A DNA stretch of 64,000 nucleotides. Source: a phage. Each line of letters opens with the position of its first letter. Positions within the stretch are counted from its first letter, which is position 1. The translations under genes and the position numbers were made by a program. The stretch lies in sequence record OZ335962.1; one strand, given 5' to 3'. The notes under the pieces were generated by a model. The model had not been told where the DNA came from, ran no database searches, and was given only the letters and a program-made list of their open reading frames with translations. Of this stretch, positions 1-64,000 are shown piece by piece.

Positions 1-166
1 CAATACCAGGTTTAGGCCATTTCTTGATATAATACTGTAGCCCACGAGAATAAGTCAGACGATATACTCGTTTAAGCAATTCATTATCTTTATTCTTTTC
101 AAGAATTGCTTGCTTCTGCTTAGTTGATCCAATAGATGCTATTTCATTCAGAATTTTAAGAATCAT
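1..166 (-). CDS. 30: DNA ligase gp30, N-terminal 55 codons only; gene continues beyond the window start
   Basis: Reverse strand from ATG at 166..164 translates MILKILNEIASIGSTKQKQAILEKNKDNELLKRVYRLTYSRGLQYYIKKWPKPGI, which matches the T4 DNA ligase N-terminus as I recall it. ATGA overlap with the upstream ORF stop. Confidence 0.85.
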   Translation of the reverse strand, partial: MILKILNEIASIGSTKQKQAILEKNKDNELLKRVYRLTYSRGLQYYIKKWPKPGI

Positions 167-432
167 TGCTCATCCTTCAAGGTTTGGTTTACAGCTCTAT
201 TATAAATCAATTCATCATTAAGCTCAGGCAAAGACCTATGATATGTAGTTCTAACTTTATTTCCTTGCATCCAGTGCTTAACGTAAATGAAACCTTGCTC
301 TACACATTTTTTAAAAATTCGTTCGTCTTTTTGAGCTCGGAATTCTGGATTGCATCTAAAAAATTGATTTACGTGACCGTAATCACGTGTAGTATTACCT
401 TCATTTTCATAAATAGTGTGAACAACAAACAT
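163..432 (-). CDS. hypothetical early protein (position of T4 30.1)
   Basis: 89-aa ORF; its TGA overlaps the gene 30 ATG (ATGA coupling). No recognisable motif. Confidence 0.5.
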   Translation of the reverse strand: MFVVHTIYENEGNTTRDYGHVNQFFRCNPEFRAQKDERIFKKCVEQGFIYVKHWMQGNKVRTTYHRSLPELNDELIYNRAVNQTLKDEQ

Positions 433-1271
433 TAGAATGCTCCTTGGAAAATATTATCACCGCTAGTAGGTCTATTATACAAATACTCTATGCCACCAGG
501 TTTAATGTAGTTCCATGTCTGAAACGGATGTGTCTGATATGGATGATATAGATGATTATAAGGATTAAATCCAGGCGTTCTCCAGGTAGTGTTCCAAGGA
601 AAAGAATCGTTTTTAACCATCTTCTCAATTAAATCTTTTATAGCTTTTTCACTATCAAAACTTTCTTTATTTTCCTTCGGCGAAAAAAGCTTATTTTCTA
701 CATCATTCCATGTATAAACTCGCTGCGCAGTTTTTGGAATATTGTCACGCTCTCCTCGAGCCATCCAATAAACCGGAACATTTAATATTTCACTCGCGTG
801 GTCGCAGTGGTGAGCAAGATCGTCAATATAACAAATTACGTTATATTTCTCTTTTGCCTTTTTGAACAACTCTTCTTTTGAAGAATCATGACCACACATC
901 ATTACTTCTGAGAAGGCACCAGGAAAAAGAGCATTCAAATTAAATTGACGATTCAGCAGAGCGTCAATAGAATCACCCAATGCTGTAACAGCTACAAAAT
1001 TATAATCTTCTTTTAGTTTGTTAATTACGCACAGGGCATCTTTATATGGAGACAAGTAACGAATAAAATCTGATCGATTGTATTTTTCAATTAGCTTGAC
1101 ACCAAGTTCTTCATCACAATTAAAGAGTTTACCTGGAGAAATAAATTTCTCATCTTGGATCATTTTTAAAATATGTTCTAACGGAAGATTATATTTCTGA
1201 GCAAAATAAGGAAGTCCTGATTGCCAGCTTAAACATACTCCATCAATATCAGTTAAAATAGTAGGCTTCAT
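432..1271 (-). CDS. HAD-superfamily-like hydrolase (position of T4 30.2)
   Basis: 279-aa ORF with N-terminal DIDGV (HAD motif I, DxDG) and a later DD motif; in-operon coupling. Confidence 0.55.
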   Translation of the reverse strand: MKPTILTDIDGVCLSWQSGLPYFAQKYNLPLEHILKMIQDEKFISPGKLFNCDEELGVKLIEKYNRSDFIRYLSPYKDALCVINKLKEDYNFVAVTALGDSIDALLNRQFNLNALFPGAFSEVMMCGHDSSKEELFKKAKEKYNVICYIDDLAHHCDHASEILNVPVYWMARGERDNIPKTAQRVYTWNDVENKLFSPKENKESFDSEKAIKDLIEKMVKNDSFPWNTTWRTPGFNPYNHLYHPYQTHPFQTWNYIKPGGIEYLYNRPTSGDNIFQGAF

Positions 1272-1732
1272 AGAGAGTCTCTTAATAGGTTTAACACATC
1301 AATAAATTCAGCTTCGGTTAGTATTGTATCATCTTTTGTTAGACCACTAGCCATGCTGTGCTTCAAAACTTTTCCTTTTGAGGCTTGTAATGCATCACGA
1401 AAGCCTCTGTTTTGGATCGCTGCTTCAAAATATGCATTTGTGTATAATTCTTTCCACGCTGGTGAATATCTTGAAAACGGAACTCCAAGCCAGAAGAGGG
1501 TCCCACGGTCCTGAGCTCTAGCATAAGACCTTCCGGCTTGTTGGGCGGCAAGCCCGGATAACCCAAATATACGACGTTGTTGTTCAACATTTTTCACCTT
1601 ACACCCTTGGAGGAATCCTTCTAGACCTCCAAATTGAATACCATCCATAACGAAAGGCCATTGGGCGAAATTACTTAATGCACATGATGGCCATTTAAAA
1701 TTGCTTCTTATCTCTAGCTCAGACATTTTCAA
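1268..1732 (-). CDS. NADAR/YbiA-like (DUF1768) domain protein (position of T4 30.3)
   Basis: 154 aa; LSNFAQWPF...GIQFGGLEGFLQGCK resembles the FSNFAAWP...EHYFQAQK signature of E. coli YbiA as I recall it. Confidence 0.6.
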   Translation of the reverse strand: MKMSELEIRSNFKWPSCALSNFAQWPFVMDGIQFGGLEGFLQGCKVKNVEQQRRIFGLSGLAAQQAGRSYARAQDRGTLFWLGVPFSRYSPAWKELYTNAYFEAAIQNRGFRDALQASKGKVLKHSMASGLTKDDTILTEAEFIDVLNLLRDSL

Positions 1733-1925
1733 TACTTATAATTTCAACATCAGCCCAATGACCATAGCAAGGAAGACGAAATTCAACTGGCCAGTTAGGG
1801 TCCTTTTCTAATATAATAGACTGAACTTGTGGCTCTTCATATTCATCGGTATACGGACCTTTATACGCTACTTTATATGTGACTTTAATGTATTGAATTC
1901 CAAAAATCTTATTAATTATATTCAT
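1719..1925 (-). CDS. hypothetical early protein
   Basis: 68-aa ORF in the minus-strand early gene chain, overlapping both neighbours. Confidence 0.4.
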   Translation of the reverse strand: MNIINKIFGIQYIKVTYKVAYKGPYTDEYEEPQVQSIILEKDPNWPVEFRLPCYGHWADVEIISIENV

Positions 1926-2119
1926 ACTAATTCCTTTAATCCGTAAATAGGAGATAATTCATCACCCATACGAAGGTCTTCATTTCCATCTACCCAGGAA
2001 ACAATATAAGCTTCTTTTATTTGAATACCACTCCATTTAAATGGAGGTAGAACCTTAGAAATTAATCCAGGTATACCAACTCCCTTTAATTCAACAGTTT
2101 GACCTAAAAAGAATTTCAT
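1922..2119 (-). CDS. hypothetical early protein
   Basis: 65-aa ORF, translationally coupled in the chain. Confidence 0.4.
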   Translation of the reverse strand: MKFFLGQTVELKGVGIPGLISKVLPPFKWSGIQIKEAYIVSWVDGNEDLRMGDELSPIYGLKELV

Positions 2120-2406
2120 TAGAACCTCATCTGAAAACCGTGCGATTTAACATTACCGCCGCCAATATCAGAAATATTAATTTCACGCGCAATTGAAGGG
2201 TCAATGTCAATTTCACGATTGAGTTTAGTGATAGCTAAAGTATCGCGCCCATTTACAGTACGGAACTCTAAAGGACATACTACATTAACATAGTTTTTAA
2301 TCGATTCACTGGTAGGTTGCAAATGAGCAGGAAGGTCTTTAGGCGCCTTAGAGAAAACCACTTCACAGAAATTTTTGCGAGTATCAAAATAAGTAGTCAT
2401 AAACAT
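2119..2406 (-). CDS. hypothetical early protein
   Basis: 95-aa ORF; GGGGC-UUCG-GCCCC hairpin and an SD-like GAGGAAAA just upstream of the ATG. Confidence 0.45.
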   Translation of the reverse strand: MFMTTYFDTRKNFCEVVFSKAPKDLPAHLQPTSESIKNYVNVVCPLEFRTVNGRDTLAITKLNREIDIDPSIAREINISDIGGGNVKSHGFQMRF

Positions 2407-2447
2407 AGTATTTTCCTCAGTAAGGGGCCGAAGCCCCTCATTTTATT

Positions 2448-2825
2448 TTAAATATCAAATTCGTTAATAACTACATCAAAGATTGCTTCAAGATGCTCAG
2501 GTTTAGCTCTGTTACTCAGAATATGACGAATCCAAGTTTTAACCAGAAGCTTGCGATTAACACCATTCCAGCAAGGATGAGTCCCTAAATCGCGTTGACG
2601 AAAATCATCATCCAAAGCGATTTTGAAGTTGGAACCTTCCATTGTGATTGAAACCGTGATGCCATTTTCAAATCGCATATAAACGTAGTTAGGAGTCATA
2701 TACTGTTCAATTTCGCATACTGATCCATTTTGATGTTTCCAAAGACAGATAGTATCAATAGAACCTGCAATACCGTTAGAAACATATTTACGTTCAAAGT
2801 TGATGTAGTTCATTTTATTCTCCAA
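2448..2825 (-). CDS. hypothetical early protein
   Basis: 125-aa ORF with its own early promoter upstream (2850..2878). Confidence 0.5.
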   Translation of the reverse strand: MENKMNYINFERKYVSNGIAGSIDTICLWKHQNGSVCEIEQYMTPNYVYMRFENGITVSITMEGSNFKIALDDDFRQRDLGTHPCWNGVNRKLLVKTWIRHILSNRAKPEHLEAIFDVVINEFDI

Positions 2826-2880
2826 GATGTTTAATTGCGGTACAGGTATATAATATCATATCCTGTACCAAAGTAAACAA

Positions 2881-3213
2881 TTATTTTACTACTTTCCAGT
2901 GCTGCATGTCAAGTTTACCAACTTTTTTCATCTTCTCAATTAAGCGTTCGGCACGTTGGCGAGCTGTAACATAATACCATTCACCCAATTCATTTTGTTC
3001 AATTTTTCCAACGATTACTGTATTCAATTCATAAATCCAACCAGTAAAGAAATTATGAACTTGAATTGTAAAGGTGAAATCTGTTCCCATACCTTCTGTT
3101 GTTTCTACTTCAATAATATCACCTTCAACTGCCATTAAGAACCACATAGTTTCATCATATTTACCATTGAAGCATTTAGTTTTAACTGCAGCGTTCAGAT
3201 TAATCGTTTTCAT
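2881..3213 (-). CDS. hypothetical early protein
   Basis: 110-aa ORF; early-promoter-like GTTTAC/-10 pair upstream at about 3238..3270. Confidence 0.5.
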   Translation of the reverse strand: MKTINLNAAVKTKCFNGKYDETMWFLMAVEGDIIEVETTEGMGTDFTFTIQVHNFFTGWIYELNTVIVGKIEQNELGEWYYVTARQRAERLIEKMKKVGKLDMQHWKVVK

Positions 3214-3291
3214 TTTATTCTCCTTTGTTTGTGTAAGATAATACTATCACAAAGGAACCATACTGTAAACAACTTTGTGCAGTCTTTGGAA

Positions 3292-3318
3292 AATAAAAAA
3301 GGACTCCCGAAGGAGTCC
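3292..3318 (-). terminator. rho-independent terminator
   Basis: On the minus strand, GGACUCC-UUCG-GGAGUCC hairpin followed by UUUUUUAUUU. Identical to the terminator after soc. Confidence 0.7.
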
Positions 3319-3323
3319 TCAAC

Positions 3324-3500
3324 TTATGCTTTCTGCTTACCAAAACGAGAAGCATCATCTCGAAGAACCGCACGTGCTCGGCGCATGATCTTCTCAACAG
3401 TTTGATTGATACGAGAGTTCGACCCACGCTTGTAACCAGCGCGTTTAGAATCACCAACTTTCTTTTCAACTGCTTTCTTTGCTTTAGCTTGTTTTGCCAT
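3324..3500 (-). CDS. small lysine/arginine-rich basic protein (58 aa)
   Basis: ATG at 3500..3498 (MAKQAKAKKAVEKK...), followed by a strong intrinsic terminator. The track ORF has a 14-codon N-terminal extension that I trimmed. Confidence 0.5.
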   Translation of the reverse strand: MAKQAKAKKAVEKKVGDSKRAGYKRGSNSRINQTVEKIMRRARAVLRDDASRFGKQKA

Positions 3501-3896
3501 TATAAATTCTCTTTTAAATGAAAATGCAGGACTTATTGGCATTGCCTGCGAAAGCCCTCAAGGGGGTACTTAGGTTTTGAGTATTTACCGACAGGATAAC
3601 CATAAACCCGTCATCATACTTATAACTCTTATCTGTTGCACACCGTTAGCTTAAAGGTTCCGGGTTCGATTTCTCGAGGATAAGATATATACTGATGGAT
3701 ATATAGGCCTTGAGGCGTACTCCCGATTGGCCATCACCTCGGGGTAGCATGCACTTGCCGCTATAAGAATAACATTCAAGAGGTACACCGTAAAACTGCC
3801 GGGGTCTTAAAACTATAATGATTCGCAAATCATTAATCAGACAGTTCGACGGCTCCTCGATTTTAGCTCACACTAAGGCAGTGAATCTCCAATAAA

Positions 3897-4145
3897 TTAC
3901 TTCAGTGTTACCACAAAGTGACGAACTGCTTTTCGTGCGGCAGAAGCCAGAGGCTTAGCATACTTAAGTTCATCTTTTTCCTGAAGCTCAGCAGCTAATG
4001 CAGTTTGAGCAGGATTCAGATGTTTGAAATAACGCAGGATTTCAAGAGCTTCGGCTTCAACATCAATAGATGCGCCATAGTTTTCGTGACCATTATTCCA
4101 TGCGTTTCGTTGCAGTTCAAGAGCGTGTTGTAATTGTTTAATCAT
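3897..4145 (-). CDS. rIII: rIII lysis-inhibition accessory protein
   Basis: 82 aa, same length as T4 RIII; sits between gene 31 and the 30.x genes as in T4. Confidence 0.8.
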   Translation of the reverse strand: MIKQLQHALELQRNAWNNGHENYGASIDVEAEALEILRYFKHLNPAQTALAAELQEKDELKYAKPLASAARKAVRHFVVTLK

Positions 4146-4284
4146 TTAAAAATTCTCGTTAGAGATTAAAACTCGGTAGTCACGTTCTTCTGAATTTCAT
4201 CTTCTTTCGACAGATCTCTCAGTTGTAGACTACCACATAGAATTGTTCGGTTAACTTATTATTCCGACACCCAATTCATATTAT

Positions 4285-4292
4285 TATTTATA
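4285..4292 (-). promoter_or_regulatory. late promoter TATAAATA (minus strand), upstream of rIII
   Basis: Plus strand reads tatttata, the reverse complement of the T4 late-promoter core. Confidence 0.45.
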
Positions 4293-4628
4293 TCACTTAT
4301 AAAGACACGGAATAGCTTTATAGTGACAGGTTACGAATTTTTGTTTAATTTCTTTTGGCTGCTTAAGACCCAGAGCTACAAGAGGATGCGGAACGTTTCG
4401 AATTTGACCAACTGGAAGAGAAGTCAAATCACCAACTTCGCAGAAACCTTCAGGAACATCAGGACCAACAGAGTGAATTACACACAGTTCAGGAACTTCA
4501 CCTTGAACACGTTTACCGATAATAAGTCCTGATTCTGTAACTTCTTCATCACCGGCTTGTGCAGGTTCAGAAACTAAAATAACATATTCACCGACAGCAC
4601 GAATTGGTAGCTGTTGTACTTCAGACAT
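4293..4628 (-). CDS. 31: gp31 co-chaperonin (GroES analogue for capsid folding)
   Basis: 111 aa beginning [30 protein letters not shown], as I recall T4 gp31. A MotA-box-like TGCTTTA plus -10 TATTAT lies upstream at about 4640..4678. Confidence 0.9.
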
Positions 4629-4684
4629 CGTTTTTCCTTTTTGTTAACAGATGAATTAATAATAACAAATAATTCTTAAAGCAT

Positions 4685-4993
4685 TTATTTACCAATAAAT
4701 TGAAGCAAATGCTCAGCTTTCATACCATTAACGGAAATCAATTTGTCAATAGAAAAACCTCGCCATGCACCGAGTTCAACATCAAATACTGGAACCATAT
4801 CAGTAGATTCTTTCCGAGCAGATTCAGTCAATTTACCAGTTTGCATGGTTGGCATAAAGTCCGCATCACGAGTGCCTTTCATAGTACGAATAGTACCATC
4901 AGACTTTTCAAAAACTACGTTTGAAACCCCCATGGACAATTTAGTTTTCAAAATTTCACGAATTGCTACTTTTTGTTCAGTCGTCAGTTTCAT
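4685..4993 (-). CDS. hypothetical protein (position of T4 31.1)
   Basis: 102-aa ORF. Confidence 0.5.
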   Translation of the reverse strand: MKLTTEQKVAIREILKTKLSMGVSNVVFEKSDGTIRTMKGTRDADFMPTMQTGKLTESARKESTDMVPVFDVELGAWRGFSIDKLISVNGMKAEHLLQFIGK

Positions 4994-5230
4994 TTATTTA
5001 CCTATTACAGTTTTATGATAAATTGTTCCACGTTCTTTAAGAGTGGAAAGTAATTTTTGATATTTTTCTAAATCAGATTTCCAACTATGCGGTCTATCAA
5101 TACAAACCCAGTTTGATTTATAATACTGTTTCCACCTAGAGAAAAAATATTTCTTATACTCTACAGCAAATGAAATGTTCTCGGTAGAATAAGAACTAAT
5201 TGCTGTGAGCTGTACCAAACGAAATTTCAT
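4994..5230 (-). CDS. hypothetical protein (position of T4 31.2)
   Basis: 78-aa ORF; stop abuts the cd stop/start region. Confidence 0.45.
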   Translation of the reverse strand: MKFRLVQLTAISSYSTENISFAVEYKKYFFSRWKQYYKSNWVCIDRPHSWKSDLEKYQKLLSTLKERGTIYHKTVIGK

Positions 5231-5811
5231 TATTCACCACAGAATTCGTTGATATTTTCCCAGTTTAACTTATTCAAGTTTTTCTTAGGAACATTAAACA
5301 CTTCAATACCTGCATTTCGCAGAATATCATCCCAGCCAGGTTTATTTTTATCGTATGTTTCACAATAAACCAGCTTTTTAATACCAGATTGAGCTATTGC
5401 TTTTGCACAATCTGGGCAAGGAGAAAGTGTTACATACATAGTAGCACCTTCAATTGAAGAACCGTTTCGTGCAGCAAACAAAATCGCATTTAGTTCAGCA
5501 TGAATTTCATTTTTAGACGACCATTCAGAGTGCGCGCTACGATGTTCTTTCGCCAAGACAAAACGATCAGTTGAACCAAATGATACACATTCAGGCTTAT
5601 GACCTTGAATGATAGTATGTTTAGGCTTATTCAGCAACCAACCTTGCTCAGCAGCATAATCACAGCAGTTCACACCACCTGCAGGTGAACCATTATATCC
5701 AGTAGAAATAATACGTCCATTCTTTTCAATTACTGCTCCTACCTTCCAGGAGCAACATTTTGATTCTTGTGATACTAAATATGCAATTTGAAGTACTGTA
5801 CTCGCTTTCAT
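5230..5811 (-). CDS. cd: dCMP deaminase
   Basis: 193 aa; cytidine/deoxycytidylate deaminase zinc motifs HAELNAI and PCPDC. Confidence 0.9.
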   Translation of the reverse strand: MKASTVLQIAYLVSQESKCCSWKVGAVIEKNGRIISTGYNGSPAGGVNCCDYAAEQGWLLNKPKHTIIQGHKPECVSFGSTDRFVLAKEHRSAHSEWSSKNEIHAELNAILFAARNGSSIEGATMYVTLSPCPDCAKAIAQSGIKKLVYCETYDKNKPGWDDILRNAGIEVFNVPKKNLNKLNWENINEFCGE

Positions 5812-6146
5812 TTCATAATCACCAGATAAGCAGATTTAGCAGTTTCAACACGATAAATTTCGTGACGAAGTTTAGTTATACTTTTAATAACAGAACTAAT
5901 TATATTCTGCCCATCTTTAAAGCGGTTTTTCTTATCAATAAAAATTGCGCCAACCATCTTTTTGTGAAGCTCAACTGGATACTTCGTCACAATAATAGCA
6001 TCATACACAGAAGGATGAATACTATTCACTAGAGTATCATTCATTAAAGTTATTCTAATGAACTGAGCTGTTTCAGAGTCAAGCGCTCTATGATCGCCAG
6101 TATCATTTTCAAGACAATTATCAATTATATCAGTTAAATTCATCAT
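5808..6146 (-). CDS. hypothetical early protein
   Basis: 112-aa ORF, overlap-coupled to cd. Confidence 0.45.
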   Translation of the reverse strand: MMNLTDIIDNCLENDTGDHRALDSETAQFIRITLMNDTLVNSIHPSVYDAIIVTKYPVELHKKMVGAIFIDKKNRFKDGQNIISSVIKSITKLRHEIYRVETAKSAYLVIMK

Positions 6147-6379
6147 AGTACGCCATACACCCTTTGTGCTTCAACTAATCCATCAAAATCCAATTTGAGA
6201 TGTGTTATTTGGTCACCATCACCTGGATTCACAATTACTAATACTGAACGAGGAGTTTCGGTAATAACGCGAACCGATGTTTCTGGAAATCGTTCAGAAA
6301 CCTTATTTACCAATTCCTGAGCAAATAGTTTAACTTTTTCTTGGAATTCTTTAACAGTAATTGGTTTTTCACTTAGCAT
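6143..6379 (-). CDS. hypothetical early protein
   Basis: 78-aa ORF, overlap-coupled. Confidence 0.45.
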   Translation of the reverse strand: MLSEKPITVKEFQEKVKLFAQELVNKVSERFPETSVRVITETPRSVLVIVNPGDGDQITHLKLDFDGLVEAQRVYGVL

Positions 6380-6900
6380 GTTGATCCCAGCTCCTTACTT
6401 TCAACGTTTTTAACTAATTTGACAGAAACTAATTCAGCATCTTGTGTAATCATTACCGGGCCTTCTTCATACTCTTCAAGATATTCTAGAGCTTTCTTTT
6501 TAGCTTCTTCCTTCGTATCAGTTTGAGCATAGATATAAAACATACAACCAGTAATACCTACTACTTTCCACTTAATTTCTTTATCAGTTTTAATTTCAAA
6601 TTTACTGACAGAATCATCTTTTTGAACTTCTTCGAAAAAAGAATATTCTAACATATAAGCAATTGAAAATAGCGGGCTAACTTTATAGGATTCGCCCATT
6701 ACATCAACAGCTTTATACCAGCGGTCATCAATTTCGCGTTTAATGCTAATAACATTTTTCGCAGGATCTATTTTTACTTTAAATGAATTTTCCCCAATAA
6801 ACTGGGCAATTCGTTTATTAGCCCCGCAAGTTTCATTAAAAATATCTTTATATCCAGCTTTAAAGCGATAAACCTTATCTTCTTCAAACCATTCGCTCAT
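6373..6900 (-). CDS. hypothetical early protein
   Basis: 175-aa ORF with an early promoter upstream (GTTTAC/TATTAT at about 6925..6958). Confidence 0.5.
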   Translation of the reverse strand: MSEWFEEDKVYRFKAGYKDIFNETCGANKRIAQFIGENSFKVKIDPAKNVISIKREIDDRWYKAVDVMGESYKVSPLFSIAYMLEYSFFEEVQKDDSVSKFEIKTDKEIKWKVVGITGCMFYIYAQTDTKEEAKKKALEYLEEYEEGPVMITQDAELVSVKLVKNVESKELGSTC

Positions 6901-6962
6901 TTCAATTTCCTCATTTGTTTTGGTATAGCTATAATATCACAACTCTACCATAAAGTAAACTA

Positions 6963-7238
6963 TTAAAATGCTTTGAATTCTGATGTCTGTGATTCAAAGC
7001 GAATATCGCCTTTGATGACTAGCTCAGCATCAAGACCGAATACGACAATGATATGCGCAGAACCTGGATACAGCGTAATGGCAATAGAATCCACCTGGTC
7101 TGGAAGCAAAGTGTTCAATACATGAGTCACTTGAGCATGAATTCGAAGCTCGGCAGCGTTATCAAGCTTTTCAAACATATTATTAGCAATAATTTGGCTA
7201 AACACTACTTCTACGATTTTAGAATAAGTCGGAAACAT
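6963..7238 (-). CDS. hypothetical early protein
   Basis: 91-aa ORF. Confidence 0.45.
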   Translation of the reverse strand: MFPTYSKIVEVVFSQIIANNMFEKLDNAAELRIHAQVTHVLNTLLPDQVDSIAITLYPGSAHIIVVFGLDAELVIKGDIRFESQTSEFKAF

Positions 7239-7240
7239 AT

Positions 7241-7433
7241 TTACCTCACATAATTTTCTTCAAGCCAATCAATAACATCCAACGCATTATCAAAAGTTGA
7301 ACCATCTACTTTGTCTTCTGTTTCATAATCAAGAACATCTAAGCCTACTCTTCCATCAACAATAGGCCATAAACAAAATAGATATTTCTTTTCTTTTTCA
7401 ATTTTATCACAAAGCCGATAAATCTTTTCTATG

Positions 7434-7441
<8 letters not shown>
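7241..7441 (-). CDS. hypothetical early protein
   Basis: 66-aa ORF. Confidence 0.4.
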
Positions 7442-8856
<1,415 letters not shown>

Positions 8857-8859
8857 TTA

Positions 8860-9090
8860 TTATTTCTCAACCAATGATTGAATATAATCATGTAGGTCTT
8901 TAGATGCTTTACCCCACTTATTTTGGTATTCATTTTTAAGATTAGCACGTGATTGAGCTAATAAAACATCATTAGTTGGAGGTAAAGATTCTAACCGCTG
9001 AATCTGGCGTCCGTAAATCATTGCAGCCATCTCGGATTCATAAATCAATCCTTTGAGATGTTCAAATTGATGCCATGAAATCATTTGCAT
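8860..9090 (-). CDS. hypothetical protein (position of T4 pseT.1)
   Basis: 76-aa ORF. Confidence 0.45.
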   Translation of the reverse strand: MQMISWHQFEHLKGLIYESEMAAMIYGRQIQRLESLPPTNDVLLAQSRANLKNEYQNKWGKASKDLHDYIQSLVEK

Positions 9091-9380
9091 TTATCCTCTT
9101 TTAACTCTTGGCGATAATAACATATCATAGTTTTCTGATCATGTACATATCGTTTTACATCATTAAGCCAAATACGAAATTCCTGGGAATCTTCGAATGG
9201 CATACCGACCCAAGCTTTACCATCAATAACTTTAACTTGCCAAGATAGTTTAGCTTCATCGTATGACTTTATTTGTACTGGCCAATTAGGATGAACTGTT
9301 TCTTTCTTTACTTCTAGAGGCTTTGTCGAACAACCAACTAGAAGACCAATAAATAATATTAATGCTGATAGTTTAATCAT
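9081..9380 (-). CDS. o-spanin (outer-membrane lipoprotein subunit), T4 pseT.2-like
   Basis: 99 aa; signal peptide plus lipobox LVGC; overlaps the preceding coiled-coil membrane protein (ATGA). Same locus as the T4 spanin pair. Confidence 0.7.
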   Translation of the reverse strand: MIKLSALILFIGLLVGCSTKPLEVKKETVHPNWPVQIKSYDEAKLSWQVKVIDGKAWVGMPFEDSQEFRIWLNDVKRYVHDQKTMICYYRQELKEDKCK

Positions 9381-9730
9381 TTAGAAAGGTCCTGGATGTC
9401 TTCTGCGAACTTGTTGAAGGAGTTGTTGATTTGTTTTTCAACCAATCCTGGCTTATGAGCCACCACATCCGCCTTCTTTGCGTCTTTGCGCAGTTTTTCA
9501 TTTTCACGCTCAATAGCAGCAATTGCCTCACGATTTTTATTATTCATCGCATCAATATAATTATACTGAATTCGCAAATTATTTAATGCTAAAGCGTTTT
9601 CATTGGCCGTTTTTGTAATTTCTACAACAGACGTTTCTAATCTTTCAATTTTATTTTTTAAAATTAAAGAAGTTCCGCCCAATGCAATTACAATTAATAG
9701 CAAGCCTGTTGTCGTATTACTTAATTGCAT
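9377..9730 (-). CDS. i-spanin (inner-membrane subunit), T4 pseT.3-like
   Basis: 117 aa; N-terminal TM helix followed by a long predicted coiled coil; paired with the lipoprotein gene. Confidence 0.7.
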   Translation of the reverse strand: MQLSNTTTGLLLIVIALGGTSLILKNKIERLETSVVEITKTANENALALNNLRIQYNYIDAMNNKNREAIAAIERENEKLRKDAKKADVVAHKPGLVEKQINNSFNKFAEDIQDLSK

Positions 9731-10227
9731 AAAGTTTTAATAACCTCTACAATATCGTCTTGAGAAAGACCGTTAATTAAAATATGATGTTCAGCAGGAG
9801 ATTTAGAAATTTTAAAGCATGCCTCAACATCTTCTGCCATATCTGATGCGCTACGATTTGGATTACTAATTCCAAGACGATGTTTTCCAGTCAAAGGATT
9901 AACGATGATATAGCATTTACAGTTATTGATATGAACATTAGGTTGAGTCTGATTAATGAACACATCACAATCATATTTCGCAAGCTGATTTTCTAAAAAG
10001 ACTTTCATCTCCTCAACTGCATCAGGAAGCATATCACGGGCTTGCTCAAGACGACGATTTCGATATTCTTTAATGGTCGTTTTCCGCTTGACTTGCTTAG
10101 CTAAATCTTTCTTAAGATCGGTGATATATCCAACTCGACGATTTCCTTTAAATACAGAAATCCCATCTGTAGTATCACCGTATGCTTCAACGACCATCTC
10201 AGTAGTAATAAACTGCAAATCCATCAT
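9721..10227 (-). CDS. alc: Alc, inhibitor of host transcription on cytosine DNA
   Basis: 168-aa ORF at the T4 alc position between gene 63 and the spanins. Assigned by position and size. Confidence 0.65.
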   Translation of the reverse strand: MMDLQFITTEMVVEAYGDTTDGISVFKGNRRVGYITDLKKDLAKQVKRKTTIKEYRNRRLEQARDMLPDAVEEMKVFLENQLAKYDCDVFINQTQPNVHINNCKCYIIVNPLTGKHRLGISNPNRSASDMAEDVEACFKISKSPAEHHILINGLSQDDIVEVIKTLCN

Positions 10228-10255
10228 AAAGTCCTCATGTTATGTCAGTAAGATT

Positions 10256-10285
10256 ATTATAACACAGCATGAGGGACTTGTAAAC
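10256..10285 (-). promoter_or_regulatory. early promoter (-35 GTTTAC, -10 TATAAT) for alc
   Basis: Minus strand reads GTTTAC, 18 nt, TATAAT. Coordinates approximate. Confidence 0.55.
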
Positions 10286-10288
10286 AGC

Positions 10289-11876
<1,588 letters not shown>

Positions 11877-11903
11877 AATAAAATGGGCCTTGCGGCCCAC
11901 TCC

Positions 11904-13082
11904 TTAAAAATATTTTTTAAAACTCATCATAACTTTATCATCAACATCATTATCAATCTGTGCTACAAGGTAAGATGACAGTTCTACTTCTTGTGGCGCG
12001 GATTGAACATTATCAGAATTAAGATATTCACGAATCCAAGGATACGGATGTTTAACCGGAGCATCGGTAATTGGGCATGGAAGACCGCACTGTTTCATAC
12101 GAGATACGGTTAAGTAATCAATAAAGCTCCACATGCTATTTGTATTTAATCCAGGAACATCACCATCTTTAAATAAATGAACTGCCCAGTCTTTTTCTTG
12201 ACGGTTAACTTCCATGAAAATATCAACTGCTTCTTGTTCACACTCTTGGGCGATTTTAACCCATTCATCACCATCAGTGCCAAGTTGAAGTTGACGAATA
12301 ATATATTGGGTGCCTTTAAGGTGAAGCTGCTCATCACGTGCAATGAACTTCATAATCTTGGCATTACCTTCCATGATTTCCATGTTCTTATGGAAGTTAA
12401 AGGTACATGCGAAAGATACATAAAAACGAATAGCTTCCAATGCGTTGATTACATGCAGACAAAGGTAAAGAGAACGCATTAGTTCGTATTTGCATTCTTC
12501 TACATGCATAAGGCTATTTGAATATGCGTCCAAATCATATTCATTCTCTGAAAAACACCTAAAAATTTCTTTTGCGTTTTCCCATTCACGAGTTTTCTCA
12601 ATAACATCATCATAATAACGACCAATAGATTCAGCACGTTTCATAATAGCTTTATCTAATACAATCTCATCAAATACCTTTGACGGATCAGTATAAAGAT
12701 TTCGCATGATATGAGTATATGAACGGCTGTGAATAGTTTCACTAAAAGTCCATGTAGCAACCCATGTATCAAGACTTGGGTCTGAAATTAACGACATAAG
12801 TACAGCAGACGGTGCACGACCCTGAATGCTATCCAAAAGTGATTGATACTTCAGGTTATTAGTAAAAATATCTTGCTGATACTGGGGAAGCTTGTTAAAT
12901 TGTGCAGCATCCATCATCAAGTTTACTTCTTCAGGACGCCAGAAAAATGACAATTGCTTTTCGGTTAAATCTTCAAAAACTTTATGGCGTTGAATATCAT
13001 AACGCGCAATACCAAGACCTGAACCGAAGAACATAGGTTCTTTTAAAACATCAACTGGATTTGTATTAAAAACTGTGCTCAT
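11904..13082 (-). CDS. nrdB: ribonucleotide reductase small subunit (class Ia)
   Basis: 392-aa uninterrupted ORF with NrdB-like sequence. No intron. Confidence 0.95.
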   Translation of the reverse strand: MSTVFNTNPVDVLKEPMFFGSGLGIARYDIQRHKVFEDLTEKQLSFFWRPEEVNLMMDAAQFNKLPQYQQDIFTNNLKYQSLLDSIQGRAPSAVLMSLISDPSLDTWVATWTFSETIHSRSYTHIMRNLYTDPSKVFDEIVLDKAIMKRAESIGRYYDDVIEKTREWENAKEIFRCFSENEYDLDAYSNSLMHVEECKYELMRSLYLCLHVINALEAIRFYVSFACTFNFHKNMEIMEGNAKIMKFIARDEQLHLKGTQYIIRQLQLGTDGDEWVKIAQECEQEAVDIFMEVNRQEKDWAVHLFKDGDVPGLNTNSMWSFIDYLTVSRMKQCGLPCPITDAPVKHPYPWIREYLNSDNVQSAPQEVELSSYLVAQIDNDVDDKVMMSFKKYF

Positions 13083-13133
13083 AAATTTTCCGCTTAGTTA
13101 ATAGATAGTGACTCGTCCGTGAGTCAAATTATA

Positions 13134-15398
13134 TCATAATTTACAGGATGAACAATCTTCAGCTTTTGGAGTTTCTATTTCATAATCATCAGTACCAGAA
13201 CCGTCACGGGTATTATGATAATAGAAATTTTTTCCGCCAAAATACCAAAAATACAAAAGGTCATCAATCATTATTGACATTGGAACCTTTCCTTTTGGAA
13301 AAATCTGCGGGTCATAATATGTATTCGCTGAAGCTGATTGACACACCCATTTCAGCATAATAGCTACTTGCGTAAGATAAGGTTTATTGCCTTTCTTAGC
13401 TAATTTCCATGTATAATCATAGAGGTCTATGTTGTGCTCAATATTGGGCACGACTTGATTAAAGGAGCCCTCTTTTGATTCTTTAACAGAGACTGGTCCA
13501 CGTGGAGGCTCGATACCGTTTGTACTGTTAGAAACTTGGGAAGATGACTCACATGGCATAAGTGCTGATAATGTGCTATTACGGATGCCAAAGAGCTTAA
13601 GGTCTTCCCGCAGCGACGACCAGTCACAAACGTATTTTGGAGCTGCGATTTGGTCAATCTTTTTATTGTACCAGTCGATAGGTAATTCGCCTCGAGACCA
13701 ACGAGTGTCTGAATAATATTCGCAAGGTCCTTTTTCTTTGGCGAGCTTAATGGATGCTTTAATGAGTCCATACTGTAGTCTCTCAAATAGTTCATGTGTT
13801 AAATCGTTAGCATCTTCATAAGAAGCAAAATTACTTGCCAGCCAAGCTGCATAGTTAGTAACACCTACGCCAAGGTTTCGACGCTTTTTAGCTTTTTCTG
13901 CTTCAGGAACTGGATATCCTTGGTAATCCAAAAGATTATCAAGAGCACGAACTTGGACTTCTGCCAATTCATTAATTTTATCTTGGTCTTGCCAATCGAA
14001 GTTATCTAACACAAATGCAGATAACGTGCACAATCCAATTTCAGCATCAGGACTATTCACATCATTTGTTGGAATAGCAATTTCACAGCACAAGTTGCTC
14101 TGACGAATAGGTGCCTTTTCACGAATAAATGGAGTATAGTTATTCGTATTATCAATGAACTGCACATAAATCCTTGCTGTTCCTGAGCGTTCAGTCATGA
14201 GTAATTCAAACAGTTCACGGGCTTTAATACGCTTTTTACGAATATTAGGGTCTTTTTCTGCAGCTTCGTATAATTCACGGAAACGGTCTTGGTCTTTAAA
14301 ATAAGAATAATAAAGTTCGCCACCCATTTCATGTGGACTGAACAAAGTAATGTAATCATTCTTTCCAAATCGTTCCATCATCAAATCATTCAGCTGGACG
14401 CCATAATCCATATGACGGATACGGTTTTCTTCTACGCCTTTGTTATTTTTCAAAACGAGAAGATTTTCAACTTCCAAATGCCAAATAGGATAATAAGCAG
14501 TAGCAGCGCCGCCACGAATTCCGCCCTGTGAACATGATTTAACAGCAGTCTGAAAATGTTTCCAAAAAGGAATAACACCAGTATGACGTACTTCACCTGT
14601 GCCAATCTTAGAACCTTCGGCACGAATCATACCAACGTTAATACCAATTCCAGCGCGTTTGGAGATATATTCAACAATTGAAGCGGAAGCCTTATTGATA
14701 GACTTTAATGAATCACCTGCCTCAATAACAACGCATGAACTAAACTGCCGAGTTGGAGTACGGCAACCAGCCATAATAGGAGTTGGCAGTGAAATCTGTC
14801 GAGTAGATACTGCTTCATAAAAACGAATAACATGTTTTAATCTATCAACAGGTTCATCTTGATGCAATGCCATTCCAATAGTCATAAATGCAAACTGTGG
14901 AGTTTCATAAATTTGACCAGTGGTTTTATCTTTAACTAGATATTTTTCTTTTAATTGCATCGCCCCGGAATAAGTAAATTCCATATCCCGTTCGTGCTTA
15001 ATTTTTGATTCTAAAAATGTAATTTCTTCTGCTGAATATTTTGACAACAGTTCAGGGTCATATTTACCTTCATTTACACAGTAAGAAATATGGTCAATAA
15101 ATGAACGTGGTTCATACTGCCCGTAAACATGCTTACGAAGAGCGAACATTAAGCAGCGTGCAGCTACATATTGATAATCAGGCTCTTCAACTGAAATAGA
15201 ATTCGCAGCAGCCTTAATGACAATAGTCTGAATGTCATCAGTTGTCATTCCATCACGGAGATATGATTTAATATTTTCATATAATTCATAAGGATCTACA
15301 GATGTTCCTTCAGCTGCCCAAGATAAAACTTTAATAATTTTTTGTGGGTCAAAGCTCTGAGAAACACCACTACTTTTGATAACATTAATTAATTGCAT
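13134..15398 (-). CDS. nrdA: ribonucleotide reductase large subunit (class Ia)
   Basis: 754 aa; N-terminal ATP-cone and catalytic CES/NLC motifs; matches T4 NrdA from memory. Confidence 0.95.
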   Translation of the reverse strand: MQLINVIKSSGVSQSFDPQKIIKVLSWAAEGTSVDPYELYENIKSYLRDGMTTDDIQTIVIKAAANSISVEEPDYQYVAARCLMFALRKHVYGQYEPRSFIDHISYCVNEGKYDPELLSKYSAEEITFLESKIKHERDMEFTYSGAMQLKEKYLVKDKTTGQIYETPQFAFMTIGMALHQDEPVDRLKHVIRFYEAVSTRQISLPTPIMAGCRTPTRQFSSCVVIEAGDSLKSINKASASIVEYISKRAGIGINVGMIRAEGSKIGTGEVRHTGVIPFWKHFQTAVKSCSQGGIRGGAATAYYPIWHLEVENLLVLKNNKGVEENRIRHMDYGVQLNDLMMERFGKNDYITLFSPHEMGGELYYSYFKDQDRFRELYEAAEKDPNIRKKRIKARELFELLMTERSGTARIYVQFIDNTNNYTPFIREKAPIRQSNLCCEIAIPTNDVNSPDAEIGLCTLSAFVLDNFDWQDQDKINELAEVQVRALDNLLDYQGYPVPEAEKAKKRRNLGVGVTNYAAWLASNFASYEDANDLTHELFERLQYGLIKASIKLAKEKGPCEYYSDTRWSRGELPIDWYNKKIDQIAAPKYVCDWSSLREDLKLFGIRNSTLSALMPCESSSQVSNSTNGIEPPRGPVSVKESKEGSFNQVVPNIEHNIDLYDYTWKLAKKGNKPYLTQVAIMLKWVCQSASANTYYDPQIFPKGKVPMSIMIDDLLYFWYFGGKNFYYHNTRDGSGTDDYEIETPKAEDCSSCKL

Positions 15399-15715
15399 AA
15401 GTCCTCAACTTGAAAATCGTCTTTAAACAATCGGTTAACTATATGAGCTATTATATCACCATGACACGGCTTTGGTTTACATGTGCATCCTAGCCTCATT
15501 CCACGTAAAGGCTCTAAATGTGCTTTAGTTATTTCTCCGGATTTAATTCGACGTATAAAATCTTTTTTGAATAATTCAATGGCAGCCTCCCGGCTGCCAG
15601 CATCTTTACCGACGTAATTTCCCCAAAATGTACCACGGTGAATATTAACATCAAAGTCGGATTTATATTTATTCACTACCTGGCATAGACGGCCCGCGCG
15701 GTGATAATTCGTCAT
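15389..15715 (-). CDS. hypothetical protein with C-x-C...C-H-G-D motif
   Basis: 108-aa ORF overlapping the nrdA start; contains [12 protein letters not shown]. Confidence 0.5.
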
Positions 15716-15944
15716 ATTGTTTTTCCGTTAAAACAGTAATATCATAATAACAGTCAGAAGAAGTTTTAACTGTGGAAATTTTATTATCAAAATACTCACG
15801 AGTCATTTTATGAGTATAATATTTTTTGCCATAAATGATAATAGGCTGATTTGGTCCTGGAACTTCTAACTCGCTTGGATTAGGAAGTGTAAAAAGAACG
15901 ACACCAGAAGTATCTTTAAATCGTAAAATCATATATCCTCGCAA
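15669..15944 (-). CDS. hypothetical early protein
   Basis: 91-aa ORF between td and nrdA. Confidence 0.45.
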
Positions 15945-15955
15945 TTAAATTAAAA

Positions 15956-16815
15956 TTATACCGCCATTTTTCCTTTAATTGGCGGGTGAGATACATAGTT
16001 TTTAAGAACAAAATCATGTGGCTTTGCAAATTGACTCAACCAAAATACCTGCGATTCTGTGTTCCATTCATCAAATTCATCTGGAAATTTTAATTGTAAT
16101 TCGCATAAATCCATAGGTTCACGACGCAAAATTTCTTTACATTGTTCTACGTGATTCATATAGATATGAGTATTACCACCAGAAAATATCAAATCTCCAG
16201 GAATAAGATTACACATCTTAGCTACAATATGAACTAACGTAGCATATGATGCAATATTAAATGGAAGACCGAGGAAAACATCTACCGAACGTTGATACCA
16301 CTGCAAATCCAAATAGCCATTACGCACATTAAATTGATAGAACATATGACAAGGTGGTAATGCCATTTGCTTGAGTTCAGCTGGATTCCATGCTGAAACA
16401 ATTTGACGTCTATCATTTGGCAGTTTTTTAATACGATCAACAACTTCTATAATTTGGTCTACACCACCAAAATCACGCCACTGTTTTCCATAAATTGGAC
16501 CAAGTTCACCGCTATGGTATCCTAAATCTTTTGCTTGATTTTCGTAATTTTCATCCCAGACTGTTTTGCCTTGAATTAATGAATCATGTTGAATTAATCG
16601 CAAATCATTGACATTTGTGCTTCCCGATAAAAACCATATTAGCTCAGCAATACAGGCTTTCCATGCTAATTTTTTAGTTGTTACCGCAGGAAAACCTTTA
16701 GTTAAATCCCAGCGTAATTTAGTACCAAACAAAGCAATTGTTCCTGTGCCTGTTCGGTCATCGGTTTCGTAACCATTTTCCAGGATATCTTTAATTAAAA
16801 ATTGGTATTGTTTCA

Positions 16816-16816
<1 letters not shown>
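15956..16816 (-). CDS. td: thymidylate synthase, uninterrupted
   Basis: 286 aa from MKQYQ; ThyA active site PPCH and the YQRSVD motif. No group I intron. The track start is a TTG 4 codons upstream. Confidence 0.95.
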
Positions 16817-17844
<1,028 letters not shown>

Positions 17845-17860
<16 letters not shown>

Positions 17861-18204
17861 TGAAAAGGGTCATGAGCATATCCGCTAGCGTCAATCATTT
17901 TAACTAAAGTTACCATTCCTCTGTTAACTGCTTGCGCGATTTCATCAAAAACTTCGTCACTATCATCGTAAAGGTCATTAAAAAGTTCTAATACGTTCTT
18001 CTGAACTTTTAATTTACGGCCGACAATTTCGCCTACAGTAAATTCGTTTCCGCCAAATCCAGCGTAAAATGTAATTACACCCATTAACTGGCTTTCACGG
18101 GAATCTATGTCGTGTGATAAATTAATAAAAGCCGTCCCAGGCGCGGTTTTAAGTTGGCAACGAATTTTTACTTGGGTAATTCCAGTTATATGAATGTTAG
18201 ACAT
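17845..18204 (-). CDS. hypothetical early protein
   Basis: 119-aa ORF. Confidence 0.45.
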
Positions 18205-18214
18205 AATATTTTTC

Positions 18215-18457
18215 TCAAACAGACTTTTTCACAATTTTCCAATCAGCTTTAAACTGATCAACGTCAGAATGGTAAATCCAGAATCCTGCGCTTTCTCCAT
18301 CCTCATAAAGAGGACATCCATCGCATTCATCTTCCCATCCCATATCGCGCAAAAGATGTTCAGCTTTTTCAACAAGTTCAGAATCTTTACCGATGATATT
18401 AAAATACCATTTACCTCTAACTTCTGAATCTTTAATGCTCTGACGTTGTAATCTCAT
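18215..18457 (-). CDS. hypothetical early protein
   Basis: 80-aa ORF with an early promoter upstream (about 18566..18597). Confidence 0.45.
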   Translation of the reverse strand: MRLQRQSIKDSEVRGKWYFNIIGKDSELVEKAEHLLRDMGWEDECDGCPLYEDGESAGFWIYHSDVDQFKADWKIVKKSV

Positions 18458-18595
18458 TTTATTCTCCTTAGCAAGCTTTAATCAAAAGGTATAAGCAAAC
18501 TAACATAACTGCTGCCATAATATAAGGTGCGAACATTTTCTTTTCTCCATTAGTTTTGATAGGGTAATAGTATCACACTACTACCCTTCTGTAAA

Positions 18596-19039
18596 CTACT
18601 TTTTGAAAGTTTTTTGCAAAAGTTCAATGATTTCATCTACATTGTTTTCGTCAACAATGCAATGAATTTTTGTTACGCCAGAAACCTTGTCTTTGACTTC
18701 ATCTTCTTCAGAAGTCGGTTCTTTATACTCACGAAAACAATAAAACTCTTCTTCACTAAGTTCAAAATAATCATCACCCATACCATCATCATTATAGATT
18801 TCGCCATTAGCACAAATGATTTCGGTTACATAATCAAAGCCATCTAAATTTGATATTGATTTAACTTCAAACCAATCACCATTTTCTTGAATGATGCCGA
18901 CCATATTAGCATTTGATGAGCTAATATCAATGAAAGATTTAATACGATGTGGATTTAACTCGTATTTTTTGCCGATTTCCATTTTGATTTTCCTCATTTT
19001 TAACGGGGCTATAATAGCCCCTTGATAATTATTGTTCAA
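18596..19039 (-). CDS. hypothetical acidic early protein
   Basis: 147-aa ORF. Confidence 0.5.
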
Positions 19040-19256
19040 TTAATCCCATGTAAAATTCTGTGTCTTCAGAATCCATACCATCACAATATTCATTAGCCAT
19101 AAAGCGGGTGAGATCTTCAAGAGGACCTTCAATAACGATTTGAATACTCCAAAACTTAGAATCTTGTACGCTTGTGATACTAAGCTCAGGATAACGATTA
19201 CGAATAATTTCTTCAATATATTCAAAATCAACGATGTCAATATCAACTTTAGCCAT
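19029..19256 (-). CDS. hypothetical early protein
   Basis: 75-aa ORF; early promoter at 19300..19329. Confidence 0.45.
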
Positions 19257-19299
19257 ATTGTTTTCCTCTTTAATCGTCAGCAGTATTGCCGATAGTTGT

Positions 19300-19329
19300 A
19301 TAGTACCACAATCCTTGTGGTATGTAAAC
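19300..19329 (-). promoter_or_regulatory. early promoter (GTTTAC, 18 nt, TACTAT); copy 1 of a repeated promoter module
   Basis: Minus strand GTTTACATACCACAAGGATTGTGGTACTAT with an A/T-rich upstream element. Confidence 0.55.
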
Positions 19330-19351
19330 CGTTTTATGAAAAATTTTTGAA

Positions 19352-19379
19352 ATAAAAAAGGGGACCTCTAGGGTCCCCA
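19352..19379 (-). terminator. rho-independent terminator downstream of gene 32
   Basis: Minus strand GGGGACCC-UAGA-GGUCCCC followed by UUUUUUAUUU. Confidence 0.7.
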
Positions 19380-19400
19380 ATTAATTAGTAATATAATCTA

Positions 19401-20309
19401 TTAAAGGTCATTCAAAAGGTCATCCAGGTCTGTGTCATCAGCACTAGATGAACTGCCAGAGCTTGAGCTCATAAAATCATCTTCAGTTTTTGTATTGAAG
19501 TCATCAACATTGAATGCATCCAAATCATCAGCAACTTTATCAGCTTTCTTAGCGGCAGTCGCTGCGGCACCACCCATAGCAGCAGTTCCCATAACTTGAC
19601 TGAACTTAGTGCTCAGTTCTTCAAACGATTTGAATTTATCTTTAGAAGTCATTTCAGAAAGGTCAACCATTTGTTCGAACAGTTCTTTCTGGAAAGATTC
19701 ATCATCAATGTTTGGAATCGCAGATTGATTCAGGAATTTAGATTCATCGTAGTTACTAAAACCAGAAACTTGTTTAACTTTCAGTACAAAGTTAGCACCT
19801 TCCCACGGACAAGTTACATCAACCGGAGTTTCACCCATTTCAACATCAACTGCAATCATTGCATTGATTTTATCCCAGATTTTCTTACCGAAACGGTATT
19901 TAAATACTTTACCTTCATTTTCTGGAGCAGCTGGGTCTTTTACTACAAGAATGTTAGCCCAGTAAGAAGTTTTACGTTTAACAAGACCGTATTCTTTATT
20001 GTCAGTGTTGTACAAATCATTTTTACTGATATACTGACATACTGGGCAAGAATCGTAATCACCGTGGGTAGATGAACAGTTTTCAATATACCATTTACCG
20101 TTTTTCTTGAAACCGTGATTTACAAGAATTGCGAATGGTGCTTGTTCATCATTTTTGGACGGAAGAAAACGAATTACTGCTTGACCGTTACCCGCATTGT
20201 CGAGTTTCAATTTCCACTCGCCTTTATCTTCAGAAGAAAAACCACCTTTATTTCCAGCCAGTTTAGCCATTTGCGCAGCGAGTTCAGCAGTAGATTTACG
20301 TTTAAACAT
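19401..20309 (-). CDS. 32: gp32 single-stranded DNA-binding protein
   Basis: 302 aa; near-identical to T4 gp32 from memory, including the acidic serine-rich C-terminal tail. Confidence 0.95.
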
Positions 20310-20340
20310 TTTTATTTCCTTTTTAATTTAATTAACAGTT

Positions 20341-20375
20341 GGTGCTATGACGATGTATGACCTCATAGCTGGTCA
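20341..20375 (-). promoter_or_regulatory. gene 32 translational operator pseudoknot
   Basis: Minus strand UGACCAGCUAUGAGGUCAUACAUCGUCAUAGCACC matches the T4 gene 32 autoregulatory pseudoknot as I recall it; an unstructured A/U-rich leader follows to the AUG. Confidence 0.7.
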
Positions 20376-20392
20376 GTGAGATAATTATAATC

Positions 20393-20400
20393 TATTTATA
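20393..20400 (-). promoter_or_regulatory. late promoter TATAAATA upstream of gene 32
   Basis: Plus strand tatttata is the reverse complement of TATAAATA. Confidence 0.5.
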
Positions 20401-20408
20401 ATAAGCAA

Positions 20409-21062
20409 TTAATACTTGCAAGATTTCACAGTTTCAATAAAAACACTTTTAGCTTTCTGTGAATCAATATTTAAAATTTTTCTATAAGCCTTTAACTTTA
20501 TAGAATAATTATTCCAGACTAAATTATCAGTCTGTTCATCATGTTTATCAATTATATTTAAAAACGAATCAAGCAAGATAAACGTTTCAAACGAAATTAT
20601 ATTCGATTGAAGTAGTTTAAAAATATAACTTGATTGGACTTTTGGATTATACTCAAAGATTTCTTTAAAAGCAGAAACTTCAACTTTTTTACTAAAATAA
20701 TAAATGTTGCGAATATCTTCTTCAAACTTAAATTTAATTTGCTTTAAGCGTCCGATATATTCACGATAAAACACAAGTGCATCAGCGTCAGAGATGTCAC
20801 CAATCCAAGCATCTTGGTTAGCAACAAGATTGCTTATAAAGATTAAAGCAAGTTCCTTTAATTTATATTTTTCTGATAACTTCTGGAAAAAATACTTATC
20901 CCTTCGCTTTTGATAAGCGGCATCAGACACCCGCATGCACCAATTATACTTAATTACATCATACTTTCCATTCATATGTTGTTTTATCATTAAGTATAAT
21001 TTATAAACTGATTTACCATCAATGTATCTTTCACCACCAGCAGGCATGCGGAGTTTAATCAT
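20409..21062 (-). CDS. 59: gp59 helicase-loading protein
   Basis: 217 aa, same length as T4 gp59; position between gene 33 and gene 32. Confidence 0.85.
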   Translation of the reverse strand: MIKLRMPAGGERYIDGKSVYKLYLMIKQHMNGKYDVIKYNWCMRVSDAAYQKRRDKYFFQKLSEKYKLKELALIFISNLVANQDAWIGDISDADALVFYREYIGRLKQIKFKFEEDIRNIYYFSKKVEVSAFKEIFEYNPKVQSSYIFKLLQSNIISFETFILLDSFLNIIDKHDEQTDNLVWNNYSIKLKAYRKILNIDSQKAKSVFIETVKSCKY

Positions 21063-21397
21063 AGTAGAAAATCTAATGTATTAGTTTTTTCACAACGAAC
21101 AACAGAAGGACGTAAAAGATTTTCGTCAATAGCTTCTGACTGAATTTTTTCAATTATACCCGAAGGAATAAATTTAGCAAATTGAGTTTCAGGAATAGAA
21201 TTTTCTTCTAAGAATGCTGTTGTAGCTTCAAGATAACTCATTCCAAACTCTTCTACCATTTTTTCAATAATAAATCCATTTTCTTGGCGGTCAAGAAGCT
21301 TTGCAATTTCATCCTTTTCTTTCTTAATTGAAAGTTCTTTTTCTGAAAGACCGGTCTCATCGACCGGACGAATATCATTTAGAGAAAACTGTGTCAT
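21059..21397 (-). CDS. 33: gp33 late-transcription co-activator
   Basis: 112 aa from MTQFSLNDIRPV; the track start is a TTG 3 codons upstream. Confidence 0.8.
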   Translation of the reverse strand: MTQFSLNDIRPVDETGLSEKELSIKKEKDEIAKLLDRQENGFIIEKMVEEFGMSYLEATTAFLEENSIPETQFAKFIPSGIIEKIQSEAIDENLLRPSVVRCEKTNTLDFLL

Positions 21398-21644
21398 AAA
21401 GTTCAACTACCTCTTCAGTTTCAGCTTCAAACACATCACGGTTATCTTTATGATACAAAGCTAACAGACGATTAAACATCTTACCATCAACGCCAAGTTC
21501 ATCTTTGGCACGAATTCGAATATCTTTAATCAATTCATTATAACCAGAAATTTTCAGTTTATGATCAGATGCTTCTTTAATAAATTTAGCCAAGTCTTCG
21601 CCATGGATAGCTTCATCAAATTCAACCATTTCTTTTTTAGCCAT
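21375..21644 (-). CDS. dsbA: DsbA double-stranded DNA-binding protein
   Basis: 89 aa at the T4 dsbA position between rnh and gene 33. Confidence 0.75.
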   Translation of the reverse strand: MAKKEMVEFDEAIHGEDLAKFIKEASDHKLKISGYNELIKDIRIRAKDELGVDGKMFNRLLALYHKDNRDVFEAETEEVVELYDTVFSK

Positions 21645-21652
21645 TATTCACC

Positions 21653-22570
21653 TCAAAATTCATTAATGCTATTAGTTAATTTAGAAAGACCCGCTTTTAC
21701 AAAATATGAATAAATTTTGCCACGCGGTGGTAATTTATATGAATTATAGTAATTCACAATGTTTGAAGCAATATTATCAGGAATATAATCAAAATCAATT
21801 AGAACTAAATTTTCTTTATAACGATTATATTCAGATTCTGTGAGAAGCACCTTAGCTTGCTCACGGTCATTAGCAATAGCTTCAACAATAGAGGTTTTCA
21901 TTGAAGGAGTTCGTTCACCTTCAACTCTAGTAAACCAAAAGTCAGACCGTACTTTAACTGAAGCAACGTTATCCTTTTTATCACCTTTAAGGATTTTAGT
22001 CATACAGTCAATTTCAGCAGAACCGCTTTTAATTTTAACCCATTTCTTGTGCATCGGTGACCATTGCTTAACATTTGGGTATTTGTGAAGTTGAGTAAAG
22101 TCACCATCCGACGAAATGATTAAAATCTTATGTCCTTCTAAAGAGAACTTTTTAACAAGAACAGCAATATGGTCATCTGCTTCATACTTATCAATATCCA
22201 TAACGATGTATGGCATATAAGCTTTCAATTCATCTATAACTTTATGACTGGATTCAAAATAACCTTCCCAGTCCCAAGTAGATTCTTCTCGTGCTTTTCC
22301 GCGGTTTTTCTTATAATAATAAGCGAAATCACGGCGCCAGTATCCAGATTTCGCGTTATCAATACACAGCACAATTTTAGTGTATCCAAGAGTTTTTGCT
22401 TTTTTGACATTAAACTTAATTGAGTTCAATATCAAATGACGAACCATTGATAAATTAATTTTTTCTTTATCTGGGAAGTTTACCAGAGCAGTTGAAAGCG
22501 CAATCTGACTAAAGTCAATTAAGCAAATTCCTTCTTTGTAATCTTCATCCAGCATCATTTCTAAATCCAT
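21653..22570 (-). CDS. rnh: RNase H (FEN-family 5'-3' exonuclease)
   Basis: 305 aa from MDLEMML; flap-endonuclease-like acidic clusters. Confidence 0.9.
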   Translation of the reverse strand: MDLEMMLDEDYKEGICLIDFSQIALSTALVNFPDKEKINLSMVRHLILNSIKFNVKKAKTLGYTKIVLCIDNAKSGYWRRDFAYYYKKNRGKAREESTWDWEGYFESSHKVIDELKAYMPYIVMDIDKYEADDHIAVLVKKFSLEGHKILIISSDGDFTQLHKYPNVKQWSPMHKKWVKIKSGSAEIDCMTKILKGDKKDNVASVKVRSDFWFTRVEGERTPSMKTSIVEAIANDREQAKVLLTESEYNRYKENLVLIDFDYIPDNIASNIVNYYNSYKLPPRGKIYSYFVKAGLSKLTNSINEF

Positions 22571-22598
22571 ATGAACCTCGTTCAATTAGTGAGATTTC

Positions 22599-22627
22599 TA
22601 TTATATACTCCAAATCTTAAAGTAAAC
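22599..22627 (-). promoter_or_regulatory. early promoter for rnh
   Basis: Minus strand GTTTAC followed by TATAAT at 16-18 nt spacing. Coordinates approximate. Confidence 0.5.
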
Positions 22628-22630
22628 AAG

Positions 22631-22638
22631 TATAAATA
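22631..22638 (+). promoter_or_regulatory. late promoter TATAAATA for gene 34
   Basis: Exact TATAAATA about 35 nt upstream of the gene 34 ATG. Confidence 0.7.
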
Positions 22639-22672
22639 CTTATTATTGAAAACACAATAGGAGCCCGGGAGA

Positions 22673-25600
22673 ATGGCCGAGATTAAAAGAAAGTTCAGAG
22701 CAGAAGATGGTCTGGACGCAGGTGGCGATAAAATAATCAACGTAGCTTTAGCTGATCGTACCGTAGGAACTGACGGTGTTAACGTTGATTACTTAATTCA
22801 AGAAAACACAGTTCAACAATATGATCCAACTCGTGGATATTTAAAAGATTTTGTAATCATTTATAATAATCGTTTTTGGGCAGCAACGGATAATATTCCA
22901 AAACCTGCTGGAAGTTTTAATAGAATTCGTTGGAAAGCATTACGTACTGATGCTGTATATACAACCGTATCATCTGGACCGTATCAATTAAAATCCGGAG
23001 AAGCAATTTCAGTAGATACGTCAGTTGGTAATGACATTGAGTTTACTTTACCACCTTCTCCGCTCGATGGAGAAACAGTAATAATTCAAGATATCGGTGG
23101 AAAACCTGGTATAAATCAGGTTAAAATAAGTTCTTCAAATCAGAGCATTGTTAATTTTAGAGGTGAACAAGTACGTTCAGTTTTAATGACTCATCCAAAG
23201 TCACAGATGATATTCATTTTTAATAATCGTTTGTGGCAAATGTATGTTGCTGATTATAGCAGAGAAGCTGCAATTGTTACTCCATCGACTGCGTATCAAG
23301 CACAATCTAATGATTTTATCGTGCGTAGATTTACTTCCGCAGCGCCGATTAATATTAAACTTCCGAAATTTGCTAATCATGGCGATATTATTAATTTCGT
23401 TGATTTAGATAAATTAAATCCTCTTTATCATACAATTGTCACGACATATGATGAAACAACTTCAGTACAAGAAGTTGGAACTCATTCCATTGAAGGCCGT
23501 ACATCGATTGACGGTTTCTTGATGTTTGATGATAGTGAAAAATTATGGAGATTGTTTGACGGGGATAGTAAAGCACGTTTACGTATCATAACGACTAATT
23601 CAAACATTCGTCCAAATGAAGAAGTTATGGTATTTGGTGCGAATAACGGAACAACCCAAACAATTGAGCTTCAGCTTCCAACTAATATTTCTGTTGGTGA
23701 TACTGTTAAAATTTCCATGAATTACATGAGAAAAGGACAAACAGTTAAAATCAAAGCTGCCGGTGAAGATAAAATTGCTTCTTCAGTTCAATTGCTGCAA
23801 TTCCCAAAACGCTCAGAATATCCACCTGAAGCTGAATGGGTGACTGTTCAAGAATTAGTTTTTAACGGTGAAACTAATTATGTTCCAGTTTTACAACTTG
23901 CTTATATAGAAGATTCTGACGGAAAATACTGGGTTGTACAACAAAACGTTCCAACAGTTGAAAGAGTTGATTCTTTAAATAATTCTACTAGAGCAAGATT
24001 AGGCGTAATTGCTTTAGCTACACAAGCCCAAGCTAACGTCGATTTAGAAAATTCTCCACAAAAAGAATTAGCAATTACTCCAGAAACATTAGCTAACCGT
24101 ACTGCTACAGAAACTCGTAGAGGTATCGCAAGAATAGCAACTACTGCTCAAGTAAATCAGAACACTACATTCTCTTTTGCTGATGACCTTATCATCACTC
24201 CTAAAAAGCTGAATGAAAGAACTGCTACAGAAACTCGCAGAGGTGTTGCTGAAATTGCTACGCAGCAGGAAACTAATACAGGTACTGATGATACTACAAT
24301 CATCACTCCTAAAAAGCTTCAAGCTCGTCAAGGTTCTGAAACATTATCGGGTATTGTAACTTTTGTATCTACCGCAGGAGCTACTCCAGCCTCTAGTCGT
24401 GAATTAAATGGTACAAATGTTTATAATAAAAATACTAATAATTTAGTTGTTTCGCCTAAAGCTTTGGATCAGTATAAAGCTACTCCAACACAACAAGGCG
24501 CAGTAATTTTAGCAGTTGAAAGTGAAGTAATTGCTGGACAGAGTCAAGAAGGATGGGCAAATGCGGTTGTAACGCCAGAAACGTTACATAAAAAAACATC
24601 AACTGATGGAAGAATTGGTTTAATTGAAATTGCTACGCAAAGCGAAGTTAATACAGGAACTGATTATACTCGCGCAGTCACTCCTAAAACTTTAAATGAC
24701 CGTAGAGCAACTGAAAGTTTAAGTGGTATAGCTGAAATTGCTACACAAGTTGAATTCGACGCAGGCGTCGACGATACTCGTATCTCTACACCATTAAAAA
24801 TTAAAACTAGATTTGATAGTACTGATCGTACTTCTGTTGTTGCTCTGTCTGGATTAGTTGAATCAGGAACTCTCTGGGACCATTATACCCTTAATATTCT
24901 TGAAGCAAATGAGACACAACGTGGTACACTTCGTGTGGCTACACAAGTTGAAGCTGCTGCAGGAACATTAGATAATGTTTTGATAACTCCTAAAAAGCTT
25001 TTAGGTACTAAATCTACTGAAGCGCAAGAAGGCGTTATTAAAGTTGCAACTCAAGTTGAAACTGTTACTGGAACGTCAGCAAATACTGCTGTATCTCCAA
25101 AAAATTTAAAATGGATTGTGCAGAGTGAACCTACTTGGGCAGCAACTACTTTGGTAAGAGGTTTTGTTAAAACTTCATCTGGTTCAATTACATTCGTTGG
25201 TAATGATACAGTTGGTTCAACACAGTCATTAGACTTGTACGAGAAAAATAGCTATGCAGTATCGCCATATGAATTAAACCGTGTATTAGCAAATTATTTG
25301 CCGTTAAAAGCAAAAGCTGTAGATAGTAATTTATTGGATGGTCTAGATTCATCTCAGTTCATTCGTAGGGATATTGCGCAGACGGTTAATGGTTCACTAA
25401 CCTTAACACAACAAACGAATCTGAGTGCCCCTCTTGTATCATCTAGTACTGCTACGTTTGGTGGATCAGTTTCGGCAAATAGTACATTAACTATTTCTAA
25501 TACTGGAACAGCAACTCAATTGATTTTTGAGAAAGGACCTCAAACTGGAACGAACCCAGCGCAGACGATGACTGTCAAAGTGTGGGGAAATCAATTTAGT

Positions 25601-26542
25601 GGGGAATCAGATACAACACGTTCTACCGTATTTGAAGTTAGTGATGAAACGTCTAGTCATTTTTATTCTCAGCGTAATAAAGCTGGTAATATAACATTTA
25701 ATATCAACGGTACAGTAACACCGATAAATGTGAATGCTTCAGGAACATTGAACGCAAATGGTGTAGCAACATTCGGTAATTCAGTTACAGCCAATGGTGA
25801 ATTTATCGGTAAATCGCCAAATGCTTTTAGAGCGATAAATGGAAATTACGGATTCTTTATTCGTAACGCTGGTAATGACACCTATTTTATGCTCACTGCA
25901 GCCGGTGACCAAACTGGTGGATTTAATGCATTACGTCCATTATCAATTAATAATCAGTCCGGTCAAGTAACGATTGGTGAAAGCTTGATCATTGCTAAAG
26001 GTGCTACTATAAATTCAGGTGGTTTAACTGTTAACTCGAGAATTCGTTCTCAAGGTGTTAAAACACCTGATTTATATACCCGTGCGCCAACATCTGATAC
26101 TGTAGGATTCTGGTCAATCGATATTAATGATTCAGCCACTTATAACCAGTTCCCGGGTTATTTTAAAATGGTTGAAAAAACTAATGAAGTGACTGGACTT
26201 CCATACTTAGAACGTGGCGAAGAAGTTAAATCTCCTGGTACATTGACTCAGTTTGGTAACACACTTGATTCACTTTACCAAGATTGGATTACTTATCCAA
26301 CGACTCCAGAAGCACGTACCACTCGCTGGACACGTACATGGCAGAAAACCAAAAACTCTTGGTCAAGTTTTGTTCAGGTATTTGACGGAGGTAACCCTCC
26401 TCAACCTTCAGATATAGGAGCGATCCCATCTGATAACGGAATAATAGGTAATCTTACTATTCGCGATTTCTTACGAATTGGTAATGTTCGCATTATTCCT
26501 GACCCAGTGAATAAAACTGTTAAATTTGAGTGGATTGAATAA
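22673..26542 (+). CDS. 34: gp34 long tail fibre proximal subunit
   Basis: 1289 aa, same length as T4 gp34; internal tandem repeats of about 40 aa (ITPKKL...TETRRG...IAT). Confidence 0.95.
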   Translation: MAEIKRKFRAEDGLDAGGDKIINVALADRTVGTDGVNVDYLIQENTVQQYDPTRGYLKDFVIIYNNRFWAATDNIPKPAGSFNRIRWKALRTDAVYTTVSSGPYQLKSGEAISVDTSVGNDIEFTLPPSPLDGETVIIQDIGGKPGINQVKISSSNQSIVNFRGEQVRSVLMTHPKSQMIFIFNNRLWQMYVADYSREAAIVTPSTAYQAQSNDFIVRRFTSAAPINIKLPKFANHGDIINFVDLDKLNPLYHTIVTTYDETTSVQEVGTHSIEGRTSIDGFLMFDDSEKLWRLFDGDSKARLRIITTNSNIRPNEEVMVFGANNGTTQTIELQLPTNISVGDTVKISMNYMRKGQTVKIKAAGEDKIASSVQLLQFPKRSEYPPEAEWVTVQELVFNGETNYVPVLQLAYIEDSDGKYWVVQQNVPTVERVDSLNNSTRARLGVIALATQAQANVDLENSPQKELAITPETLANRTATETRRGIARIATTAQVNQNTTFSFADDLIITPKKLNERTATETRRGVAEIATQQETNTGTDDTTIITPKKLQARQGSETLSGIVTFVSTAGATPASSRELNGTNVYNKNTNNLVVSPKALDQYKATPTQQGAVILAVESEVIAGQSQEGWANAVVTPETLHKKTSTDGRIGLIEIATQSEVNTGTDYTRAVTPKTLNDRRATESLSGIAEIATQVEFDAGVDDTRISTPLKIKTRFDSTDRTSVVALSGLVESGTLWDHYTLNILEANETQRGTLRVATQVEAAAGTLDNVLITPKKLLGTKSTEAQEGVIKVATQVETVTGTSANTAVSPKNLKWIVQSEPTWAATTLVRGFVKTSSGSITFVGNDTVGSTQSLDLYEKNSYAVSPYELNRVLANYLPLKAKAVDSNLLDGLDSSQFIRRDIAQTVNGSLTLTQQTNLSAPLVSSSTATFGGSVSANSTLTISNTGTATQLIFEKGPQTGTNPAQTMTVKVWGNQFSGESDTTRSTVFEVSDETSSHFYSQRNKAGNITFNINGTVTPINVNASGTLNANGVATFGNSVTANGEFIGKSPNAFRAINGNYGFFIRNAGNDTYFMLTAAGDQTGGFNALRPLSINNQSGQVTIGESLIIAKGATINSGGLTVNSRIRSQGVKTPDLYTRAPTSDTVGFWSIDINDSATYNQFPGYFKMVEKTNEVTGLPYLERGEEVKSPGTLTQFGNTLDSLYQDWITYPTTPEARTTRWTRTWQKTKNSWSSFVQVFDGGNPPQPSDIGAIPSDNGIIGNLTIRDFLRIGNVRIIPDPVNKTVKFEWIE

Positions 26543-26550
26543 GAGGTATT

Positions 26551-27666
26551 ATGGAAAAATTTATGGCAGAGTTTGGACAAGGATATGTCCAAACGCCATT
26601 TTTATCGGAAAGTAATTCAGTAAGATACAAAATAAGTATAGCGGGTTCTTGCCCGCTTTCCACAGCAGGACCGTATGTTAAATTTCAGGATAACCCCGTT
26701 GGAAATCAAACATTTAGTGCAGGTCTTCATTTAAGAGTTTTTGATCCTTCTACGGGAGCATTAGTTGATAGTAAGTCATATGCTTTTTCTACTTCAAATA
26801 ATACTACATCAGCTGCTTTTGTTAGTTTCATGAATTCTTTGTCAAACAATAGACTTGCTGCTATATTGACTAGCGGAAAGGTTAATTTTCCTCCTGAAGT
26901 GGTATCTTGGCTAAGGAAAGCAGGAACTTCAGTTTTTCCATCAGATTCAGTATTGTCAAGATTTGACGTATCATATGCTGCTTTTTATACTTCTTCTAAA
27001 AGAGCTATTGCATTAGAGCATGTTAAACTAAGTAATAGAAAAAGCACAGATGATTATCAAACTATTTTAGATGTTGTATTTGATAGTTTAGAAGACGTCG
27101 GAGCTACGGGATTTCCTAAAAGAACATATGAAAGTGCCGAGCAATTTATGTCAGCGGTTGGTGGAACTAATAACGAAATTGCGCGATTGCCAACTTCAGC
27201 TGCTATAAGTAAACTATCTGATTATAATTTAATTCCTGGTGATGTTCTTTATCTTAAAGCACAGTTATATGCTGATGCTGATTTACTTGATCTTGGAACT
27301 ACAAATATATCTATCCGTTTTTATAATGAATCAAATGGATATATTTCCTCGACCCAATCTGAGTTTACTGGGCAAGCTGGGTCATGGGAATTAAAGGAAG
27401 ATTATGTAGTTGTTCCTGAAAATGCAGTCGGATTTACTATATATGCGCAGAGAACTGCTCAAGCTGGTCAAGGCGGACTGAGGAATTTAAGCTTTTCTGA
27501 AGTATCAAGAAATGGCGGCATTTCAAAACCTGCCGAATTTGGCGTCAACGGTATTCGCGTTAATTATGTCTGTGAATCGGCTTCACCTCCAGATATAATG
27601 GTACTTCCTACACAATCCTCTTCTAAAACTGGCAAAGTGTTTGGGCAAGAATTTAGAGAAGTTTAA
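26551..27666 (+). CDS. 35: gp35 long tail fibre hinge protein
   Basis: 371 aa starting MEKFMAEFGQGYVQTPFLSE; SD AAGAGG. Confidence 0.9.
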   Translation: MEKFMAEFGQGYVQTPFLSESNSVRYKISIAGSCPLSTAGPYVKFQDNPVGNQTFSAGLHLRVFDPSTGALVDSKSYAFSTSNNTTSAAFVSFMNSLSNNRLAAILTSGKVNFPPEVVSWLRKAGTSVFPSDSVLSRFDVSYAAFYTSSKRAIALEHVKLSNRKSTDDYQTILDVVFDSLEDVGATGFPKRTYESAEQFMSAVGGTNNEIARLPTSAAISKLSDYNLIPGDVLYLKAQLYADADLLDLGTTNISIRFYNESNGYISSTQSEFTGQAGSWELKEDYVVVPENAVGFTIYAQRTAQAGQGGLRNLSFSEVSRNGGISKPAEFGVNGIRVNYVCESASPPDIMVLPTQSSSKTGKVFGQEFREV

Positions 27667-27671
27667 ACTGA

Positions 27672-27699
27672 GGGAGCCTTCGGGTTCCCTTTTTCTTTA
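27672..27699 (+). terminator. rho-independent terminator after gene 35
   Basis: GGGAGCC-UUCG-GGUUCCC hairpin followed by UUUUUCUUU. Confidence 0.6.
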
Positions 27700-27705
27700 T
27701 AAATA
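27698..27705 (+). promoter_or_regulatory. late promoter TATAAATA for gene 36
   Basis: Exact TATAAATA 24 nt upstream of the gene 36 ATG. Confidence 0.65.
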
Positions 27706-27728
27706 ATATTAAAATAAAGGGGCATATA

Positions 27729-28379
27729 ATGGCTGATTTAAAAGTAGGTTCAACTGTGGGTGGATCTGTCATTTGGCATCAAGGAAATTTTCCATTGAAT
27801 TCAGCCGGTGACGATGTACTCTACAAATCATTTAAAATATATTCAGAATATAACAAACCACAGGCAGCTGATAACGATTTCGTTTCTAAAGCTAATGGTG
27901 GTACTTACACCGGTCCAATTACTATTAATTACGGGGTAAATAGTTATCTTCAATTAAGTAATAATGAAACCCCCATTCGAATTCGTTCTGGTGGCGGTAC
28001 CGGTAATACTCTTGTAATCGGTGGCTCTTCTGGTGGTATTAGTTTTAGACCTGCAGGTAGTGAAATCACTACTGGACAAATTACTATTACGCCAGAAGGT
28101 TTGACAACATTTACTAGGGCTGTAACGGCTCCATCTGTAACTGTTACATCTACTCCTTCAGCAGCGTCTGATGTTACTCGTAAAGATTATGTCGATGGAG
28201 CAATAAATACTGTTACGGCAAATGCGAATTCTAGAGTTTTGCGTAAAGGTGACACCATGACAGGTAATTTAACAGCGCCAAACTTTTTCTCGCAGAATCC
28301 TGCATCTCAACCCTCACATGTTCCACGATTTGACCAAATCGTGATTAAGGATTCTGTTCAAGATTTCGGCTATTATTAA
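27729..28379 (+). CDS. 36: gp36 long tail fibre distal connector
   Basis: 216 aa at the gene 36 position. Confidence 0.85.
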
Positions 28380-28387
28380 GAGGACTT

Positions 28388-31372
28388 ATGGCTACTTTAA
28401 AACAAATACAATTTAAAAGAAGCAAAACTGCAGGTCAACGTCCTGCTGCTTCAGTATTAGCCGAAGGTGAATTGGCTATTAATTTAAAAGATAAAACAAT
28501 TTTCACAAAAGATGACTCAGGCAGTGTTATAGAATTAGGTTTAAAATATGGAGGAACAATTGATGGTTCTTTAACTGTTAATGGAAGTATAGTTGGAAAT
28601 TTAACAGGTAACGCTGCAACTGCAACGAAATTAAAAACAGCACGAAAAATTAATGGTATATCCTTTGATGGGTCAAAAGATATCACGCTAACTCCATCTG
28701 ACATAAATGTCAATAGCACAACGTTTATAAAAAATAACGGCGAATTACCGGTTGATGCTAATTTAGATGAGTATGGGCCTGTTGAAGAATATCTTGGAGT
28801 TTGGTCGAAAGCAACTTCAACCAACGCTCAACCAGCAAATAAATTTCCAGAAGAAAATGCTGTAGGTGTGCTAGAAGTATTTGTGTCCGGTCAATTTGCT
28901 GGTACTCAGAGATATACAACCAGATACGGAAATGTTTATATTCGTTCCTTGACTGCTACATGGAACGGAGTAAATGGTCCGTGGAGTGTGTGGCGAAATA
29001 TTCAATCCGGTACTCGTCCACTGTCAACAACAATTGATCTTAATGATCTAGGAGGTGCTGAACACTTTGGCTTGTGGAGGAATAGTTCAAATTCCATTGC
29101 CACCTTTGACAGAAATTTCCCAGAAGAGGGGTCGTCAGCTAAAGGTCTTTTGGAAGTATATGAAGGGGGAAGCTATTCTCGTACACAAAGATATACGACC
29201 ATGTTTGGTGTTGTTTATACTCGCTGTCTTACTGCCGCGTGGGATGCTACTGCTCCTAAATGGGGACCGTGGCAACAAGTCGGTAATGTCACACCAGCGA
29301 CTTTCTATGATGGAAACCTGAATGATTTTAAAACTCCTGGGTTATATAACATTTTAGGCACTGACAAAGTTACTAACCGTCCAGTCGCAGAAGGCGTTCC
29401 GGTTGAGATGACCGCATTGCTTGAGGTTAAACAACGTGCTTCCGGCGCCGCTATTTTCCAACGTTTCACTACCGCAGGAACGGGATCTACTACTCGTGGT
29501 CGTGTTTTTGAACGTGCAATGACAAATAATATCTGGGGAGATTGGCACGAAGTATATACATCTTATTCTCTGCCAATTACTTTGGGTATGGGTGGTATTA
29601 AAGCTCAATTAGCGGAGTTAGATTGGCAAACCTTTGATTTTGTCCCTGGTAGTATGTTTAGCGTTCCTTTGAATAAAATAAAGAACATGCCAGCAAATAT
29701 GGATTGGGGGACGATTGATGGAAACTTGGTTATGTTTTCTGTCGGTCCTAGCGAACATACTAGCACAGGGCGTACTGTTCAGGTTTGGCGCGGTACTGTA
29801 TCCCAGACAAACTACCGCTATTTTGTCGTTCGTGTATTCGGTAATTCAGGAAATAGAACTTGCACAGTTCGTCGTGTTGTTCTTGAAGATGGTCGCCACA
29901 AATGGACAGCGCAGCAAGATTTTAATGGCGCAGTTAACTTCGGTGCTCCTACCAATTTTAACTCTACTGTTAACCTTAATAACACTACCACTTTTAAAAC
30001 AGAAGTTAAATTCCGCTCATTGAATGCATTTAAAATGTACGGCGGTAAGTTTGGCGCAATTTTCCGTAATGATGGAGAGAGTCTTTATATTCTTTCCACC
30101 GACGAAGATGATCAAGATGGAAACTTTAATACAAATAGACCTTTCCGTTATGAATTGAGAACTGGTGATGTTACTTTAGGTGGTACTAGTGGTGCTAACG
30201 TTTTAAAATTAAAACGTGATTCTCTCACCGCATTTTTTGGTGGTGATATTAATATAAAAGGCTTGATGACTTTTGACGCCGGACGTTTAGGATCACGAGA
30301 TTATTTTAAATTTAACCATTGGGGTGATAGTAATAATGCGCGTGATAACATTATTCAGTTAGAAGACAGCAAAGGAGTTCATTTTTCCACTGAACGTACT
30401 TTAGCGACTGGTGCAATTAAGACTAAATTTTTTGGTGAAGTTGAATCCGATGGTAGATTGATTATTAAACGTCCGGGTGATTCTATTGTATTATCAGCAC
30501 CTGCTAGTAATTCTTTGCATATTCGTGGTGACGTAGACGGGACTAATAACTGGTATATTGGTAAGGGTGGTGATGATAATGGATTAGCGTTCTATAGTTA
30601 TGCTACTAATGCTGGTGTATACATTACAAACGCAGGGGATATCACGCTAAGTCCAAAAGGCGTCGAAATGGCTCATGTTAATAACGTTCGATTATATGTT
30701 CATGGTGAACGTTGGACCGCTAGTCAACCAGGTGATTGGGGCAACCAATGGCGAGTAGAAGCGCCAATATTCGTCGATCATGGTTATGTTGGATCAGATA
30801 GCTATTATCCAATTATTAAAGGAAGAAGTGTAGTCACCAATCAAGGGTATGTAACTGCCGTCGATCTTGGTATTCGTCGTATCCCTAATAATTGGGGACA
30901 AGCAATTATTCGTGTTGGATCTGCGGAGGCTTCTCCTGATGCTGGTCATCCTAACGCGGTATTCGAGTTCCACTATGATGGGTTCTTTTATGCACCAGGA
31001 AATGGAAGTTTTAATGATGTGTATATTCGTTCCGATGGTCGTCTTAAGATTAATAAAAAAGAGCTAGAAAACGGAGCGGTTGAAAAAGTTTGCCGACTGA
31101 AAGTTTATACTTACGATAAAGTTAAGTCTATTAAAGACCGTAGTGTTATTAAACGTGAAGTTGGTATTATTGCGCAGGATCTTGAAAAGGAATTGCCGGA
31201 AGCTGTATCTAAAGTTGAAGTTGATGGATCTGATGTTTTGACAATTTCTAACTCTGCTGTGAATGCTCTTTTAATTAAGGCCATTCAGGAAATGAGCGAA
31301 GAAATTAAAGAATTGAAAACACCTTTCTTCACTAAAATTGCTCGTAAAATTAGCAATTATTTTAAATTCTAA
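28388..31372 (+). CDS. 37: gp37 long tail fibre distal subunit with a C-terminal intramolecular-chaperone-like domain
   Basis: 994 aa; N-terminus [21 protein letters not shown]; C-terminal about 130 aa resemble self-cleaving chaperone domains (T2-type). Confidence 0.9.
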
Positions 31373-31404
31373 CAACAAGGGGCTTTGCCCCTTTGGAGAA
31401 AATT

Positions 31405-32205
31405 ATGGCAGTAGTTGGTGTTCCTGGTTGGATTGGAAGTTCATCCGTAAATGAAACAGGACAACGATGGATGAGTCAAGCGGCTGGTCAATTAAGATTG
31501 GGTGTTCCTTGCTGGATGAGTCAATTTGCAGGTCGCTCAAGAGAAATTATTCACACACTTGGAGCAGACCATAACTTCAATGGTCAATGGTTCCGAGATA
31601 GATGTTTTGAGGCAGGTAGTGCACCTATAGTGTTTAATATCACAGGAAATTTGGTATCATATTCTAGAGATGTTCCTTTATTCTTCATGTATGGAGATAC
31701 ACCAAATGAATATGTTCAGTTGAATATTATCGGTGGAGCTCATATGTGGGGCAGAGGTGGACAAGGTGGATGGACTCATTCTGGTGGAGATGGTAATGGT
31801 CAACAGGGTGGGCATTGTATTCAAAATGACATTGGTGGTCGATTAAGAATTAATAATGGTGGAGTAATTTGTGGCGGTGGCGGCGGTGGTGGCGGTATCG
31901 CTTATCGTCCTCACTCTGGTGCAAACTGGCAAGATATTGGTGGCGGTGGAGGAAGACCATTTGGCCCAGGAGGTGGCGGTGGTTATTCAGGAGGTGCTGC
32001 TTCTTATGATGGCCCAGGAGGCGGCTATAATTATGGTAATGCTCACTCTGGTCAGGGTGGCGACGCTGGCGGAAATGGACAAAATGCCTGGAATGATGGC
32101 GGTAAAGTACTAAAAGTCGGGGCTGGCGGGGCTGCAGGTTATGCTGTAATAGGGTCTGCTCCAACATGGCAAAATGTTGGAGTAATATATGGTCCAAGAG
32201 TATAA
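31405..32205 (+). CDS. 38: gp38 receptor-binding adhesin (T2/T6 type, glycine-rich)
   Basis: 266 aa from ATG with SD GGAG; N-terminus [13 protein letters not shown]...[10 protein letters not shown] and several polyglycine tracts (GGGGGGGG). Confidence 0.85.
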
Positions 32206-32236
32206 TTTTGAATAAATATCCTTAAAAGGAGGGTCT

Positions 32237-32893
32237 ATGGCAGCACCTAGAATATCATTTTCGCCCTCTGATATTCTGTTGGGTGTTCTAGATCGCTTGT
32301 TCAAAGATAATGCTACCGGGAAAGTTCTTGCTTCCCGAGTAGCTGTCGTAATTCTTTTGTTTATAATGGCGATTGTTTGGTATAGGGGAGATAGTTTCTT
32401 TGAGTACTATAAGCAATCAAAGTATGAAACATACAGCGAAATTATTGAAAAGGAAAGAAATGCACGCTTTGAATCTGTCGCCCTGGAACAACTCCAGATA
32501 GTTCATATATCATCTGAGGCAGACTTTAGTGCGGTGTATTCTTTCCGCCCTAAAAACTTAAACTATTTTGTTGATATTATAGCATACGAAGGAAAACTAC
32601 CTTCAACAATAAGTGAAAAATCACTTGGAGGATATCCTGTTGATAAAACTATGGATGAATATGCAGTTCATTTAAATGGACGTCATTATTATTCCAACTC
32701 AAAATTTGCTTTTTTACCAACTAAAAAGCCTACTCCCGAAATAAATTACATGTACAGTTGTCCATATTTCAATTTGGATAATATCTATGCTGGAACAATA
32801 ACCATGTACTGGTATAGAAATGATCATATAAGTAATGACCGCCTTGAATCAATATGTGCTCAGGCGGCCAGAATATTAGGAAGGGCTAAATAA
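32237..32893 (+). CDS. t: holin T
   Basis: 218 aa, single N-terminal TM helix and a large periplasmic domain, as in the T4 holin; SD AAGGAGG. Confidence 0.9.
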   Translation: MAAPRISFSPSDILLGVLDRLFKDNATGKVLASRVAVVILLFIMAIVWYRGDSFFEYYKQSKYETYSEIIEKERNARFESVALEQLQIVHISSEADFSAVYSFRPKNLNYFVDIIAYEGKLPSTISEKSLGGYPVDKTMDEYAVHLNGRHYYSNSKFAFLPTKKPTPEINYMYSCPYFNLDNIYAGTITMYWYRNDHISNDRLESICAQAARILGRAK

Positions 32894-33166
32894 TTATTTG
32901 TTTGTATACATCTCTAGATATCGATATACACCCTCAAAACCCTCGTTGAATTCGTCGATGAGGGTTTTCTTATCTTCTTGAGTTAAGTCAGAAACAATTT
33001 TACGGAATGAATTCTGATTTAACTTTCTACCTTCATGCGTTACTCCAATCTCATTCAGAAATGCAATAAAATTAGCGCGATTCTCAACAATATCTTCTCT
33101 GGAAAATTTAATCAAAATAGACGCAACAGTAATAATTTCACGAACTGTATCAATATTTTTATTCAT
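32894..33166 (-). CDS. asiA: AsiA anti-sigma-70 factor
   Basis: 90 aa starting MNKNIDTVREIITVASILIKFSREDIVENRANFIAFLNEIGVTHEGRKL, matching T4 AsiA from memory. Confidence 0.9.
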   Translation of the reverse strand: MNKNIDTVREIITVASILIKFSREDIVENRANFIAFLNEIGVTHEGRKLNQNSFRKIVSDLTQEDKKTLIDEFNEGFEGVYRYLEMYTNK

Positions 33167-33197
33167 TAACTATACCACTCAATTAGTTGACTTTGCT

Positions 33198-33227
33198 ATA
33201 ATATCATCAGACGTTTGATTTGTAAAC
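33198..33227 (-). promoter_or_regulatory. early promoter for asiA
   Basis: Minus strand GTTTAC, 18 nt, TATTAT. Confidence 0.55.
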
Positions 33228-33328
33228 TGGTCTGTGGTATTTTCTTCAAAAAATTTTTTCTACGAATTCCTTGAACGACTTACGTTCCTGAGCTACATTA
33301 TGCTCGATTACTTTTTCAAGATTATGAC

Positions 33329-33607
33329 TCATTCGAAATAATCTTCAATTTCATAATCAAGGACATAAATCATTATAGTTTTTAATACATCATCAATACT
33401 TTTTCCTGGAGCTGGAATTACGTAAAAATATCCCGCCTTTGAATTATCTTTATAAGTTCCAATCAAGAAATCATTATTCCCAAGATGTAGTTCTTCAACT
33501 AATTCATTAACAATTGAGTGGTATAAATTTGGTAGAAACTTGTATAGCTTTTCTAGAATATCAATTTTGATTGTGTATTGAACCACAGATTGAGAATCAA
33601 TAATCAT
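33329..33607 (-). CDS. arn: probable Arn (anti-restriction inhibitor of McrBC)
   Basis: 92-aa acidic protein directly upstream of asiA, as in T4. Assigned by position and size only. Confidence 0.5.
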   Translation of the reverse strand: MIIDSQSVVQYTIKIDILEKLYKFLPNLYHSIVNELVEELHLGNNDFLIGTYKDNSKAGYFYVIPAPGKSIDDVLKTIMIYVLDYEIEDYFE

Positions 33608-33690
33608 AGACCTTCCCCTTATGTTTCTGTTTGCGATTAGATTCTTTAAACGCTTTCTTCTTATCCTTATGGACAGAAGCTTTATTAAAA

Positions 33691-33909
33691 TTATGTTTTG
33701 CGACTAAATTGTTCATAGTGCTGAATTACCTCTCTTAAACAATTGCACGTGAATGAAAACTTTTTAGCTACACCACATTCAAATATATGTTCTCTTAAAT
33801 CACGTGTATCAGTATATCCCATCTCAACGATAAAATGCCGTATTAGATTTTTATCTTTATCATTGAGAGAATTAAAATAATCGGATTTTGAATTAATTTC
33901 CCTGGCCAA
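33691..33909 (-). CDS. hypothetical early protein
   Basis: 72-aa ORF. Confidence 0.4.
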   Translation of the reverse strand: MAREINSKSDYFNSLNDKDKNLIRHFIVEMGYTDTRDLREHIFECGVAKKFSFTCNCLREVIQHYEQFSRKT

Positions 33910-34189
33910 ATTGAATCACCTTCAGTTGACGTTTTAGTTCTTTTATCATTTCTTCGTTCATCGCAATATAAAGATCGCGTAAAGCAGGTTTTAACATGTC
34001 ATTTATTATAGAACTAAATGGACATACATAATCTTTTCCTACAAGCTTTTTAGTGAATTCCATATCGCAGAACTTAAATCCCGGTTCATTGGCATAAATT
34101 CCCCAATTAGTTGACATCATTTTATTAGCATATTCCAGTGCCTGGATTTGATTCATAATTCCATCAATTTGAAACTTTTTAATATTCAT
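33893..34189 (-). CDS. hypothetical early protein
   Basis: 98-aa ORF. Confidence 0.45.
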   Translation of the reverse strand: MNIKKFQIDGIMNQIQALEYANKMMSTNWGIYANEPGFKFCDMEFTKKLVGKDYVCPFSSIINDMLKPALRDLYIAMNEEMIKELKRQLKVIQFGQGN

Positions 34190-34650
34190 TAGTAAAGGTC
34201 CTCAGAGTAAAGTTCTTTTTCACTACCACCGCGTTCAATACGTACTTGTCCTGCGTAAGTTGCAATAATCATTGCTTCTTCACGTGTCCAATAATTACTA
34301 TACTGATCAATAAACCCTTGGTCATCATCACAAACTTGCTGAGTAACTAATTGGGGTTTAACTACATCTAAAACTTCTGCCATATCTTTAGAATAATGAC
34401 GAGCACCTGGAATAACAAGAGTTCGTCCATCTTTTAATTTAAAACGGTTGGCTGCGCAAACAATTCGTCGTTGATATTTTTGATTTTCGTCCCAATATGC
34501 AGACTGCCAACAGATTTCAGGAACTTCTTTCAGAATATCTTCTTCTGTGCATTTATAACCATGCGCTTTAAATTTTTCAACAAGACTTTCTGGAGTTTCG
34601 CGAGATAAAGGAACATTCAGCATTTTTAAACGATTAATAAATGGGTTCAT
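34189..34650 (-). CDS. hypothetical early protein
   Basis: 153-aa ORF. Confidence 0.5.
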
Positions 34651-34991
34651 TTAAACCATCCTTTAATACGCTGCCACAAAGTTTTCTGTCGAGCTTTGTT
34701 AACACCAATTGAGCGAATAACTGGTTGAGATTCCTGGAATTCTTTATAATCAGCAAGGTAAATTTCGTAAGCCGATTGAACAAAGGTACTAATCGCTGCC
34801 ATGAAGTTTTTACGTACACCGCCAGGAGCTACTCCGTTGGGTAATTCAGAATTTTCACGAATAATTAAATATAGCCCAGTTCTAACTTTAACAATAGTTC
34901 CAAGATAAGCTCCATGGTACCAGATGTCCCACCCCTCTTGAGTGGGTTCTGCACAACGACGAAGTTCATTAACAATTTCTAACTTGTTCAT
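34647..34991 (-). CDS. hypothetical early protein
   Basis: 114-aa ORF. Confidence 0.45.
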
Positions 34992-35001
34992 TATTTATTC
35001 C

Positions 35002-35637
35002 TCACAGTTCAGATGCTACGGTGATTACTGCTTCAATGTTTTCTGCCGAGCGTTTAATGTCAAGATACACATTGCCGTTTTTAGCGATTTTACATGACAT
35101 TCCAATATCAGTAAATTTCTGAATATGGTGTTCCATCATTTTGTATCCAAAAATTCGCATATTTCCATTGTTATTAATTTCAAAATTACGAATTCCGTGA
35201 GTGCGTTTTTCTAAAATAGCAAGATAGTTACTGCGGTAAGTTTCAACCTTTTTAAGAACAAATCCATTTTCATCTAAAAGTTTTAACATGAAGTCTTTAT
35301 CTTCTTCCATATCGGAAGTAATCTCGCGAGCTTTACGAGTTGCTCGTTTTTTCAGTAGTTCAGGAGCATTTTCCTGCGCGTATAAAGTTGCTGCATTTGA
35401 AATAATATCCTGAGCTTCGCCTGTAATGATTAATCCATCACCAGATTTCTCCACCAGGCCTTTTTTAATCAATACCCCAATATTACTATTAACTACTGCG
35501 TTACCTAAATCTGGATGCACCTCACGAACTTCTGCGGCTGTAATGAAATCTTTCTTAGCAATGGTAATTAAAATCGCAGCAGTTTTTTCATTCAGAACAT
35601 CGTTAGAAGCTTTGATGATGTAAGTTACTTTAGACAT
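35002..35637 (-). CDS. motA: MotA middle-transcription activator
   Basis: 211 aa, same length as T4 MotA; positioned before gene 52. Confidence 0.85.
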   Translation of the reverse strand: MSKVTYIIKASNDVLNEKTAAILITIAKKDFITAAEVREVHPDLGNAVVNSNIGVLIKKGLVEKSGDGLIITGEAQDIISNAATLYAQENAPELLKKRATRKAREITSDMEEDKDFMLKLLDENGFVLKKVETYRSNYLAILEKRTHGIRNFEINNNGNMRIFGYKMMEHHIQKFTDIGMSCKIAKNGNVYLDIKRSAENIEAVITVASEL

Positions 35638-35674
35638 TTTAATCTCCGTTTCAGTTCATTTATTTGATAGGTCT

Positions 35675-35703
35675 ATAGTATCATGTTTAAAGCAGAAGTA
35701 AAC
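35675..35703 (-). promoter_or_regulatory. early promoter for motA
   Basis: Minus strand GTTTAC, 17 nt, TACTAT. Confidence 0.55.
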
Positions 35704-35742
35704 ACTTTTTTGCACTCTTTTTCAAGAGCTCTAATAAAGTAC

Positions 35743-35970
35743 TTACTTAATGTTCAGATTACGAACTTCGATTTCGTCTTCATGGGCAAAATCAAACTGT
35801 TTGAATTCTGTGTCACCTTTAAATTTAAAAATCATTGTGAAGAAAGTCAGAACACCGGGTTTTTCTTCACGAACTCCACAGATATCATATTCAATACCAT
35901 CTACAACCAGTTTGTTAGCAGTCAGAGCATTTTTAGCTTTAACGATTTCGTTTTCGATTTTAAATTTCAT
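35743..35970 (-). CDS. hypothetical early protein
   Basis: 75-aa ORF with its own promoter. Confidence 0.45.
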   Translation of the reverse strand: MKFKIENEIVKAKNALTANKLVVDGIEYDICGVREEKPGVLTFFTMIFKFKGDTEFKQFDFAHEDEIEVRNLNIK

Positions 35971-36018
35971 TTTTTGTATCTCCGGGTTGTTTGTTTCAGT
36001 TCATTTATTTGATAGTTG

Positions 36019-36048
36019 TATAGTACCATAAAGCTTTATGCTTGTAAA
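36019..36048 (-). promoter_or_regulatory. early promoter; copy 2 of the repeated promoter module
   Basis: Minus strand GTTTACAAGCATAAAGCTTTATGGTACTAT; the spacer contains a perfect 14-bp palindrome. Confidence 0.55.
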
Positions 36049-36071
36049 CCGTTTTGTGAAAAAATTTTGAA

Positions 36072-36102
36072 ATAAAAAAAAGGGAGAGCCTCGGCTCTCC
36101 CT
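36072..36102 (-). terminator. rho-independent terminator
   Basis: Minus strand GGGAGAGCC-GAG-GCUCUCCC followed by a U8 run. Confidence 0.7.
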
Positions 36103-36106
36103 AAAA

Positions 36107-36256
36107 TTACTGCATGACTGTGATAACTGTCATGATAACACGTTGAATTCCGAACGCAAGAAGACCTCCTGCTACGGCAGGAACAACACCTAAACCCGCC
36201 AGTAAAATGCCACCAGATACTAATGCAGCGCTTGTAATACCTATGAATGGACTCAT
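36107..36256 (-). CDS. small hydrophobic membrane protein (49 aa)
   Basis: MSPFIGITSAALVSGGILLAGLGVVPAVAGGLLAFGIQRVIMTVITVMQ; its ATG overlaps the gp52 TGA. Below the ORF-track size cutoff. Confidence 0.45.
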   Translation of the reverse strand: MSPFIGITSAALVSGGILLAGLGVVPAVAGGLLAFGIQRVIMTVITVMQ

Positions 36257-37581
36257 TTGATTTCCTCTAAATCTTTGGTGTATTCTGTAACTACATCAGT
36301 AGTTTTCCAATATTCGTTTTCTTCTTTTTTAGCTTTAGCTTCTTCAGCAAGTTTCTTTGCTTCGTCGGAAGTCATATGAAAAATATTCATTCCAACTAGT
36401 TTATCAACATAAGAAGAATACATATCAATTTTAGAAAGTTCTTCGGTCAGTTCTTTGCGAGTTTTACCCTGCACAACAATTTCATCTGAAATTACTTTCT
36501 TAATGAAATGCGCCTTGGCAAAGGCTAAACGAAATGCTGATTCAGTTTCTTTGATTTTGTTATCAATTCGTTTTTGGACATAAGTTTTACGAACTTCAAC
36601 GAAGTCTTTGATTAAATCAACTACGTTATCGTAAACTTGTAGTTTTCCTTTCTCATTAATAACGGTAATATTCTGGGAACGACGCTCAATCAACCCGAAG
36701 TCTTTCATAATTTTTGCATGGCGTTCTTCTTCGTTATCGCTCAAAGAGTATTCTTTACGGAATTTAACTTTAAAGCCAAACCCGTGCTCACCACAAGCAT
36801 CATCCCACATAATGAAGCCTTTATCTTCAAGCGGGTCTAAGATTTTACTCACATAAGTTTCACGATCATACTTATACGGAATCTCAGTGATATTCATTTG
36901 AGTTCGTGAAGTAAACTTGTACGTTCCACGAATTTCATATTGACCGTCAATTTCAACGACTTCACCGCGAAATTCTGGAAATTCTACCTTCGGTTTAGTT
37001 ACTTTCTTTCCTTGAAGAGCTTGCAATACAGCTTTCTTGACAGAAGAAACACTATGAGGAAGAATATAAGTTGCATAACCAGTTGCAATACCGGAAACAC
37101 CATTAAGAAGAACAGTAGGAATAATAGGCAAATAGAAAGCAGGCGGAATGTGTTCTTTATCTTGATGTACCGGAGCATATTCAGTATCTTTATATACGCT
37201 ATAGAAATTTTTACTTACACGAGCAAAAATATAACGACTTGCCGCTGCTTTTTGAACGGTACGAGAACCAAAGTTTCCTTGACCATCTAACAGAGGAAAG
37301 TTATTATTCCAAGTATTAGCCATCAAAGCACCTGCGTCTTGTGCAGAGTTTTCACCATGATGATATCCAAGGTCTGCTACACCACCTGCAATAGAAGCGA
37401 GTTTGTGAAACTTATCTTTATTTCCTCGTGCCAAATCAAGAGCTCGAGCAATAACAAATCGTTGAACTGGCTTAAATCCATCAATCATATTTGGGATAGC
37501 ACGATTTTCAACCGTGTACATAGCATAAGCCAATGCTTCATTATCAATGATACTTTTTAAATCGCGATTATTCAGTTGCAT
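36253..37581 (-). CDS. 52: gp52 topoisomerase II medium subunit (GyrA-like)
   Basis: 442 aa, same length as T4 gp52; N-terminal GyrA-like DNA breakage-reunion region. Confidence 0.9.
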   Translation of the reverse strand: MQLNNRDLKSIIDNEALAYAMYTVENRAIPNMIDGFKPVQRFVIARALDLARGNKDKFHKLASIAGGVADLGYHHGENSAQDAGALMANTWNNNFPLLDGQGNFGSRTVQKAAASRYIFARVSKNFYSVYKDTEYAPVHQDKEHIPPAFYLPIIPTVLLNGVSGIATGYATYILPHSVSSVKKAVLQALQGKKVTKPKVEFPEFRGEVVEIDGQYEIRGTYKFTSRTQMNITEIPYKYDRETYVSKILDPLEDKGFIMWDDACGEHGFGFKVKFRKEYSLSDNEEERHAKIMKDFGLIERRSQNITVINEKGKLQVYDNVVDLIKDFVEVRKTYVQKRIDNKIKETESAFRLAFAKAHFIKKVISDEIVVQGKTRKELTEELSKIDMYSSYVDKLVGMNIFHMTSDEAKKLAEEAKAKKEENEYWKTTDVVTEYTKDLEEIK

Positions 37582-37585
37582 AAAT

Positions 37586-37726
37586 TTACCATACTAGTGA
37601 ATGTAGTGCCATAATAACATCAGAAATGAAAAGCACGACTTGAATTAATCCGAACATTACTCCATAATATAGTGCTACCAATAAAGTAGCAAGGGCTAAT
37701 GAATAGCCCAAGATTTTCTTAATCAT
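37586..37726 (-). CDS. small hydrophobic peptide (46 aa)
   Basis: MIKKILGYSLALATLLVALYYGVMFGLIQVVLFISDVIMALHSLVW; overlaps the upstream small ORF. No clear SD. Confidence 0.35.
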   Translation of the reverse strand: MIKKILGYSLALATLLVALYYGVMFGLIQVVLFISDVIMALHSLVW

Positions 37727-37877
37727 TAGTAGATAACAACACAAATGTTAAATATGCACACATACCCTGGGCTAAAGCTTGTGAAAACACACTGCTAGCA
37801 TCGATACAGATAGTTAAAACACATGCTACTATCCAACAAATAAATGAAATAACTCCTAATAATTTTGCGATATTCAT
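37719..37877 (-). CDS. small membrane protein (52 aa), paralog of the next gene
   Basis: MNIAKLLGVISFICWIVACVLTICIDASSVFSQALAQGMCAYLTFVLLSTND; SD GAGGAG. Confidence 0.5.
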   Translation of the reverse strand: MNIAKLLGVISFICWIVACVLTICIDASSVFSQALAQGMCAYLTFVLLSTND

Positions 37878-37887
37878 AATATTCTCC

Positions 37888-38043
37888 TCAACTATTTTTA
37901 GAACCAATGTACGCGAATAATGATAAAATCGCTAATACGCCCTGAGCTGATGCTTGCAAAAATACTGAAGTTTCTCCAGTTATTACTGTTCCGATGCATA
38001 AAAAGAACCAACAGAAAAAGGTTATACCGTGAACAAATTTCAT
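37888..38043 (-). CDS. small membrane protein (51 aa), paralog of the previous gene (T4 ac/52.1 position)
   Basis: MKFVHGITFFCWFFLCIGTVITGETSVFLQASAQGVLAILSLFAYIGSKNS; SD GAGGAAAA. Confidence 0.5.
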   Translation of the reverse strand: MKFVHGITFFCWFFLCIGTVITGETSVFLQASAQGVLAILSLFAYIGSKNS

Positions 38044-38050
38044 ATTTTCC

Positions 38051-38131
38051 TCACTGGCGTCCGAAGACGCCTTTAGTTTTAAGATTGTTACGATAGAACT
38101 GCATCACGTGTTCGTTATGGAAATTACTCAT
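38051..38131 (-). CDS. stp: Stp peptide (26 aa)
   Basis: Translates [26 protein letters not shown], the T4 Stp sequence as I recall it; TAATG overlap with the ndd stop. Confidence 0.8.
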
Positions 38132-38586
38132 TAGTATGCCTGCAAAACAAATTTAAAGTTATCAGCCAACATACGGTTCATTTCTTCAAGCGTTTGATAC
38201 TCAGAATGATGATTACGAGTAAACGCTAAAGCTAACTGGCCTTTTCCAAATCCAGTCGTTAGAGGTTTCATCTTAGAAGCAGGCAAATAAAATACTGTGT
38301 ATGGAACATTGTTATTTGTAATAGTACGCGCAAGCTGAGACCGACGTTGACGAATATGACTTAGAACTGCACTGAACCCTTGCTTAGAACGCTGATTACC
38401 TACATAAAATCGCGCAGATACACATGGACTATCAAATGGACCACCAAATTTGCTCACTAAAAAGTAAAATCCGGGTTTAGACAAAATGTCTTTATGTGGA
38501 GTTCCAAAAACCCATTCACCGCCCTTGATTGTACCAATAACAGTTGCGCCTGCATTATTCAGATCAGTAACAGTCATGTATTTCAT
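38131..38586 (-). CDS. ndd: Ndd nucleoid-disruption protein
   Basis: 151 aa from [25 protein letters not shown]; SD GAGGAAA. The track's 16-codon extension was trimmed. Confidence 0.85.
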
Positions 38587-38646
38587 ATTAATTTCCTCTA
38601 AATTATTTTCTACTCCAAGGCCGCATGAATACACACGGCCGATAAA

Positions 38647-38862
38647 TTAATCGTCGCAGTCGACGCTCAATTCCCAAAACTCTTCTACGGTATATGTTTC
38701 AGTATCATTTTCAATACAGAAACGTTTATTACTGTTGTTTTCTAAAGTAGCGTTAACTGTCATTTTCTCGCTAGTGCTCTTAAGAGGTGAAATACGAATT
38801 AACTGATCACCATTATCTAAACAAAAAATTTCACCAACTTTTACATCTTTAAAAATTTTCAT
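38647..38862 (-). CDS. hypothetical early protein
   Basis: 71-aa ORF. Confidence 0.45.
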   Translation of the reverse strand: MKIFKDVKVGEIFCLDNGDQLIRISPLKSTSEKMTVNATLENNSNKRFCIENDTETYTVEEFWELSVDCDD

Positions 38863-38977
38863 AATTCACCTCAAGGAGTATAAAATCCGAATGCAGTTGT
38901 TGACCATCCCATCCAATACGGAAAATTTGCACCGACGTAAAACATGAGAATATAAAACCAACCACTCAATAAATTCA

Positions 38978-39175
38978 TCATTTTACACCATTCCAAATTG
39001 TTTCAACCACAGATTTTAAGCCATTTTGATGAATGTCCATTCCGACAACTGCCATCAAATAAATTCCAACTACAACTGAACCTAAGGCGAAAATCAGCAT
39101 GAAAATGAATAAAGCCGGAAAAATATTATCAAAAAACCATTCAACAAATGTAAAAGCACTGCGTTTACGCTTCAT
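38978..39175 (-). CDS. small membrane protein (65 aa)
   Basis: MKRKRSAFTFVEWFFDNIFPALFIFMLIFALG...; SD GAGGAAAA. The track start is a TTG. Confidence 0.45.
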   Translation of the reverse strand: MKRKRSAFTFVEWFFDNIFPALFIFMLIFALGSVVVGIYLMAVVGMDIHQNGLKSVVETIWNGVK

Positions 39176-39182
39176 ATTTTCC

Positions 39183-39296
39183 TCACATAAATCCAAAGTA
39201 AGCGTTTAATACATCAATCATTAAAACGATTGGGAATATACTCAAAACTACTAGTATTATAACTACATTCCATATAGCTTTAACAATCTTTTTCAT
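39183..39296 (-). CDS. small membrane peptide (37 aa)
   Basis: MKKIVKAIWNVVIILVVLSIFPIVLMIDVLNAYFGFM; SD GGAGGAACAG. An early promoter lies inside the track's longer ORF. Confidence 0.45.
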   Translation of the reverse strand: MKKIVKAIWNVVIILVVLSIFPIVLMIDVLNAYFGFM

Positions 39297-39323
39297 TTTC
39301 TGTTCCTCCGTAGTTGATAGGGT

Positions 39324-39356
39324 AATAGTACCACAGAGGAACAGTCTTGTAAACCA
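39324..39356 (-). promoter_or_regulatory. early promoter
   Basis: Minus strand GTTTAC, 18 nt, TACTAT; flanked by a 9-bp inverted repeat CTGTTCCTC/GAGGAACAG. Confidence 0.5.
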
Positions 39357-39539
39357 CTTTTTTAAAAATATTCGTAATAAATGTGAATACCAATCACCAC
39401 TGCCGAAACTTGCGCAACCCACCATGCACAAGCAATAAGTACAGAATTCAAAATTTTCATAATAACCTCATTACAAAAGTAAATGTTAAACAAATTAATG
39501 GAATACTAATTAACCAAACGAAACACCACCATAATGAAC

Positions 39540-39803
39540 TCATAGTTCAATCTCAACGATTTTCATTTCATTACTATTAATAGCCGCTTTAAGACTATCT
39601 GAAAGAATTACACACCAGTGGTCATTCATATGACCATTAACTAAACGTGTAATTTCTTCAGGAGTTGAAAAATAAGGCGTATCAGACTCCCAATGCGATA
39701 GTCCCAAGCGAGTATAAATCATACCTTCATCATCGCTATAATATTCAACTGACACAAACTCATCAGTTATTTTATGTTTAGCGTAATAAAATTTAAATTT
39801 CAT
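39540..39803 (-). CDS. hypothetical early protein (87 aa)
   Basis: From MKFKFYYAKHK with SD GGAGGAG, downstream of the promoter at 39811..39840. Confidence 0.45.
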   Translation of the reverse strand: MKFKFYYAKHKITDEFVSVEYYSDDEGMIYTRLGLSHWESDTPYFSTPEEITRLVNGHMNDHWCVILSDSLKAAINSNEMKIVEIEL

Positions 39804-39810
39804 TTTTACT

Positions 39811-39840
39811 CCTCCGTAGCTGATAGTTGTATAGTACCAC
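39811..39840 (-). promoter_or_regulatory. early promoter; copy 3 of the repeated promoter module
   Basis: Minus strand GTTTACATACCACAAGGACTGTGGTACTAT. Confidence 0.55.
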
Positions 39841-39877
39841 AGTCCTTGTGGTATGTAAACCGTTTTGTGAAAAATTT

Positions 39878-40435
39878 TTAAATGGAAAGATACCATCCAT
39901 TGTAGTTGCTTTTTCTTACAACCTTACGAAGGTCTTCTCTGTCACCGATGAACTTCGGAGTGTACTGGATGACACCTGGATGAATTTCTTTAGTGTTGAA
40001 TATAATTATACAGTCAGCGACCTGATGATTCAGAATGGGCCCTAGATTTATTCCAGAACCGTATGGATACTCTCCGCTGCATCCGGTTGTTACCGAAATC
40101 CAACGTGAGTCAGTTTGATGTGTTTTGACTTCTACACGAAGCCCGCAGTATCTTGGATGCGCCAATACATCCCATGCATATGTATACGGGTCATTAACAT
40201 CCTCTTGCCCTTTGTTAACATAGCCGCTTAGCCAATCTGCTACAAAAAATTCTGCGTACACCGCGATACGACATCTTTCAATAACTTCTGCTTTATCCTG
40301 GTTCGGGTTTTGTTTTAAAGAGTATCTTGCTGTATCAGCAATTTTGACCTTCATTTCACTAGTCAAGTCACTGTTCGATAGGGTAAATGTCGGAATCTGA
40401 AATAGTCTCTGTAAACCCGGATTCGTTTTCTGCAT
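39878..40435 (-). CDS. denB: endonuclease IV
   Basis: 185 aa, same length as T4 DenB; position between ndd and rIIB. Confidence 0.8.
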   Translation of the reverse strand: MQKTNPGLQRLFQIPTFTLSNSDLTSEMKVKIADTARYSLKQNPNQDKAEVIERCRIAVYAEFFVADWLSGYVNKGQEDVNDPYTYAWDVLAHPRYCGLRVEVKTHQTDSRWISVTTGCSGEYPYGSGINLGPILNHQVADCIIIFNTKEIHPGVIQYTPKFIGDREDLRKVVRKSNYNGWYLSI

Positions 40436-40697
40436 TTAGACTTTCCTTTTTACCGCTGAGATAAGCGTTATATACTTTAAGAGTGCCGTAATAAATTCGG
40501 TCATTTTCATCTAAAGACTTATGGTCAAGTTCATCGAGTTCCTTTTTATCCATGACTATAACATCATTACAGTAAAGAAACCCAAGTTTTTCGTGACCAA
40601 ACTCAAATTTATTGCAGTACACAATATTAGCGTGATGATTTCCGTGCAGTTTAATCTCTTTTATGTCGGAATCACCTATATTCATACAATAAATCAT
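40368..40697 (-). CDS. hypothetical early protein
   Basis: 109-aa ORF overlapping the denB start by about 68 nt. Confidence 0.4.
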   Translation of the reverse strand: MIYCMNIGDSDIKEIKLHGNHHANIVYCNKFEFGHEKLGFLYCNDVIVMDKKELDELDHKSLDENDRIYYGTLKVYNAYLSGKKESLNAENESGFTETISDSDIYPIEQ

Positions 40698-40708
40698 AAT
40701 TTTTCCTT

Positions 40709-40731
40709 AAAACAAAAGGGCCGAAGCCCCT
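40709..40731 (-). terminator. intrinsic terminator-like hairpin
   Basis: Minus strand GGGC-UUCG-GCCC followed by UUUUGUUUU. Confidence 0.5.
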
Positions 40732-40735
40732 TATT

Positions 40736-40930
40736 TTATTTGAATTGTGCAATTCTTTTTTCTAAACAATCTGCGTAAGATTTCATTGAGATGAACTGCG
40801 AAAGCAGTAATTCTTGCTCAACTTCATTAATCGTTAGAAACTTTGTGCTTTCTAAAAATTTGCTCAGTGCATTAATTTTGAGCATTAATTGATCGTATTC
40901 TTCTTTTACTCGTGCTTGATAACCTAACAT
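40736..40930 (-). CDS. hypothetical early protein
   Basis: 64-aa ORF just downstream of rIIB. Confidence 0.45.
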   Translation of the reverse strand: MLGYQARVKEEYDQLMLKINALSKFLESTKFLTINEVEQELLLSQFISMKSYADCLEKRIAQFK

Positions 40931-40958
40931 AATTTTCCTTAGTTAAGGGCCGAAGCCC

Positions 40959-41897
40959 TTATTTAAATTGTTCAGTAACGTCTTCAACTACTTCGTATTG
41001 GCAGGTACGCATTTTAGCATCGTTGTAATCAATCGGAATTGATACTACATCACGCGGATGCACTTTAACTTTTACAACTCGACTGGTTGAACTGCCAAAG
41101 TGACGAATATAAGATTTAGAACACACATGCAGACCACGAGAACAAGTTTGTGTATCATCGTCATTCACACGAGTACGTGGCATTTTAACTACTTTACCAG
41201 GACTGTTATCAAAAGTATTTGAATGACAGTCAAAGTAATTGCTGCGAACTACTTTCCAAGCATAGAAGTAACCATCTTCTGTAATTTCAATATCGTTTGC
41301 TACCAAGAAATCAAAGAGTCGAGATACCGCTTTTTGGCTTGGGTTTTCCAACAGATTTTCCAAGAACGGAAAATAAAATTCAAAGTTTTCGCCTTTTTCC
41401 ATCGAATCGAGAATACGATCAACTAAACCAGATCGCAATTCAATATTTTGATAGAACAAGCTTCCACCTTCAATTCGAACATCACCGGAAATATATTTTT
41501 CAACAGCGCGACGAACATTAATTTTTTGTGCCGCTTCTTCCAATTTATCTGCAACAAGCAGATTAAGAATTTCCTGGAAGTTTGAATGAGTATTAGGAGT
41601 TGCGTTATAAGTTACACCGTCAACAGTAATTGAAATGAATTTTTTAGATGCATTCCAAATAATGTCAGATTTAGCAACTGGAGCAATAACTGCATCGCTA
41701 TTAACTTTAACTGTAATATCACCACTAATAGTAACTTTAGAGCGCTCAGCTTCTTCAGCATTTTTCAAAACACGACGGATTGTGTCCACCGATACACCTT
41801 GCCAATCAGCCAATTCCTGTTGGGTATAATTACCACTTGAATACAGTTTGACAATTTCAGCTTGTTCGTTTTTGGTCAGGCATTTAATATTGTACAT
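40959..41897 (-). CDS. rIIB: rIIB protein
   Basis: 312 aa, same length as T4 rIIB; N-terminus MYNIKCLTKNEQAEIVKLY. Confidence 0.9.
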   Translation of the reverse strand: MYNIKCLTKNEQAEIVKLYSSGNYTQQELADWQGVSVDTIRRVLKNAEEAERSKVTISGDITVKVNSDAVIAPVAKSDIIWNASKKFISITVDGVTYNATPNTHSNFQEILNLLVADKLEEAAQKINVRRAVEKYISGDVRIEGGSLFYQNIELRSGLVDRILDSMEKGENFEFYFPFLENLLENPSQKAVSRLFDFLVANDIEITEDGYFYAWKVVRSNYFDCHSNTFDNSPGKVVKMPRTRVNDDDTQTCSRGLHVCSKSYIRHFGSSTSRVVKVKVHPRDVVSIPIDYNDAKMRTCQYEVVEDVTEQFK

Positions 41898-41908
41898 AAT
41901 TTTCCTTA

Positions 41909-44086
41909 TTAGGCCGCAAGGGCCTTCATAGTTTTAGCGATTTGGGAAACTTCATCATCACTTAAAGAGTTGCGATAACCGATGAAGTCGGAAACAATAC
42001 GGAATTTCTTGGTAAACTCAGCAACCATTTTATCACTGTTTTTTGAAGCATTATTTGATAATACATCAAAAAGATTAGTTACTGTCCAGATGTCATGACC
42101 GATGGTATCTTTTCCACCGTTGAAATATATCCCCCGCAATGAACTAACCATATTACCGAGTCGTGTATATTCTTCGGAAACTTCATCTGTACTAAAATAC
42201 TTCATCATAAAATCTAGTTCAGGATACTTGATAATTTTATCAATATATCGTTGAGCTGAACTTGAATAACCTACGTACTTATCATAATCTACATCATCAA
42301 AAGCATCTACATATAAATCACGCAGAGTTTCAAAAATACATTGGCACTGACCAAGTTCTTTTACCTTTTTCTGCAAAAGCGGACGAATAACATAAAATTC
42401 ATTAATGCCAATAAGATTAGCCATACGAGTCAAAATACTCGTAGATGGATGACAAAGCGATGTAGTACCATCCATAGAGAAAATATCAGAACGATGCATA
42501 TATGCTACATAACCAGTAATTTCATCTGCTTCTGATGTGAGTGTAAACAGTTCCTCTTTTTCCCAGCGTCCGTCTTTAATTTCAAACTTAAATGCAGTAG
42601 CAGCTTTAGGACGAGGAGCTTTACTTTTAACTACCTTCGGAATATAACTTTTAACTAAAGCTTCAATTTCTGACAAATAATGAATGTTAACTTCATCACT
42701 TTCAAACATTGCCATAATATCAGGGAGTAAATCAATCTGCGATTCTACTTCCGGATTAATAAACAGAAGACGCTCATTATGATGAATATTCAAAGTGTTG
42801 TTAAATTCTTTATCATCTAACGCATGCGCTAATCCACGGACAATATTAACACGATTTTTAATATTATCAATAACAATATTAATTTTTGTTGTATTAATAC
42901 CAAACAGACGATAACTTGATGCAACGGCTGAAGTTTCATGACTTTGCTTAATGCGTTTCAGTCGAGGGTCAAGATTTACTTCATACACAACTCCTGCATT
43001 GCATAACTTACTATCAGGTTCAAACATGCTTTGCATCTTTTTATATGACAGATTTTTAGTCGTAAATTTGACTGAATTACTAATCATATAATCTCGAGCA
43101 GAATATCCCATCTTCATCAATTCACGGTATGTATGACGAGGAGATGTAGATTCTTTAAATCGTTTTACATCTTCATTGAATGCCTTCTCACTAAGCTCTT
43201 TAACACGCTCAATAATATTTTTACGAGTACGATCATCCAATGAAAGAGCTTCGCGTGATGGAGCAATATCAAGTGAACCCATTGGAAACTTAATGTAATT
43301 CACTTCATTGCGGATGCTTAACCAGTTACGGTCTCTAATAACACCATCGATAGGATAAACAATACCACCATAGATAGCATACAATCCACCACGATCTGGC
43401 CAATATCTTTCTGGATTTACACCGTAATAGTCATCAAAATCCGGAAAATAATCAATTTCGCGGTCAAGACCATTAATGATAGCTAAATCTTTGAATGGTC
43501 GCATGATATAAGAAACTTCATAAGCAAAGTTTCTAAAGTCTTTTTCTTCAACTGGAACTACGATTTCAATACCAGTTTTATCATCTGGACCCATTTCTTT
43601 TACGAATGTAGGTTTAATCTGCGGACCATCGCCATCCATGTAAGCTACATAACCACGAATTTCGCCTTTATGATATGAAGTAATACTAAATGTATCAGTA
43701 TAACTAAACGGAGATTTAGAACCTAAACCAAATCCACCAATGAAATCGTTAGATTCAGCCTTAGATGAACTAAAGTATGAATTATACAACCCAGGAGAAT
43801 TATCATCACCTTGAATATCAAAATCGCTCATACCCGGACCAAAATCTCGGCAAACAAATCGCGGATCTAATCGTCCTGGAACTTGAATGATAAATTTTTC
43901 ATGATTTCCATTGAGAGCATGGGCGTCAATCATGTTGGTAATCAATTCACGGACTACTGCGCGAATCTTGTTTGTATACAAATCAGATGACAGAATTTTG
44001 AATACTTTAGGAGATGCTGTGATGCTAAATGCTTTTGATTTAGAACCATTACCAAGAATTGTTTCTTTTTCAGTGGTGATAATCAT
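41909..44086 (-). CDS. rIIA: rIIA protein (GHKL-ATPase-like membrane-associated protein)
   Basis: 725 aa, same length as T4 rIIA; N-terminal ATPase-like region. Confidence 0.9.
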
Positions 44087-44096
44087 AATTTCCTCA

Positions 44097-44300
44097 TTAA
44101 TTCATATTGCGTTTAATAACTTCAGCAACTTCTAGTAGTTCATCTTTAGTTGCGGTGTCGGATTGAATTTTATCTCTAATATCCTTAAAGCGGTTTTTAA
44201 ACTCTTCGGCTTCTCCCATATCGAAAAAGCGTTGAATGATTCTATATTCTCGATGAACTGCTTTATCAAAAAGTTCTAAATTTACTCTGTATGATTTCAT
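44097..44300 (-). CDS. hypothetical protein (position of T4 rIIA.1)
   Basis: 67-aa ORF. Confidence 0.45.
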
Positions 44301-44325
44301 TTCAATATCCTCATTTGCCCAATTA

Positions 44326-44355
44326 ATTATACCACATCCTTGTAGTAAAGTAAAC
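44326..44355 (-). promoter_or_regulatory. early promoter upstream of rIIA.1/rIIA, inside the 3' end of gene 39
   Basis: Minus strand GTTTAC, 18 nt, TATAAT. Confidence 0.55.
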
Positions 44356-46172
44356 TATTGGCTCATCCATTCTTTACGAAGGTCAGCATTATCTCCCATG
44401 AGCATTTCAAAAAGCTCTTTCCAGTTCTCAGGAAGTTTAACAACATCATATACTGGGTTTTGAATCATCTCACGATATTCAGATTTTTCCAAAGAGCCAA
44501 GTCCCTTAATATAACGGATGCTATGTTTAGGTAGAGCATCTTTGGCACTCTCATATTCAGCGACTGTATAAAACCATTCTTGTTTTTTACCGACCTGAGC
44601 GATGATTACAGGAGTTTTGACGAAGCGAATTCTTCCTTGTTCAAACAGTTCTGGCCAATTACTAAAAAATCCGAGCAGAGAAGGATAAATGCTTCCTAGA
44701 CCATCATGGTCAGCATCGGTCATAATAGCAATATTATGATAATTCAAGTTTTCAGCCTTTTCACCAAGAACTAATCCGGTGATTGCGCAAATATCAAACA
44801 GTTCTTTATTTTTAAGCATATCAGCATAAGACATACCCCAGCTGTTAAGAACTTTACCGCGTAATGGATAACCACCATGAAGTTCTTTATCACGAACATC
44901 AATAAGATATCCGATAGCCGAATCACCCTCAGTCAAGAAAAGAGTAGTGTCAGCATCTTTACCGCAAAGATTCGCTTTAATATGTTTATGAACCTTAGCT
45001 TTAGAAGCCTTTTTAGCTGCTTTAGTTTCTGCTGCCTTTTCTGCCGCCAATTTACGAGCCAAGGCAGCTTCAATGATTGGCATTAAAATTGCTTCATTGT
45101 TTAAAATAGCGCGTGAAATCTTTTTAGCATCAAGCTGAATATGACTACGAATTTCACCAAATGGAGAAGTCAAACGCTCTTTAGTCTGAGAATCAAATCG
45201 CATGTTTTTCATATCACGAACAAACATAACGATAGTCAAACATTCTTTAACACGTGCTTTAGTTACATCAATTTTGAACTTACGTTTGATTTGTGGAATA
45301 AGGTCTTCACAAATATCATCCATAACGCAGTCAATGTGATGGCCACCATTCTTAGTATGAATGTTATTGACGTATGTTAATTGACGAAAACCATCCGGTG
45401 AACGACCAACCGCAATAGAACAATTTTCCTGTTCTTGAACGATAGCATGCTCATCATATTGGCGTGCATATTTCTTAAAATTGCCCTGAACCTTTTTACC
45501 ATTAAAGGTAAATTGAATATCAGGATAAACTACTGCAAGTGTCTGGAGACGATCTAGTGTAATGTCAAGATAAACCTGAGATAGCTCATTAGTTTCAAAT
45601 GACATAAAATCAGGAATGAAAGTAACACGAGTTCCTTTCCATTTTCCAGGAATAGTTTCCCATGATTTATTTTCCATGCCATTTGAACAACGAACTACAA
45701 TATTATTTTGACCGTCGCCAGTTTCACCGACAAACATAACAGAAAAAATGTTAGTTAAACTAGAACCAACACCGTTCATACCGCCAGTGACGCGTTCTTT
45801 ATCATCACCGAAGTTACCACCTGCTTTTGGAATAGTCCAGGCAGCAACAGGACCAGGAATTTCTTCACCAGTAGGTGTTTTAACCATCGCTTGTGGAATA
45901 CCACGACCGTTATCTTCAACTGTTACTTGATTGTTTTTGATAGTAACATTAATTTTATTTGCGAATTTAAACTTAGTACGAATACCTTCATCTACTGAGT
46001 TATCGATAATTTCATCAATAAGCTTAACAAGACCAGGTACATACTGAACACTTTCCCATTTACCAAACAGAAAGCGCTCATGCATTTCATTAGCGGAAGA
46101 GCCAATGTACATGCCGCTACGCTTTTTGATATGTTCAATATCGCTCAGAATTTTAATTTCATTCTTAATCAT
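44355..46172 (-). CDS. 39: topoisomerase II large subunit, uninterrupted (GyrB-like ATPase plus Toprim)
   Basis: 605 aa from ATG with SD GAGGA; a single ORF covering what in T4 is split into genes 39 and 60. Size matches T2/T6 gp39 as I recall. Confidence 0.9.
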   Translation of the reverse strand: MIKNEIKILSDIEHIKKRSGMYIGSSANEMHERFLFGKWESVQYVPGLVKLIDEIIDNSVDEGIRTKFKFANKINVTIKNNQVTVEDNGRGIPQAMVKTPTGEEIPGPVAAWTIPKAGGNFGDDKERVTGGMNGVGSSLTNIFSVMFVGETGDGQNNIVVRCSNGMENKSWETIPGKWKGTRVTFIPDFMSFETNELSQVYLDITLDRLQTLAVVYPDIQFTFNGKKVQGNFKKYARQYDEHAIVQEQENCSIAVGRSPDGFRQLTYVNNIHTKNGGHHIDCVMDDICEDLIPQIKRKFKIDVTKARVKECLTIVMFVRDMKNMRFDSQTKERLTSPFGEIRSHIQLDAKKISRAILNNEAILMPIIEAALARKLAAEKAAETKAAKKASKAKVHKHIKANLCGKDADTTLFLTEGDSAIGYLIDVRDKELHGGYPLRGKVLNSWGMSYADMLKNKELFDICAITGLVLGEKAENLNYHNIAIMTDADHDGLGSIYPSLLGFFSNWPELFEQGRIRFVKTPVIIAQVGKKQEWFYTVAEYESAKDALPKHSIRYIKGLGSLEKSEYREMIQNPVYDVVKLPENWKELFEMLMGDNADLRKEWMSQ

Positions 46173-46241
46173 CACTTATCCTCGTTTGGTTTCGGGAATA
46201 TTATACTCCGGTAATCATAAAGCTAAAGGCCCGAAGGCCTT

Positions 46242-46511
46242 TTATTTAAAACGGATAGTCGAATCCTTGAAGAATAGACCAGAACACACGGTTCCTTCTA
46301 CTTTCTGCCCAGTAGGTCCAATAGCACGAAATCCAGTATGTTGGAAGTCATTTTCAGAGCAACCGAACCAGTTGTATCCAGTGATTTCAATATTAGTAAA
46401 ACCGCTTGAAGACAAAACTTTGGTTGCATTATCAGCATCAGTACATCCTGCTAAAGACACTGCTAATACTAATGCTGCGATAGAACGATTAATATATTTC
46501 ATAGTTTTCAC
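46242..46511 (-). CDS. predicted lipoprotein
   Basis: Signal peptide with lipobox LAGC. The start may be the GTG at 46511 or the ATG at 46502. Confidence 0.5.
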   Translation of the reverse strand: MKTMKYINRSIAALVLAVSLAGCTDADNATKVLSSSGFTNIEITGYNWFGCSENDFQHTGFRAIGPTGQKVEGTVCSGLFFKDSTIRFK

Positions 46512-46879
46512 TTAAATTTAATGGCTTGAAGGAGACTAATAATTCTCAAGCGACTTCTTTCATCTTTAACTGTAAATGAAAGAGGGTCACCAGATTTCAT
46601 AGTGATAGTGCATTCAAAATCAAAACCTTCGGGGACTTCTTCGAATAGGTCAAATTCTTCATCATATATTAGAACATTACTCTGAAAACTGTGAAGAATT
46701 TTTCCATCATTTCCAGATGCTGTACTAATCATTGTAACATTATTACCTTTCATATCTTCAACGATAAATTCGCTTGTAGATATTACGGCATTAATAGAAC
46801 CATTCCTATAAATAGCAGAAAATAGATATTTCTTTTCTTCACCTTCGCGAATGCGATATTTCTTACCGATTTTAAACAT
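46508..46879 (-). CDS. hypothetical early protein
   Basis: 123-aa ORF. Confidence 0.45.
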   Translation of the reverse strand: MFKIGKKYRIREGEEKKYLFSAIYRNGSINAVISTSEFIVEDMKGNNVTMISTASGNDGKILHSFQSNVLIYDEEFDLFEEVPEGFDFECTITMKSGDPLSFTVKDERSRLRIISLLQAIKFK

Positions 46880-46881
46880 AA

Positions 46882-47058
46882 TTACCCTTTAAGTAAGTCG
46901 TAAAAACCACCATTCACATACTTAGGAGCGGAAACTAACCGAATAGCAATCCGATGACAATCAGGACATACATCAGTATCCCTTTCAGAAATTTTCTTGA
47001 TTTTTTCGTATTCTTTTGCACAGTCTTTGGATTGACATTTATAATCATAAAGCGGCAT
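46882..47058 (-). CDS. small zinc-ribbon protein (58 aa)
   Basis: MPLYDYKCQSKDCAKEYEKIKKISERDTDVCPDCHRIAIRL... with CxxC-17-CxxC; SD AAGGA. Below the ORF-track size cutoff. Confidence 0.5.
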   Translation of the reverse strand: MPLYDYKCQSKDCAKEYEKIKKISERDTDVCPDCHRIAIRLVSAPKYVNGGFYDLLKG

Positions 47059-47060
47059 AA

Positions 47061-47474
47061 TTATTCCTTAAAGTGAGCTTTCAACATCTGATACAAAGAC
47101 CATGCCTGTTCATTATTTTCAATAGTAACGTTCATGATCGGGAATTTAGATGGATCAGTTATTGTTGCAGATTCTTCCTGCTCTTCAGCTGCCTGGTATG
47201 GATTTTCAACTTCATTAAAGAATTCAGCTTCATTCGATGAAAGCCAAATAAAATCTTCATCCAAAATATCTTTACCAGAAGATAGTACTAAATTTCCAGC
47301 AAATGACATAATTTTAATAGGACGCCCAAGAGCATCCACATCTAAAATTTTAAAAGGATGCATACCTAAACGGCGTGCATAGATTCCGTTATCAGTATGG
47401 TCTTTAATAAAATTTTCTTGAGCTTGTTTATTTTTAAATTGATACCATTTATTAACTTCAAATTTAATAGCCAT
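47061..47474 (-). CDS. hypothetical early protein
   Basis: 137-aa ORF. Confidence 0.45.
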
Positions 47475-47689
47475 TAATAAATTTCCTTCCAGTAAGTTGT
47501 ACCGTCTTCAGTGATTTCACGAAATACACCGTAAATTGGTTGTTTATCCCCAACCTTTTCATACACATAAACCGAAGTCAAGTGAGTAAACTTAGCAGTG
47601 TGTTCCTTTTGAACTACTACCAAATCTGGATCGAATAACACATCTTCAAATTCGTCATTAGTGCAGTTCTGAACAATTTTACGTTTCAT
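47474..47689 (-). CDS. hypothetical early protein
   Basis: 71-aa ORF. Confidence 0.4.
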
Positions 47690-47788
47690 TACAATTTCCT
47701 CGTTAATTGAACATTGGAGCGATGCGTTTCAGAAGAGTAGCAGCACCTTTGGCAAATTTTCCATTTTATTCTCCAAGTTATTTTCTGT

Positions 47789-47831
47789 ATCAGTAGTTGA
47801 TATTGATATAGTACCATAATCAACTACTGAT
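47789..47831. repeat. 13-bp perfect inverted repeat with 17-bp spacer
   Basis: ATCAGTAGTTGAT, 17 nt, ATCAACTACTGAT in the 170-bp intergenic region. Confidence 0.8.
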
Positions 47832-47860
47832 GTATATAGTTTTATGAAAAAATTTAAACT

Positions 47861-48358
47861 TTATGCATAGCGAGCTTTGCTATAGTGTTTAATCCAACTT
47901 TCAGGAATGACTTTGTATGTTCCTAAAAATACCGCGTTGTACAACTTAACGCCATCTTCTACCCATTGATCGGTAATGTATGCACACATAGCGCAAGTAC
48001 GATGTTTTTGAACAACCCCTTCTTCGTCTTCAATAAATTCGAATTCATAAGGAGCAACGAACTTAATAGCTCGACCGAGTTTCCACTTAAAGTCTACACC
48101 TACATGCGAAGTATCAATCGTTTCAATTCCTTTAGCAGGAACAGCTTTTAAAAACGCAGATTCAAGAAATTTCGCACGAACATAGCCAAACTGAGGTTTA
48201 GACTTTCCATCTTTAGGAATGATACGCACTTTTACTTCAGAATCTTCATCTTTAACGCCGTGTTTAAGCTGAATGCTTACAATTTCGACCAATTTTCCTG
48301 CTGCTTTAGAACGGGATTTATCAGATACACGAGCAATTTCACCAATATTAATAATCAT
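47861..48358 (-). CDS. hypothetical protein, paralog A (T4 motB region)
   Basis: 165 aa; shares a C-terminal TDQW-x-EDGV-x-L-x-N-x-V motif with the next gene. Confidence 0.5.
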   Translation of the reverse strand: MIINIGEIARVSDKSRSKAAGKLVEIVSIQLKHGVKDEDSEVKVRIIPKDGKSKPQFGYVRAKFLESAFLKAVPAKGIETIDTSHVGVDFKWKLGRAIKFVAPYEFEFIEDEEGVVQKHRTCAMCAYITDQWVEDGVKLYNAVFLGTYKVIPESWIKHYSKARYA

Positions 48359-48401
48359 AGTTATCTCTCACTTGTTAAAAAGATTTTATACTCCACAGGA
48401 C

Positions 48402-48433
48402 CATTATACTCTGGTCCCCAAGAGTTTGTAAAC
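48402..48433 (-). promoter_or_regulatory. early promoter
   Basis: Minus strand GTTTAC followed by GTATAAT. Confidence 0.5.
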
Positions 48434-48435
48434 TA

Positions 48436-48978
48436 TTAATTCAAAATAGCTACCACTGCACTACGAGGTACTACGCTAAAATCACCTGCATGAACAACGT
48501 TCAGAAGTTCAACACCATCTTCAATCCATTGGTCTGTTACCCAACCACAGACCGAAATAAATGGGGTCTTAATAGCTACTGCACGAGTCAAAAGGTCAGT
48601 AGGATCGCATTCTTGGAAGAGGATAAGCTCTGCTTCAAAGACTATAGTTTTAATTACTTCATCATTATCTAAGCGTTGTGCTCGAATCACGTAAGCTTTA
48701 TTCTTATCATGCCAATTACTTTTTGAAAAACTTTTAACAACAAACTCGCCTTCACCAAAAACACTAGTCAATGCTTTATAACCCAAACTTAGTTCAGTAG
48801 TTTTAATTTCAGTTTCAACCAGTTTGTAGGTTTTGCCAATTTCGATGGTCCGAGCAGTCATAAAGGTTTCCTTAATTTCTAATGGTTTAACAAGAGTGCC
48901 ATGCATGCTTGCTATATCTATATCAAATATTTTATCTATAGGATTTGGGGTGTATTCAGGATTATAATTAAATTTCAT
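48436..48978 (-). CDS. hypothetical protein, paralog B
   Basis: 180 aa with the same C-terminal motif as paralog A. Confidence 0.5.
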   Translation of the reverse strand: MKFNYNPEYTPNPIDKIFDIDIASMHGTLVKPLEIKETFMTARTIEIGKTYKLVETEIKTTELSLGYKALTSVFGEGEFVVKSFSKSNWHDKNKAYVIRAQRLDNDEVIKTIVFEAELILFQECDPTDLLTRAVAIKTPFISVCGWVTDQWIEDGVELLNVVHAGDFSVVPRSAVVAILN

Positions 48979-48980
48979 AA

Positions 48981-49493
48981 TTATCTCATTTCAATAAAAT
49001 CTATAAGTTCAGCATGGGATTTACGGAACATTACTTGGTGTCCGCCAATGATAACTTCATCTTCAGGAACTTCATAAATCGCAATGTACATTCCACGATC
49101 TTTTAAGTCTTCACGCTCTTCTCGGGTGAACCATCTCATCATATCATATTCACTAGCGAAAGCAAAATGATATAATGAAATAAGCCACAATGGAATATAA
49201 TTTTCAAATTGCGAATAATCTTTATTCCATTTAGTTTTAATAGCATCATTAGCATTTTCAACTAATAACTTATCATCGTGCGGAATAGGAATACTTTCAT
49301 GGCTTTCATAATCATTGCTATGATGATGAAATGACGATGAATTAATACCGCAAAATTTTAGCCAAGTTCGAGTTTTCATAGAATCAAATCCACGATAAGG
49401 AGTTGATTGAACGCATAACTCTTGCCTAATTTTCACTATACCACTATCATCGTTTAATGCGCTAAACGATGATTCAACACGATAAATTTTCAT
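48981..49493 (-). CDS. hypothetical early protein (170 aa)
   Basis: From MKIYRV with SD GAGGA, downstream of an early promoter at about 49519..49551. Confidence 0.5.
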   Translation of the reverse strand: MKIYRVESSFSALNDDSGIVKIRQELCVQSTPYRGFDSMKTRTWLKFCGINSSSFHHHSNDYESHESIPIPHDDKLLVENANDAIKTKWNKDYSQFENYIPLWLISLYHFAFASEYDMMRWFTREEREDLKDRGMYIAIYEVPEDEVIIGGHQVMFRKSHAELIDFIEMR

Positions 49494-49556
49494 TTTATTA
49501 TCCTCAGTAGCTATGGTGTTATAATACCACAACTAACCGAGGAAGTAAACAACTTT

Positions 49557-50240
49557 TTATCGTTTTGTTGGAAGAGACAGAGGATCGCACTCTTCCTCTG
49601 ACGGAGCATCTTCAAGACCCATAGCATACCGCAAAGCATACTTCATCATCAGGATGTCTTTCGCACAGTCATGAATAGAATCATGTGCAACGAATCCATC
49701 TAAAGTTCCCTTTGGAAGAGGACATGTAGTCATATCACGAACAAGCAGAAGTGCTTCAATTCTGGTACGAATATCACGCTGATTCCAGAATTTACAAGGT
49801 TCTAACTTAAATGTGTCAAGTTCATTCTCAGAAACGCCGTTAAGACGTTGAATATCACGAATGAGATCGACTAAAATTGGAAAATCAAACGACATTCCAC
49901 GGCACCAGCCTTGAGATTTCCAAGGATCGATGTTATGTGCATTGATATAATCATTAAATTTTACAATACCATCGATGGTGCTTACATCTTCATCTGATGG
50001 TGCAATATTTTTTCGAGCTTCAGGAGACTGATTTTTCCACCATTCGATAGTGCTTTTAGTAAAAAGACGATGTCCTTTTTGACTTTTTAAATCAAACTTG
50101 ATTTTAATGCCGCGTGAAACTAATTCATCAAATGTTTCAACTACTTCTGGATTAGGATCAAAGGCAATAACAGCTAAGTCAATAACAGCTGCTTTTTCAC
50201 CGCTTCCCATTGTTTCAAAATCTATAATAAAATCAAACAT
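49557..50240 (-). CDS. dexA: exonuclease A (DnaQ-like 3'-5' exonuclease)
   Basis: 227 aa, same length as T4 DexA; N-terminal DFET exonuclease motif (FIIDFETMG). Confidence 0.85.
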   Translation of the reverse strand: MFDFIIDFETMGSGEKAAVIDLAVIAFDPNPEVVETFDELVSRGIKIKFDLKSQKGHRLFTKSTIEWWKNQSPEARKNIAPSDEDVSTIDGIVKFNDYINAHNIDPWKSQGWCRGMSFDFPILVDLIRDIQRLNGVSENELDTFKLEPCKFWNQRDIRTRIEALLLVRDMTTCPLPKGTLDGFVAHDSIHDCAKDILMMKYALRYAMGLEDAPSEEECDPLSLPTKR

Positions 50241-50515
50241 TAAATTTTCCTCGCTAAATCGCGAATTTGACCTACAGTATAATCTTGGATATAAACTTTA
50301 TTAATGGGCTCATCAATAAATTTTGCCATAGATTCAATATCTTTTTGTATCTCTTCAAGACTGTATACTATCTTTGAAGCTTTTTCGCGAATAGTAACAT
50401 TATCAGGTCCTGGATTTTCTTGAATGACAGCTTTAACGTTTGCCATAAGAGATTTAAATTGGTACCAACTTAATTCAATCATTAATAACCGCCTTATAAA
50501 GATGGCTAATTTCAC
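50240..50515 (-). CDS. hypothetical early protein
   Basis: 91-aa ORF. Confidence 0.4.
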   Translation of the reverse strand: MKLAIFIRRLLMIELSWYQFKSLMANVKAVIQENPGPDNVTIREKASKIVYSLEEIQKDIESMAKFIDEPINKVYIQDYTVGQIRDLARKI

Positions 50516-50735
50516 CTAAAACATAATCACTGATTGTAACAGTTTTCACTTCACCGCAAAAGAATTCTAATGCAATCAAATCTCGTTCAATTTCTTTCAA
50601 TTGAAGCATTAACTTGCCTGATTCAATTTTCACGTTTTTGCGATTTTTACTATAAGCTATTTCATAAATTTCGCTCACTTTATCTTGAAGCAGATAAAAC
50701 TGGTCTTTAGTTATTTCCACGAATAGCTTCCTCAA
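50475..50735 (-). CDS. hypothetical early protein
   Basis: 86-aa ORF. Confidence 0.4.
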   Translation of the reverse strand: MRKLFVEITKDQFYLLQDKVSEIYEIAYSKNRKNVKIESGKLMLQLKEIERDLIALEFFCGEVKTVTISDYVLGEISHLYKAVIND

Positions 50736-50967
50736 ATTTAATTAGTAATTTACAGACACTTTCATCTAATGTAATTACCGTGTCTGTATTACTATGATAT
50801 GATTGTTTTTCAATTCGTTTAATTGCTAGTATAGTATCACTTATAAGATTAAGTTTATAAAGGAGCTCAGCTCCTGTTACCATAACACTGAGGTTATCTT
50901 GCCTATCAGTATGCTTCTTTATACCATCTATTAGACGATTTAAATATTTTGAATTGATGTTAATCAT
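50707..50967 (-). CDS. hypothetical early protein
   Basis: 86-aa ORF. Confidence 0.4.
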   Translation of the reverse strand: MININSKYLNRLIDGIKKHTDRQDNLSVMVTGAELLYKLNLISDTILAIKRIEKQSYHSNTDTVITLDESVCKLLIKFEEAIRGNN

Positions 50968-50973
50968 ATATCC

Positions 50974-52293
50974 TCACACATAAAACACATCATAACGACC
51001 ACGAGTGACACCAACATAAAGAAGCTGCTGAGCTAGTTCAGCATCTGCATAATGAATACAAGGCGTATAGATGAAAGCACGGTCTACAGACATACCCTGC
51101 GCTTTATGGAACGTTGATGCAGGAAGTGCTTTCACTTTACTAAACTGTGATTTAGCATCCCAAAAATCACTCCACGGAGCTTTTCCACCTTTATTCCAAT
51201 TTTTATAAGTTTCTGCCGTTTTACCTAAAAATAAGTTAAACTTATACAGCTCTTCATCAGATGAAATTATTTTAATCTTTTCACGATAATATTCATCATC
51301 GCCGTAAGTTTCTACTGTTAAATCCCAATGACGAATTAGATATTCTCCAGAAACACCGCGAGCTTTAACAAACGTTGATGTATACTCTGCTTCTATAATA
51401 CGAACTAATTGTCCGTTATTAAAAATAATTTCTGACACAGGCTTTCCATCAATTTTATATGTTTTAATTAATGGTTCCTGCATTACAATAATTTCGCCAA
51501 CGATAAAATCTTTATCAGTTTCAAAAATCTTTTTGCGAATAATGTTATTTAACTTATCAACAGATTTATTCGTAAATGCCATGACGCGATTTTCAAACAA
51601 ATCATCTAGTGATTTTACGATTGAAAAATAATTTACCATAAAATCGCGTAAAGCGGCATCACCGGTAAATCCACGTACTCCATGCCCGTCAACAACTTTA
51701 TCATAAATCCACTTACCGTTGCGAACATCAGTAGCTACATCAATAATAGGAGCATTACTGCGTTTAACTTCAGTGAGTTCACACTGATAAAAATCTTTAT
51801 GTGTAAAGAACGGACTAATATAAGCAGTGTTTTCTCCTGGGTCAACGGGTCTAATTTGCTTATTATCACCTATTCCAATTATAGTACACCACGGCGGGAT
51901 AGTTGAAAGCAGAATTTTAAATAGCTTTCTATCATACATTGATACTTCATCGCAGATTAATACTCTGCATTTAGCCAAATCCGGTACTTCTTTTTGTTCA
52001 AAAAGAACGTTTTCTTCGTATGTTACCGGGTTAATTTTAAGAATACTGTGAATAGTACTTGCTTCTTTCCCTGACAGTTTTGAAAGAATCTTTTTAGCTG
52101 CGTGAGTAGGAGCTGCTAAAATAATGCCAGTTTCGCCCGTAGATATTAAGGCTTCAATAATGAACTTAGTAAGAGTAGTCTTACCAGTACCAGCAGGTCC
52201 ATTAATAGTTACATGATGTTTCTTTTCTTTAATAGCCCTCATAACGATGTTAAAGGCATTTTTCTGACCTTCGGTCAAATCATCAAATGTCAT
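50974..52293 (-). CDS. dda: Dda DNA helicase (SF1B)
   Basis: 439 aa, same length as T4 Dda; Walker A GPAGTGKTT. Confidence 0.95.
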   Translation of the reverse strand: MTFDDLTEGQKNAFNIVMRAIKEKKHHVTINGPAGTGKTTLTKFIIEALISTGETGIILAAPTHAAKKILSKLSGKEASTIHSILKINPVTYEENVLFEQKEVPDLAKCRVLICDEVSMYDRKLFKILLSTIPPWCTIIGIGDNKQIRPVDPGENTAYISPFFTHKDFYQCELTEVKRSNAPIIDVATDVRNGKWIYDKVVDGHGVRGFTGDAALRDFMVNYFSIVKSLDDLFENRVMAFTNKSVDKLNNIIRKKIFETDKDFIVGEIIVMQEPLIKTYKIDGKPVSEIIFNNGQLVRIIEAEYTSTFVKARGVSGEYLIRHWDLTVETYGDDEYYREKIKIISSDEELYKFNLFLGKTAETYKNWNKGGKAPWSDFWDAKSQFSKVKALPASTFHKAQGMSVDRAFIYTPCIHYADAELAQQLLYVGVTRGRYDVFYV

Positions 52294-52601
52294 CGTAAAT
52301 TCCCTGCAATTGGTATACTAACAATACGCCCAGTATCTAAAATTCGCCGATATAATCTTTGTGTGTCTACATCAGGCTTAACGCGTTTAACTTCTATTTT
52401 ATTAAACCAAAACTTGCGTGGAGTCTCAACTAATCTCGGAATTCCCATACCTAAAGCTAGTCGATACTGCTCTTTAAGAGTTGTAAAAACTTTATCAGCA
52501 ATCTCCCTTTCAAAAAATACAGCAGGACGATGTTCATCAAGAGGAACAGGCACTGCAAATCCATCTTTATCTCTATACACTATCGCATATACATAAAACA
52601 T
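52290..52601 (-). CDS. hypothetical protein (position of T4 dda.1)
   Basis: 103-aa ORF overlapping the dda start. Confidence 0.5.
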   Translation of the reverse strand: MFYVYAIVYRDKDGFAVPVPLDEHRPAVFFEREIADKVFTTLKEQYRLALGMGIPRLVETPRKFWFNKIEVKRVKPDVDTQRLYRRILDTGRIVSIPIAGNLR

Positions 52602-52602
52602 A

Positions 52603-53349
52603 TTATCCTCGGATAAGTTTAAAAATTGAACAATTTAGCGGGTATCCTCTTTTCAGTTTAAGTTTATCAATAAAAGACAAGTTTTGATACCGCTCTACAC
52701 CTTGAATAATTTTATCACACATATCATATTGCATTTCTGCTTCTGACAACTTTTTCACAGTTTTCCAATCAGAGCCTTTAAGAAGAACGTTCAATTTAAC
52801 AACTTCAGTGCCTTCTGCTATACGAGAACCATCAATACGAGCTTTGAGTGCTACAATCGTTAGCTTAATATCAGAGGTTTGTTTTGATTTAGAAAGCTGA
52901 GAAATGTGTTCAATTCGGTTTTCACGTTTTTTCTGTATAGCTTTAATTTGATTATAAGTCTTTTTGATTTTAGCCCATTTCTTTTCATCTAAATTTAGTT
53001 TATGAACTTTTTTCGCAGATGAACGACCAATTCGTAAAGCAAATAAATCACGCTTTTCAATCAACTCTTCTAAAGTATAATCAGAACGAAATGTATTGTA
53101 CTTTTTCTTTACTGCAATAACATTCCCTTTAATGTATCCAACGTTATTATCAAAACGTTCTAATGATAATTTCTCTCCTTCAATACGATTATCAAAAGGT
53201 TCTCCTGAGTAAGCGCAAACTTTCTGATCTAAAATGTTCTTAATGTAATTGAAGTCTAAGTTAAAATCTTTAGAACGTCTTTTAGCAGATGCCTGAGTGT
53301 GCTCTAGACGACGTGTAATTTTACGAATTTGATTTTTAGACAGTTTCAT
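52603..53349 (-). CDS. srd: probable Srd
   Basis: 248-aa basic protein at the T4 srd position between dda.1 and modA. Assigned by position and size. Confidence 0.55.
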   Translation of the reverse strand: MKLSKNQIRKITRRLEHTQASAKRRSKDFNLDFNYIKNILDQKVCAYSGEPFDNRIEGEKLSLERFDNNVGYIKGNVIAVKKKYNTFRSDYTLEELIEKRDLFALRIGRSSAKKVHKLNLDEKKWAKIKKTYNQIKAIQKKRENRIEHISQLSKSKQTSDIKLTIVALKARIDGSRIAEGTEVVKLNVLLKGSDWKTVKKLSEAEMQYDMCDKIIQGVERYQNLSFIDKLKLKRGYPLNCSIFKLIRG

Positions 53350-53377
53350 ATTTTTCTCACGGACGGGTTAACTACTT

Positions 53378-53409
53378 ATACTATAACATTTTTACTTCAG
53401 CTTGTAAAC
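53378..53409 (-). promoter_or_regulatory. early promoter for srd
   Basis: Minus strand GTTTAC, 18 nt, TATAGT. Confidence 0.5.
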
Positions 53410-53465
53410 AACTTTATGAAAAATGCTTTAAAACTTTCATGGTATAATGAATCTAAGTCCTTCCA

Positions 53466-54068
53466 TTATAGATTAAATCCTTCAAAATCAAGAGTATAGA
53501 TAGTGTATGTTGAATACTTTTTATACTCGTATCTATCCGCAATTCTAAATACACTTCCAGCTGGTATCATTACTTCTTGTTCATCTGAAACTAATTCCAT
53601 ATTACGATAACGATGGCTATCCGGAAATTTAAAACTCGGACTATATTCTTTACAACGTAGAGCTTTTATAGCATACTCCTGGAAATTAAACACCATAGGA
53701 GCTTTGAATTCAAAAATAACTTGTGTGTTATATTCTAATCCAGAAGCAAAATGTAGAGCTATATTTTTATCATATGAAGCTGATACTACTTTATCAAATG
53801 TAATAATATCAATTCCTTGATTTAACACCTGCTTAGTCTCAACTGGAACACCTCTCCAAAGAGGTTTATCGTTTGGAACCAAACGAGATTTGATTATTTC
53901 ATTTAACCAAGAATGATCGTCTGGTTTATTAGTAATACAATGAATTAAAAGTTCAATTTCAGATAAATTAAATCCTTCGGAAAGTAATTCTTCACGAATA
54001 GAAGCACGCACGGATGCATCCATTGATTTGATTTTAAAATCTTTTAATTGCATTGCTGAATATTTCAT
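53466..54068 (-). CDS. modA: ADP-ribosyltransferase ModA
   Basis: 200 aa with the R / S-x-S / E-Q-E triad (LWRGV, SASYD, EQEVMIP). Confidence 0.75.
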   Translation of the reverse strand: MKYSAMQLKDFKIKSMDASVRASIREELLSEGFNLSEIELLIHCITNKPDDHSWLNEIIKSRLVPNDKPLWRGVPVETKQVLNQGIDIITFDKVVSASYDKNIALHFASGLEYNTQVIFEFKAPMVFNFQEYAIKALRCKEYSPSFKFPDSHRYRNMELVSDEQEVMIPAGSVFRIADRYEYKKYSTYTIYTLDFEGFNL

Positions 54069-54688
54069 TCAACTACCTCAATATCATACACTTTAAATGT
54101 TCCAAATGAATCATGTAATTTTTCTTTTGAAATAGAAGTTATTTTATACTTTCCAATTGGAATCATCCATTCTTGTTCACGCACAATCATCATTAAGTTA
54201 TCAGTACGTTCTGAATCTAATCCATCAGTATCTTCATATGTATACTTAAACTCAGTATTAGGAGAAGAAAGTATAATATCACTGATATGGTCAGAATAAT
54301 TAAAAGCTTTATCAGTTTTTAAGCGAAATATTATTTCAGTGGAATATTCAACATAAGAAAAACCACATGCTGTGTGCAAACTAGTAGTAAATGAATCTAC
54401 TCTGTTCGTTGAAAACACTTCTCCAACTTGCAAATCTTTAATGAGTTCTTTTGTCGATTTTGATATACCACGATATAGCTGATAAGGCGATTTAGTTAAA
54501 TGCTTTTTAACGATTTTATTCAACTGCCGATGAAGGGCTTCATTCTTTTTGGCTTCCATACATTGCCAAAGAACTGACTGTTCGAAGTCAGTAAATTTTT
54601 CACAGACCTTTTTATACATATCATATTGAAAATCGACACTTTCAGCTTTTATAGATAACTGTTCAACATCTGCGAGATTAATAATCAT
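54065..54688 (-). CDS. modB: ADP-ribosyltransferase ModB
   Basis: 207 aa from the ATG with SD GGAGG; ART triad (LYRGI, FSTNRV, EQEWMIP). Confidence 0.75.
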   Translation of the reverse strand: MIINLADVEQLSIKAESVDFQYDMYKKVCEKFTDFEQSVLWQCMEAKKNEALHRQLNKIVKKHLTKSPYQLYRGISKSTKELIKDLQVGEVFSTNRVDSFTTSLHTACGFSYVEYSTEIIFRLKTDKAFNYSDHISDIILSSPNTEFKYTYEDTDGLDSERTDNLMMIVREQEWMIPIGKYKITSISKEKLHDSFGTFKVYDIEVVE

Positions 54689-54712
54689 GATAGCCTCCAT
54701 ATACTTCAGAAG

Positions 54713-54744
54713 CTATCATATCATTGTTAGGAAGGAAAGTAAAC
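54713..54744 (-). promoter_or_regulatory. early promoter for modB
   Basis: Minus strand GTTTAC, 18 nt, TATGAT. Confidence 0.5.
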
Positions 54745-54755
54745 AACTTTTTGAA

Positions 54756-54938
54756 TTATTTTGCCCAGGGAGCCCAGGGCGGAGGGTCAAGATGGTATGA
54801 AGCTAGTTCTTCTAGAAGAGCATCTGGGGCTTCAATTCCATAATTCTGTAATACTATACGGTACTCTTTCTTATAATCACTAGAATCATTCTGGATATTC
54901 GTAGAATGATTATCTTCTAACATCTCAAATAAATCCAT
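54756..54938 (-). CDS. hypothetical early protein
   Basis: 60-aa ORF. Confidence 0.4.
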   Translation of the reverse strand: MDLFEMLEDNHSTNIQNDSSDYKKEYRIVLQNYGIEAPDALLEELASYHLDPPPWAPWAK

Positions 54939-54946
54939 ATTAATTC

Positions 54947-55429
54947 CTAGCGATAAAAACCAAAATAACGATTAGCTTCAATAATCTTTCTTTCTTCTTC
55001 AGACATTCTCCAGCGTAGTCCAACATCAAAATGAGCCCAGACCATCTTAACAAATGCATTTATATCTTTAATATCTTCAATAATGAATGATTTACTTTTA
55101 GAAGGTTGACCTGCTAAATTAAGTGCTAATTTAACTTTATCGTCTTCAAACAGGTCAAAAAGACCATATTCATGGGCTCTTTTATAGCCTTTAATAGTTA
55201 AAGCTTCAGAAGAAGAAAAAGGTGAATCAGTATTCTGCAAAATATCTTCAGTATGCTTTATAATTAGAATAACATTTTCTGGATATTTTCTTTCTTTTAT
55301 ATCTTTAATTAAAAAATCCGGATTTTCTGCTAAAGGAATAATTAATGAGCACTTTTTATCAAGTGTATTTACCGATTTACCTTCTTTAGACATAAATTCT
55401 ATTGAATAATGTTTTGCTACTTCAATCAT
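54947..55429 (-). CDS. hypothetical early protein
   Basis: 160-aa ORF. Confidence 0.45.
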
Positions 55430-55586
55430 GTGATTTCCTCTTGCCTACTAATGGGCCGTCAGGAATTTTGTTTTCCTGGATATATTTCTCATTTTCTTCC
55501 ATCATTTTACTGCCAATTTTAAGAAGCAAATCCAGTGCTTCATTTGCTTTAGCCTTGGCCTCTTCTAATGTCATATCTCTGTTCAT
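55422..55586 (-). CDS. hypothetical small protein (54 aa)
   Basis: [54 protein letters not shown]; ATGA overlaps with both neighbours. Below the ORF-track cutoff. Confidence 0.4.
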
Positions 55587-55786
55587 GATTTATCCCCATA
55601 GATATCTCTCATCAATTTAAGCGCTGAGCGTTCTAATTTCTTTTCTTTCTCAGCACTAATCATTGATTTCATCCATTCTTCTGATTCGTTCTGCATTTCT
55701 TTATTTGCTTGTTCAACCCAACCATCGTCAATGTACATTGAGTTTGGTCTATTAAACCATTCAAGCATTTTCTTCAGAACTTTCAT
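55583..55786 (-). CDS. hypothetical early protein
   Basis: 67-aa ORF. Confidence 0.4.
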
Positions 55787-56258
55787 TTGTTTTACCTAAA
55801 ACAACAGTAGGAGCATCATCAAATTCATGAATTTTTAGCAAATTTGGATGTAAAATATTCCACACAGAAGAAATAAAGTATGATAAAGCATCTTCACTTG
55901 CAATTATAAATTTATTTCCTTTATCTATTTTCCAACTATATACTGAATCATACGAATAAAAAGATAAAGGTTTATCATTATATTGTTCTGCGCTAACATT
56001 AATGTATTCTGATTTAGTAAATGCTTCAATTGCTCTAAACGGAATATTTGGTACAGTTTCAATAATACCAATCTTTTTAAGTTTTATTTCAGCATCTTCT
56101 GGAACTGGCATTGAAACGAAATTTTCTACGAGATACATTGGGTCACAATAACCCTTATCAATCATTACTGCTACGGTAATTGGAACGTCTTTAGCAAACG
56201 ACAAACTATTACTGCTAATATACATTTCAAACAAAATCGCTTCCATAATTTTCCTCAA
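55761..56258 (-). CDS. hypothetical early protein
   Basis: 165-aa ORF. Confidence 0.45.
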
Positions 56259-56593
56259 TCACAAGATGTAGATGAACAACTAGAATCACAAGAACTTCCA
56301 CACGAATCGCCTGCCCATACATGAACAGGAACATTAGTGTCATATGAATCAGAACTAGACTGTGTATTCTGCGTATTAGATGATGCAGGTGTTGACCAGC
56401 GCCAAGGATTTTTATAATATTCTTGGGCTTCTTCATAAGTCATAGTAACTGCTTCTACTGTTCCATCTCCCATATAAACATATTCAACTACAGTTAAAGG
56501 AAGGTAGTCATTTGAAATAGGAACTACACCTTCTCCGGGAGTTGTAGAGAAAAAATCCGTAAAGAAACTTTTAAACCAATTAAAGATAAACAT
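56255..56593 (-). CDS. hypothetical protein with Cys/Ser-rich C-terminal tail
   Basis: 112 aa ending ...[20 protein letters not shown]. Confidence 0.45.
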
Positions 56594-56805
56594 TACAAAA
56601 AGCCTCTTTGAAATTCGACTCTTTGAAATCCACCCCAGTCAGTGTATCGCATTTCAGCATTGAACTCGACTGAACCATCTGTATGCATCATGAATGAATG
56701 CGTGACGATATCACAATCCCAGCTTTTCATACCCCATTTATCAGAGATAGCTTTATCAAGAACCTTCTGGAGGTCTTCATTTGGTTTAATCCAACGATTT
56801 AACAT
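56593..56805 (-). CDS. hypothetical early protein
   Basis: 70-aa ORF with an early promoter at about 56832..56861. Confidence 0.45.
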   Translation of the reverse strand: MLNRWIKPNEDLQKVLDKAISDKWGMKSWDCDIVTHSFMMHTDGSVEFNAEMRYTDWGGFQRVEFQRGFL

Positions 56806-56870
56806 AGTGCTCTCCTCTATAAGATAATTCTATTATACCATACTCATTGTGGAAAGTAAACCGGTAAAAT

Positions 56871-56896
56871 GAAAAAAGGACTCCCGAAGGAGTCCC
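56871..56896 (-). terminator. rho-independent terminator after soc
   Basis: Minus strand GGACUCC-UUCG-GGAGUCC followed by a U6 run. Confidence 0.75.
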
Positions 56897-56901
56897 TGAA
56901 T

Positions 56902-57147
56902 TTATTCACCAGTTACTTTCCACAAATCTTCGTTTGCAGCAATCCACGCAGCACGTTGATTTTCTTCATATACAGTAGTATATGCTGCTTTTTCTGAAGG
57001 GAATATTTGGTAATGAGAACCAGAAATTTTGTGAACGTCAGAATAAAGAGGGAAAGCTACAGAAATTTCTTTTCCTTCAATTTTCTTATTTCCATCTAAT
57101 TTCTGCTCAAATGTTTTAATATTAACATAACCGCGAGTACTAGCCAT
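56902..57147 (-). CDS. soc: Soc small outer capsid protein
   Basis: 81 aa starting MASTRGYVNIKTFEQKLDGNKKIEGKEISVAFPLY, matching T4 Soc from memory. Confidence 0.9.
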   Translation of the reverse strand: MASTRGYVNIKTFEQKLDGNKKIEGKEISVAFPLYSDVHKISGSHYQIFPSEKAAYTTVYEENQRAAWIAANEDLWKVTGE

Positions 57148-57177
57148 GTAATTCTCCTTTTATTTAAATTACATGAC

Positions 57178-57185
57178 TATTTATA
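57178..57185 (-). promoter_or_regulatory. late promoter TATAAATA for soc
   Basis: Plus strand tatttata about 25 nt upstream of the soc ATG. Confidence 0.6.
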
Positions 57186-57219
57186 ATAAATTCTCGCAGC
57201 TTTTAAGCTGTCGTTTATA

Positions 57220-57738
57220 TTAATAACCTCGGTCTTGACGAGCGAAGTTTTCGGCATTTTTTAGATAATAAAGTTTAAAGATTTCTTCAGCCGTAAGACC
57301 GAGACCTTGGAACATGTTCAGAACGAAATGAAGAATATCAATCATTTCGAATTTAATTTCCAACTGGTCTTGCGGAGACAAATCAGTAATTAGAGTTTCA
57401 CGGCGTTCACCGTGTTGAGCTTTCCAAGGCTTCCATACAGCGGATGCATCTTTTTCACCATTGCTCATACCACCAAGAGAAGTCAGAAGTTCGCGGAATT
57501 CATCATCAATATAATCTTTCTGATTACGCAACCAATCAACAACTTCGCCTGCGGTAGCCAAATCATCAGGATGACGGTTATATTCAGGTTTATCTTTAGC
57601 TAAACGAACCTGCAGAGATTTCTGCATATCAAGCATAACCTGCAGCGGGTCTTTTTCATCACCGAGAATATCCCAGTATTCATTTTGAGCTTTATCAGCG
57701 CCTTCGATCAGTTGTGAACATTCATTAAAGTAAGCCAT
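57220..57738 (-). CDS. 56: dCTPase / dCTP pyrophosphatase (MazG-like)
   Basis: 171 aa from MAYFNECSQLIEGADKAQNEYWDILGDEKDPLQVMLDMQ, matching T4 gp56 from memory; SD AAAGGAAAA. The track's 31-codon extension was trimmed. Confidence 0.9.
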   Translation of the reverse strand: MAYFNECSQLIEGADKAQNEYWDILGDEKDPLQVMLDMQKSLQVRLAKDKPEYNRHPDDLATAGEVVDWLRNQKDYIDDEFRELLTSLGGMSNGEKDASAVWKPWKAQHGERRETLITDLSPQDQLEIKFEMIDILHFVLNMFQGLGLTAEEIFKLYYLKNAENFARQDRGY

Positions 57739-57809
57739 TATTTTTCCTTTCAATTCATGGGTTAGTAGATTAATTATACAATAAATATATAAAGCAATAA
57801 GGAGGATAT

Positions 57810-58010
57810 ATGGTACAAAAATTAATGGCACTTGTAGATGCCATAAAAGGTAATAAAAGACGTATAGCTTTTACTATTTCTGCTATGGTAGGAATTTTAC
57901 TTTGGAATTTTGTTTTATCGCCAGTTGCTATTGCTCATGGTGTTAGTATTCCAGTAATTACTCTCGATACATTCGTAGATTTAGCATTTGCTTTAGTTGG
58001 GTTAATTTAA
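57810..58010 (+). CDS. small hydrophobic membrane protein (66 aa) on the opposite strand to the surrounding early genes
   Basis: ATG with strong SD GGAGG at 5-nt spacing; two predicted TM segments. Sits between gene 56 and gene 61. Confidence 0.45.
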   Translation: MVQKLMALVDAIKGNKRRIAFTISAMVGILLWNFVLSPVAIAHGVSIPVITLDTFVDLAFALVGLI

Positions 58011-59035
58011 ATCTTAGCATATTTAGATAGCCGCATTTTGGCCATCAACCCTTGGGCAATATTATTTTTCATATATTCCATAATTTGTTCAGGGGTTGCA
58101 CCTTCCTTTCTAATCATATCATTAACATCTTTTGATTTCCAGGGAGATTTGTCCCAAAACATAACCCTTTCTCCTGCATCAACCAATTTAGTCATTCGTT
58201 TAATAGTATCAGGGTGACGAGGTTCATTATCTAAAACCCATACACGTCTATCTTTAAATGGAACAATTTCTAGGTCTAATTGACCACCCGTAATAGCTAT
58301 ACCATTTTCAATAAAAAGTGAATCTATAGGTCCTTCTAGAACATATACATCACCATCTTTGACTCGTTCAACTCCATAAATTTTTGTTGCCTCAGGATAA
58401 GCTTTGATTGTGATATATTTTTGAGGAGCATCTTTCTTTAATGCACGCCCTTGAAAAGACTCAGCTTTTCCATTAGCATTATAAATTGGAATAACAAGAC
58501 GAGGCTCAGGTATTTCCTTTTTATATGTTCCTGGCGCTATACTATTAACTAATTTAGGCCATTCGGTTGTAAACCAAAGATATTTCCATTTATCCTTTGG
58601 AATACAACGAGCTTTTACATATTTTATAATTGGATGGTCTTCCGCCAGTTTATCTAATCTAATGCATGACGGAAGAGATTTAATTATTTTCTTCTCAGGC
58701 TGCTTAGGAAGTTCTTTAGGTTTTTCTACTGGACGACTTTTACCTTTTTCTTTTCTTATTTCAAAGATATACTCACGATATAAATCAGGTTCAAACTCCT
58801 TTAAATATATTCCGATTGGTGCATGATAGTTACAGTTATAACAATGAATATTTCCTTCATTATTATCACCATAATACCATCCACGGGCTTTATTTTGGTC
58901 GGTTTTTGAATCTCCACAAACAGGGCATCTAAACCGTAATTTAAAAGTTGAACTATTATTTACTTGTGCGAATTTAGGTAAATGAGCCAATGCACGGTAT
59001 GCAAACTCATTATCAATCCAAGGTATTGATGACAT
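58007..59035 (-). CDS. 61: gp61 DNA primase
   Basis: 342 aa, same length as T4 gp61; N-terminal zinc ribbon CPVCGDS...CYNCNYH and a Toprim-like core. Confidence 0.9.
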   Translation of the reverse strand: MSSIPWIDNEFAYRALAHLPKFAQVNNSSTFKLRFRCPVCGDSKTDQNKARGWYYGDNNEGNIHCYNCNYHAPIGIYLKEFEPDLYREYIFEIRKEKGKSRPVEKPKELPKQPEKKIIKSLPSCIRLDKLAEDHPIIKYVKARCIPKDKWKYLWFTTEWPKLVNSIAPGTYKKEIPEPRLVIPIYNANGKAESFQGRALKKDAPQKYITIKAYPEATKIYGVERVKDGDVYVLEGPIDSLFIENGIAITGGQLDLEIVPFKDRRVWVLDNEPRHPDTIKRMTKLVDAGERVMFWDKSPWKSKDVNDMIRKEGATPEQIMEYMKNNIAQGLMAKMRLSKYAKI

Positions 59036-59037
59036 TT

Positions 59038-59202
59038 TTACTCTTCTTTTTCTTTAGATTCCTCTTTTTTCTTTTTAGGAATCTGTTCAGGACCTTTATT
59101 TACTACAGCGCCTGACGTTGTTCCAGTGGAGATATTTTCAGGATTACCACCTGAGTCTCCAGCTACCATATCTTCTTTAATAAATTCTTTATATGTTTTC
59201 AT
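59038..59202 (-). CDS. hypothetical small acidic/lysine-rich protein (54 aa)
   Basis: MKTYKEFIKEDMVAGDSGGNPENISTGTTSGAVVNKGPEQIPKKKKEESKEKEE; SD GAGG; its stop lies 2 nt before the gene 61 ATG. Below the ORF-track cutoff. Confidence 0.45.
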   Translation of the reverse strand: MKTYKEFIKEDMVAGDSGGNPENISTGTTSGAVVNKGPEQIPKKKKEESKEKEE

Positions 59203-59203
59203 A

Positions 59204-59830
59204 TTAACCTCTATTCATAAAAGCATTAAAAATTTGGTCATCAATAGAAACATTTACTTTAGACTGTTTTTCTGATGGTAATTCATATCCACATATTACA
59301 ATTTTGTGATCAATATCAAAATACACAGAAGCAATATGATTAATGATGTTTTCAGTAAAGTCTAAATCAACATCAATATCTTTTTGACCACAGCCCAAAG
59401 GATAAATAATGCGAGTAATTCGATTATCTTTAACAAAGATTCCACCGACATACTCTGTGCTGCGTTTAAAATCTACACGCCGACGAAATGAAAAATATTC
59501 AGGCTCTTTATGAGCTCTGCTCATAGGACACAACGAGTAACTAGAATAAGAGATGTCAAATCCTACGCCTTCAATATGAGCCAAAGTATCATGATTAAAC
59601 CAATTATAATCGTACGCCAAATCCATTAGATCATAATATGTAAAAGGCACTGGATTAACATCATTAGTCACAAGCACGTAATTAGCAATTGCTATAATTT
59701 CATTGTTTTTAACGAATACAAACCGTGATTGATGGGAATGACCTGGACCCGCGTTTTCACGATTAATGATATAACACTGAGCACCTTTATATTTGTATGT
59801 ATCTTTACACTTGTGCATTTGATAGAGCAT
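59204..59830 (-). CDS. hypothetical early protein
   Basis: 208-aa ORF. Confidence 0.5.
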   Translation of the reverse strand: MLYQMHKCKDTYKYKGAQCYIINRENAGPGHSHQSRFVFVKNNEIIAIANYVLVTNDVNPVPFTYYDLMDLAYDYNWFNHDTLAHIEGVGFDISYSSYSLCPMSRAHKEPEYFSFRRRVDFKRSTEYVGGIFVKDNRITRIIYPLGCGQKDIDVDLDFTENIINHIASVYFDIDHKIVICGYELPSEKQSKVNVSIDDQIFNAFMNRG

Positions 59831-60123
59831 TATTCACCTACCACTTCAGCGATGATATTTTTATTATTAAAGTTTTTATCGCAATACAGAACATAATTAT
59901 ACTGCATTACACCACCAGACTTAAGCTGTTTTTGTACTTCAGCTTTCATTTCAGGACGATCACGCTCAACGATATTCATAATATCTGCTTCAATTTGAGT
60001 TTCAACCTCAGTCTGATCTGCAGTCATAGACCATTCACACAAATCTTTATCATAACCTGCCATAGCAGGCTGAGCAGCGCAAGAAGATAAAGCAAAAATT
60101 GCAGCAAAGATAAATTTTTTCAT
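59830..60123 (-). CDS. sp: Spackle periplasmic protein (superinfection exclusion)
   Basis: 97 aa with an N-terminal signal peptide (cleavage site AMA-G). Matches T4 Sp in length and, from memory, in sequence. Confidence 0.75.
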   Translation of the reverse strand: MKKFIFAAIFALSSCAAQPAMAGYDKDLCEWSMTADQTEVETQIEADIMNIVERDRPEMKAEVQKQLKSGGVMQYNYVLYCDKNFNNKNIIAEVVGE

Positions 60124-60180
60124 GATAATCTCCTCAGTAGTTTATGTTTATATAGTATCTCAATTTCCAACAAAAGTAAA

Positions 60181-60435
60181 CTATTTTATTTCCTCAAGTT
60201 CGTTAATCAATAAAAGTTCTCTGACGCTAAAAACAAAGAAAAATGTGTTCCCATCAACCAGAGCATGACCGCTAATAGAACACCCTCTGCGGAATTTAGA
60301 AACTTCACAATCTAGAACTGTAAAGGGTTTTAATCCTATGACTTTAGCTATGCGTCTATTCAGTTCACAACCACTTGCGAATTTTTCCAAATCTTCTTCT
60401 GATTTAAACTGATATTCTCTATTAACTAGCATCAT
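60181..60435 (-). CDS. hypothetical early protein
   Basis: 84-aa ORF with an early promoter at about 60466..60496. Confidence 0.45.
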   Translation of the reverse strand: MMLVNREYQFKSEEDLEKFASGCELNRRIAKVIGLKPFTVLDCEVSKFRRGCSISGHALVDGNTFFFVFSVRELLLINELEEIK

Positions 60436-60498
60436 TTTCTTTTCTCCGCGATTAGCTGATAGAATTACTATAACACAACTCTATCAGCTTGTAAACTA

Positions 60499-60741
60499 CT
60501 ATTTTACTAGCATCAATAACTGTTTCTCTAACTTGACGATTTTACGAAAGTATCTTTTGCATTGACGAATCTGTCGCTTCGTAGGACGCACAGCAAACTT
60601 AATAAATTCCACTCGACCAAATGGAGGACTTTCTTCTGCTGGAATATCTAATACTAATTCCCACGTATCTGCAACAAGTGCTTTGAATTGAGTATTTTTC
60701 CTGACGTTATACGGTGTAGGTTTAAATAAAACGATATGCAT
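60499..60741 (-). CDS. hypothetical early protein (80 aa)
   Basis: From MHIVLF with SD GAGGA, directly after the dmd stop. Confidence 0.45.
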   Translation of the reverse strand: MHIVLFKPTPYNVRKNTQFKALVADTWELVLDIPAEESPPFGRVEFIKFAVRPTKRQIRQCKRYFRKIVKLEKQLLMLVK

Positions 60742-60742
60742 A

Positions 60743-60925
60743 TTATCCTCGGCAATCCACTTCGCATACTTTCTTGTCATCAATGAAAGCTTTAACTAAT
60801 GCTTTATTAACTTCAGCATATTGAATAGTAGCCCATTGAACGTCATCTTTCATCATTGTGATTTCTTTAGTAAACATGCTTTCATTCTTAAACCACCCCA
60901 TAAAAACTACCTTTACCAATTCCAT
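60743..60925 (-). CDS. dmd: Dmd antitoxin (inhibitor of host RnlA/LsoA RNase toxins)
   Basis: 60 aa, MELVKVVFMGWFKNESMFTKEITMMKDDVQWATIQYAEVNKALVKAFIDDKKVCEVDCRG; at the T4 61.5 position directly downstream of gene 41; SD GAGGAG. Confidence 0.7.
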   Translation of the reverse strand: MELVKVVFMGWFKNESMFTKEITMMKDDVQWATIQYAEVNKALVKAFIDDKKVCEVDCRG

Positions 60926-60952
60926 AACAATCTCCTCATTTAACCAACAAGA

Positions 60953-60984
60953 CTACTATACCATAGTCTTGTCGGCTTGTAAAC
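60953..60984 (-). promoter_or_regulatory. early promoter for dmd
   Basis: Minus strand GTTTAC, 18 nt, TATAGT. Confidence 0.5.
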
Positions 60985-62411
60985 TAAAATTTTAATTCAT
61001 TTGCCAAAGCATCTAACTGAGCTCGAGCTGATTCGTTTCTTTGATAGCGATTCTGTTCAGCCTGAATCTGCTGTGAACCTGCTACTTCGTTTACTTCGGT
61101 TGGAGTAGAATCTTGCTCAATTTCTACCCATTTTTGATTTCCTTTTTGAACACCCATCAAAAACTTATTCCATTTATTCTTATCACCATATCGTGATTTG
61201 ATTTGCTTAATGAGTTGTTGTTCAGCGGCTGCTAACTCCTCGGTTTCAATGACCGCAAGCATAAAATCGGCTGTTGCTGGAAGACCGGCAGATTCTGCAA
61301 TATCGCTCATGTTAACATCAGAAGAATCCCAAGCTTGCTTACCAACCTGTGCTGCAGTCCAAAGAACAGTTTCGGTTTCAACAGCCAGAGCACGCAATTC
61401 TTCTGCGATGGCTTTAACAGTTGTGTAACTATTTTCTGAATAAACTCTGATGCGACAAGATTTACAAATACCCAGATAGTCAACAATAATGATTGTTGGA
61501 ACAAAATTCTTCTTGAGCTTTAATTCGTTTAAAAGCGATCGAAATGTATTAGCGTCTGCTCCACCAGTAGGATATTGCTTAACGATTAAACGACCGAGAG
61601 TAGATTTCTCACGCCATTTTTCCATTTTTCCTTTATACTCAGCGTAAGAAATATGCCCATCATCAATGTCATCAAGAGAAACATCAAGCATGTTAGCGTC
61701 AATACGCTTAGCACAGACTTCTTCTGCCATTTCCATGGAAATGTAAAGAACATTGTGTCCGAGTTGTAAATAATCCGCTGCCAATGAACACAGACCTAAT
61801 GACTTACCGACGTTAACACCAGCCATTAAAACGTTCAGTGTTCCAGTTTCAGCTCCACCTTTAGTAATTTTATTTAGAATTTTGAGTCTAAATGGAACCT
61901 TACGAGCTTTATTCATATAAGATAGCCAACGTGCTTCGTAGTCATCCATCCAATCATGACCAACGTAACTATCAAATGAAATTGATAATGCTTGGCGCAT
62001 GATGTCAGGAATAGCACCAACATCCGGCATTTTCTTATTTCGTTTTTCTGGAGGAAGCTCAGCATTAGTTTGAATTTCAATTATTTTAGACGTAGCATTA
62101 AACATCGCCCTTTGCTGAACATATTTTTCTGTTTCTTTTACTAACCAGCTGTGGTCTTCTGGAGAATCGGCTAGTTTCGAAATAAGTGTTTTTACACCAG
62201 AATATTCTGTTTCAGTAAATGAACTATTTTCTAATGCAACATTCAACGCATTAATAGATGGAACGCTATGGTACTCATTAACATGAGATTTAATTAATTT
62301 GAATGTATTTTTAGCTGGACCACTTTCAAAATATTCTGAATCCATATATGGCCAAACTTTTGAAAAATAAGCTTGATCAAATATGAGATGAGAAAGAATA
62401 ATTTCTACCAC
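60984..62411 (-). CDS. 41: gp41 replicative helicase (DnaB family)
   Basis: 475 aa starting MVEIILSHLIFDQAYFSKVWPYMDSEYF; Walker A GVNVGKS. GTG start with SD AAGGAG. Confidence 0.95.
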   Translation of the reverse strand: MVEIILSHLIFDQAYFSKVWPYMDSEYFESGPAKNTFKLIKSHVNEYHSVPSINALNVALENSSFTETEYSGVKTLISKLADSPEDHSWLVKETEKYVQQRAMFNATSKIIEIQTNAELPPEKRNKKMPDVGAIPDIMRQALSISFDSYVGHDWMDDYEARWLSYMNKARKVPFRLKILNKITKGGAETGTLNVLMAGVNVGKSLGLCSLAADYLQLGHNVLYISMEMAEEVCAKRIDANMLDVSLDDIDDGHISYAEYKGKMEKWREKSTLGRLIVKQYPTGGADANTFRSLLNELKLKKNFVPTIIIVDYLGICKSCRIRVYSENSYTTVKAIAEELRALAVETETVLWTAAQVGKQAWDSSDVNMSDIAESAGLPATADFMLAVIETEELAAAEQQLIKQIKSRYGDKNKWNKFLMGVQKGNQKWVEIEQDSTPTEVNEVAGSQQIQAEQNRYQRNESARAQLDALANELKF

Positions 62412-62420
62412 ACTTACTCC

Positions 62421-62765
62421 TTAAAAGAATTTAAATTTTTTCTTTGACCTTTTATTAAATGCATCTTGTAGTTGCATTGTAATACATTTTTCTACATGAG
62501 GAGCTAACTCAGCTTTTCTTTCTTGGTCAAGAACAGCAAAGTCCATTACAACTTTTCCATCAACCCAATCTAATTTTGTCACATACACAATGTGTGTAGA
62601 ACCATCTTCTAATTTAATGACAATCTCCTGGATAACATTTTCCATGGCAGATTTAATTATCTTAAGAGATTCATTAAAAAGACGTTCTTTTCTTTCTTCT
62701 TCCCCCTCCGAAGAGGGGGATTCATCGATAATTTCTAGATCTAAATCTAAATCATCTTTATTCAT
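62421..62765 (-). CDS. 40: gp40 head vertex assembly chaperone
   Basis: 114 aa from the ATG that overlaps the uvsX 3' end. The track's GTG start 6 codons upstream is an alternative. Confidence 0.6.
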   Translation of the reverse strand: MNKDDLDLDLEIIDESPSSEGEEERKERLFNESLKIIKSAMENVIQEIVIKLEDGSTHIVYVTKLDWVDGKVVMDFAVLDQERKAELAPHVEKCITMQLQDAFNKRSKKKFKFF

Positions 62766-63939
62766 TAAATTCTTCCATATCACTTAACTGATCTAGGTCA
62801 GTTTCTAAATCAGCTGCTGATTTACTTTTACTTTCTGGAGATTTAAATTTTTCAACCTTTGAGTTAATCAATTCATCAACTTCAGCTTCAACAATTTCAT
62901 TACTATCAATAGCACCTAACTGATAAGCGCGTTTAATAGCATCTCGGAATGGCTGATGCTTAAATAAAGGACCCCAGAATGTAGTGCAGTTGGTATCTTT
63001 TGCACGCCAAGATTTTTCTTCGCGAATCATCTCGCCGGTTTCTTCATCAAGAAATTCACGAGCATACCAGCCATTTTTAGGTTTTACCACAAATCCTAAT
63101 TCAAGAGCCATATCTAACAATCCAGAATAAGGATCGATACCACCGTCAAATTTAACATCAATAAAGAATTTACTTTTTTCTTTAACGGTACGAGATTTTT
63201 CTACATTTAGAACAAACTGATACCCCTGAAGATCTGAACCATCTTTAATCTGGCGCTTACCGATAATGAATACGGTATCAGCCGAATACATTACGCCTGT
63301 ACCACCTGTCATCACGGTTTTACTAAACATTTCAATTGTTTCAATTGTATGGTTAACCGCAACACATGGAATATTTTTAATGCTAAAATAAGGAGTAACA
63401 ATACGGAATAATGACTTCAGTGATTTAGCACGAGTCATATCTGCCACAGATTTTTCATTCAAGGCATCTTCCGTTTCTTTCTTAGAAGCCATATTACCAA
63501 TTGAGTCGATGAATACAATAACTTTTTCACCACGCTCAATAGCTTCAAGCTGATTCACCATATCAATTTTCAGCTGTTCAACTGACTGGATTGGTGTATG
63601 AATTACTCGTTCCGGGTCAACTCCCATGGATCGCAAATAAGCTGGAGTAATACCAAATTCGCTATCATAGAATAGACATACCGCGTCAGGATATTTGTTC
63701 AAATACGCCGCAACCATAGTCAAAGACATATTTGATTTAAAGTGTTTAGAAGGACCTGCAAAAATGGTTAAACCAGACTGCATACCACCATCAATCGCAC
63801 CAGAAATAGCGATATTAAGCATTGGGATTTTTGTACGGATTACATCCTTTTCATTAAAGAATTTAGATGTAGTCAGTTCAGCAGTCATTTTAGAAGTGGA
63901 AGCTTTAATCAAACGGGATTTTAAATCTGCAATAGACAT
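62758..63939 (-). CDS. uvsX: UvsX recombinase (RecA-like)
   Basis: 393 aa starting MSIADLKSRLIKASTSKMTAELTTSKFFNEKD; Walker A GPSKHFKS; near-identical to T4 UvsX from memory. Confidence 0.95.
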   Translation of the reverse strand: MSIADLKSRLIKASTSKMTAELTTSKFFNEKDVIRTKIPMLNIAISGAIDGGMQSGLTIFAGPSKHFKSNMSLTMVAAYLNKYPDAVCLFYDSEFGITPAYLRSMGVDPERVIHTPIQSVEQLKIDMVNQLEAIERGEKVIVFIDSIGNMASKKETEDALNEKSVADMTRAKSLKSLFRIVTPYFSIKNIPCVAVNHTIETIEMFSKTVMTGGTGVMYSADTVFIIGKRQIKDGSDLQGYQFVLNVEKSRTVKEKSKFFIDVKFDGGIDPYSGLLDMALELGFVVKPKNGWYAREFLDEETGEMIREEKSWRAKDTNCTTFWGPLFKHQPFRDAIKRAYQLGAIDSNEIVEAEVDELINSKVEKFKSPESKSKSAADLETDLDQLSDMEEFNE

Positions 63940-64000
63940 TCATTTTTTCCATAGGCATCATTATATTTTCCTCACTGGTTAAAGATAGAGTAATTATAAC

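Follow-up and report, generated by a model that had tools for sequence, protein, structure and literature searches.

The window, that is, the whole 64,000-nt stretch of phage DNA analysed here, carries a gene (adfN, or gene 30.3; 1268..1726, minus strand) whose product is very probably a minimal, single-domain NADAR ADP-ribosylglycohydrolase that defeats DarTG1. Judged by its sequence, this gene is orthologous to T4 30.3 (adfN), i.e., the same gene in a sister Tequatrovirus. AdfN/gp30.3 is already known and characterised, and the window gene adds no new biology to it. Over its first 5 kb, the window shares 97-98% identity with many Tequatrovirus (T4-like) genomes, and the T4 gene order is kept: the ligase gene (truncated at the edge of the window), 30.1, 30.2, 30.3, 30.4, 30.5 ... 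rIII, 31, and cd. The window can thus be assigned by sequence to a Tequatrovirus genome. The predicted protein equals T4 gp30.3 in length and is identical to it at 149 of 152 amino acids (98%); the substitutions (R11K, K107R, and I125M) are conservative and lie away from E36, K43, and H123. At the nucleotide level, the two genes differ at 15 positions, 10 of which lie in codons for the same amino acid. The window allele therefore resembles T4 gp30.3, the anti-DarT factor NADAR (AdfN; PF08010), in its neighbours, in E36/K43/H123, and in an intact C-terminal helix, and differs from it by the three conservative substitutions only.

The earlier note on this DNA had described a 154-aa ORF at 1268-1732 and had given no strand. 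The ORF is real and lies on the minus strand, with its TGA stop at 1268-1270. In Pfam, the product matches Phage_30_3 (PF08010) over 138/138 profile positions with 233.5 bits (cutoff 36) and E=7.8e-70, which, together with the 149/152 identity to T4 gp30.3, places the ORF far beyond chance; it also matches PHROG 652. The proposed length, however, has to be corrected. The TTG at 1732 is an upstream in-frame codon that begins the longest form (154 aa) in the mechanical ORF list, whereas the T4 annotation begins the gene at the ATG at 1724-1726. From that ATG, the gene encodes a stand-alone NADAR core domain of 152 aa followed by the stop, and the catalytic residues carry exactly the numbers used in the literature, E36 and K43. 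Gene 30.4 lies directly upstream (1719..1925, minus strand), and its TGA overlaps the adfN ATG (ATGTCTGA). Gene adfN is richer in G+C (41.6%) than the window as a whole (35.6%), in agreement with a published proposal that it was acquired from bacteria. Homologues of gp30.3 are found in approx. 1,500 phage records (1,511), mostly of Straboviridae, and the farthest of them, in Rhizobium, Sinorhizobium, and Ralstonia phages, retain 31-38% identity.

The protein had been described from its motifs as NADAR/YbiA-like, an identity now borne out by profile homology to YbiA/NADAR, by the fold, and by the conserved catalytic residues. Searches with the single sequence do not reveal this relationship: the window protein alone has no match to Pfam NADAR (PF08719) at E<=10, and phmmer against PDB sequences returned a chance match and no relative. 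Membership thus rests on profiles and structure. Among the 51 full-length family members, 20 match PF08719 individually (best E=1.5e-7). Moreover, a search of the PDB with the 51-sequence family profile yields E. coli YbiA (2b3w) at E=9.4e-4, in an alignment that pairs LSNFAphpF...EGFLQsLK of the family with FSNFAAWPI...EHYFQAQK of YbiA, and hhalign of the gp30.3 family against YbiA gives a probability of 94.2% and E=1.2e-7 over residues 17-123. The HMM search that the earlier note had put forward as a check was therefore negative for the single sequence and positive for the family, and the sequence-profile relationship to NADAR is transitive rather than direct. The outcome that the earlier note had named as refuting, the lack of a significant NADAR profile match, holds for the lone sequence but is overturned by family profiles and structure. 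The structural comparison with YbiA, proposed in the same place, came out clearly. The AlphaFold2 model of the window protein is confident (pLDDT 93.6, pTM 0.89) and has the alpha+beta fold of YbiA/NADAR proteins, in which small beta-hairpins flank a helical core bundle; the best three PDB matches found with it by Foldseek are the three solved NADARs, and the fold matches NADAR structures only. Membership of the window protein in the NADAR superfamily (PF08719/DUF1768, YbiA fold) is solid on the basis of family profiles and structure.

Both of the motifs on which that description was built are present. LSNFAQWPF, the N-terminal NADAR signature, occupies residues 17-25 (1652..1678, minus strand) and aligns to FSNFAAWPI of YbiA, with L17, S18, N19, F20, and F25 invariant in the 51-sequence family alignment; GGLEGFLQGCK occupies residues 33-43 of the 152-aa form. 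In the latter, E36 (codon 1619..1621, minus strand) and K43 (codon 1598..1600, minus strand) correspond to the Glu and Lys in the SEHYFQAQK segment of YbiA. Like H123, they are invariant in the 51 homologues, and the catalytic residues are thus kept. Their counterparts are E43/K50 in PnNADAR and E88/K95 in E. coli C7; in solved NADARs, the glutamate binds the distal ribose and the lysine binds the diphosphate (PMC11543638). Extended in register, the hhalign alignment sets H123 (codon 1358..1360, minus strand) opposite E125 of YbiA. The residue at this position distinguishes the NADAR subfamilies: it is Glu in the YbiA type, Asp in the DarT1-linked DarG1 type, and His in the phage gp30.3 type (PMC11543638, PMC11125620, PMC12945103). 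The window protein thus lacks the last-strand Glu of YbiA proper and has the last-strand His of the phage gp30.3/AdfN subfamily, in which it replaces the third catalytic acidic residue. According to the accounts given in PMC11543638 and PMC11125620, this His-type phage subfamily was defined in an earlier bioinformatic classification of NADARs.

The C-terminus of the protein deserves separate consideration. The AlphaFold2 model places a helix at residues 138-151, and the corresponding feature, an alpha-helix at residues ~138-152 (1271..1315, minus strand), is needed for full activity, as judged from the literature on phage RB69. Gene 30.3 of RB69 carries a frameshift through which its product lacks the last 15 residues, and RB69 is sensitive to DarTG1 (PMC11825919). 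The C-terminus of the window protein is identical to that of T4, and its ORF stays open to residue 152; unlike the inactive RB69 allele, the window allele retains the whole helix.

The function of T4 gp30.3 has been established experimentally. Johannesman et al. (2025) traced the resistance that T-even phages show to DarTG1 back to gene 30.3, which was renamed adfN (PMC11825919). Deletion of adfN makes T4 and T2 sensitive to DarTG1, ectopic AdfN rescues RB69, and T4 AdfN is impaired by E36A, K43A, or C-terminal truncation; T4 AdfN was found to be both necessary and sufficient for DarTG1 resistance (PMC11825919). In vitro, purified AdfN strips DarT1-modified DNA of its ADP-ribose; against DarTG2, which concerns thymidine, AdfN has no activity (PMC11825919). 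Hydrolysis of guanine-ADP-ribose on DNA by T4 NADAR has also been demonstrated in independent in vitro work (PMC11125620, PMC12945103), and the enzyme frees RNA of guanine-ADP-ribose in vitro, though more weakly (PMC11833690), so that DNA may not be its sole substrate. Furthermore, in a T4 transposon screen by HIDEN-SEQ, insertions in 30.3/adfN were lost specifically on DarTG1 hosts (bioRxiv 10.1101/2025.11.20.689424).

The suggestion in the earlier note that the protein might counter DarT by reversing ADP-ribosylation of guanine thus coincides with the established function of T4 gp30.3/AdfN, to which the window protein is 98% identical. By its similarity to T4 AdfN, the window allele would be expected to act likewise, i.e., to hydrolyse ADP-ribose from guanine in DNA and to confer resistance to DarTG1. 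In the proposed mechanism, infection of a DarTG1 host would release DarT1, which would ADP-ribosylate guanine of the phage DNA and so block replication; AdfN would then hydrolyse the ADP-ribose-guanine bond and restore replicable DNA, acting as a phage-borne 'orphan antitoxin'. In the active site, E36 would hold the distal ribose and K43 the diphosphate, while H123 would stand in for the third catalytic acidic residue. Some published observations do not fit a protein that acts by itself. In uninfected E. coli, T4 AdfN does not neutralise DarT1, and the non-T-even phages T5 and Bas25 are only partly rescued by it; DNA modification has been excluded as the reason, and it has been proposed that a T-even factor aids AdfN (PMC11125620, PMC11825919). 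Partial rescue and the failure in uninfected cells indicate that the in vivo mechanism of AdfN is incompletely described and that a T-even factor or context is needed.

Comparison with related proteins helps to delimit AdfN. DarG1, the DarT1-linked antitoxin of the BC4488 type (E. coli C7; Geobacter lovleyi, 8bat), has an N-terminal extension that is missing in AdfN (219 residues in 8bat versus 152, with 133 residues aligned) and a catalytic Asp where AdfN has His123. AdfN, unlike DarG1, has no adjoining DarT1 gene: the neighbours of adfN in the window are 30.4 and 30.2, and no DarT family match was found among seven flanking ORFs. In addition, T4 AdfN is no substitute for DarG1 in uninfected cells (PMC11125620, PMC11825919). 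E. coli YbiA (2b3w) and the Phytophthora NADAR (8bau) share only 18-20% sequence identity with AdfN and have Glu in the position of His123 (E125 in YbiA); YbiA is, moreover, a housekeeping enzyme of riboflavin metabolism, unlike AdfN. The AdfN proteins of Bas32 and Bas60 are NADARs with the same activity as T4 AdfN, but they belong to other NADAR clades and, unlike T4 AdfN, work outside the T-even context (PMC11825919). Other phage anti-DarT factors include AdfA (gp61.2), which counters DarTG as AdfN does but has no sequence relationship to it and does not belong to the NADARs, and AdfM (the Tk.4 macrodomain), which is directed at DarTG2 (thymidine) (bioRxiv 10.1101/2025.11.20.689424).

Several other readings of the window gene have to be weighed against an anti-DarTG1 hydrolase. 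Before experiments were available, comparative genomics had led Iyer et al. to propose that phage NADARs act on soluble molecules, and one may accordingly imagine that AdfN serves mainly to break down NAD-derived immune signals or soluble derivatives of ADP-ribose rather than to repair ADP-ribosylated DNA. The inability of AdfN to relieve DarT1 toxicity in uninfected cells (PMC11125620, PMC11825919) speaks for such a role. It is nevertheless extremely unlikely: by genetics and biochemistry, T4 AdfN is both required and enough for DarTG1 resistance and works on modified DNA (PMC11825919; bioRxiv 10.1101/2025.11.20.689424), and no defence that operates by signalling is known to depend on AdfN. 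Another idea is that AdfN reverses or tunes the ADP-ribosylation carried out by the phage's own Alt, ModA, and ModB. The earlier note had pointed out that the window also encodes ModA and ModB, and both were indeed found, at 53466..54068 (97.5% identity to T4) and 54065..54688 (95.7% identity to T4), respectively, on the minus strand. T4 alt lies approx. 3 kb downstream of 30.3, just past the ligase gene, so that alt would fall outside the left edge of the window if the T4 order holds; furthermore, T4-like NADARs are expressed early, together with ARTs (Iyer et al.). The hinted functional link between adfN and ModA/ModB was rejected, however: the genes are approx. 52 kb apart in the window, and their substrates differ. 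In the T4 annotation, the targets are proteins, namely RNA polymerase for Alt and ModA (its alpha subunit in the case of ModA) and S1, EF-Tu, trigger factor, and others for ModB, whereas the target of AdfN is DarT1-modified DNA. All NADARs tested so far work on base-linked ADP-ribose, mainly on guanine (PMC11543638, PMC11125620, PMC12945103), and adfN is dispensable where the host lacks DarTG1 (PMC11825919; bioRxiv 10.1101/2025.11.20.689424). Such a role in the phage's own ADP-ribosylation is hardly credible.

As E. coli YbiA ranks near the top in both structure and profile comparisons, the window protein might also be taken for a YbiA-type housekeeping N-glycosidase that removes riboflavin-pathway intermediates. 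This assignment has next to no probability: the last-strand Glu that defines YbiA is His here and across the gp30.3 family, the clean-up of riboflavin intermediates is of no evident use to a lytic phage, and the DarTG1 phenotype has been demonstrated for T4 AdfN (PMC11825919). Finally, the database holds shortened or fragmentary gp30.3 alleles (e.g., 109-aa and 89-aa entries), and the RB69 gene is frameshifted, which raises the question of whether the window allele is likewise an inactive, decaying copy. Its frame is intact to residue 152, its C-terminus equals that of T4, none of its three conservative substitutions affects E36, K43, or H123, and its nucleotide differences from T4 are mostly synonymous (10/15 in unchanged codons); decay can be given almost no credence. 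The window gene is thus best read as an intact adfN whose product would remove ADP-ribose from DarT1-modified guanine.

Gene 30.2 (432..1271, minus strand; 97% identity to T4 gp30.2) lies directly downstream, and its ATG overlaps the TGA of adfN (ATGA), from which it appears that the two genes are probably translationally coupled. Gene 30.2 is annotated as 'hypothetical' everywhere. The protein has no Pfam match of its own; however, members of its family give weak matches to HAD and NT5C models, and the HAD motifs D8-x-D10, K132, and D150-D151 are invariant. In its confident N-terminal part, the model resembles HAD hydrolases and 5'(3')-deoxyribonucleotidases, whereas the last ~50 residues, with many Pro, Tyr, and Asn, form a tail that is modelled with low confidence. 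The N-terminal domain of gp30.2 is thus predicted to have a HAD fold and to be phosphatase/nucleotidase-like. Genes 30.2 and 30.3 co-occur across approx. 1,400 Straboviridae genomes, and their distribution among genera is nearly equal (1,440 phage records for 30.2 versus 1,511 for 30.3). It is conceivable, though very unlikely, that gp30.2 is the T-even potentiator of AdfN or performs a second step on what AdfN leaves behind; in a weaker variant of this reading, AdfN might also clear guanine-ADP-ribose from RNA in vivo. A cofactor role of gp30.2 is kept as a low-probability lead only, since gene order in Straboviridae is vertically inherited anyway. In approx. 10-kb loci, 30.2 was not found beside the gp30.3 homologues of the non-Straboviridae phages P10VF (Rhizobium) and RSP15 (Ralstonia), and the available part of the T4 transposon screen names only 30.3/adfN, not 30.2, among the DarTG1-specific losses (bioRxiv 10.1101/2025.11.20.689424). 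In Vibrio phage phi-ST2 (locus 5007..5958), the NADAR homologue is followed by an overlapping HAD-type gene annotated as 5'(3')-deoxyribonucleotidase. This gene resembles gp30.2 at HAD motif I only (E ~0.05), and the pairing of NADAR and HAD genes may recur with non-orthologous HADs.

A second product from the adfN locus was also considered. ORF 30.3', which is annotated in T4, lies in another frame inside adfN (75 aa; 1363..1590, minus strand). It is open in T4, in the window, and in phage VR5, but it is closed by many stops in Acj61. Over the same bases, T4 and VR5 share 58% amino acid identity in the 30.3' frame as compared with 84% in the 30.3 frame. With its faster divergence, no sign of purifying selection, and closure in Acj61, ORF 30.3' was rejected as a second product and is probably not a conserved protein. 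A scan of 1..4300 for promoters and terminators gave 20 sites, as compared with 14.1 ± 3.9 in shuffled sequence. Two of the sites may be mentioned, with the reservation that the total is close to that of shuffled sequence: a near-consensus sigma-70-like site, TTGACA-18-TAAAAT (11/12), at 2883..2912 on the minus strand, just upstream of a 30.7-like ORF, and a GC-rich hairpin at 2423..2438, between 30.7 and 30.6.

Several records and one published description call for comment. In Escherichia phage ACG-C40 (NC_019399; locus 2265..2645), the gp30.3 homologue is called from an internal start as a 126-aa protein, so that 26 N-terminal residues, among them the invariant LSNF motif, are missing; several other 126-aa database entries look like the same mis-call of the start. 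The homologue in Rhizobium phage P10VF (locus 5004..5465; 38% identity, E=4e-19) is annotated as a 'putative homing endonuclease', probably a mis-annotation of a gp30.3/NADAR protein. Several metagenomic members of the gp30.3 family are named YbiA/DUF1768 by JGI, in line with the NADAR assignment. In the Methods (4.2) of PMC11125620, the T4 NADAR (gp30.3) construct is given as 'residues 1-208', while gp30.3 has 152 aa; 208 aa is the length of gp61.2, and the figure is probably a typo. As most database records say 'hypothetical protein', some of them with a truncated start, the present assignment is useful for annotation.

For the phage itself, the assignment bears on host range. The other anti-DarT gene, adfA (gene 61.2), lies in the window at 59207..59830 on the minus strand and is 95.7% identical to its T4 counterpart. 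As predicted from these two genes, the window carries two layers of anti-DarTG1 counter-defence, adfN and adfA. With both genes present, the phage would be expected to plate on DarTG1 hosts, a prediction that is useful for assessing its host range.

Follow-up and report, generated by a model that had tools for sequence, protein, structure and literature searches.

A 147-nt structured RNA at the center of the mosaic gap between rIII and 30.9 in T4-like phages

The rIII-30.9 gap and its modules

In the 64-kb stretch of phage DNA analyzed here (the window), rIII and 30.9 are separated by a gap of 393 nt (3504-3896), and both genes, together with gene 31 and all others around the gap, are encoded on the minus strand. 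Shigella phage vB_SsoM_113, a Tequatrovirus, matches the gap region at 100% identity. The gap is framed by the following features:

3299-3320: strong intrinsic terminator after 30.9
3324-3503, minus strand: gene for T4 gp30.9, a small basic protein of 59 codons (phrog_1427)
3897-4145, minus strand: rIII (phrog_1457, E 5e-44)
4293-4628, minus strand: gene 31

As a functional clue, gp30.9 offered a PHROG of unknown function, no Pfam match, and no PDB relative. An earlier note on this DNA had described the interval as ORF-free and more GC-rich than its surroundings, and both descriptions were borne out. Positions 3543-3896 form the longest stretch of the window lying in no ATG-initiated ORF of at least 50 aa, and the GC content of the gap is 42.2% compared with 35.6% for the window (top 4% of 393-nt segments), rising to 46.3% (top 2%) in a core of 147 nt at the gap center. 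The single TTG-initiated ORF that the note had listed (3646-3828) is present; however, no frame remained open across homologues, stops occurring in all three sense frames in some of them, and no Pfam or PHROG match was found. A conserved protein-coding ORF, which the same note had named as one refuting case, was looked for and not recovered. Predicted folding stability was unremarkable (z-score -1.9 for the gap and -1.5 for the core). The case for a structured RNA rests on comparative evidence.

On that evidence, the gap is a mosaic of RNA-level modules with the 147-nt RNA as its centerpiece:

3526-3549, minus strand: stem-loop GCAGG...CCUGC, followed by a U-rich run, the 30.9 ribosome-binding region, and the AUG at 3503
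3551-3569, minus strand: module Y, hairpin GUACCCCCUUGAGGGCUUU
3572-3619, minus strand: module Z, H-type pseudoknot, also in T4
3619-3765, minus strand: core structured RNA of 147 nt, covered over its full length by covariance model R1
3816-3835, minus strand: hairpin UAAUGAUU-UGCG-AAUCAUUA, followed by UAGUUUU
3858-3890, minus strand: module X, GGAGAUUCACUGCCUUAGUGUGAGCUAAAAUCG, conserved across genera as judged by eye, its position relative to the core varying

Module Z opens with a hairpin of 6 to 9 bp, whose stem S1 pairs GACGGG (3607-3612) with CCUGUC (3590-3595), continues with GUUAAAUA...CAAAAC, and ends in the partner bases of the hairpin loop, such that loop GGUU (3598-3601) pairs with AACC (3573-3576) past the A-rich linker GGUAAAUACUCAAA. 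Loop and partner covary among homologues (GUGAG/CUCAC, GUAGU/ACUAC, AGGUU/AACCU, UGGUU/AACCA, and GAUGG/CCAUC). Overall, 83% of cells were paired compared with 35 to 55% in slid controls, and five of the six S2 pairs showed compensatory changes. This clear covariation between a loop and a downstream strand supports an H-type pseudoknot. The layout of hairpin, UUAAAUA, and pseudoknot also recalls the pistol ribozyme. The Rfam pistol model gave no match and the elements that follow Z vary by genus, and we treat the likeness as generic to pseudoknots with A-rich linkers. In Jiaodavirus, ~300 nt separate Z from the next start codon.

Module Y occurs once in the 64-kb window, where 0.02 occurrences are expected, and was found in 17 retrieved loci, never more than once in each, either beside the core or in the same gap wherever this was checked; depending on the genus, it is located upstream or downstream of the core. 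Stem-loops analogous to that at 3526-3549 precede 30.9 in other genera. Its match to the DUF2815 RNA leader (E 2.4) was at chance level.

The hairpin at 3816-3835, which the earlier note had quoted, does exist on the minus strand but is peripheral and not the main structured element. Among the aligned phages it was restricted to the T4 type (window, T4, and T2), being absent from close relatives such as BP32, from pSe_SNUABM_01, and from other genera, and the terminator scan did not flag it; it is possibly a weak terminator or a stabilizer for rIII. Scanning the window gap for promoters and terminators revealed no convincing promoter and no terminator on the transcribed strand, so the core is not bracketed by such signals. 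In T4, early, middle, and late promoters all drive transcription of rIII (PMC9409239). The strand that carries the core RNA is the sense strand of rIII and 30.9, hence any rIII read-through transcript contains it, and in the window the core would be transcribed by such read-through if the weak AU-rich hairpin at 3816-3835 does not terminate.

Fold of the core RNA and its comparative support

In a cmsearch with R1, the core scored 174.7 bits (E 1e-42) and was the sole copy in the window. It folds into seven helices (P1, P1b, and P2-P6), in a numbering that places RNA position n at window coordinate 3766 - n, and its parts are as follows:

3760-3764 with 3622-3626, minus strand: P1 (RNA 2-6 with 140-144), AUAGC with GUUAU, closing the whole domain
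3757-3759 with 3706-3708, minus strand: P1b (RNA 7-9 with 58-60), GGC with GCC
3749-3756 opposite 3709-3714, minus strand: internal loop between P1b and P2, 5' side AAGUGCAU, facing CUCAAG
3715-3748, minus strand: P2, long hairpin arm (RNA 18-29 with 36-51), GCUACCCCGAGG (3737-3748) with CCAAUCGGGAGUACGC (3715-3730)
3731-3736, minus strand: P2 loop UGAUGG, 5' half of the kissing loop
3686-3705, minus strand: P3, hairpin UAUAUAU-loop-GUAUAUA (RNA 61-67 with 74-80)
3693-3698, minus strand: P3 loop CCAUCA, 3' half of the kissing loop
3627-3685, minus strand: arm D, in which P4 encloses P5, P6, loop L6, and junction GCAACA
3679-3685 with 3627-3633, minus strand: P4 (RNA 81-87 with 133-139)
3666-3677, minus strand: P5, UCGA-GAAA-UCGA (RNA 89-92 with 97-100)
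3661-3665 with 3640-3645, minus strand: P6, ACCCG with CGGUGU (RNA 101-105 with 121-126)
3646-3660, minus strand: loop L6, GAACCUUUAAGCUAA
3634-3639, minus strand: junction GCAACA

The first structure, comprising 40 pairs, was obtained with RNAalifold and refined by hand on an unfitted MAFFT alignment of 21 sequences. In this set, 96.4% of pair cells were standard compared with 27 to 44% when the 3' partners were slid, 23 of the 40 pairs were compensatory, and none of 500 shuffles reached any of these measures. A second set of 33 distinct homologues was aligned with R1 (alignment A4), with P1b and a kissing loop added, and here 98.3% of cells were paired over 49 pairs, 35 of them compensatory. 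A4 is fitted to the model and leans to nested helices, whereas neither the MAFFT counts nor the kissing loop depends on this fitting. The kissing loop, a 6-bp interaction between the P2 and P3 loops that R1 does not contain, was found through mutual information of unpaired columns (A4 columns 33-38 with 74-79) and is 95.5% paired, with compensatory changes in four of its six pairs. Every homologue keeps its P2 and P3 loops complementary, and six different sequence versions of this pairing occur (UGAUGG/CCAUCA, CGAUGG/CCAUCG, CUAUGG/CCAUAG, CAAUGA/UCAUUG, UUGUAUU/AAUACAA, and UGCAUU/AAUGCA).

Compensatory changes were distributed over the whole fold, affecting all five pairs of P1, four of seven in P3, five of seven in P4, all four in P5, and three of five in P6 (the latter seen in L046, L100, and L106), while 9 of the 12 P2 pairs changed on both sides. 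In P1b, C-G is exchanged for U-A in L100 and for U-G in L072. More divergent copies were recovered with R1, namely those of EcS1, the IMG/VR sequences L012, L106, L039, and L046, L100 (identical to Yersinia phage fHe-Yen9-01), Yersinia phage JC221, and Slopekvirus phiEap-3; these added P1b, the three compensatory P6 pairs, and the kissing loop. EcS1, L100, JC221, and phiEap-3 keep all helices through dozens of compensatory changes, and they also keep the near-invariant loop bases. The signal is specific to one strand, since 98.7% of cells were paired in the sense (minus) orientation compared with 93.7% in the antisense, and 70 G-U cells as well as the GAAA loop of P5 fit the minus strand only.

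Outside the stems, near-invariant bases are concentrated at three places: the internal loop between P1b and P2, the flanks of L6, and the GCAACA junction. The 5' side of the internal loop is invariant in alignment A2 except for its fourth base (U, G, or A among homologues), leaving a near-invariant AAGNGCAU, and the six-base strand facing it starts with CU in all homologues but one. Flanks GA-CC and GCUAA of L6 were unvarying in every homologue aligned, and in GCAACA the fourth-from-last base varies once. Peripheral stems and loops, including the tips of P2, P3, and P5, vary freely yet remain paired. P1, P1b, P3, and P4 abut in a four-way junction with zero linker bases. The kissing of the P2 and P3 loops sets arms B and C side by side, which implies that P1 would stack on P2 and P4 on P3. 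A covariation search for partners of L6 and of the internal loop allowed no contact to be inferred, as these bases hardly vary, and matches to a base-pairing target of L6 in the window were at chance level. In its conservation pattern, the core matches riboswitch aptamers and ribozymes and not base-pairing sRNAs.

Taken together, we regard the core as almost certainly a selected, functional structured RNA. The suggestion of the earlier note that the interval might hold a structured noncoding RNA is therefore strongly supported by a fold with compensatory changes, although the element in question (3619-3765) was not one that it had singled out. Its two other suggestions fared worse. A decayed gene is not supported, given the lack of a conserved frame or protein-family match and the compensatory substitutions in the stems, nor is an origin or other DNA-level region, given the G-U pairs, GNRA loop, and kissing loop, which fit a minus-strand RNA only.

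Distribution and genomic contexts

When the 396-nt interval 3501-3896 was compared by blastn with 50,697 phage records, its parts differed in distribution, T4 and T2 matching the two ends only. Positions ~3624-3760 were 94 to 96% identical in Klebsiella, Enterobacter, and Kosakonia phages (Jiaodavirus and Kanagawavirus) and 86% identical in a Serratia phage, and in the matches retrieved from other genera the core lay between rIII and 30.9 homologues. Searched alone by blastn, the core matched 411 phage records with Enterobacterales hosts, including Klebsiella (161), Escherichia (131), Shigella (27), Enterobacter (27), and Yersinia (18), the other host genera including Salmonella, Citrobacter, and Serratia. 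It occupied one place per record in all but one record, this place being the rIII-30.9 site where shown, with 30.9 as the next gene in ~95% of cases and in all rIII-context copies examined. Matches were also found in 14 metagenome and ~20 IMG/VR contigs, most of them of T4-like size where long enough to judge. Blastn against 5,426 E. coli genomes gave no match, and two degenerate patterns searched in 185,579 bacterial and archaeal species genomes gave zero and one matches, the one, in a Rubrivivax metagenome-assembled genome, failing R1. A further pattern, GGCAAGNGCATG...GGCCTAT, returned mostly chance matches in IMG/VR but yielded the divergent L039 and L046 copies.

The core occurs as clean presence/absence alleles. 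The T4 allele is a clean indel in which GAAU stands in place of a 156-nt block (3616-3771), and T2, BP32, and pSe_SNUABM_01 are likewise Tequatrovirus members without the core. Of roughly 700 Tequatrovirus genomes, ~180 have the cassette. Its presence also varies among Slopekvirus relatives. Absence from T4, T2, and many relatives indicates that it is dispensable under laboratory conditions. Alignment with T4 and T2, which the earlier note had proposed as a check, was uninformative for the core since both lack it, and the informative comparisons came from other genera. Nucleotide identities to the window were:

Jiaodavirus (Merci): core 95.6%, rIII 74%, gene 31 67%, 30.9 76%
Kanagawavirus (Kosakonia 305): core 93.4%, rIII 68%, gene 31 77%, 30.9 88%
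Serratia 4S: core 85.4%, rIII 69%, gene 31 69%, 30.9 78%
EcS1: core 70.0%, rIII 73%, gene 31 66%, 30.9 76%

Part of the high between-genus identity of the core could reflect recent horizontal spread and not constraint.

Module order within the gap is genus dependent, with 100 to 190 nt of modules separating P1 from the 30.9 start:

Tequatrovirus: rIII, X, hairpin, core, Z, Y, stem-loop, 30.9
Jiaodavirus: rIII, Z, X, core, Y, stem-loop, 30.9
Kanagawavirus and Karamvirus: rIII, small GNRA hairpin, core, Z, Y
EcS1 and L012: rIII, Y, core, Z

In T4, X, the hairpin, Z, Y, the stem-loop, and 30.9 are all retained in the absence of the core. Since what separates the core from 30.9 varies among genera, a conserved expression platform is lacking.

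A second, divergent subfamily (~20 records) is located in the gap between uvsY and uvsW. In JC221, phiEap-3, and the IMG/VR contig L046, the RNA follows uvsY.-2 and a tiny ORF. The 170 to 350 nt downstream of uvsY-context copies hold no annotated or 30.9-like ORF, only unannotated ORFs of 36 to 52 aa, and end at a strong bidirectional intrinsic terminator facing uvsW.1. JC221 and phiEap-3 share in this stretch a Y-like hairpin and a second conserved block. Slopekvirus phiEap-3 has a perfect T4 late-promoter box, TATAAATA, which stops 5 nt short of P1 and is the sole one in the 3.1-kb locus; it would place a late start near locus position 1500, and a terminator lies ~200 nt downstream. Promoter-like near-matches occupy the same place in JC221 (CATAAATA) and L046 (TATAAT). 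Judged by its sequence, the uvsY-context element resembles a dedicated RNA gene, with transcription that would start at P1.

Interpretation and relation to known RNAs

The explanation that we consider probable, with moderate confidence, is that the core is an independently folding, self-contained RNA module carried in an accessory cassette. The near-invariant bases would build a specific tertiary pocket or surface, through which the RNA may bind a partner, either protein or small ligand, whose conservation extends over Enterobacterales hosts or T4-like phages, or may act catalytically, and it would not serve as a cis switch for the next gene. The cassette is presumed to be gained and lost by recombination at two T4-type intergenic sites, rIII-30.9 and uvsY-uvsW. 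A self-contained RNA is favored by the lack of an expression platform, the copies without a downstream 30.9-like gene, and the promoter-like box. More specifically, it may tentatively be read as a partner-binding noncoding RNA as opposed to a cis regulator or ribozyme, a reading for which the odds are close to even but fall somewhat short. It is conceivable, if rather doubtful, that with the core a new functional class of RNA, restricted to Enterobacterales T4-like phages, has its first member, acting as a new self-cleaving ribozyme, as an aptamer for a small molecule (e.g., a host immune or stress signal), or as a decoy neutralizing a conserved host factor or defense system. Carriage as a movable accessory cassette would then account for its presence in some phages and its absence from T4.

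Two rival explanations draw on the same conservation pattern. A self-cleaving ribozyme or RNA-processing element is suggested by analogy with catalytic cores, in which junction and loop bases hardly vary and peripheral stems do, and by the four-way junction, the inter-arm clamp, and the intercistronic position. The junction would place the internal loop of arm B against the conserved elements of the neighboring arm, as in the hairpin and twister-sister ribozymes, and cleavage would sever rIII from 30.9 within the transcript or free a stable RNA. However, most small self-cleaving ribozymes are smaller than 147 nt, no Rfam ribozyme matched the 166-nt query at E up to 10, and in the uvsY context there is no downstream part needing separation, making this explanation unlikely. 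Alternatively, the core could be a cis-acting riboswitch or attenuator that responds to a metabolite or protein by controlling either read-through into 30.9 or its translation. Purine, lysine, and cobalamin riboswitch aptamers combine a multi-helix junction, a kissing loop, and near-invariant junction bases, as does the core, and 30.9, which follows every rIII-context copy examined, is itself conserved (76 to 88% nucleotide identity). The absence of a conserved expression platform argues against such control, as do T4, which retains 30.9 and its leader without the core, and the uvsY copies, in which a promoter-like box immediately precedes the RNA and no 30.9-like gene follows; we consider a riboswitch improbable.

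The distribution data bear on a selfish or hitch-hiking cassette, which would pass from one co-infecting T4-like phage to another by recombining at conserved modules in its flanks; high identity would then record recent transfer, and the fold would serve to maintain the cassette itself or be of no use to the phage. Presence/absence alleles with sharp, recurrent junctions, two genomic sites, a position relative to X, Y, and Z that differs among genera, and a core 93 to 96% identical between genera that are otherwise 67 to 77% identical in rIII and gene 31 are all in keeping with it, and shuffling of cassettes through recombination has been documented for T4-type genomes (PMC2839356, PMC4122927). 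However, divergent copies keep all helices and near-invariant bases, which shows long-term selection on the fold, no mobility gene is adjacent, and the flanks do not fit the definition of PeSL cassettes, so that a purely selfish origin appears distinctly improbable. The protein-coding, decayed-gene, and DNA-site readings are largely refuted and retain hardly any credibility. Several GenBank records annotate hypothetical proteins over the core (e.g., ACG-C40_0208a and Merci gp117), and T4 has an origin near uvsY, the second site, which would favor a replication origin or recombination hotspot. Nevertheless, a stop interrupts each frame in one homologue or another, Pfam and PHROG are silent, substitutions are compensatory and not synonymous, G-U pairs are strand specific, and a loop-loop interaction is meaningless in duplex DNA.

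T-even phages are the best-studied bacterial viruses, and their relatives on Klebsiella, Enterobacter, and E. coli are in wide use as therapeutic candidates. A 147-nt RNA with a fold at the level of riboswitches and ribozymes, more conserved than the neighboring proteins, has apparently been overlooked; the type phages T4 and T2 are without it, and annotators recorded a hypothetical protein, a misnamed enzyme, or nothing. Searches of the literature by topic, locus name, and the core's own sequence strings turned up no account of it. Its function is open to direct testing, since carriers and non-carriers occur naturally among near-identical genomes. Should the RNA prove catalytic, or bind a host factor or signal, an RNA-based accessory function would be added to T4 biology, and a new family would join the short list of complex-folded orphan RNAs.

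Comparison with known families identified no counterpart. None of the 4227 models of Rfam 15, among them all curated families of riboswitches, ribozymes, and phage RNAs, matched 3504-3896 in a 1-kb query at E up to 10, a check that the earlier note had proposed, nor the 166-nt core query at the same threshold, the flanks giving chance-level matches only. The whole window had no gathering-level match, and an Atu_C8 match at 3285-3368 corresponds to the terminator after 30.9. ARAGORN found no tRNA or tmRNA gene, and likenesses to motifs of RNase P RNA, tmRNA PK1, twister-sister, and pistol were not confirmed by the Rfam models. The T4 small stable RNAs rnaC and rnaD (species 1 and 2) are, like the core, T-even phage RNAs of comparable size (~120 to 140 nt), annotated in the T4 record only as small stable RNAs with no function given. 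Unlike the core, they belong to the tRNA cluster, with a tRNA-like arm at the end of rnaC, and T4 has both without having the core; R1 scored at most 5.4 bits in the 5-kb T4 tRNA region with filters off, and homology was rejected, the two being unrelated to the core in sequence and structure.

Among the modules, Z resembles the pseudoknot of T4 gene 32 mRNA, which is an H-type pseudoknot in an intercistronic leader followed by A/U-rich sequence, and differs from it in sequence, location, and the absence of a known binding protein. The core cassette is reminiscent of PeSL (Arbiol 2010, Comeau 2014), small intergenic modules tied to cassette insertion, deletion, and replacement. PeSLs, however, combine a sigma-70-type early promoter with a GGGG...CCCC stem-loop in many copies per genome, repeated in hyperplastic regions, whereas the gap has no promoter-like site, no terminator on the transcribed strand, and a single Y in 64 kb. 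Hairpin and twister-sister ribozymes share with the core a four-way junction that sets the conserved loops of neighboring arms side by side; they differ in that no Rfam model connects them with it, and the likeness in short motifs, no more than a lead, was not confirmed by the models. With its closing P1, near-invariant junction, Watson-Crick kissing loop, and variable peripheral stems, the core resembles purine, lysine, and cobalamin aptamers in design, and its length is within the ~70 to 200 nt of riboswitch aptamers. It thus has the complex conserved aptamer with near-invariant junction bases that is generic to riboswitches, but not their Rfam similarity, nor a consistent position in the 5' UTR of one gene class with an overlapping expression platform. 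The core is an RNA family outside Rfam whose general kind is known, that of the complex-folded noncoding RNAs of phages and bacteria.

Conserved modules flanking the core RNA

Three further conserved RNA modules, X, Y, and Z, flank the core, the 147-nt four-way-junction RNA, in the gap between rIII and 30.9. Together with the gene for the small basic protein gp30.9, they are positioned as follows.

3858-3890, minus strand: module X, GGWGAU..GCUACC..AGUGC..GCUAAAAU, conserved across genera
3572-3619, minus strand: module Z, a conserved pseudoknot of the H type whose linker, GUUAAAUA...CAAAAC, is A-rich
3551-3569, minus strand: module Y, a GUACCC..GGGCUU hairpin, conserved across genera and occurring once in the 64-kb window
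3324-3542, minus strand: gp30.9, whose frame contains one ATG at 3542 and another at 3503

Modules X and Y accompany the core, including at the uvsY-uvsW site of Yersinia phage JC221, and candidate identities for module X are a small hairpin and a MotA-type promoter. In module Z, the loop covaries with its downstream partner across genera. This pseudoknot is also present in T4, and lies downstream of the core in Tequatrovirus and upstream of it in Jiaodavirus.

A second block at the uvsY-uvsW site

Downstream of the divergent core found in the uvsY-uvsW gap, and ahead of the terminator, a second conserved non-coding block was found in two phages.

phiEap-3 (Slopekvirus) locus L138, 1650-1855: second block
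JC221 locus L027, 1253-1600: second block

Its sequence in these loci, GGCGUAMUCUUUUGCG..CCGAU..UUUAC..UCGGCG..GGUGAUUGAUAA..UACCUUCGA, may represent an additional domain of a putative late ncRNA of ~350 nt.

Annotation of the RNA region and its neighborhood

The homologous RNA region is inconsistently annotated among GenBank records, being left unannotated in many, labeled a hypothetical protein in some (ACG-C40_0208a, Merci gp117), and a '1,4-alpha-glucan branching enzyme' in several; these protein labels are probably annotation artefacts. For gp30.9, the 58-aa form starting at the downstream ATG is that annotated in T4 and T2; some records carry a 72-aa form that would be read across the leader stem-loop. 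This strongly basic protein is well conserved, with 76 to 88% nucleotide identity between genera, and no relative was found in Pfam or PDB.

Neither tRNAs nor Rfam matches at gathering level were detected in the entire window. A match to the Rhizobiales sRNA Atu_C8 at 3285-3368 on the minus strand (31 bits, E 4e-4; below the gathering score of 50) was rejected, its score being due to the GC-rich terminator hairpin 3' of 30.9. Further stretches lacking an ATG-initiated ORF of at least 50 aa, each 220 to 285 nt, occur at 33608-33892, 36032-36252, and 50483-50706.

The insertion junction in T2

In T2, which lacks the core, an unrelated 44-nt sequence, UACUAUCAUGCGUCAGAAAAGUGUUAUCUGUGUAAGUCUUGGUG, sits exactly at the core insertion junction (L124, locus position about 560-603). 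The junction is a recurrent exchange point.

Follow-up and report, generated by a model that had tools for sequence, protein, structure and literature searches.

Early-promoter cassettes in the window

The window, i.e. the whole 64,000-nucleotide stretch of record OZ335962.1, belongs to a Tequatrovirus (a T4-like phage) whose early genes lie on the minus strand. Three repeats of ~65 nt found in it are ordinary paralogous copies of the T-even early-promoter ("PeSL") cassette (Table 1). The cassette consists of an A/T-rich UP element, a −35 element GTTTAC(A), a spacer, a TG-extended −10 element TACTAT (TG-TACTAT), and the leader ACAACTATC. The spacer is 17–18 nt when counted after GTTTAC and 17 nt by the usual TTTACA count. 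A sequence-only reading of the window had described a three-copy module carrying early promoters of the sigma-70 type. The promoter type is supported and the repeat is borne out, since GATAGTTGTATAGTACCA and GTAAACCGTTTTRTGAAAAA each occur in three exact copies (0.03 expected by chance) and all three copies were located. Copy 3 is about 17–19 nt to the right of the 39803..39865 that this reading had assigned to it. Homology within the repeat family spans about −60 to +9; copies 2 and 3 are 80% and 94% identical to copy 1, respectively.

Copy 1, positioned at 146875 in T4, drives the frd.3 homologue (19029–19256), and the gene 32 terminator supplies the stem-loop of the PeSL cassette there. Because a terminator precedes both copy 1 and copy 2, these two qualify as PeSL cassettes. 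No terminator was found upstream of copy 3, where the denB stop codon lies 17 nt before the −35 element. Copy 2 drives a 75-aa ORF (35743–35970) absent from T4, and copy 3 an 87-aa ORF (39540–39803) that T4 does not have at that place; both copies flank insertions relative to T4. Copy 2 and the motA promoter bracket a 322-bp insertion, and the leader of the latter repeats that of copy 2 (35648–35684 versus 35993–36029, 92%). PeSL cassettes and recombination between them are already known (PMC2839356, PMC4122927), and the suggestion that the repeated modules are recombination substrates, published before for such cassettes, is supported. Homologous recombination between cassettes would keep the copies alike and shuffle spacers, leaders, and small ORFs.

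Table 1. Cassettes, terminators, and promoter-straddling hairpins in the window (hairpin energies in kcal/mol)
Feature	Position	Strand	Details
Copy 1 of early-promoter cassette	19288..19351	-	UP element, leader ACAACTATC; -35 GTTTAC 19324-19329; -10 TACTAT 19300-19305
Dyad inside the copy 1 spacer (18 nt, type A)	19304-19322	-	internal dyad TACCACAA-gga-TTGTGGTA
Gene 32 intrinsic terminator	19360..19378	-	GGGGACC-ctaga-GGTCCCC + T run; directly upstream of copy 1
Copy 2	36008..36071	-	-35 36044-36049; -10 36020-36025; type B spacer
Intrinsic terminator	36081..36102	-	AGGGAGAGCC-GAGG-CTCTCCCT + T run; upstream of copy 2
Second promoter, immediately 5' of motA	35648..35703	-	promoter 35675-35703
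Copy 3	39819..39882	-	-35 39855-39860; -10 39831-39836; type A spacer
Hairpin, gene 30.7 promoter (2850-2878)	2838..2872	-	GGTACAGG/CCTGTACC; -19.4, z -5.0
Hairpin, alc promoter (10256-10285)	10229..10279	-	-18.9, z -4.7; T4 counterpart 136336
Hairpin, promoter 18567-18596	18558..18589	-	AGGGTAGTAG/CTATTACCCT; -16.6, z -3.6
15-pair hairpin, promoter 39325-39354	39300..39344	-	-23.2, z -5.3
Hairpin, motB.2 promoter (49521-49550)	49501..49543	-	-23.7, z -5.5
Hairpin, -10 region with modA.2-homologue start-codon region	54686..54720	-	ATGATAGC with GCTATCAT; -15.4, z -2.6
14-pair hairpin, promoter 60467-60496	60454..60489	-	core AGCTGATAGA/TCTATCAGCT; -18.0, z -4.0
15-pair hairpin, dmd promoter (60955-60984)	60942..60977	-	-21.8, z -5.3

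Dyads within the spacers of the three copies

Each copy has a dyad in its spacer, and the symmetry of these dyads had been claimed to persist despite changed sequence. The palindrome CATAAAG/CTTTATG attributed to copy 2 is correct (36027–36040; 14 bp, CATAAAGCTTTATG). ACCACAA/TTGTGGT, attributed to copies 1 and 3, is perfect in copy 1 only. Copy 3 reads ACCACAG-tcc-TTGTGGT on the plus strand, so that its dyad is imperfect (TACCACA-aggac-TGTGGTA), 6–7 bp with a mismatch. The type A dyad pairs at i+j=22 and the type B dyad at i+j=21; being in unlike registers, the spacer dyads do not represent compensatory versions of a single structure.

The wider cassette family comprises 73 instances, which hold 24 different spacers; these fall into about 6 types, every one of them combined with several different leaders. 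At the post-gene-32 locus of copy 1, types A, B, C, and D2 all occur among 12 distinct sequences; in other phages the orthologous spacer is dyad-free in eight of the 12 and carries a broken type A dyad in one. The orthologues of copy 2 have the dyad-free type C spacer. Among type A dyads, the stem shrinks from 8 to 6 bp before it breaks: the weakest form (6-bp stem, 7-nt loop) accounts for 8/14 instances, two variants are broken, and the perfect form is found in this window only.

On the sequence-only reading, the internal dyads would constitute a single symmetric element under selection, preserved through compensatory changes and being either a DNA or RNA structure or a dimeric-protein site. 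Such an element could act, for example, in early-promoter shut-off, the mechanism of which is only partly understood (PMC3014915). The type B palindrome, perfect in 10/10 instances found, fits this, as does the presence of an internal dyad of 7 bp or more in 2/15 non-redundant window spacers, compared with 0.03–0.07 in the nulls (p about 0.002–0.004). The RNA of copy 1 also folds stably (z = −3.5), in part owing to a second hairpin in its leader. However, only 1/27 T4 spacers reaches 7 bp (p 0.06–0.16), and the RNAs of copy 2 (z +0.14) and copy 3 (z −0.57) do not exceed shuffles in stability. The arms have no sequence in common from one promoter to the next and cannot all be recognized by a single sequence-specific protein, which makes a dimeric-protein site unlikely. 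Together with the unlike registers and the mostly weak type A forms, these points make a selected symmetric element very unlikely. For these three promoters, symmetry is not conserved among orthologues, an outcome that the sequence-only reading itself had named as refuting, and its proposal appears largely refuted by this comparison. The internal dyads of the three copies are traits of two among about six interchangeable spacer types, not a conserved structure, though they may have a minor role given their nominal excess over chance in the window.

Hairpins straddling the −10 element and the transcription start

The four other dyads listed in that reading are present, at most 1 nt from their reported positions, but their lengths had been given too short: AGCTGATAGA/TCTATCAGCT is 10 bp, and the helices extend up to 15 pairs counting G-U. 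Rather than lying between −35 and −10, they straddle −10 and the transcription start, which we took, by assumption, as 7 nt after −10. Two different things, cassette repeats and promoter-straddling hairpins, had been merged. The latter are a real, little-described class of structure around early promoters. Their 5′ arm occupies the sequence-free part of the spacer, their 3′ arm consists of the first transcribed bases or the leader, and the −10 element is in the loop or adjoins it.

As had been supposed, early promoters are surrounded by dyads more often than composition-matched controls. Among 35 T4 early promoters, picked by a strict pattern and including many paralogues, straddling Watson-Crick stems of at least 7 bp are found in 15, whereas chimeras of own and foreign halves predict 1.6; the corresponding numbers are 8 (0.34 expected) for at least 8 bp and 5 (0.10) for at least 10 bp. 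A strict non-redundant set still gives stems of at least 8 bp in 4/38 versus 0.32 (p = 3e-4). The minimum free energy (MFE) of the sense RNA is −12.8 kcal/mol, compared with −7.5 kcal/mol for chimeras (p = 1.4e-4). T4 promoter windows reach −18 kcal/mol or below in 14/35 cases (1.25% of all minus-strand windows do so), and 11 of the 60 most stable minus-strand windows of T4 are early promoters. In our window, 8/20 promoters have z ≤ −3.5, and 0/200 shuffles were equally stable. In the one Mosigvirus stretch examined, the enrichment is weaker.

Pairing is kept through sequence change in these hairpins, and here the claim of preserved symmetry holds. In the helix of 15 pairs at the dmd and mobD.2a promoters, pairing is complete (100%), with three pairs altered on both sides and four alternating between Watson-Crick and G-U. 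Such alternation is also seen at 4/4 internal variable pairs of the helix covering the Shine-Dalgarno sequence (SD). In the motB.2 hairpin, the SD-bearing ACTGAGGA pairs with TCCTCGGT via one G-U, which is A-U in PYps11T, and a helix similar to that of the modA.2 homologue occurs in a Mosigvirus. The arms GGTACAGG/CCTGTACC are identical in four genera, whereas loop and leader vary. At the 30.7 promoter of Mosigvirus AV116, there is a terminator upstream; the 5′ arm is gone and the 3′ arm mutated.

The hairpins are also tied to tight gene junctions. The median gap between the stop codon upstream and −35 is 2 nt where hairpins are strong, compared with 52 nt where they are weak (Fisher p = 0.0025), and gap and hairpin strength are correlated (Spearman 0.52, p = 0.0036). 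At the 30.7 promoter, the −35 element comes 2 nt after the end of the 30.8 stop codon, and at the dmd promoter it overlaps the stop codon of gene 41; the promoter at 60467–60496 belongs to an 84-aa ORF absent from T4. Several tight junctions are exceptions without a hairpin (window 44355, 60181).

The inverted repeats might be neutral products of quasi-palindrome template switching during T4 replication that hitch-hike in recombining cassettes. Correction of quasi-palindromes is among the classic mutational pathways of T4, the arms sit exactly at unconstrained promoter positions, and many instances are paralogues spread by recombination. This origin is nevertheless highly improbable: the hairpins exceed genome background and chimeras 30- to 60-fold, the arms are fixed in four genera while neighboring free positions vary, and template switching would yield perfect Watson-Crick arms, yet many G-U pairs are tolerated. 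Selection that depends on context is implied both by the link to tight junctions and by the decay that followed the gain of a terminator.

RNA or DNA, and the possible role in read-through transcripts

Selection could act on the DNA: a cruciform or a non-template-strand hairpin would put −10 in a single-stranded loop, which could speed open-complex formation at very strong promoters or provide a structure-specific target for shut-off. Hairpin promoters exist in phage N4, and many arms here are perfect Watson-Crick palindromes centered on −10 (up to 14 bp in T4, 8–10 bp in the window). The MFE gain is larger for the sense strand than for the antisense strand (p = 0.007), but the antisense strand too folds better than chimeras (p = 4e-4), and in the strictest tests the asymmetry falls short of significance: G-U versus A-C states around Watson-Crick cores number 30 versus 21 (p = 0.26), and extended stems of at least 12 number 4 for G-U and 1 for A-C in the non-redundant set, a weak sense-strand preference; an alifold-based count of it was found to be biased. 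The long helices, however, rely on G-U, an A-C mismatch on the other strand (18/105 cells in the dmd family); among stems of at least 12, G-U and A-C number 8 and 2 in T4. About half of the helices run 20–29 nt past −10 into the SD, far beyond the promoter bubble, and strong promoters of the ACAACTATC family lack such a repeat. As a DNA-level role also gives no rationale for the link with stop-codon distance or for hairpin loss after an upstream terminator, we regard it as quite unlikely.

An RNA hairpin confined to read-through transcripts is the likeliest reading of the straddling dyads. With −35 directly next to the stop codon of the gene before it, transcription coming from upstream would have to continue across these promoters, and the absence of terminators suggests such read-through. 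The helix would form only in RNA from upstream promoters; RNA started at the embedded promoter lacks the 5′ arm, so the helix cannot form there. Both the action in RNA and what the hairpins do are inferred.

The SD is engaged in part of the cases. Among 16 strong T4 hairpins, at least three SD nucleotides are paired with bases upstream of the start in nine, and the SD is left free in seven. In the hairpin at 39300..39344, the spacer holds the 5′ arm CTGTTCCTCTGTGGT, and the SD, within the 3′ arm ACTACGGAGGAACAG, is paired to pre-start nucleotides with P = 1.00; in the alc hairpin, the leader including the SD GAGGA pairs with the spacer. There is no general masking, as mean SD accessibility in long RNA is 0.43, compared with 0.42 for chimeras and 0.43 for shuffled spacers. 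Complete masking is limited to 7/30, versus 10.6% of chimeras (p = 0.03).

SD masking would be incidental if the hairpin were the PeSL stem-loop, forced into the promoter by lack of room, and attenuated or terminated upstream transcription or stabilized the 3′ end of the upstream mRNA. This shares the RNA-level premise with the explanation we prefer and differs only in the downstream effect. It agrees with the hairpins at gaps of about 2 nt, with terminators plus unstructured promoters at roomy junctions, with the free SDs and unchanged general accessibility, and with the attenuator role proposed for PeSL stem-loops (PMC2839356). However, no U tract follows the helix (mean 1.25 T in the next 8 nt versus about 2.6 expected), so the hairpins are not intrinsic terminators; stopping transcription ahead of dmd and other essential downstream genes would carry a cost; and SD inclusion in 9/16 is above that in chimeras. 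A displaced stem-loop is possible but rather unlikely.

The T4 genes e, soc, 49, and I-TevI, in which the promoter lies within the 5′ arm of a helix that masks the SD (PMC3014915), are a precedent to which the straddling hairpins of the window and T4 can be likened. We consider it reasonably probable that recombining promoter cassettes account for the three copies and RNA read-through hairpins at tight junctions for the straddling dyads. In about half of the strong cases, with the SD in the 3′ arm, free translation of the downstream gene would be restricted to the early transcript started at its own promoter; the SD-masked read-through RNA would allow it only once the helix opened. In the other half, with the SD free, protection or insulation of the upstream cistron's 3′ end is the more probable function of the helix.

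A known early-promoter cassette and its genomic setting

The counterpart of the window in T4 is 127.0–168.9 kb followed by 0–23.6 kb, with indels, in a blastn map against NC_000866, and window 19000–23000 (rnh, 32, 59, 33, dsbA, 34) is 98.5% identical to Tequatrovirus isolates. The minus strand is the early-gene strand. In a scan of the window, all 20 exact matches to GTTTAC-N16-18-TAnnnT lie on this strand and none on the plus strand, indicating that the sequences quoted in the sequence-only reading are reverse complements of promoters. In the three-copy promoter repeat, the 18-mer GATAGTTGTATAGTACCA and the 20-mer GTAAACCGTTTTRTGAAAAA occur exactly three times each, against 0.03 expected. 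The homology among the copies spans the UP element TTTCAAAAATTTTTCACAAAAC, GGTTTAC, the spacer, TACTAT, and the leader ACAACTATC; the remaining early promoters are 63–67% identical to copy 1. Copy 3 had originally been placed about 17–19 nt away from its actual position, and its plus strand has ACCACAG in place of the ACCACAA arm assigned to it.

Each copy contains TTTACA-17-TACTAT with TG upstream of the −10, within the 17 ± 1 nt expected of a T4-type early promoter. The A/T-rich UP element (expected at about −40 to −60) is found upstream of all three, and an early-strand ORF with SD and ATG follows each within ~50 nt. The T4 orthologues at 146875, 163673, and 167086 fit the same pattern. The T4 early-promoter consensus (Liebig and Ruger; Wilkens and Ruger; summarised in PMC2988021 and PMC1524935) and the window copies are alike in the GTTTAC −35, the TG-extended TAnnnT −10, and the A/T-rich UP element, as well as in their location on the minus strand before early genes, with SD and ATG 25–50 nt downstream. 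Judged by sequence, the three copies are T4-type early promoters, and nothing sets them apart from known ones.

Copy 1 lies after the end of gene 32 and directs expression of the frd.3 homologue. A 75-aa ORF without a T4 counterpart is driven by copy 2, after which a second promoter drives motA. The gene before copy 3 is denB, and the ORF driven by this copy (87 aa) is missing from T4 at that place. Relative to T4, 322 bp are inserted at copy 2 and ~230 bp at copy 3, and the former is bracketed by promoter and leader sequence repeated directly over 37 nt.

Coordinates of repeats, terminators, hairpin-associated promoters, and differences from T4 in the window
Feature	Position	Strand	Remark
Early-promoter repeat, copy 1	19288-19351	−	reference
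Early-promoter repeat, copy 2	36008-36071	−	80% identity to copy 1
Early-promoter repeat, copy 3	39819-39882	−	94% identity to copy 1
Further cassette	47796-47859	−	67% identity to copy 1
Intrinsic terminator upstream of copy 1	19378-19360		
Intrinsic terminator upstream of copy 2	36102-36081		
Direct repeat bracketing copy 2 insertion	35648-35684 / 35993-36029		92%
Repeated terminator hairpin GGGGCCGAAGCCCC	2422-2447, 40715-40740, 40944-40969		three occurrences
Repeated terminator hairpin GGACTCCCGAAGGAGTCC	3300-3318, 56877-56895		two occurrences (93%)
Promoters with z ≤ −3.5	2850, 10256, 18567, 19300, 39325, 49521, 60467, 60955		
Gene 30.7 hairpin	2839-2869		
modA.2 promoter	54686-54744	−	
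First insertion relative to T4	35684-36005		75-aa ORF
Second insertion relative to T4	39572-39813		87-aa ORF
Third insertion relative to T4	60188-60518		84-aa ORF
Sites of genes and introns absent relative to T4	12406/12409, 13082-13138, 16267/16268, 20372-20408, 57185-57257		
606-aa ORF	44355-46175	−	
Site of missing dam region	57778-57799 / 57831-58007		
Distal tail-fibre region (genes 36-38)	27907-32212		

Promoter-early stem-loop (PeSL) cassettes consist of a repeated stem-loop terminator, an AT-rich stretch, an early promoter, and SD/ATG, and lie beside indels and ORF swaps between close relatives (Arbiol 2010, PMC2839356; Comeau 2014, PMC4122927). The window modules share these features. 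In copies 1 and 2, a stem-loop terminator lies immediately 5′ of the promoter, and the repeats adjoin indels and ORF replacements between close relatives. Copy 3 differs, as the scan found no terminator upstream of it, the weak AATGGA/TCCATT located there being unconvincing as a stem-loop. Since terminator, early promoter, and SD/ATG are repeated beside indels, the anatomy is that of a PeSL cassette, and the three-copy module is the already known T-even early-promoter/PeSL cassette. Recombination between such cassettes, giving mini-circles and deletions, was shown for RB49/phi1 with crossovers mapped between −10 and SD/ATG (PMC2839356), and the T4/PST pair was added subsequently (PMC4122927). 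The proposal that the modules are recombination substrates was right and is already published for PeSL cassettes (PMC2839356, PMC4122927).

Several other differences were observed. Each of the three insertions relative to T4 comprises one small ORF with its own early promoter and looks like a textbook PeSL-type ORF insertion; the ORF and promoter of the third are found in ~71 of 383 matching phage records. In the further cassette, the UP element, TG-TACTAT, and the leader are intact, the −35 is degenerate (TATATAC versus GGTTTAC), and a straddling repeat of its own (GTTGAT...ATCAAC) is present; this may be a decayed or weak promoter. Terminator hairpins form repeat families, too (table).

The nrdB intron with I-TevIII, nrdB.1 and mobE, the td intron with I-TevI, segG, and segF are absent relative to T4, and gene 56, the neighbour of the missing segF, has only 77% identity to T4. 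A single 606-aa ORF stands in place of T4 gene 39, mobA, 60.1, and gene 60, and 65 bp in the window replace T4 2793–3911. It thus seems that the large subunit of the topoisomerase is not split and that the window has no gene 60 translational-bypass segment (T4 2803–2852). T4 16825–17725 with the dam methyltransferase gene has no counterpart, and only 176 bp separate the ORFs of gene 56 and gene 61. In the distal tail-fibre region, the expected host-range hypervariable segment, blastn matches to T4 of 300 bp or more are almost absent.

Dyads inside the promoter spacer

The palindromes between −35 and −10 in the three copies had been regarded as a conserved structure with compensatory changes or as a dimeric-protein site. 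We searched IMG/VR (13 stretches) and metagenome contigs (36 more) with GTTTAC-N18-TACTATACAACTAT. With those of the window, T4, and Yersinia phage PYps11T added, the total was 73 instances, whose 24 distinct spacers fall into approximately six types. Only types A (ataccacaagga[ct][ct]gtgg, ~14 instances) and B (aagcataaagctttatgg, 10 instances) possess an internal dyad. Types C (aaccaaagcatactgtgg), D2 (atccttgttcttccatgg and similar), D1, and F are dyad-free and together make up about two thirds of the 73 instances.

Every spacer type is seen with several different leaders, indicating that spacers move between loci, and the PeSL crossovers between −10 and SD/ATG explain this independent assortment of spacers and leaders. 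The post-gene-32 locus carries type B in T4 and type A in the window, and the promoter before motA carries type C in T4 and type B in the window. Among 12 distinct sequences of the post-gene-32 locus, a dyad of at least 7 bp is found in three, a broken type A in one, and none in eight. The commonest type A form has a 6-bp stem and a 7-nt loop, two variants are broken, and the perfect 8-bp form is found in this window only. The pair register also differs (i + j = 22 in type A and 21 in type B, in spacer numbering); thus the two types have no common register and are not compensatory variants of one helix.

The RNAs of copies 2 and 3 are no more stable than shuffled sequences (z of +0.14 and −0.57, respectively), and the value for copy 1 (z −3.5) comes partly from a second hairpin in the leader. 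Among non-redundant spacers of the window, 2 of 15 contain an internal dyad of 7 bp or more (0.03–0.07 expected), a nominal enrichment that T4 does not show (1 of 27, p 0.06–0.16). The internal dyads of the three-copy module are not a conserved element. For these three promoters, this is the outcome that the sequence-only reading had itself named as refuting its proposal. The dimeric-protein site fares no better, because the arms (GGTACAGG, GACAAGACT, AGCTGATAGA, CTGTTCCTC, TACCACAA, and CATAAAG) are completely different and the promoters have no half-site in common; an operator of this kind was rejected. A search of spacer types A and B for a MotA box or another known motif gave only a misplaced near-match, AGCTTTA.

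Hairpins straddling the −10 element

Four other dyads had been grouped with those in the spacers. They are present at the places reported, but their 3′ arms lie after −10, and they therefore belong to a separate class, the straddling hairpins, with the 5′ arm in the spacer. We measured, for each promoter, the longest stem between a spacer arm and an arm after −10. As a control, each upstream half was joined to the downstream halves of unrelated promoters; these chimeras keep composition and consensus. Among 35 T4 promoters, stems of at least 7 bp are found in 15 (1.6 expected), at least 8 bp in eight (0.34), and at least 10 bp in five (0.10). In the window, 5 of 19 promoters have stems of at least 8 bp (0.13 expected), and in 38 non-redundant sequences from all sources the number is four, against 0.32 (p = 3e-4).

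The stability of the RNA gives the same picture. The mean for T4 sense RNA from −32 to +28 is −12.8 kcal/mol versus −7.5 kcal/mol for chimeras (p = 1.4e-4). Promoter-anchored 60-nt windows of T4 reach −18 kcal/mol or lower in 14 of 35 cases, as compared with 1.25% of all minus-strand windows and 0.68% of GC-matched ones, and early promoters constitute 11 of the 60 most stable minus-strand windows. In the phage analyzed here, z is −3.5 or lower for 8 of 20 promoters, and none of 200 shuffles is as stable. Unusually stable hairpins, with arms placed outside the positions contacted by sigma-70, enclose about 40% of the early promoters of T4 and 8 of the 20 in the window. A Mosigvirus stretch contains 13- and 14-bp examples with the SD as the 3′ arm, with weaker overall enrichment; Gaprivervirus UPEC01 (L056), with only three GTTTAC-type matches, was left out of the statistics. 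The straddling dyads are real and probably selected.

Individual helices are kept in relatives. The promoters of dmd (window 60955, T4 20612) and the T4 mobD.2a region (57990) share a 15-pair helix with metagenomic relatives, in which 105 of 105 cells are paired, though in two lineages only. Of its seven variable pairs, likewise from two lineages, three are double changes (C-G to U-A) and four are Watson-Crick/G-U switches. None of 500 shuffles pairs as highly, and slid registers are 20–67% paired. In 11 sequences, window 39325 and its relatives, the helix covering the SD is 96% paired; each of the four internal pairs that vary does so only by a Watson-Crick/G-U switch, and the two outermost pairs are broken in some sequences. 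In the modA.2 promoter, the −10 hexamer and the next 3 nt (ATGATAGC) pair with the start-codon region of the downstream gene (GCTATCAT), and a similar helix is kept in Mosigvirus PNJ-6 (L019 36553).

The arms of the gene 30.7 hairpin, GGTACAGG/CCTGTACC, show no variation among Tequatro-, Dhaka-, Mosig-, and Gaprivervirus genomes, while the loop and leader vary. The 30.8 stop codon is 2–6 nt before −35 in all genomes with this hairpin. Mosigvirus AV116 has a terminator upstream of the 30.7 promoter instead of the hairpin, together with a different spacer, loss of the 5′ arm, and a substitution in the 3′ arm.

Arms can also be exchanged. At position 677 of contig ULRM01008302.1 (L029), a recombinant promoter combines the anti-SD spacer aagactgttcctctgtgg with a leader without the complementary GGAGGAACAG, showing that cassette shuffling can part the two arms of a helix. 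For the 3′ arm TACCCTATC, two alternative 5′ partners exist at different spacer positions, ATAGGGT beside −35, or AGGGTAGTAG or GATGGGGTAGTG beside −10. Both solutions are found at the same orthologous loci (T4 73572 versus position 683 of sequence L035, and window 18567 versus position 1095 of sequence L018).

Probable action in RNA and relation to known systems

The straddling hairpins could act in promoter DNA or in RNA. Stems with a length of at least 12 in T4 number eight with G-U pairs allowed and two with A-C pairs allowed, a bias not seen in chimeras. The energy gain over chimeras is greater on the sense strand (p = 0.007), and about half of the helices reach 20–29 nt past −10. The strand asymmetry is not significant in the non-redundant set. 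A count of G-U versus A-C polymorphisms on alifold structures (27 versus 3) was discarded, since the antisense control (14 versus 2) reveals it as an ascertainment artefact, and an unbiased count around Watson-Crick cores is not significant (30 G-U versus 21 A-C, p = 0.26).

The position of the preceding stop codon should be noted. In T4, the gap between stop codon and −35 has a median of 2 nt at strong hairpins and 52 nt at weakly structured promoters, where the gap often contains a terminator. Hairpin strength and gap are related (Mann-Whitney p = 0.014; Spearman 0.52, p = 0.0036; Fisher p = 0.0025), and the window promoters show a trend in the same direction that is not significant. This link with tight junctions favours RNA, because a device in promoter DNA has no reason to depend on incoming upstream transcription. 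The junction context is the strongest argument and points to RNA, in agreement with the AV116 case. Overall, the evidence favours action of the straddling hairpins in RNA over DNA.

What the helices do there was considered from several sides. The 8 nt after a straddling helix contain 1.25 T on average, and an intrinsic terminator was rejected owing to this lack of a U tract. The SD..AUG accessibility in long RNA is 0.43, as compared with 0.42 for chimeras and 0.43 for shuffled spacers, and SD masking was consequently dropped as a general function. Pairing probabilities are no more bimodal than in individual chimeras, except that complete SD masking is modestly in excess (7 of 30 versus 10.6% of chimeras, p = 0.03). 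Nine of the 16 strongest T4 hairpins pair at least three SD nucleotides with bases before the start site, and seven leave the SD free. In the long transcript, SD/AUG is predicted to be paired at window 39325, 49521, 10256, and 54715, and pairing is not predicted at 2850, 18567, 60467, and 60955.

A split role is our best reading. The 5′ arm lies in the −35/−10 spacer, upstream of the assumed start site of the embedded promoter, so that promoter-proximal RNA would lack the helix, which would form only in RNA begun further upstream. We infer that at 39325, 49521, 10256, and 54715 the read-through RNA would have its SD/AUG masked or dependent on upstream translation, and that at 2850, 18567, 60467, and 60955 the helix would serve as an intercistronic cap or insulator. 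In both groups, the arms fill the sole intergenic bases left free by the promoter.

Two themes already known from T4, the PeSL stem-loop and the promoter-in-hairpin switch, recur in varied form in the straddling dyads. The PeSL stem-loop lies upstream of the promoter, whereas the hairpins here straddle −10 and the start site and have no U tract. In T4 e, soc, 49, and I-TevI, a late promoter is located in the 5′ arm of an SD-masking helix, so that long transcripts are masked and those from the proximal promoter are open (PMC3014915). The promoters at window 39325, 49521, 10256, and 54715 are predicted to share this geometry. However, the promoters of those T4 genes are late (gp55, TATAAATA) and 'late only', while the embedded promoters here are early sigma-70 ones, the 5′ arm fills the −35/−10 spacer, and only about half of the predicted helices reach the SD.

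Intercistronic stabilisers of the REP type and the RNase III hairpins between T7 early genes are stable structures between cistrons of polycistronic RNA. The straddling hairpins resemble them in stability, intercistronic location, and absence of a U tract, but the REP-type and RNase III hairpins do not overlap promoters, and the helices here (8–15 bp) are short for RNase III. The early hairpins of phage N4 are 5–7-bp DNA hairpins that are read by the virion RNA polymerase and are themselves the promoter. An inverted repeat at a phage early promoter is common to both, but here the promoter is a normal sigma-70 one and the evidence favours RNA.

Valerie et al. in 1986 reportedly described stem-loops before ipIII, ipII, denV, and tk, and these are among the strongest T4 hairpins here (66498, 65799, 65413). 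Single hairpins had thus probably been noticed already in the 1980s. In the literature searched, the genome-wide rule and the tight-junction link appear undescribed. Helices straddling early promoters are not described in reviews of T4 early transcription, post-transcriptional control, and T4-like diversity (PMC2988021, PMC3014915, PMC1524935) or in the PeSL papers, the reviews of T4 early promoters mention no complementarity between the spacer and the initially transcribed region, and no T4 map of 5′/3′ transcript ends was found in this literature.

The promoter module itself adds nothing new, and the window provides more cases of ORF insertion and spacer swapping. The useful result is that a second hairpin class is set apart and tied to terminator-free gene junctions. 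When an early promoter at a tight junction is deleted or moved in phage engineering, a helix arm is lost, which could change the expression of both neighbouring genes. Should the hairpins be active in read-through RNA, the promoter used would determine how early messages are translated or how stable they are. It is possible, though we hold it to be doubtful as a general rule, that T-even phages systematically use the free positions in early promoters abutting the preceding gene to encode an RNA hairpin. One gene would then yield two kinds of mRNA with different 5′ structures, a helical read-through RNA (about half with the SD masked or dependent on upstream translation, the rest capping the 3′ end of the upstream cistron) and an open RNA from the embedded promoter. 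If true, the late-only switch of e, soc, 49, and I-TevI would have a general counterpart in the early phase, which could help explain why many early proteins cease to be made at early-promoter shut-off despite continuing upstream transcription.

Follow-up and report, generated by a model that had tools for sequence, protein, structure and literature searches.

Gene 38 of a Tequatrovirus-like phage very probably encodes a monomeric adhesin capping the trimeric gp37 tip, with type-1 loops and OmpA as the predicted receptor

Phage T4 binds its receptor with the tip of gp37 itself; the gp38 of T6 recognizes Tsx, and T2-like gp38 recognizes FadL/OmpF. The RefSeq note for T4 records that the gp38 of the T2 subfamily is unrelated to T4 gp38 and is the adhesin. 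The organization of these adhesins was laid out by Trojet et al. 2011 as a scheme of five GRMs and four HVSs (PMC3157838). In chimeras of RB5 and RB32, the 400-bp segment of RB32 that contains the HVSs moves its receptor specificity to RB5 (PMC3157838), and in a gp38 swap between CM8 and EV240 exchange from HVS2 onward was enough to switch porin specificity (bioRxiv 10.64898/2026.04.02.716166). Structures are represented by the S16 gp37-gp38 complex (6F45) and by the receptor-binding domain of PP01 gp38 (9V85; PMC12892980), and the gp38 proteins of both S16 and PP01 are OmpC binders (PMC12892980). OmpA is used by several others: Ox2 is the classic OmpA phage (cited in PMC12032242); RB32 requires OmpA and is affected by LPS-core mutations, a dependence on LPS that may be indirect (Trojet et al., PMC3157838); FL08 and AV119 need OmpA and belong to 'type 1', infecting strains with all eight tested OmpA loop variants, and R165, H167-A170 and D217 of FL08 are the predicted OmpA contacts in this type (PMC12032242).

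The window analysed here, a stretch of 64,000 nucleotides of phage DNA (OZ335962.1), carries gene 38 at 31405..32205 on the + strand. The gene runs from an ATG at 31405 to a TAA at 32203-32205 and encodes 266 aa, which the open reading frame, Pfam, the PDB and its relatives together identify as a receptor-recognising tail-fibre tip adhesin. A Shine-Dalgarno GGAG, read from the sequence, lies at 31395..31398 on the + strand, 6 nt before the ATG. A mechanical ORF list had placed the start at a TTG at 31393; because this codon falls within and overlaps the Shine-Dalgarno region and the homologues all begin MAVVG/MAVEG, we take 31405 to be the true start. Glycine makes up 71 of the 266 residues (27%), rising to 38% over aa 110-266 from 11% over aa 1-109, and 49 of the 71 glycine codons are GGT or GGC. 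The 266-aa length, the N-terminus and the glycine-rich stretches quoted in the initial annotation are all present in the open reading frame, except that a run given there as GGGG is in fact five glycines long (aa 179-183); the other prominent runs are an 8-Gly run at aa 157-164 and a further glycine tract at aa 187-197. We are highly confident that this protein, from a Tequatrovirus-like phage, is a monomeric adhesin capping the trimeric gp37 tip by means of the mechanism proposed below, with type-1 loops and OmpA as its predicted receptor; what the window itself provides is its family membership, its fold, its module map, its allele class and the architecture of gp37. The protein is already known and thoroughly characterised, and this copy is without unusual features: an identical sequence is in the databases, from one ENA contig only, and its 90% cluster has 132 members under the name 'receptor-recognizing protein gp38'.

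Two Pfam families together cover almost the entire protein. GP38 (PF05268, 'Phage tail fibre adhesin Gp38') matches aa 47-266 with 228 bits and E=1.5e-67 across profile positions 1-218 of 218 (bit cut-off 25), and Gp38_N (PF21721) matches aa 1-42 with 70.6 bits (cut-off 25) and E=1e-19. Given the E-value of the GP38 match, the pattern of glycines is not a matter of chance. A sequence search of the PDB with gp38 returned two entries only, 9V85 (E=5e-72) and 6F45_D (E=8e-50). Built with 64 homologues, an AlphaFold2 model has a mean pLDDT of 87.2 and drops below 50 only at aa 1-14; the low pLDDT of aa 1-20 in this monomer model is expected of a segment that would dock on gp37. A Foldseek search of the PDB with this model recovered the same two structures, 9V85 (E=1e-25, TMt 0.85) and 6F45_D (E=9e-23, TMt 0.82), beyond which the next match had E=3. 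The predicted fold is thus that of 6F45_D/9V85, namely an attachment domain joined to a polyglycine-II sandwich. The initial annotation had called the protein an adhesin-type gp38 and had named structure prediction as a check; the Pfam matches, the two PDB sequence matches and the fold all agree with it, the model resembling solved gp38 adhesins only.

The locus around gene 38 has the order 35-36-37-38-t, which is also that of RB32, SHFML-11, FL08, wV7, Ox2 and T4. Gene 35 (26551..27666) encodes 371 aa with a single Pfam match, to ILEI ('Interleukin-like EMT inducer'; E=1e-6 over aa 58-125, 29.7 bits where the cut-off is 27), a label that is unexpected for a tail-fibre hinge protein. It is followed by gene 36 (27729..28379) and by gene 37 (28388..31372, +), which encodes the 994-aa distal long-tail-fibre subunit and carrier of gp38, with Pfam matches to Gp34_trimer, gp37_trimer and Peptidase_S74; the holin gene t lies downstream of gene 38 at 32237..32893 (Phage_holin_T, E=3e-117). 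The Peptidase_S74 intramolecular-chaperone domain of gp37 spans 31031..31207 on the + strand (aa 882-940, Pfam E=8.5e-11) and aligns with S16 gp37 (6F45_A, E=3.7e-5), whereas Pfam finds Collar and Phage_fiber domains in T4 gp37 and no S74 domain. A gp37 ending in an S74 domain is, judging from these domain matches, the architecture expected of fibres capped by gp38, as against the T4 fibre, which binds the receptor directly. Over positions 20000..44000 of the window the closest phage records are ~95-96% identical, the best being ESh25, L14 and ph0021. From this and the single ENA contig with the identical gp38, the window probably belongs to a Tequatrovirus-like genome that is uncultured or metagenomic. 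The stretch of gene 37 at 30440..30977 (~aa 685-863) has no blastn match in RB32 or SHFML-11, to which the locus is otherwise 88-95% identical; its identity to ESh25, PBM-1 and EPIMAM01 is 98.9%, and the final 250 aa of gp37 nearly coincide with the C-terminus of phage Ox2 gp37.

To map the modules of gp38 we used the positional entropy of 118 family members, drawn from a search of 5.8 billion proteins and aligned with MAFFT, together with a 64-sequence subset. In both sets the block order is exactly that of the Trojet scheme, with five GRMs alternating with four HVSs, and the view of the initial annotation that glycine tracts separate variable segments is borne out by this alternation of conserved and high-entropy blocks in the 118-sequence alignment. 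The N-terminal attachment module (31405..31530, +; aa 1-42, corresponding to Gp38_N) is of the T6/M1/Ox2/RB32 variant: aa 1-60 are identical to Ox2, and identity over aa 1-115 is 90-97% with T6, M1 and RB32 and 75-80% with FL08, AV119 and wV7. The N-terminus had been described as conserved; it is so, but as one of at least two attachment variants, the other (MAVEG--PWVGWSARV...) being that of FL08, AV119 and wV7, where it is fused to the same specificity domain as in the window. The variant of FL08/wV7 goes with a clearly different gp37 end, and the variant found in the window pairs with two pre-chaperone regions, that of the window and Ox2 versus that of RB32 and SHFML-11; as a check on docking, this co-variation with the gp37 tip is informative only in part. 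The attachment module is followed by a conserved central alpha/beta region (31543..31749, +; aa 47-115) with low entropy and pLDDT of 92-95.

The specificity domain begins with GRM1 (GRGGQGG; 31750..31770, +; aa 116-122), in which G116, R117, G118, G119 and G121 are invariant. HVS1 (31771..31806, +; aa 123-134) has high entropy and is 100% identical to RB32, FL08, AV119 and wV7 and 17% identical to T6, M1 and FL18. GRM2 (31807..31896, +; aa 135-164), with an entropy of 0.5 and many invariant columns, leads to HVS2 (31897..31938, +; aa 165-178), which contains R168-P-H-S-G-A173, the counterpart of R165-A170 of FL08. GRM3 (31939..31974, +; aa 179-190) has invariant G182, G183, P185, G187 and G190, and the high-entropy HVS3 (31975..32049, +; aa 191-215) is 100% identical to RB32/wV7, 88% to FL08/AV119 and 16-36% to T6/M1/FL18. 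GRM4 (32050..32082, +; aa 216-226) carries D220, the counterpart of D217 of FL08. HVS4 (32083..32124, +; aa 227-240) has the highest entropy of all, 2.08, and is 93% identical to type-1 alleles and 7-14% identical to T6, M1 and FL18. By the alignment, GRM5 (aa 241-250) and the conserved C-terminal strand or strands (aa 251-266) complete the protein at 32125..32202 on the + strand. The initial annotation had also taken the variable segments for the likely host-range determinants, and these are indeed the published determinants of specificity (PMC3157838, PMC12032242, bioRxiv 10.64898/2026.04.02.716166).

The label T2/T6-type, which the protein had been given, stands for the family and fails for the specificity allele, which by sequence comparison is the 'type 1' (OmpA) allele of Ox2/RB32 and only 46-55% identical to T2-like/T6. 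Identity of the window protein over aa 116-266 is 98% with RB32 and wV7, 96-97% with FL08 and AV119, and 49-56% with T6, M1 and FL18; for T6 the identity over this domain is 55% and falls to 7-20% within the HVSs, and T2 is 46% identical over aa 1-151. In the alignment the type-1 contact residues correspond to R168, H170-A173 and D220 of the window protein. Position 169 is P here and in RB32 and Ox2, and V in FL08 and AV119; a few positions in the HVSs differ from FL08/AV119. A tblastn search with the specificity domain alone (E<=1e-3; low-complexity masking cut the scores, so that none stood at E<=1e-20) found 79 phage records covering at least 80% of the domain, and 78 matches were at least 95% identical. 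The isolation hosts of these carriers are E. coli, Shigella, Salmonella and Yersinia. One further record, EPIMAM01 (PQ493298.1), matches gene 38 at 156408..157335 in two pieces over 928 nt, as against 801 nt in the window, with the match limited to aa 1-63 of the specificity domain, which suggests an insertion or a recombinant gene 38.

Rates of substitution (Nei-Gojobori, window against RB32) show how this allele has been maintained. Gene 38 differs from that of RB32 by 63 nt and 6 aa, giving a dS of 0.375 and a dN/dS of 0.031 for the whole gene; the concatenated HVS1-4 have a dS of 0.351 and a dN/dS of 0.039, the concatenated GRM1-5 a dS of 0.538 and a dN/dS of 0.012, and the adjacent holin gene t a dS of 0.068 and a dN/dS of 0.057. 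The so-called hypervariable segments hence differ between allele classes and are under strong purifying selection within type 1, and dN/dS values of 0.031 overall and 0.039 in the HVSs indicate that the loops of gp38 are functionally constrained. This allele of gene 38 is far older than the flanking DNA, as fits an exchange of alleles through recombination. Against Ox2 the DNA of gene 38 is 91-99% identical in the first 300 nt and ~70% identical over the specificity domain, and such steps point to sharp recombination boundaries inside and beside the gene. Variation in the HVSs reflects the exchange of old, conserved alleles rather than rapid point mutation.

It could be asked whether the product is instead an assembly chaperone of the T4 type, which aids the folding of gp37 and is absent from the virion, given that it occupies the same genomic slot as T4 gp38, between g37 and t, and that some close homologue records carry the label 'distal long tail fiber assembly catalyst'. 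However, the best BLASTP match of the window protein to T4 gp38 (NP_049864.1) has E=0.82 and extends over 20 aa only; T4 gp38 is without any Pfam family, whereas the window protein matches both GP38 and Gp38_N; its fold matches adhesin structures only; and the gp37 of the window carries its own intramolecular chaperone. The 'assembly catalyst' labels on adhesin-type gp38 are a legacy of annotation transfer. Pairwise BLASTP, Pfam and the fold search in this way rule out the T4-type identity, whose probability we regard as negligible, and the statement of the initial annotation that the protein is not of the T4 chaperone type withstands the homology comparison. The records of adhesin-type gp38 from wV7 (AEM00910.1), T6, Bp7 and PhAPEC2 are named 'distal long tail fiber assembly catalyst' or 'tail protein and peptidase', and such names descend from the unrelated T4 gp38. 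Nor do we give much credence to a second coding sequence on the opposite strand. An antisense ORF at 31850..32197 (-) has 115 open codons from a TTG start and could be read as a real overlapping gene of 115 aa, but a product with 21% His, 13% Arg and 18% Leu is the outcome of reverse-complemented GGT/GGC runs, which in that frame are read as CAC/CGC. In RB32, despite 97.7% identity of gp38, the same antisense frame has an extra stop and a longest open stretch of 98 codons. The sole nearby sigma-70-like match, at 32212..32184 (9 of 12 positions), is within the chance number, and in T4-type phages the tail-fibre region is late-transcribed on the + strand. Composition, the logic of the frame and the extra stop in RB32 rule this ORF out as a gene, an interpretation we hold to be most improbable, and favour its description in the initial annotation as a by-product of repeated GGN codons.

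With the adhesin identity taken as given, the Ox2/RB32 'type 1' loop set makes OmpA the predicted primary receptor, and we consider this very probable. A different primary receptor, such as Tsx, OmpC, OmpF/FadL, OmpX or an LPS sugar, would call for retargeting by a few substitutions, of which the window protein has some to offer. It is converted to RB32 gp38 by S14A, I109G, A112V, N174K, G223A and N230H, among which N174 lies in HVS2, G223 in GRM4 and N230 in HVS4; N230 is common only to SHFML-11 among the aligned sequences, and we found no receptor typing for SHFML-11 in the literature. Single changes in gp38 are reported to have extended Ox2 host-range mutants from OmpA to OmpC or LPS in the work of Drexler et al. 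1989/1991, which would be a precedent for such a change of receptor. The single substitution Q206L separates OmpF from OmpW use in RB51/RB68 gp38 (bioRxiv 10.64898/2026.04.02.716166), and the comparison of SV76 with T2 shows that one HVS substitution can change the receptor (PMC3157838). Against this, all four HVSs of the window protein are 86-100% identical to those of three independently typed OmpA binders (RB32, FL08 and AV119) and closely resemble those of Ox2, the residues predicted to touch OmpA are kept, the dN/dS of 0.04 in the HVSs indicates that one function has been maintained, and in published trees close C-domains of gp38 have common receptors (PMC12032242, bioRxiv 10.64898/2026.04.02.716166). 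A primary receptor other than OmpA is accordingly quite unlikely. Only marginally less unlikely is a milder departure, in which N174, G223, N230 and I109 (just before GRM1), combined with an Ox2-type gp37 tip, would bring, in comparison with RB32, Ox2 and FL08, a changed recognition of OmpA loop variants or a second receptor; N174 and G223 are also present in the OmpA-typed FL08 and AV119. If it were true, the host range of this phage could not be predicted from its typed relatives. RB32/RB33 receive no mention in the main text of the 2026 receptor-screen preprint. With OmpA as the receptor, the composition of the LPS core probably affects infection as well, by analogy with RB32, whose dependence on LPS may also reflect gp12.

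Signals in the surrounding sequence would place gene 38 in a larger transcription unit. A T4-type late-promoter box TATAAATA lies at 27698..27705 on the + strand in the 35-36 intergenic region, upstream of gene 36; the whole window has seven TATAAATA boxes, not above shuffle expectation. Between g37 and g38 there is no such box, the nearest being that at 27698, before g36, and a promoter of its own for g38 was rejected on this ground. Since no TATAAATA box precedes g38, it is probably co-transcribed with 36-37, and the box at 27698, solely by its position, is the probable start of a 36-37-38 transcript. A scan for sigma-70 promoters and terminators across 31000-33000 gave nothing above shuffle expectation. 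Between the g37 stop and the Shine-Dalgarno sequence of g38 there is a hairpin at 31379..31391 (GGGGC-TTT-GCCCC, with a 5-bp G+C stem), followed by three T only; its predicted fold is no better than that of shuffled sequences (z = -1.5), and the hairpin might act as a weak attenuator or affect RNA stability, or have no role at all.

Taken together, these observations allow a mechanism to be proposed for the fibre tip. Folding and trimerisation of gp37 would be aided by its own C-terminal Peptidase_S74 domain, which would then be cleaved off, as in fibres of the S16/T2 type. The N-terminal module of gp38 (aa 1-45) would dock on the gp37 tip so exposed, in the manner of 6F45, and the five GRMs are predicted to pack into a polyglycine-II sandwich, a rigid scaffold that would present HVS1-4 as distal loops. 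These would engage an outer-membrane protein, here OmpA, at its extracellular loops and so set host range, as suggested by work on related proteins (PMC12032242, PMC12892980) and by the swaps described above. The docking on gp37, the loop-receptor contacts and the choice of OmpA are thus modelled on published, near-identical alleles. The sole addition to the earlier annotation is the assignment of the allele to Ox2/RB32 type 1, with OmpA as its predicted receptor. This allele class permits a sequence-based prediction of OmpA use, rather than of the OmpC/LPS receptors of T4, and can serve host-range prediction, the design of cocktails and the anticipation of resistance through loss of ompA; the value of the assignment is practical only, and no open question is advanced by it.

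Set against the known systems, gp38 of the window lies farthest from T4 gp38 (NP_049864.1), an unrelated chaperone of 183 aa with which it has nothing in common but gene name and genomic slot. With the S16 gp37-gp38 complex (6F45) and the PP01 gp38 receptor-binding domain (9V85) it has family and fold in common, being 43% identical to S16 gp38 and 62% identical to PP01 gp38 over the aligned regions, though the loops differ. T6/T2-like gp38 has the same family and GRM scaffold, and the N-terminal half of T6 gp38 is 90% identical. The gp38 of FL08/AV119 has another N-terminal variant, whose aa 1-115 are 75-80% identical and aligned with a gap of 2 aa, and it is borne on a longer gp37 (1109 aa) with a different chaperone domain. 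The gp38 of Ox2 (X05675, CAA29158.1), also of 266 aa, is 88% identical without gaps and has a homologous set of HVSs; its ~30 substitutions fall mostly in aa 105-266, where the DNA is only ~70% identical. The closest of these proteins is gp38 of Shigella phage SHFML-11 (ANN86681.1), which differs by I109S and V260I alone (99.2% aa identity) and by 9 nt, although the gp37 of SHFML-11 has 1030 aa against 994 aa in the window and a different distal segment. The gp38 of RB32/RB33 (YP_803186.1), whose gp37 differs from that of the window in the tip region preceding the chaperone domain, has likewise 266 aa and is 97.7% identical, with the same N-terminal variant and the same four HVSs.
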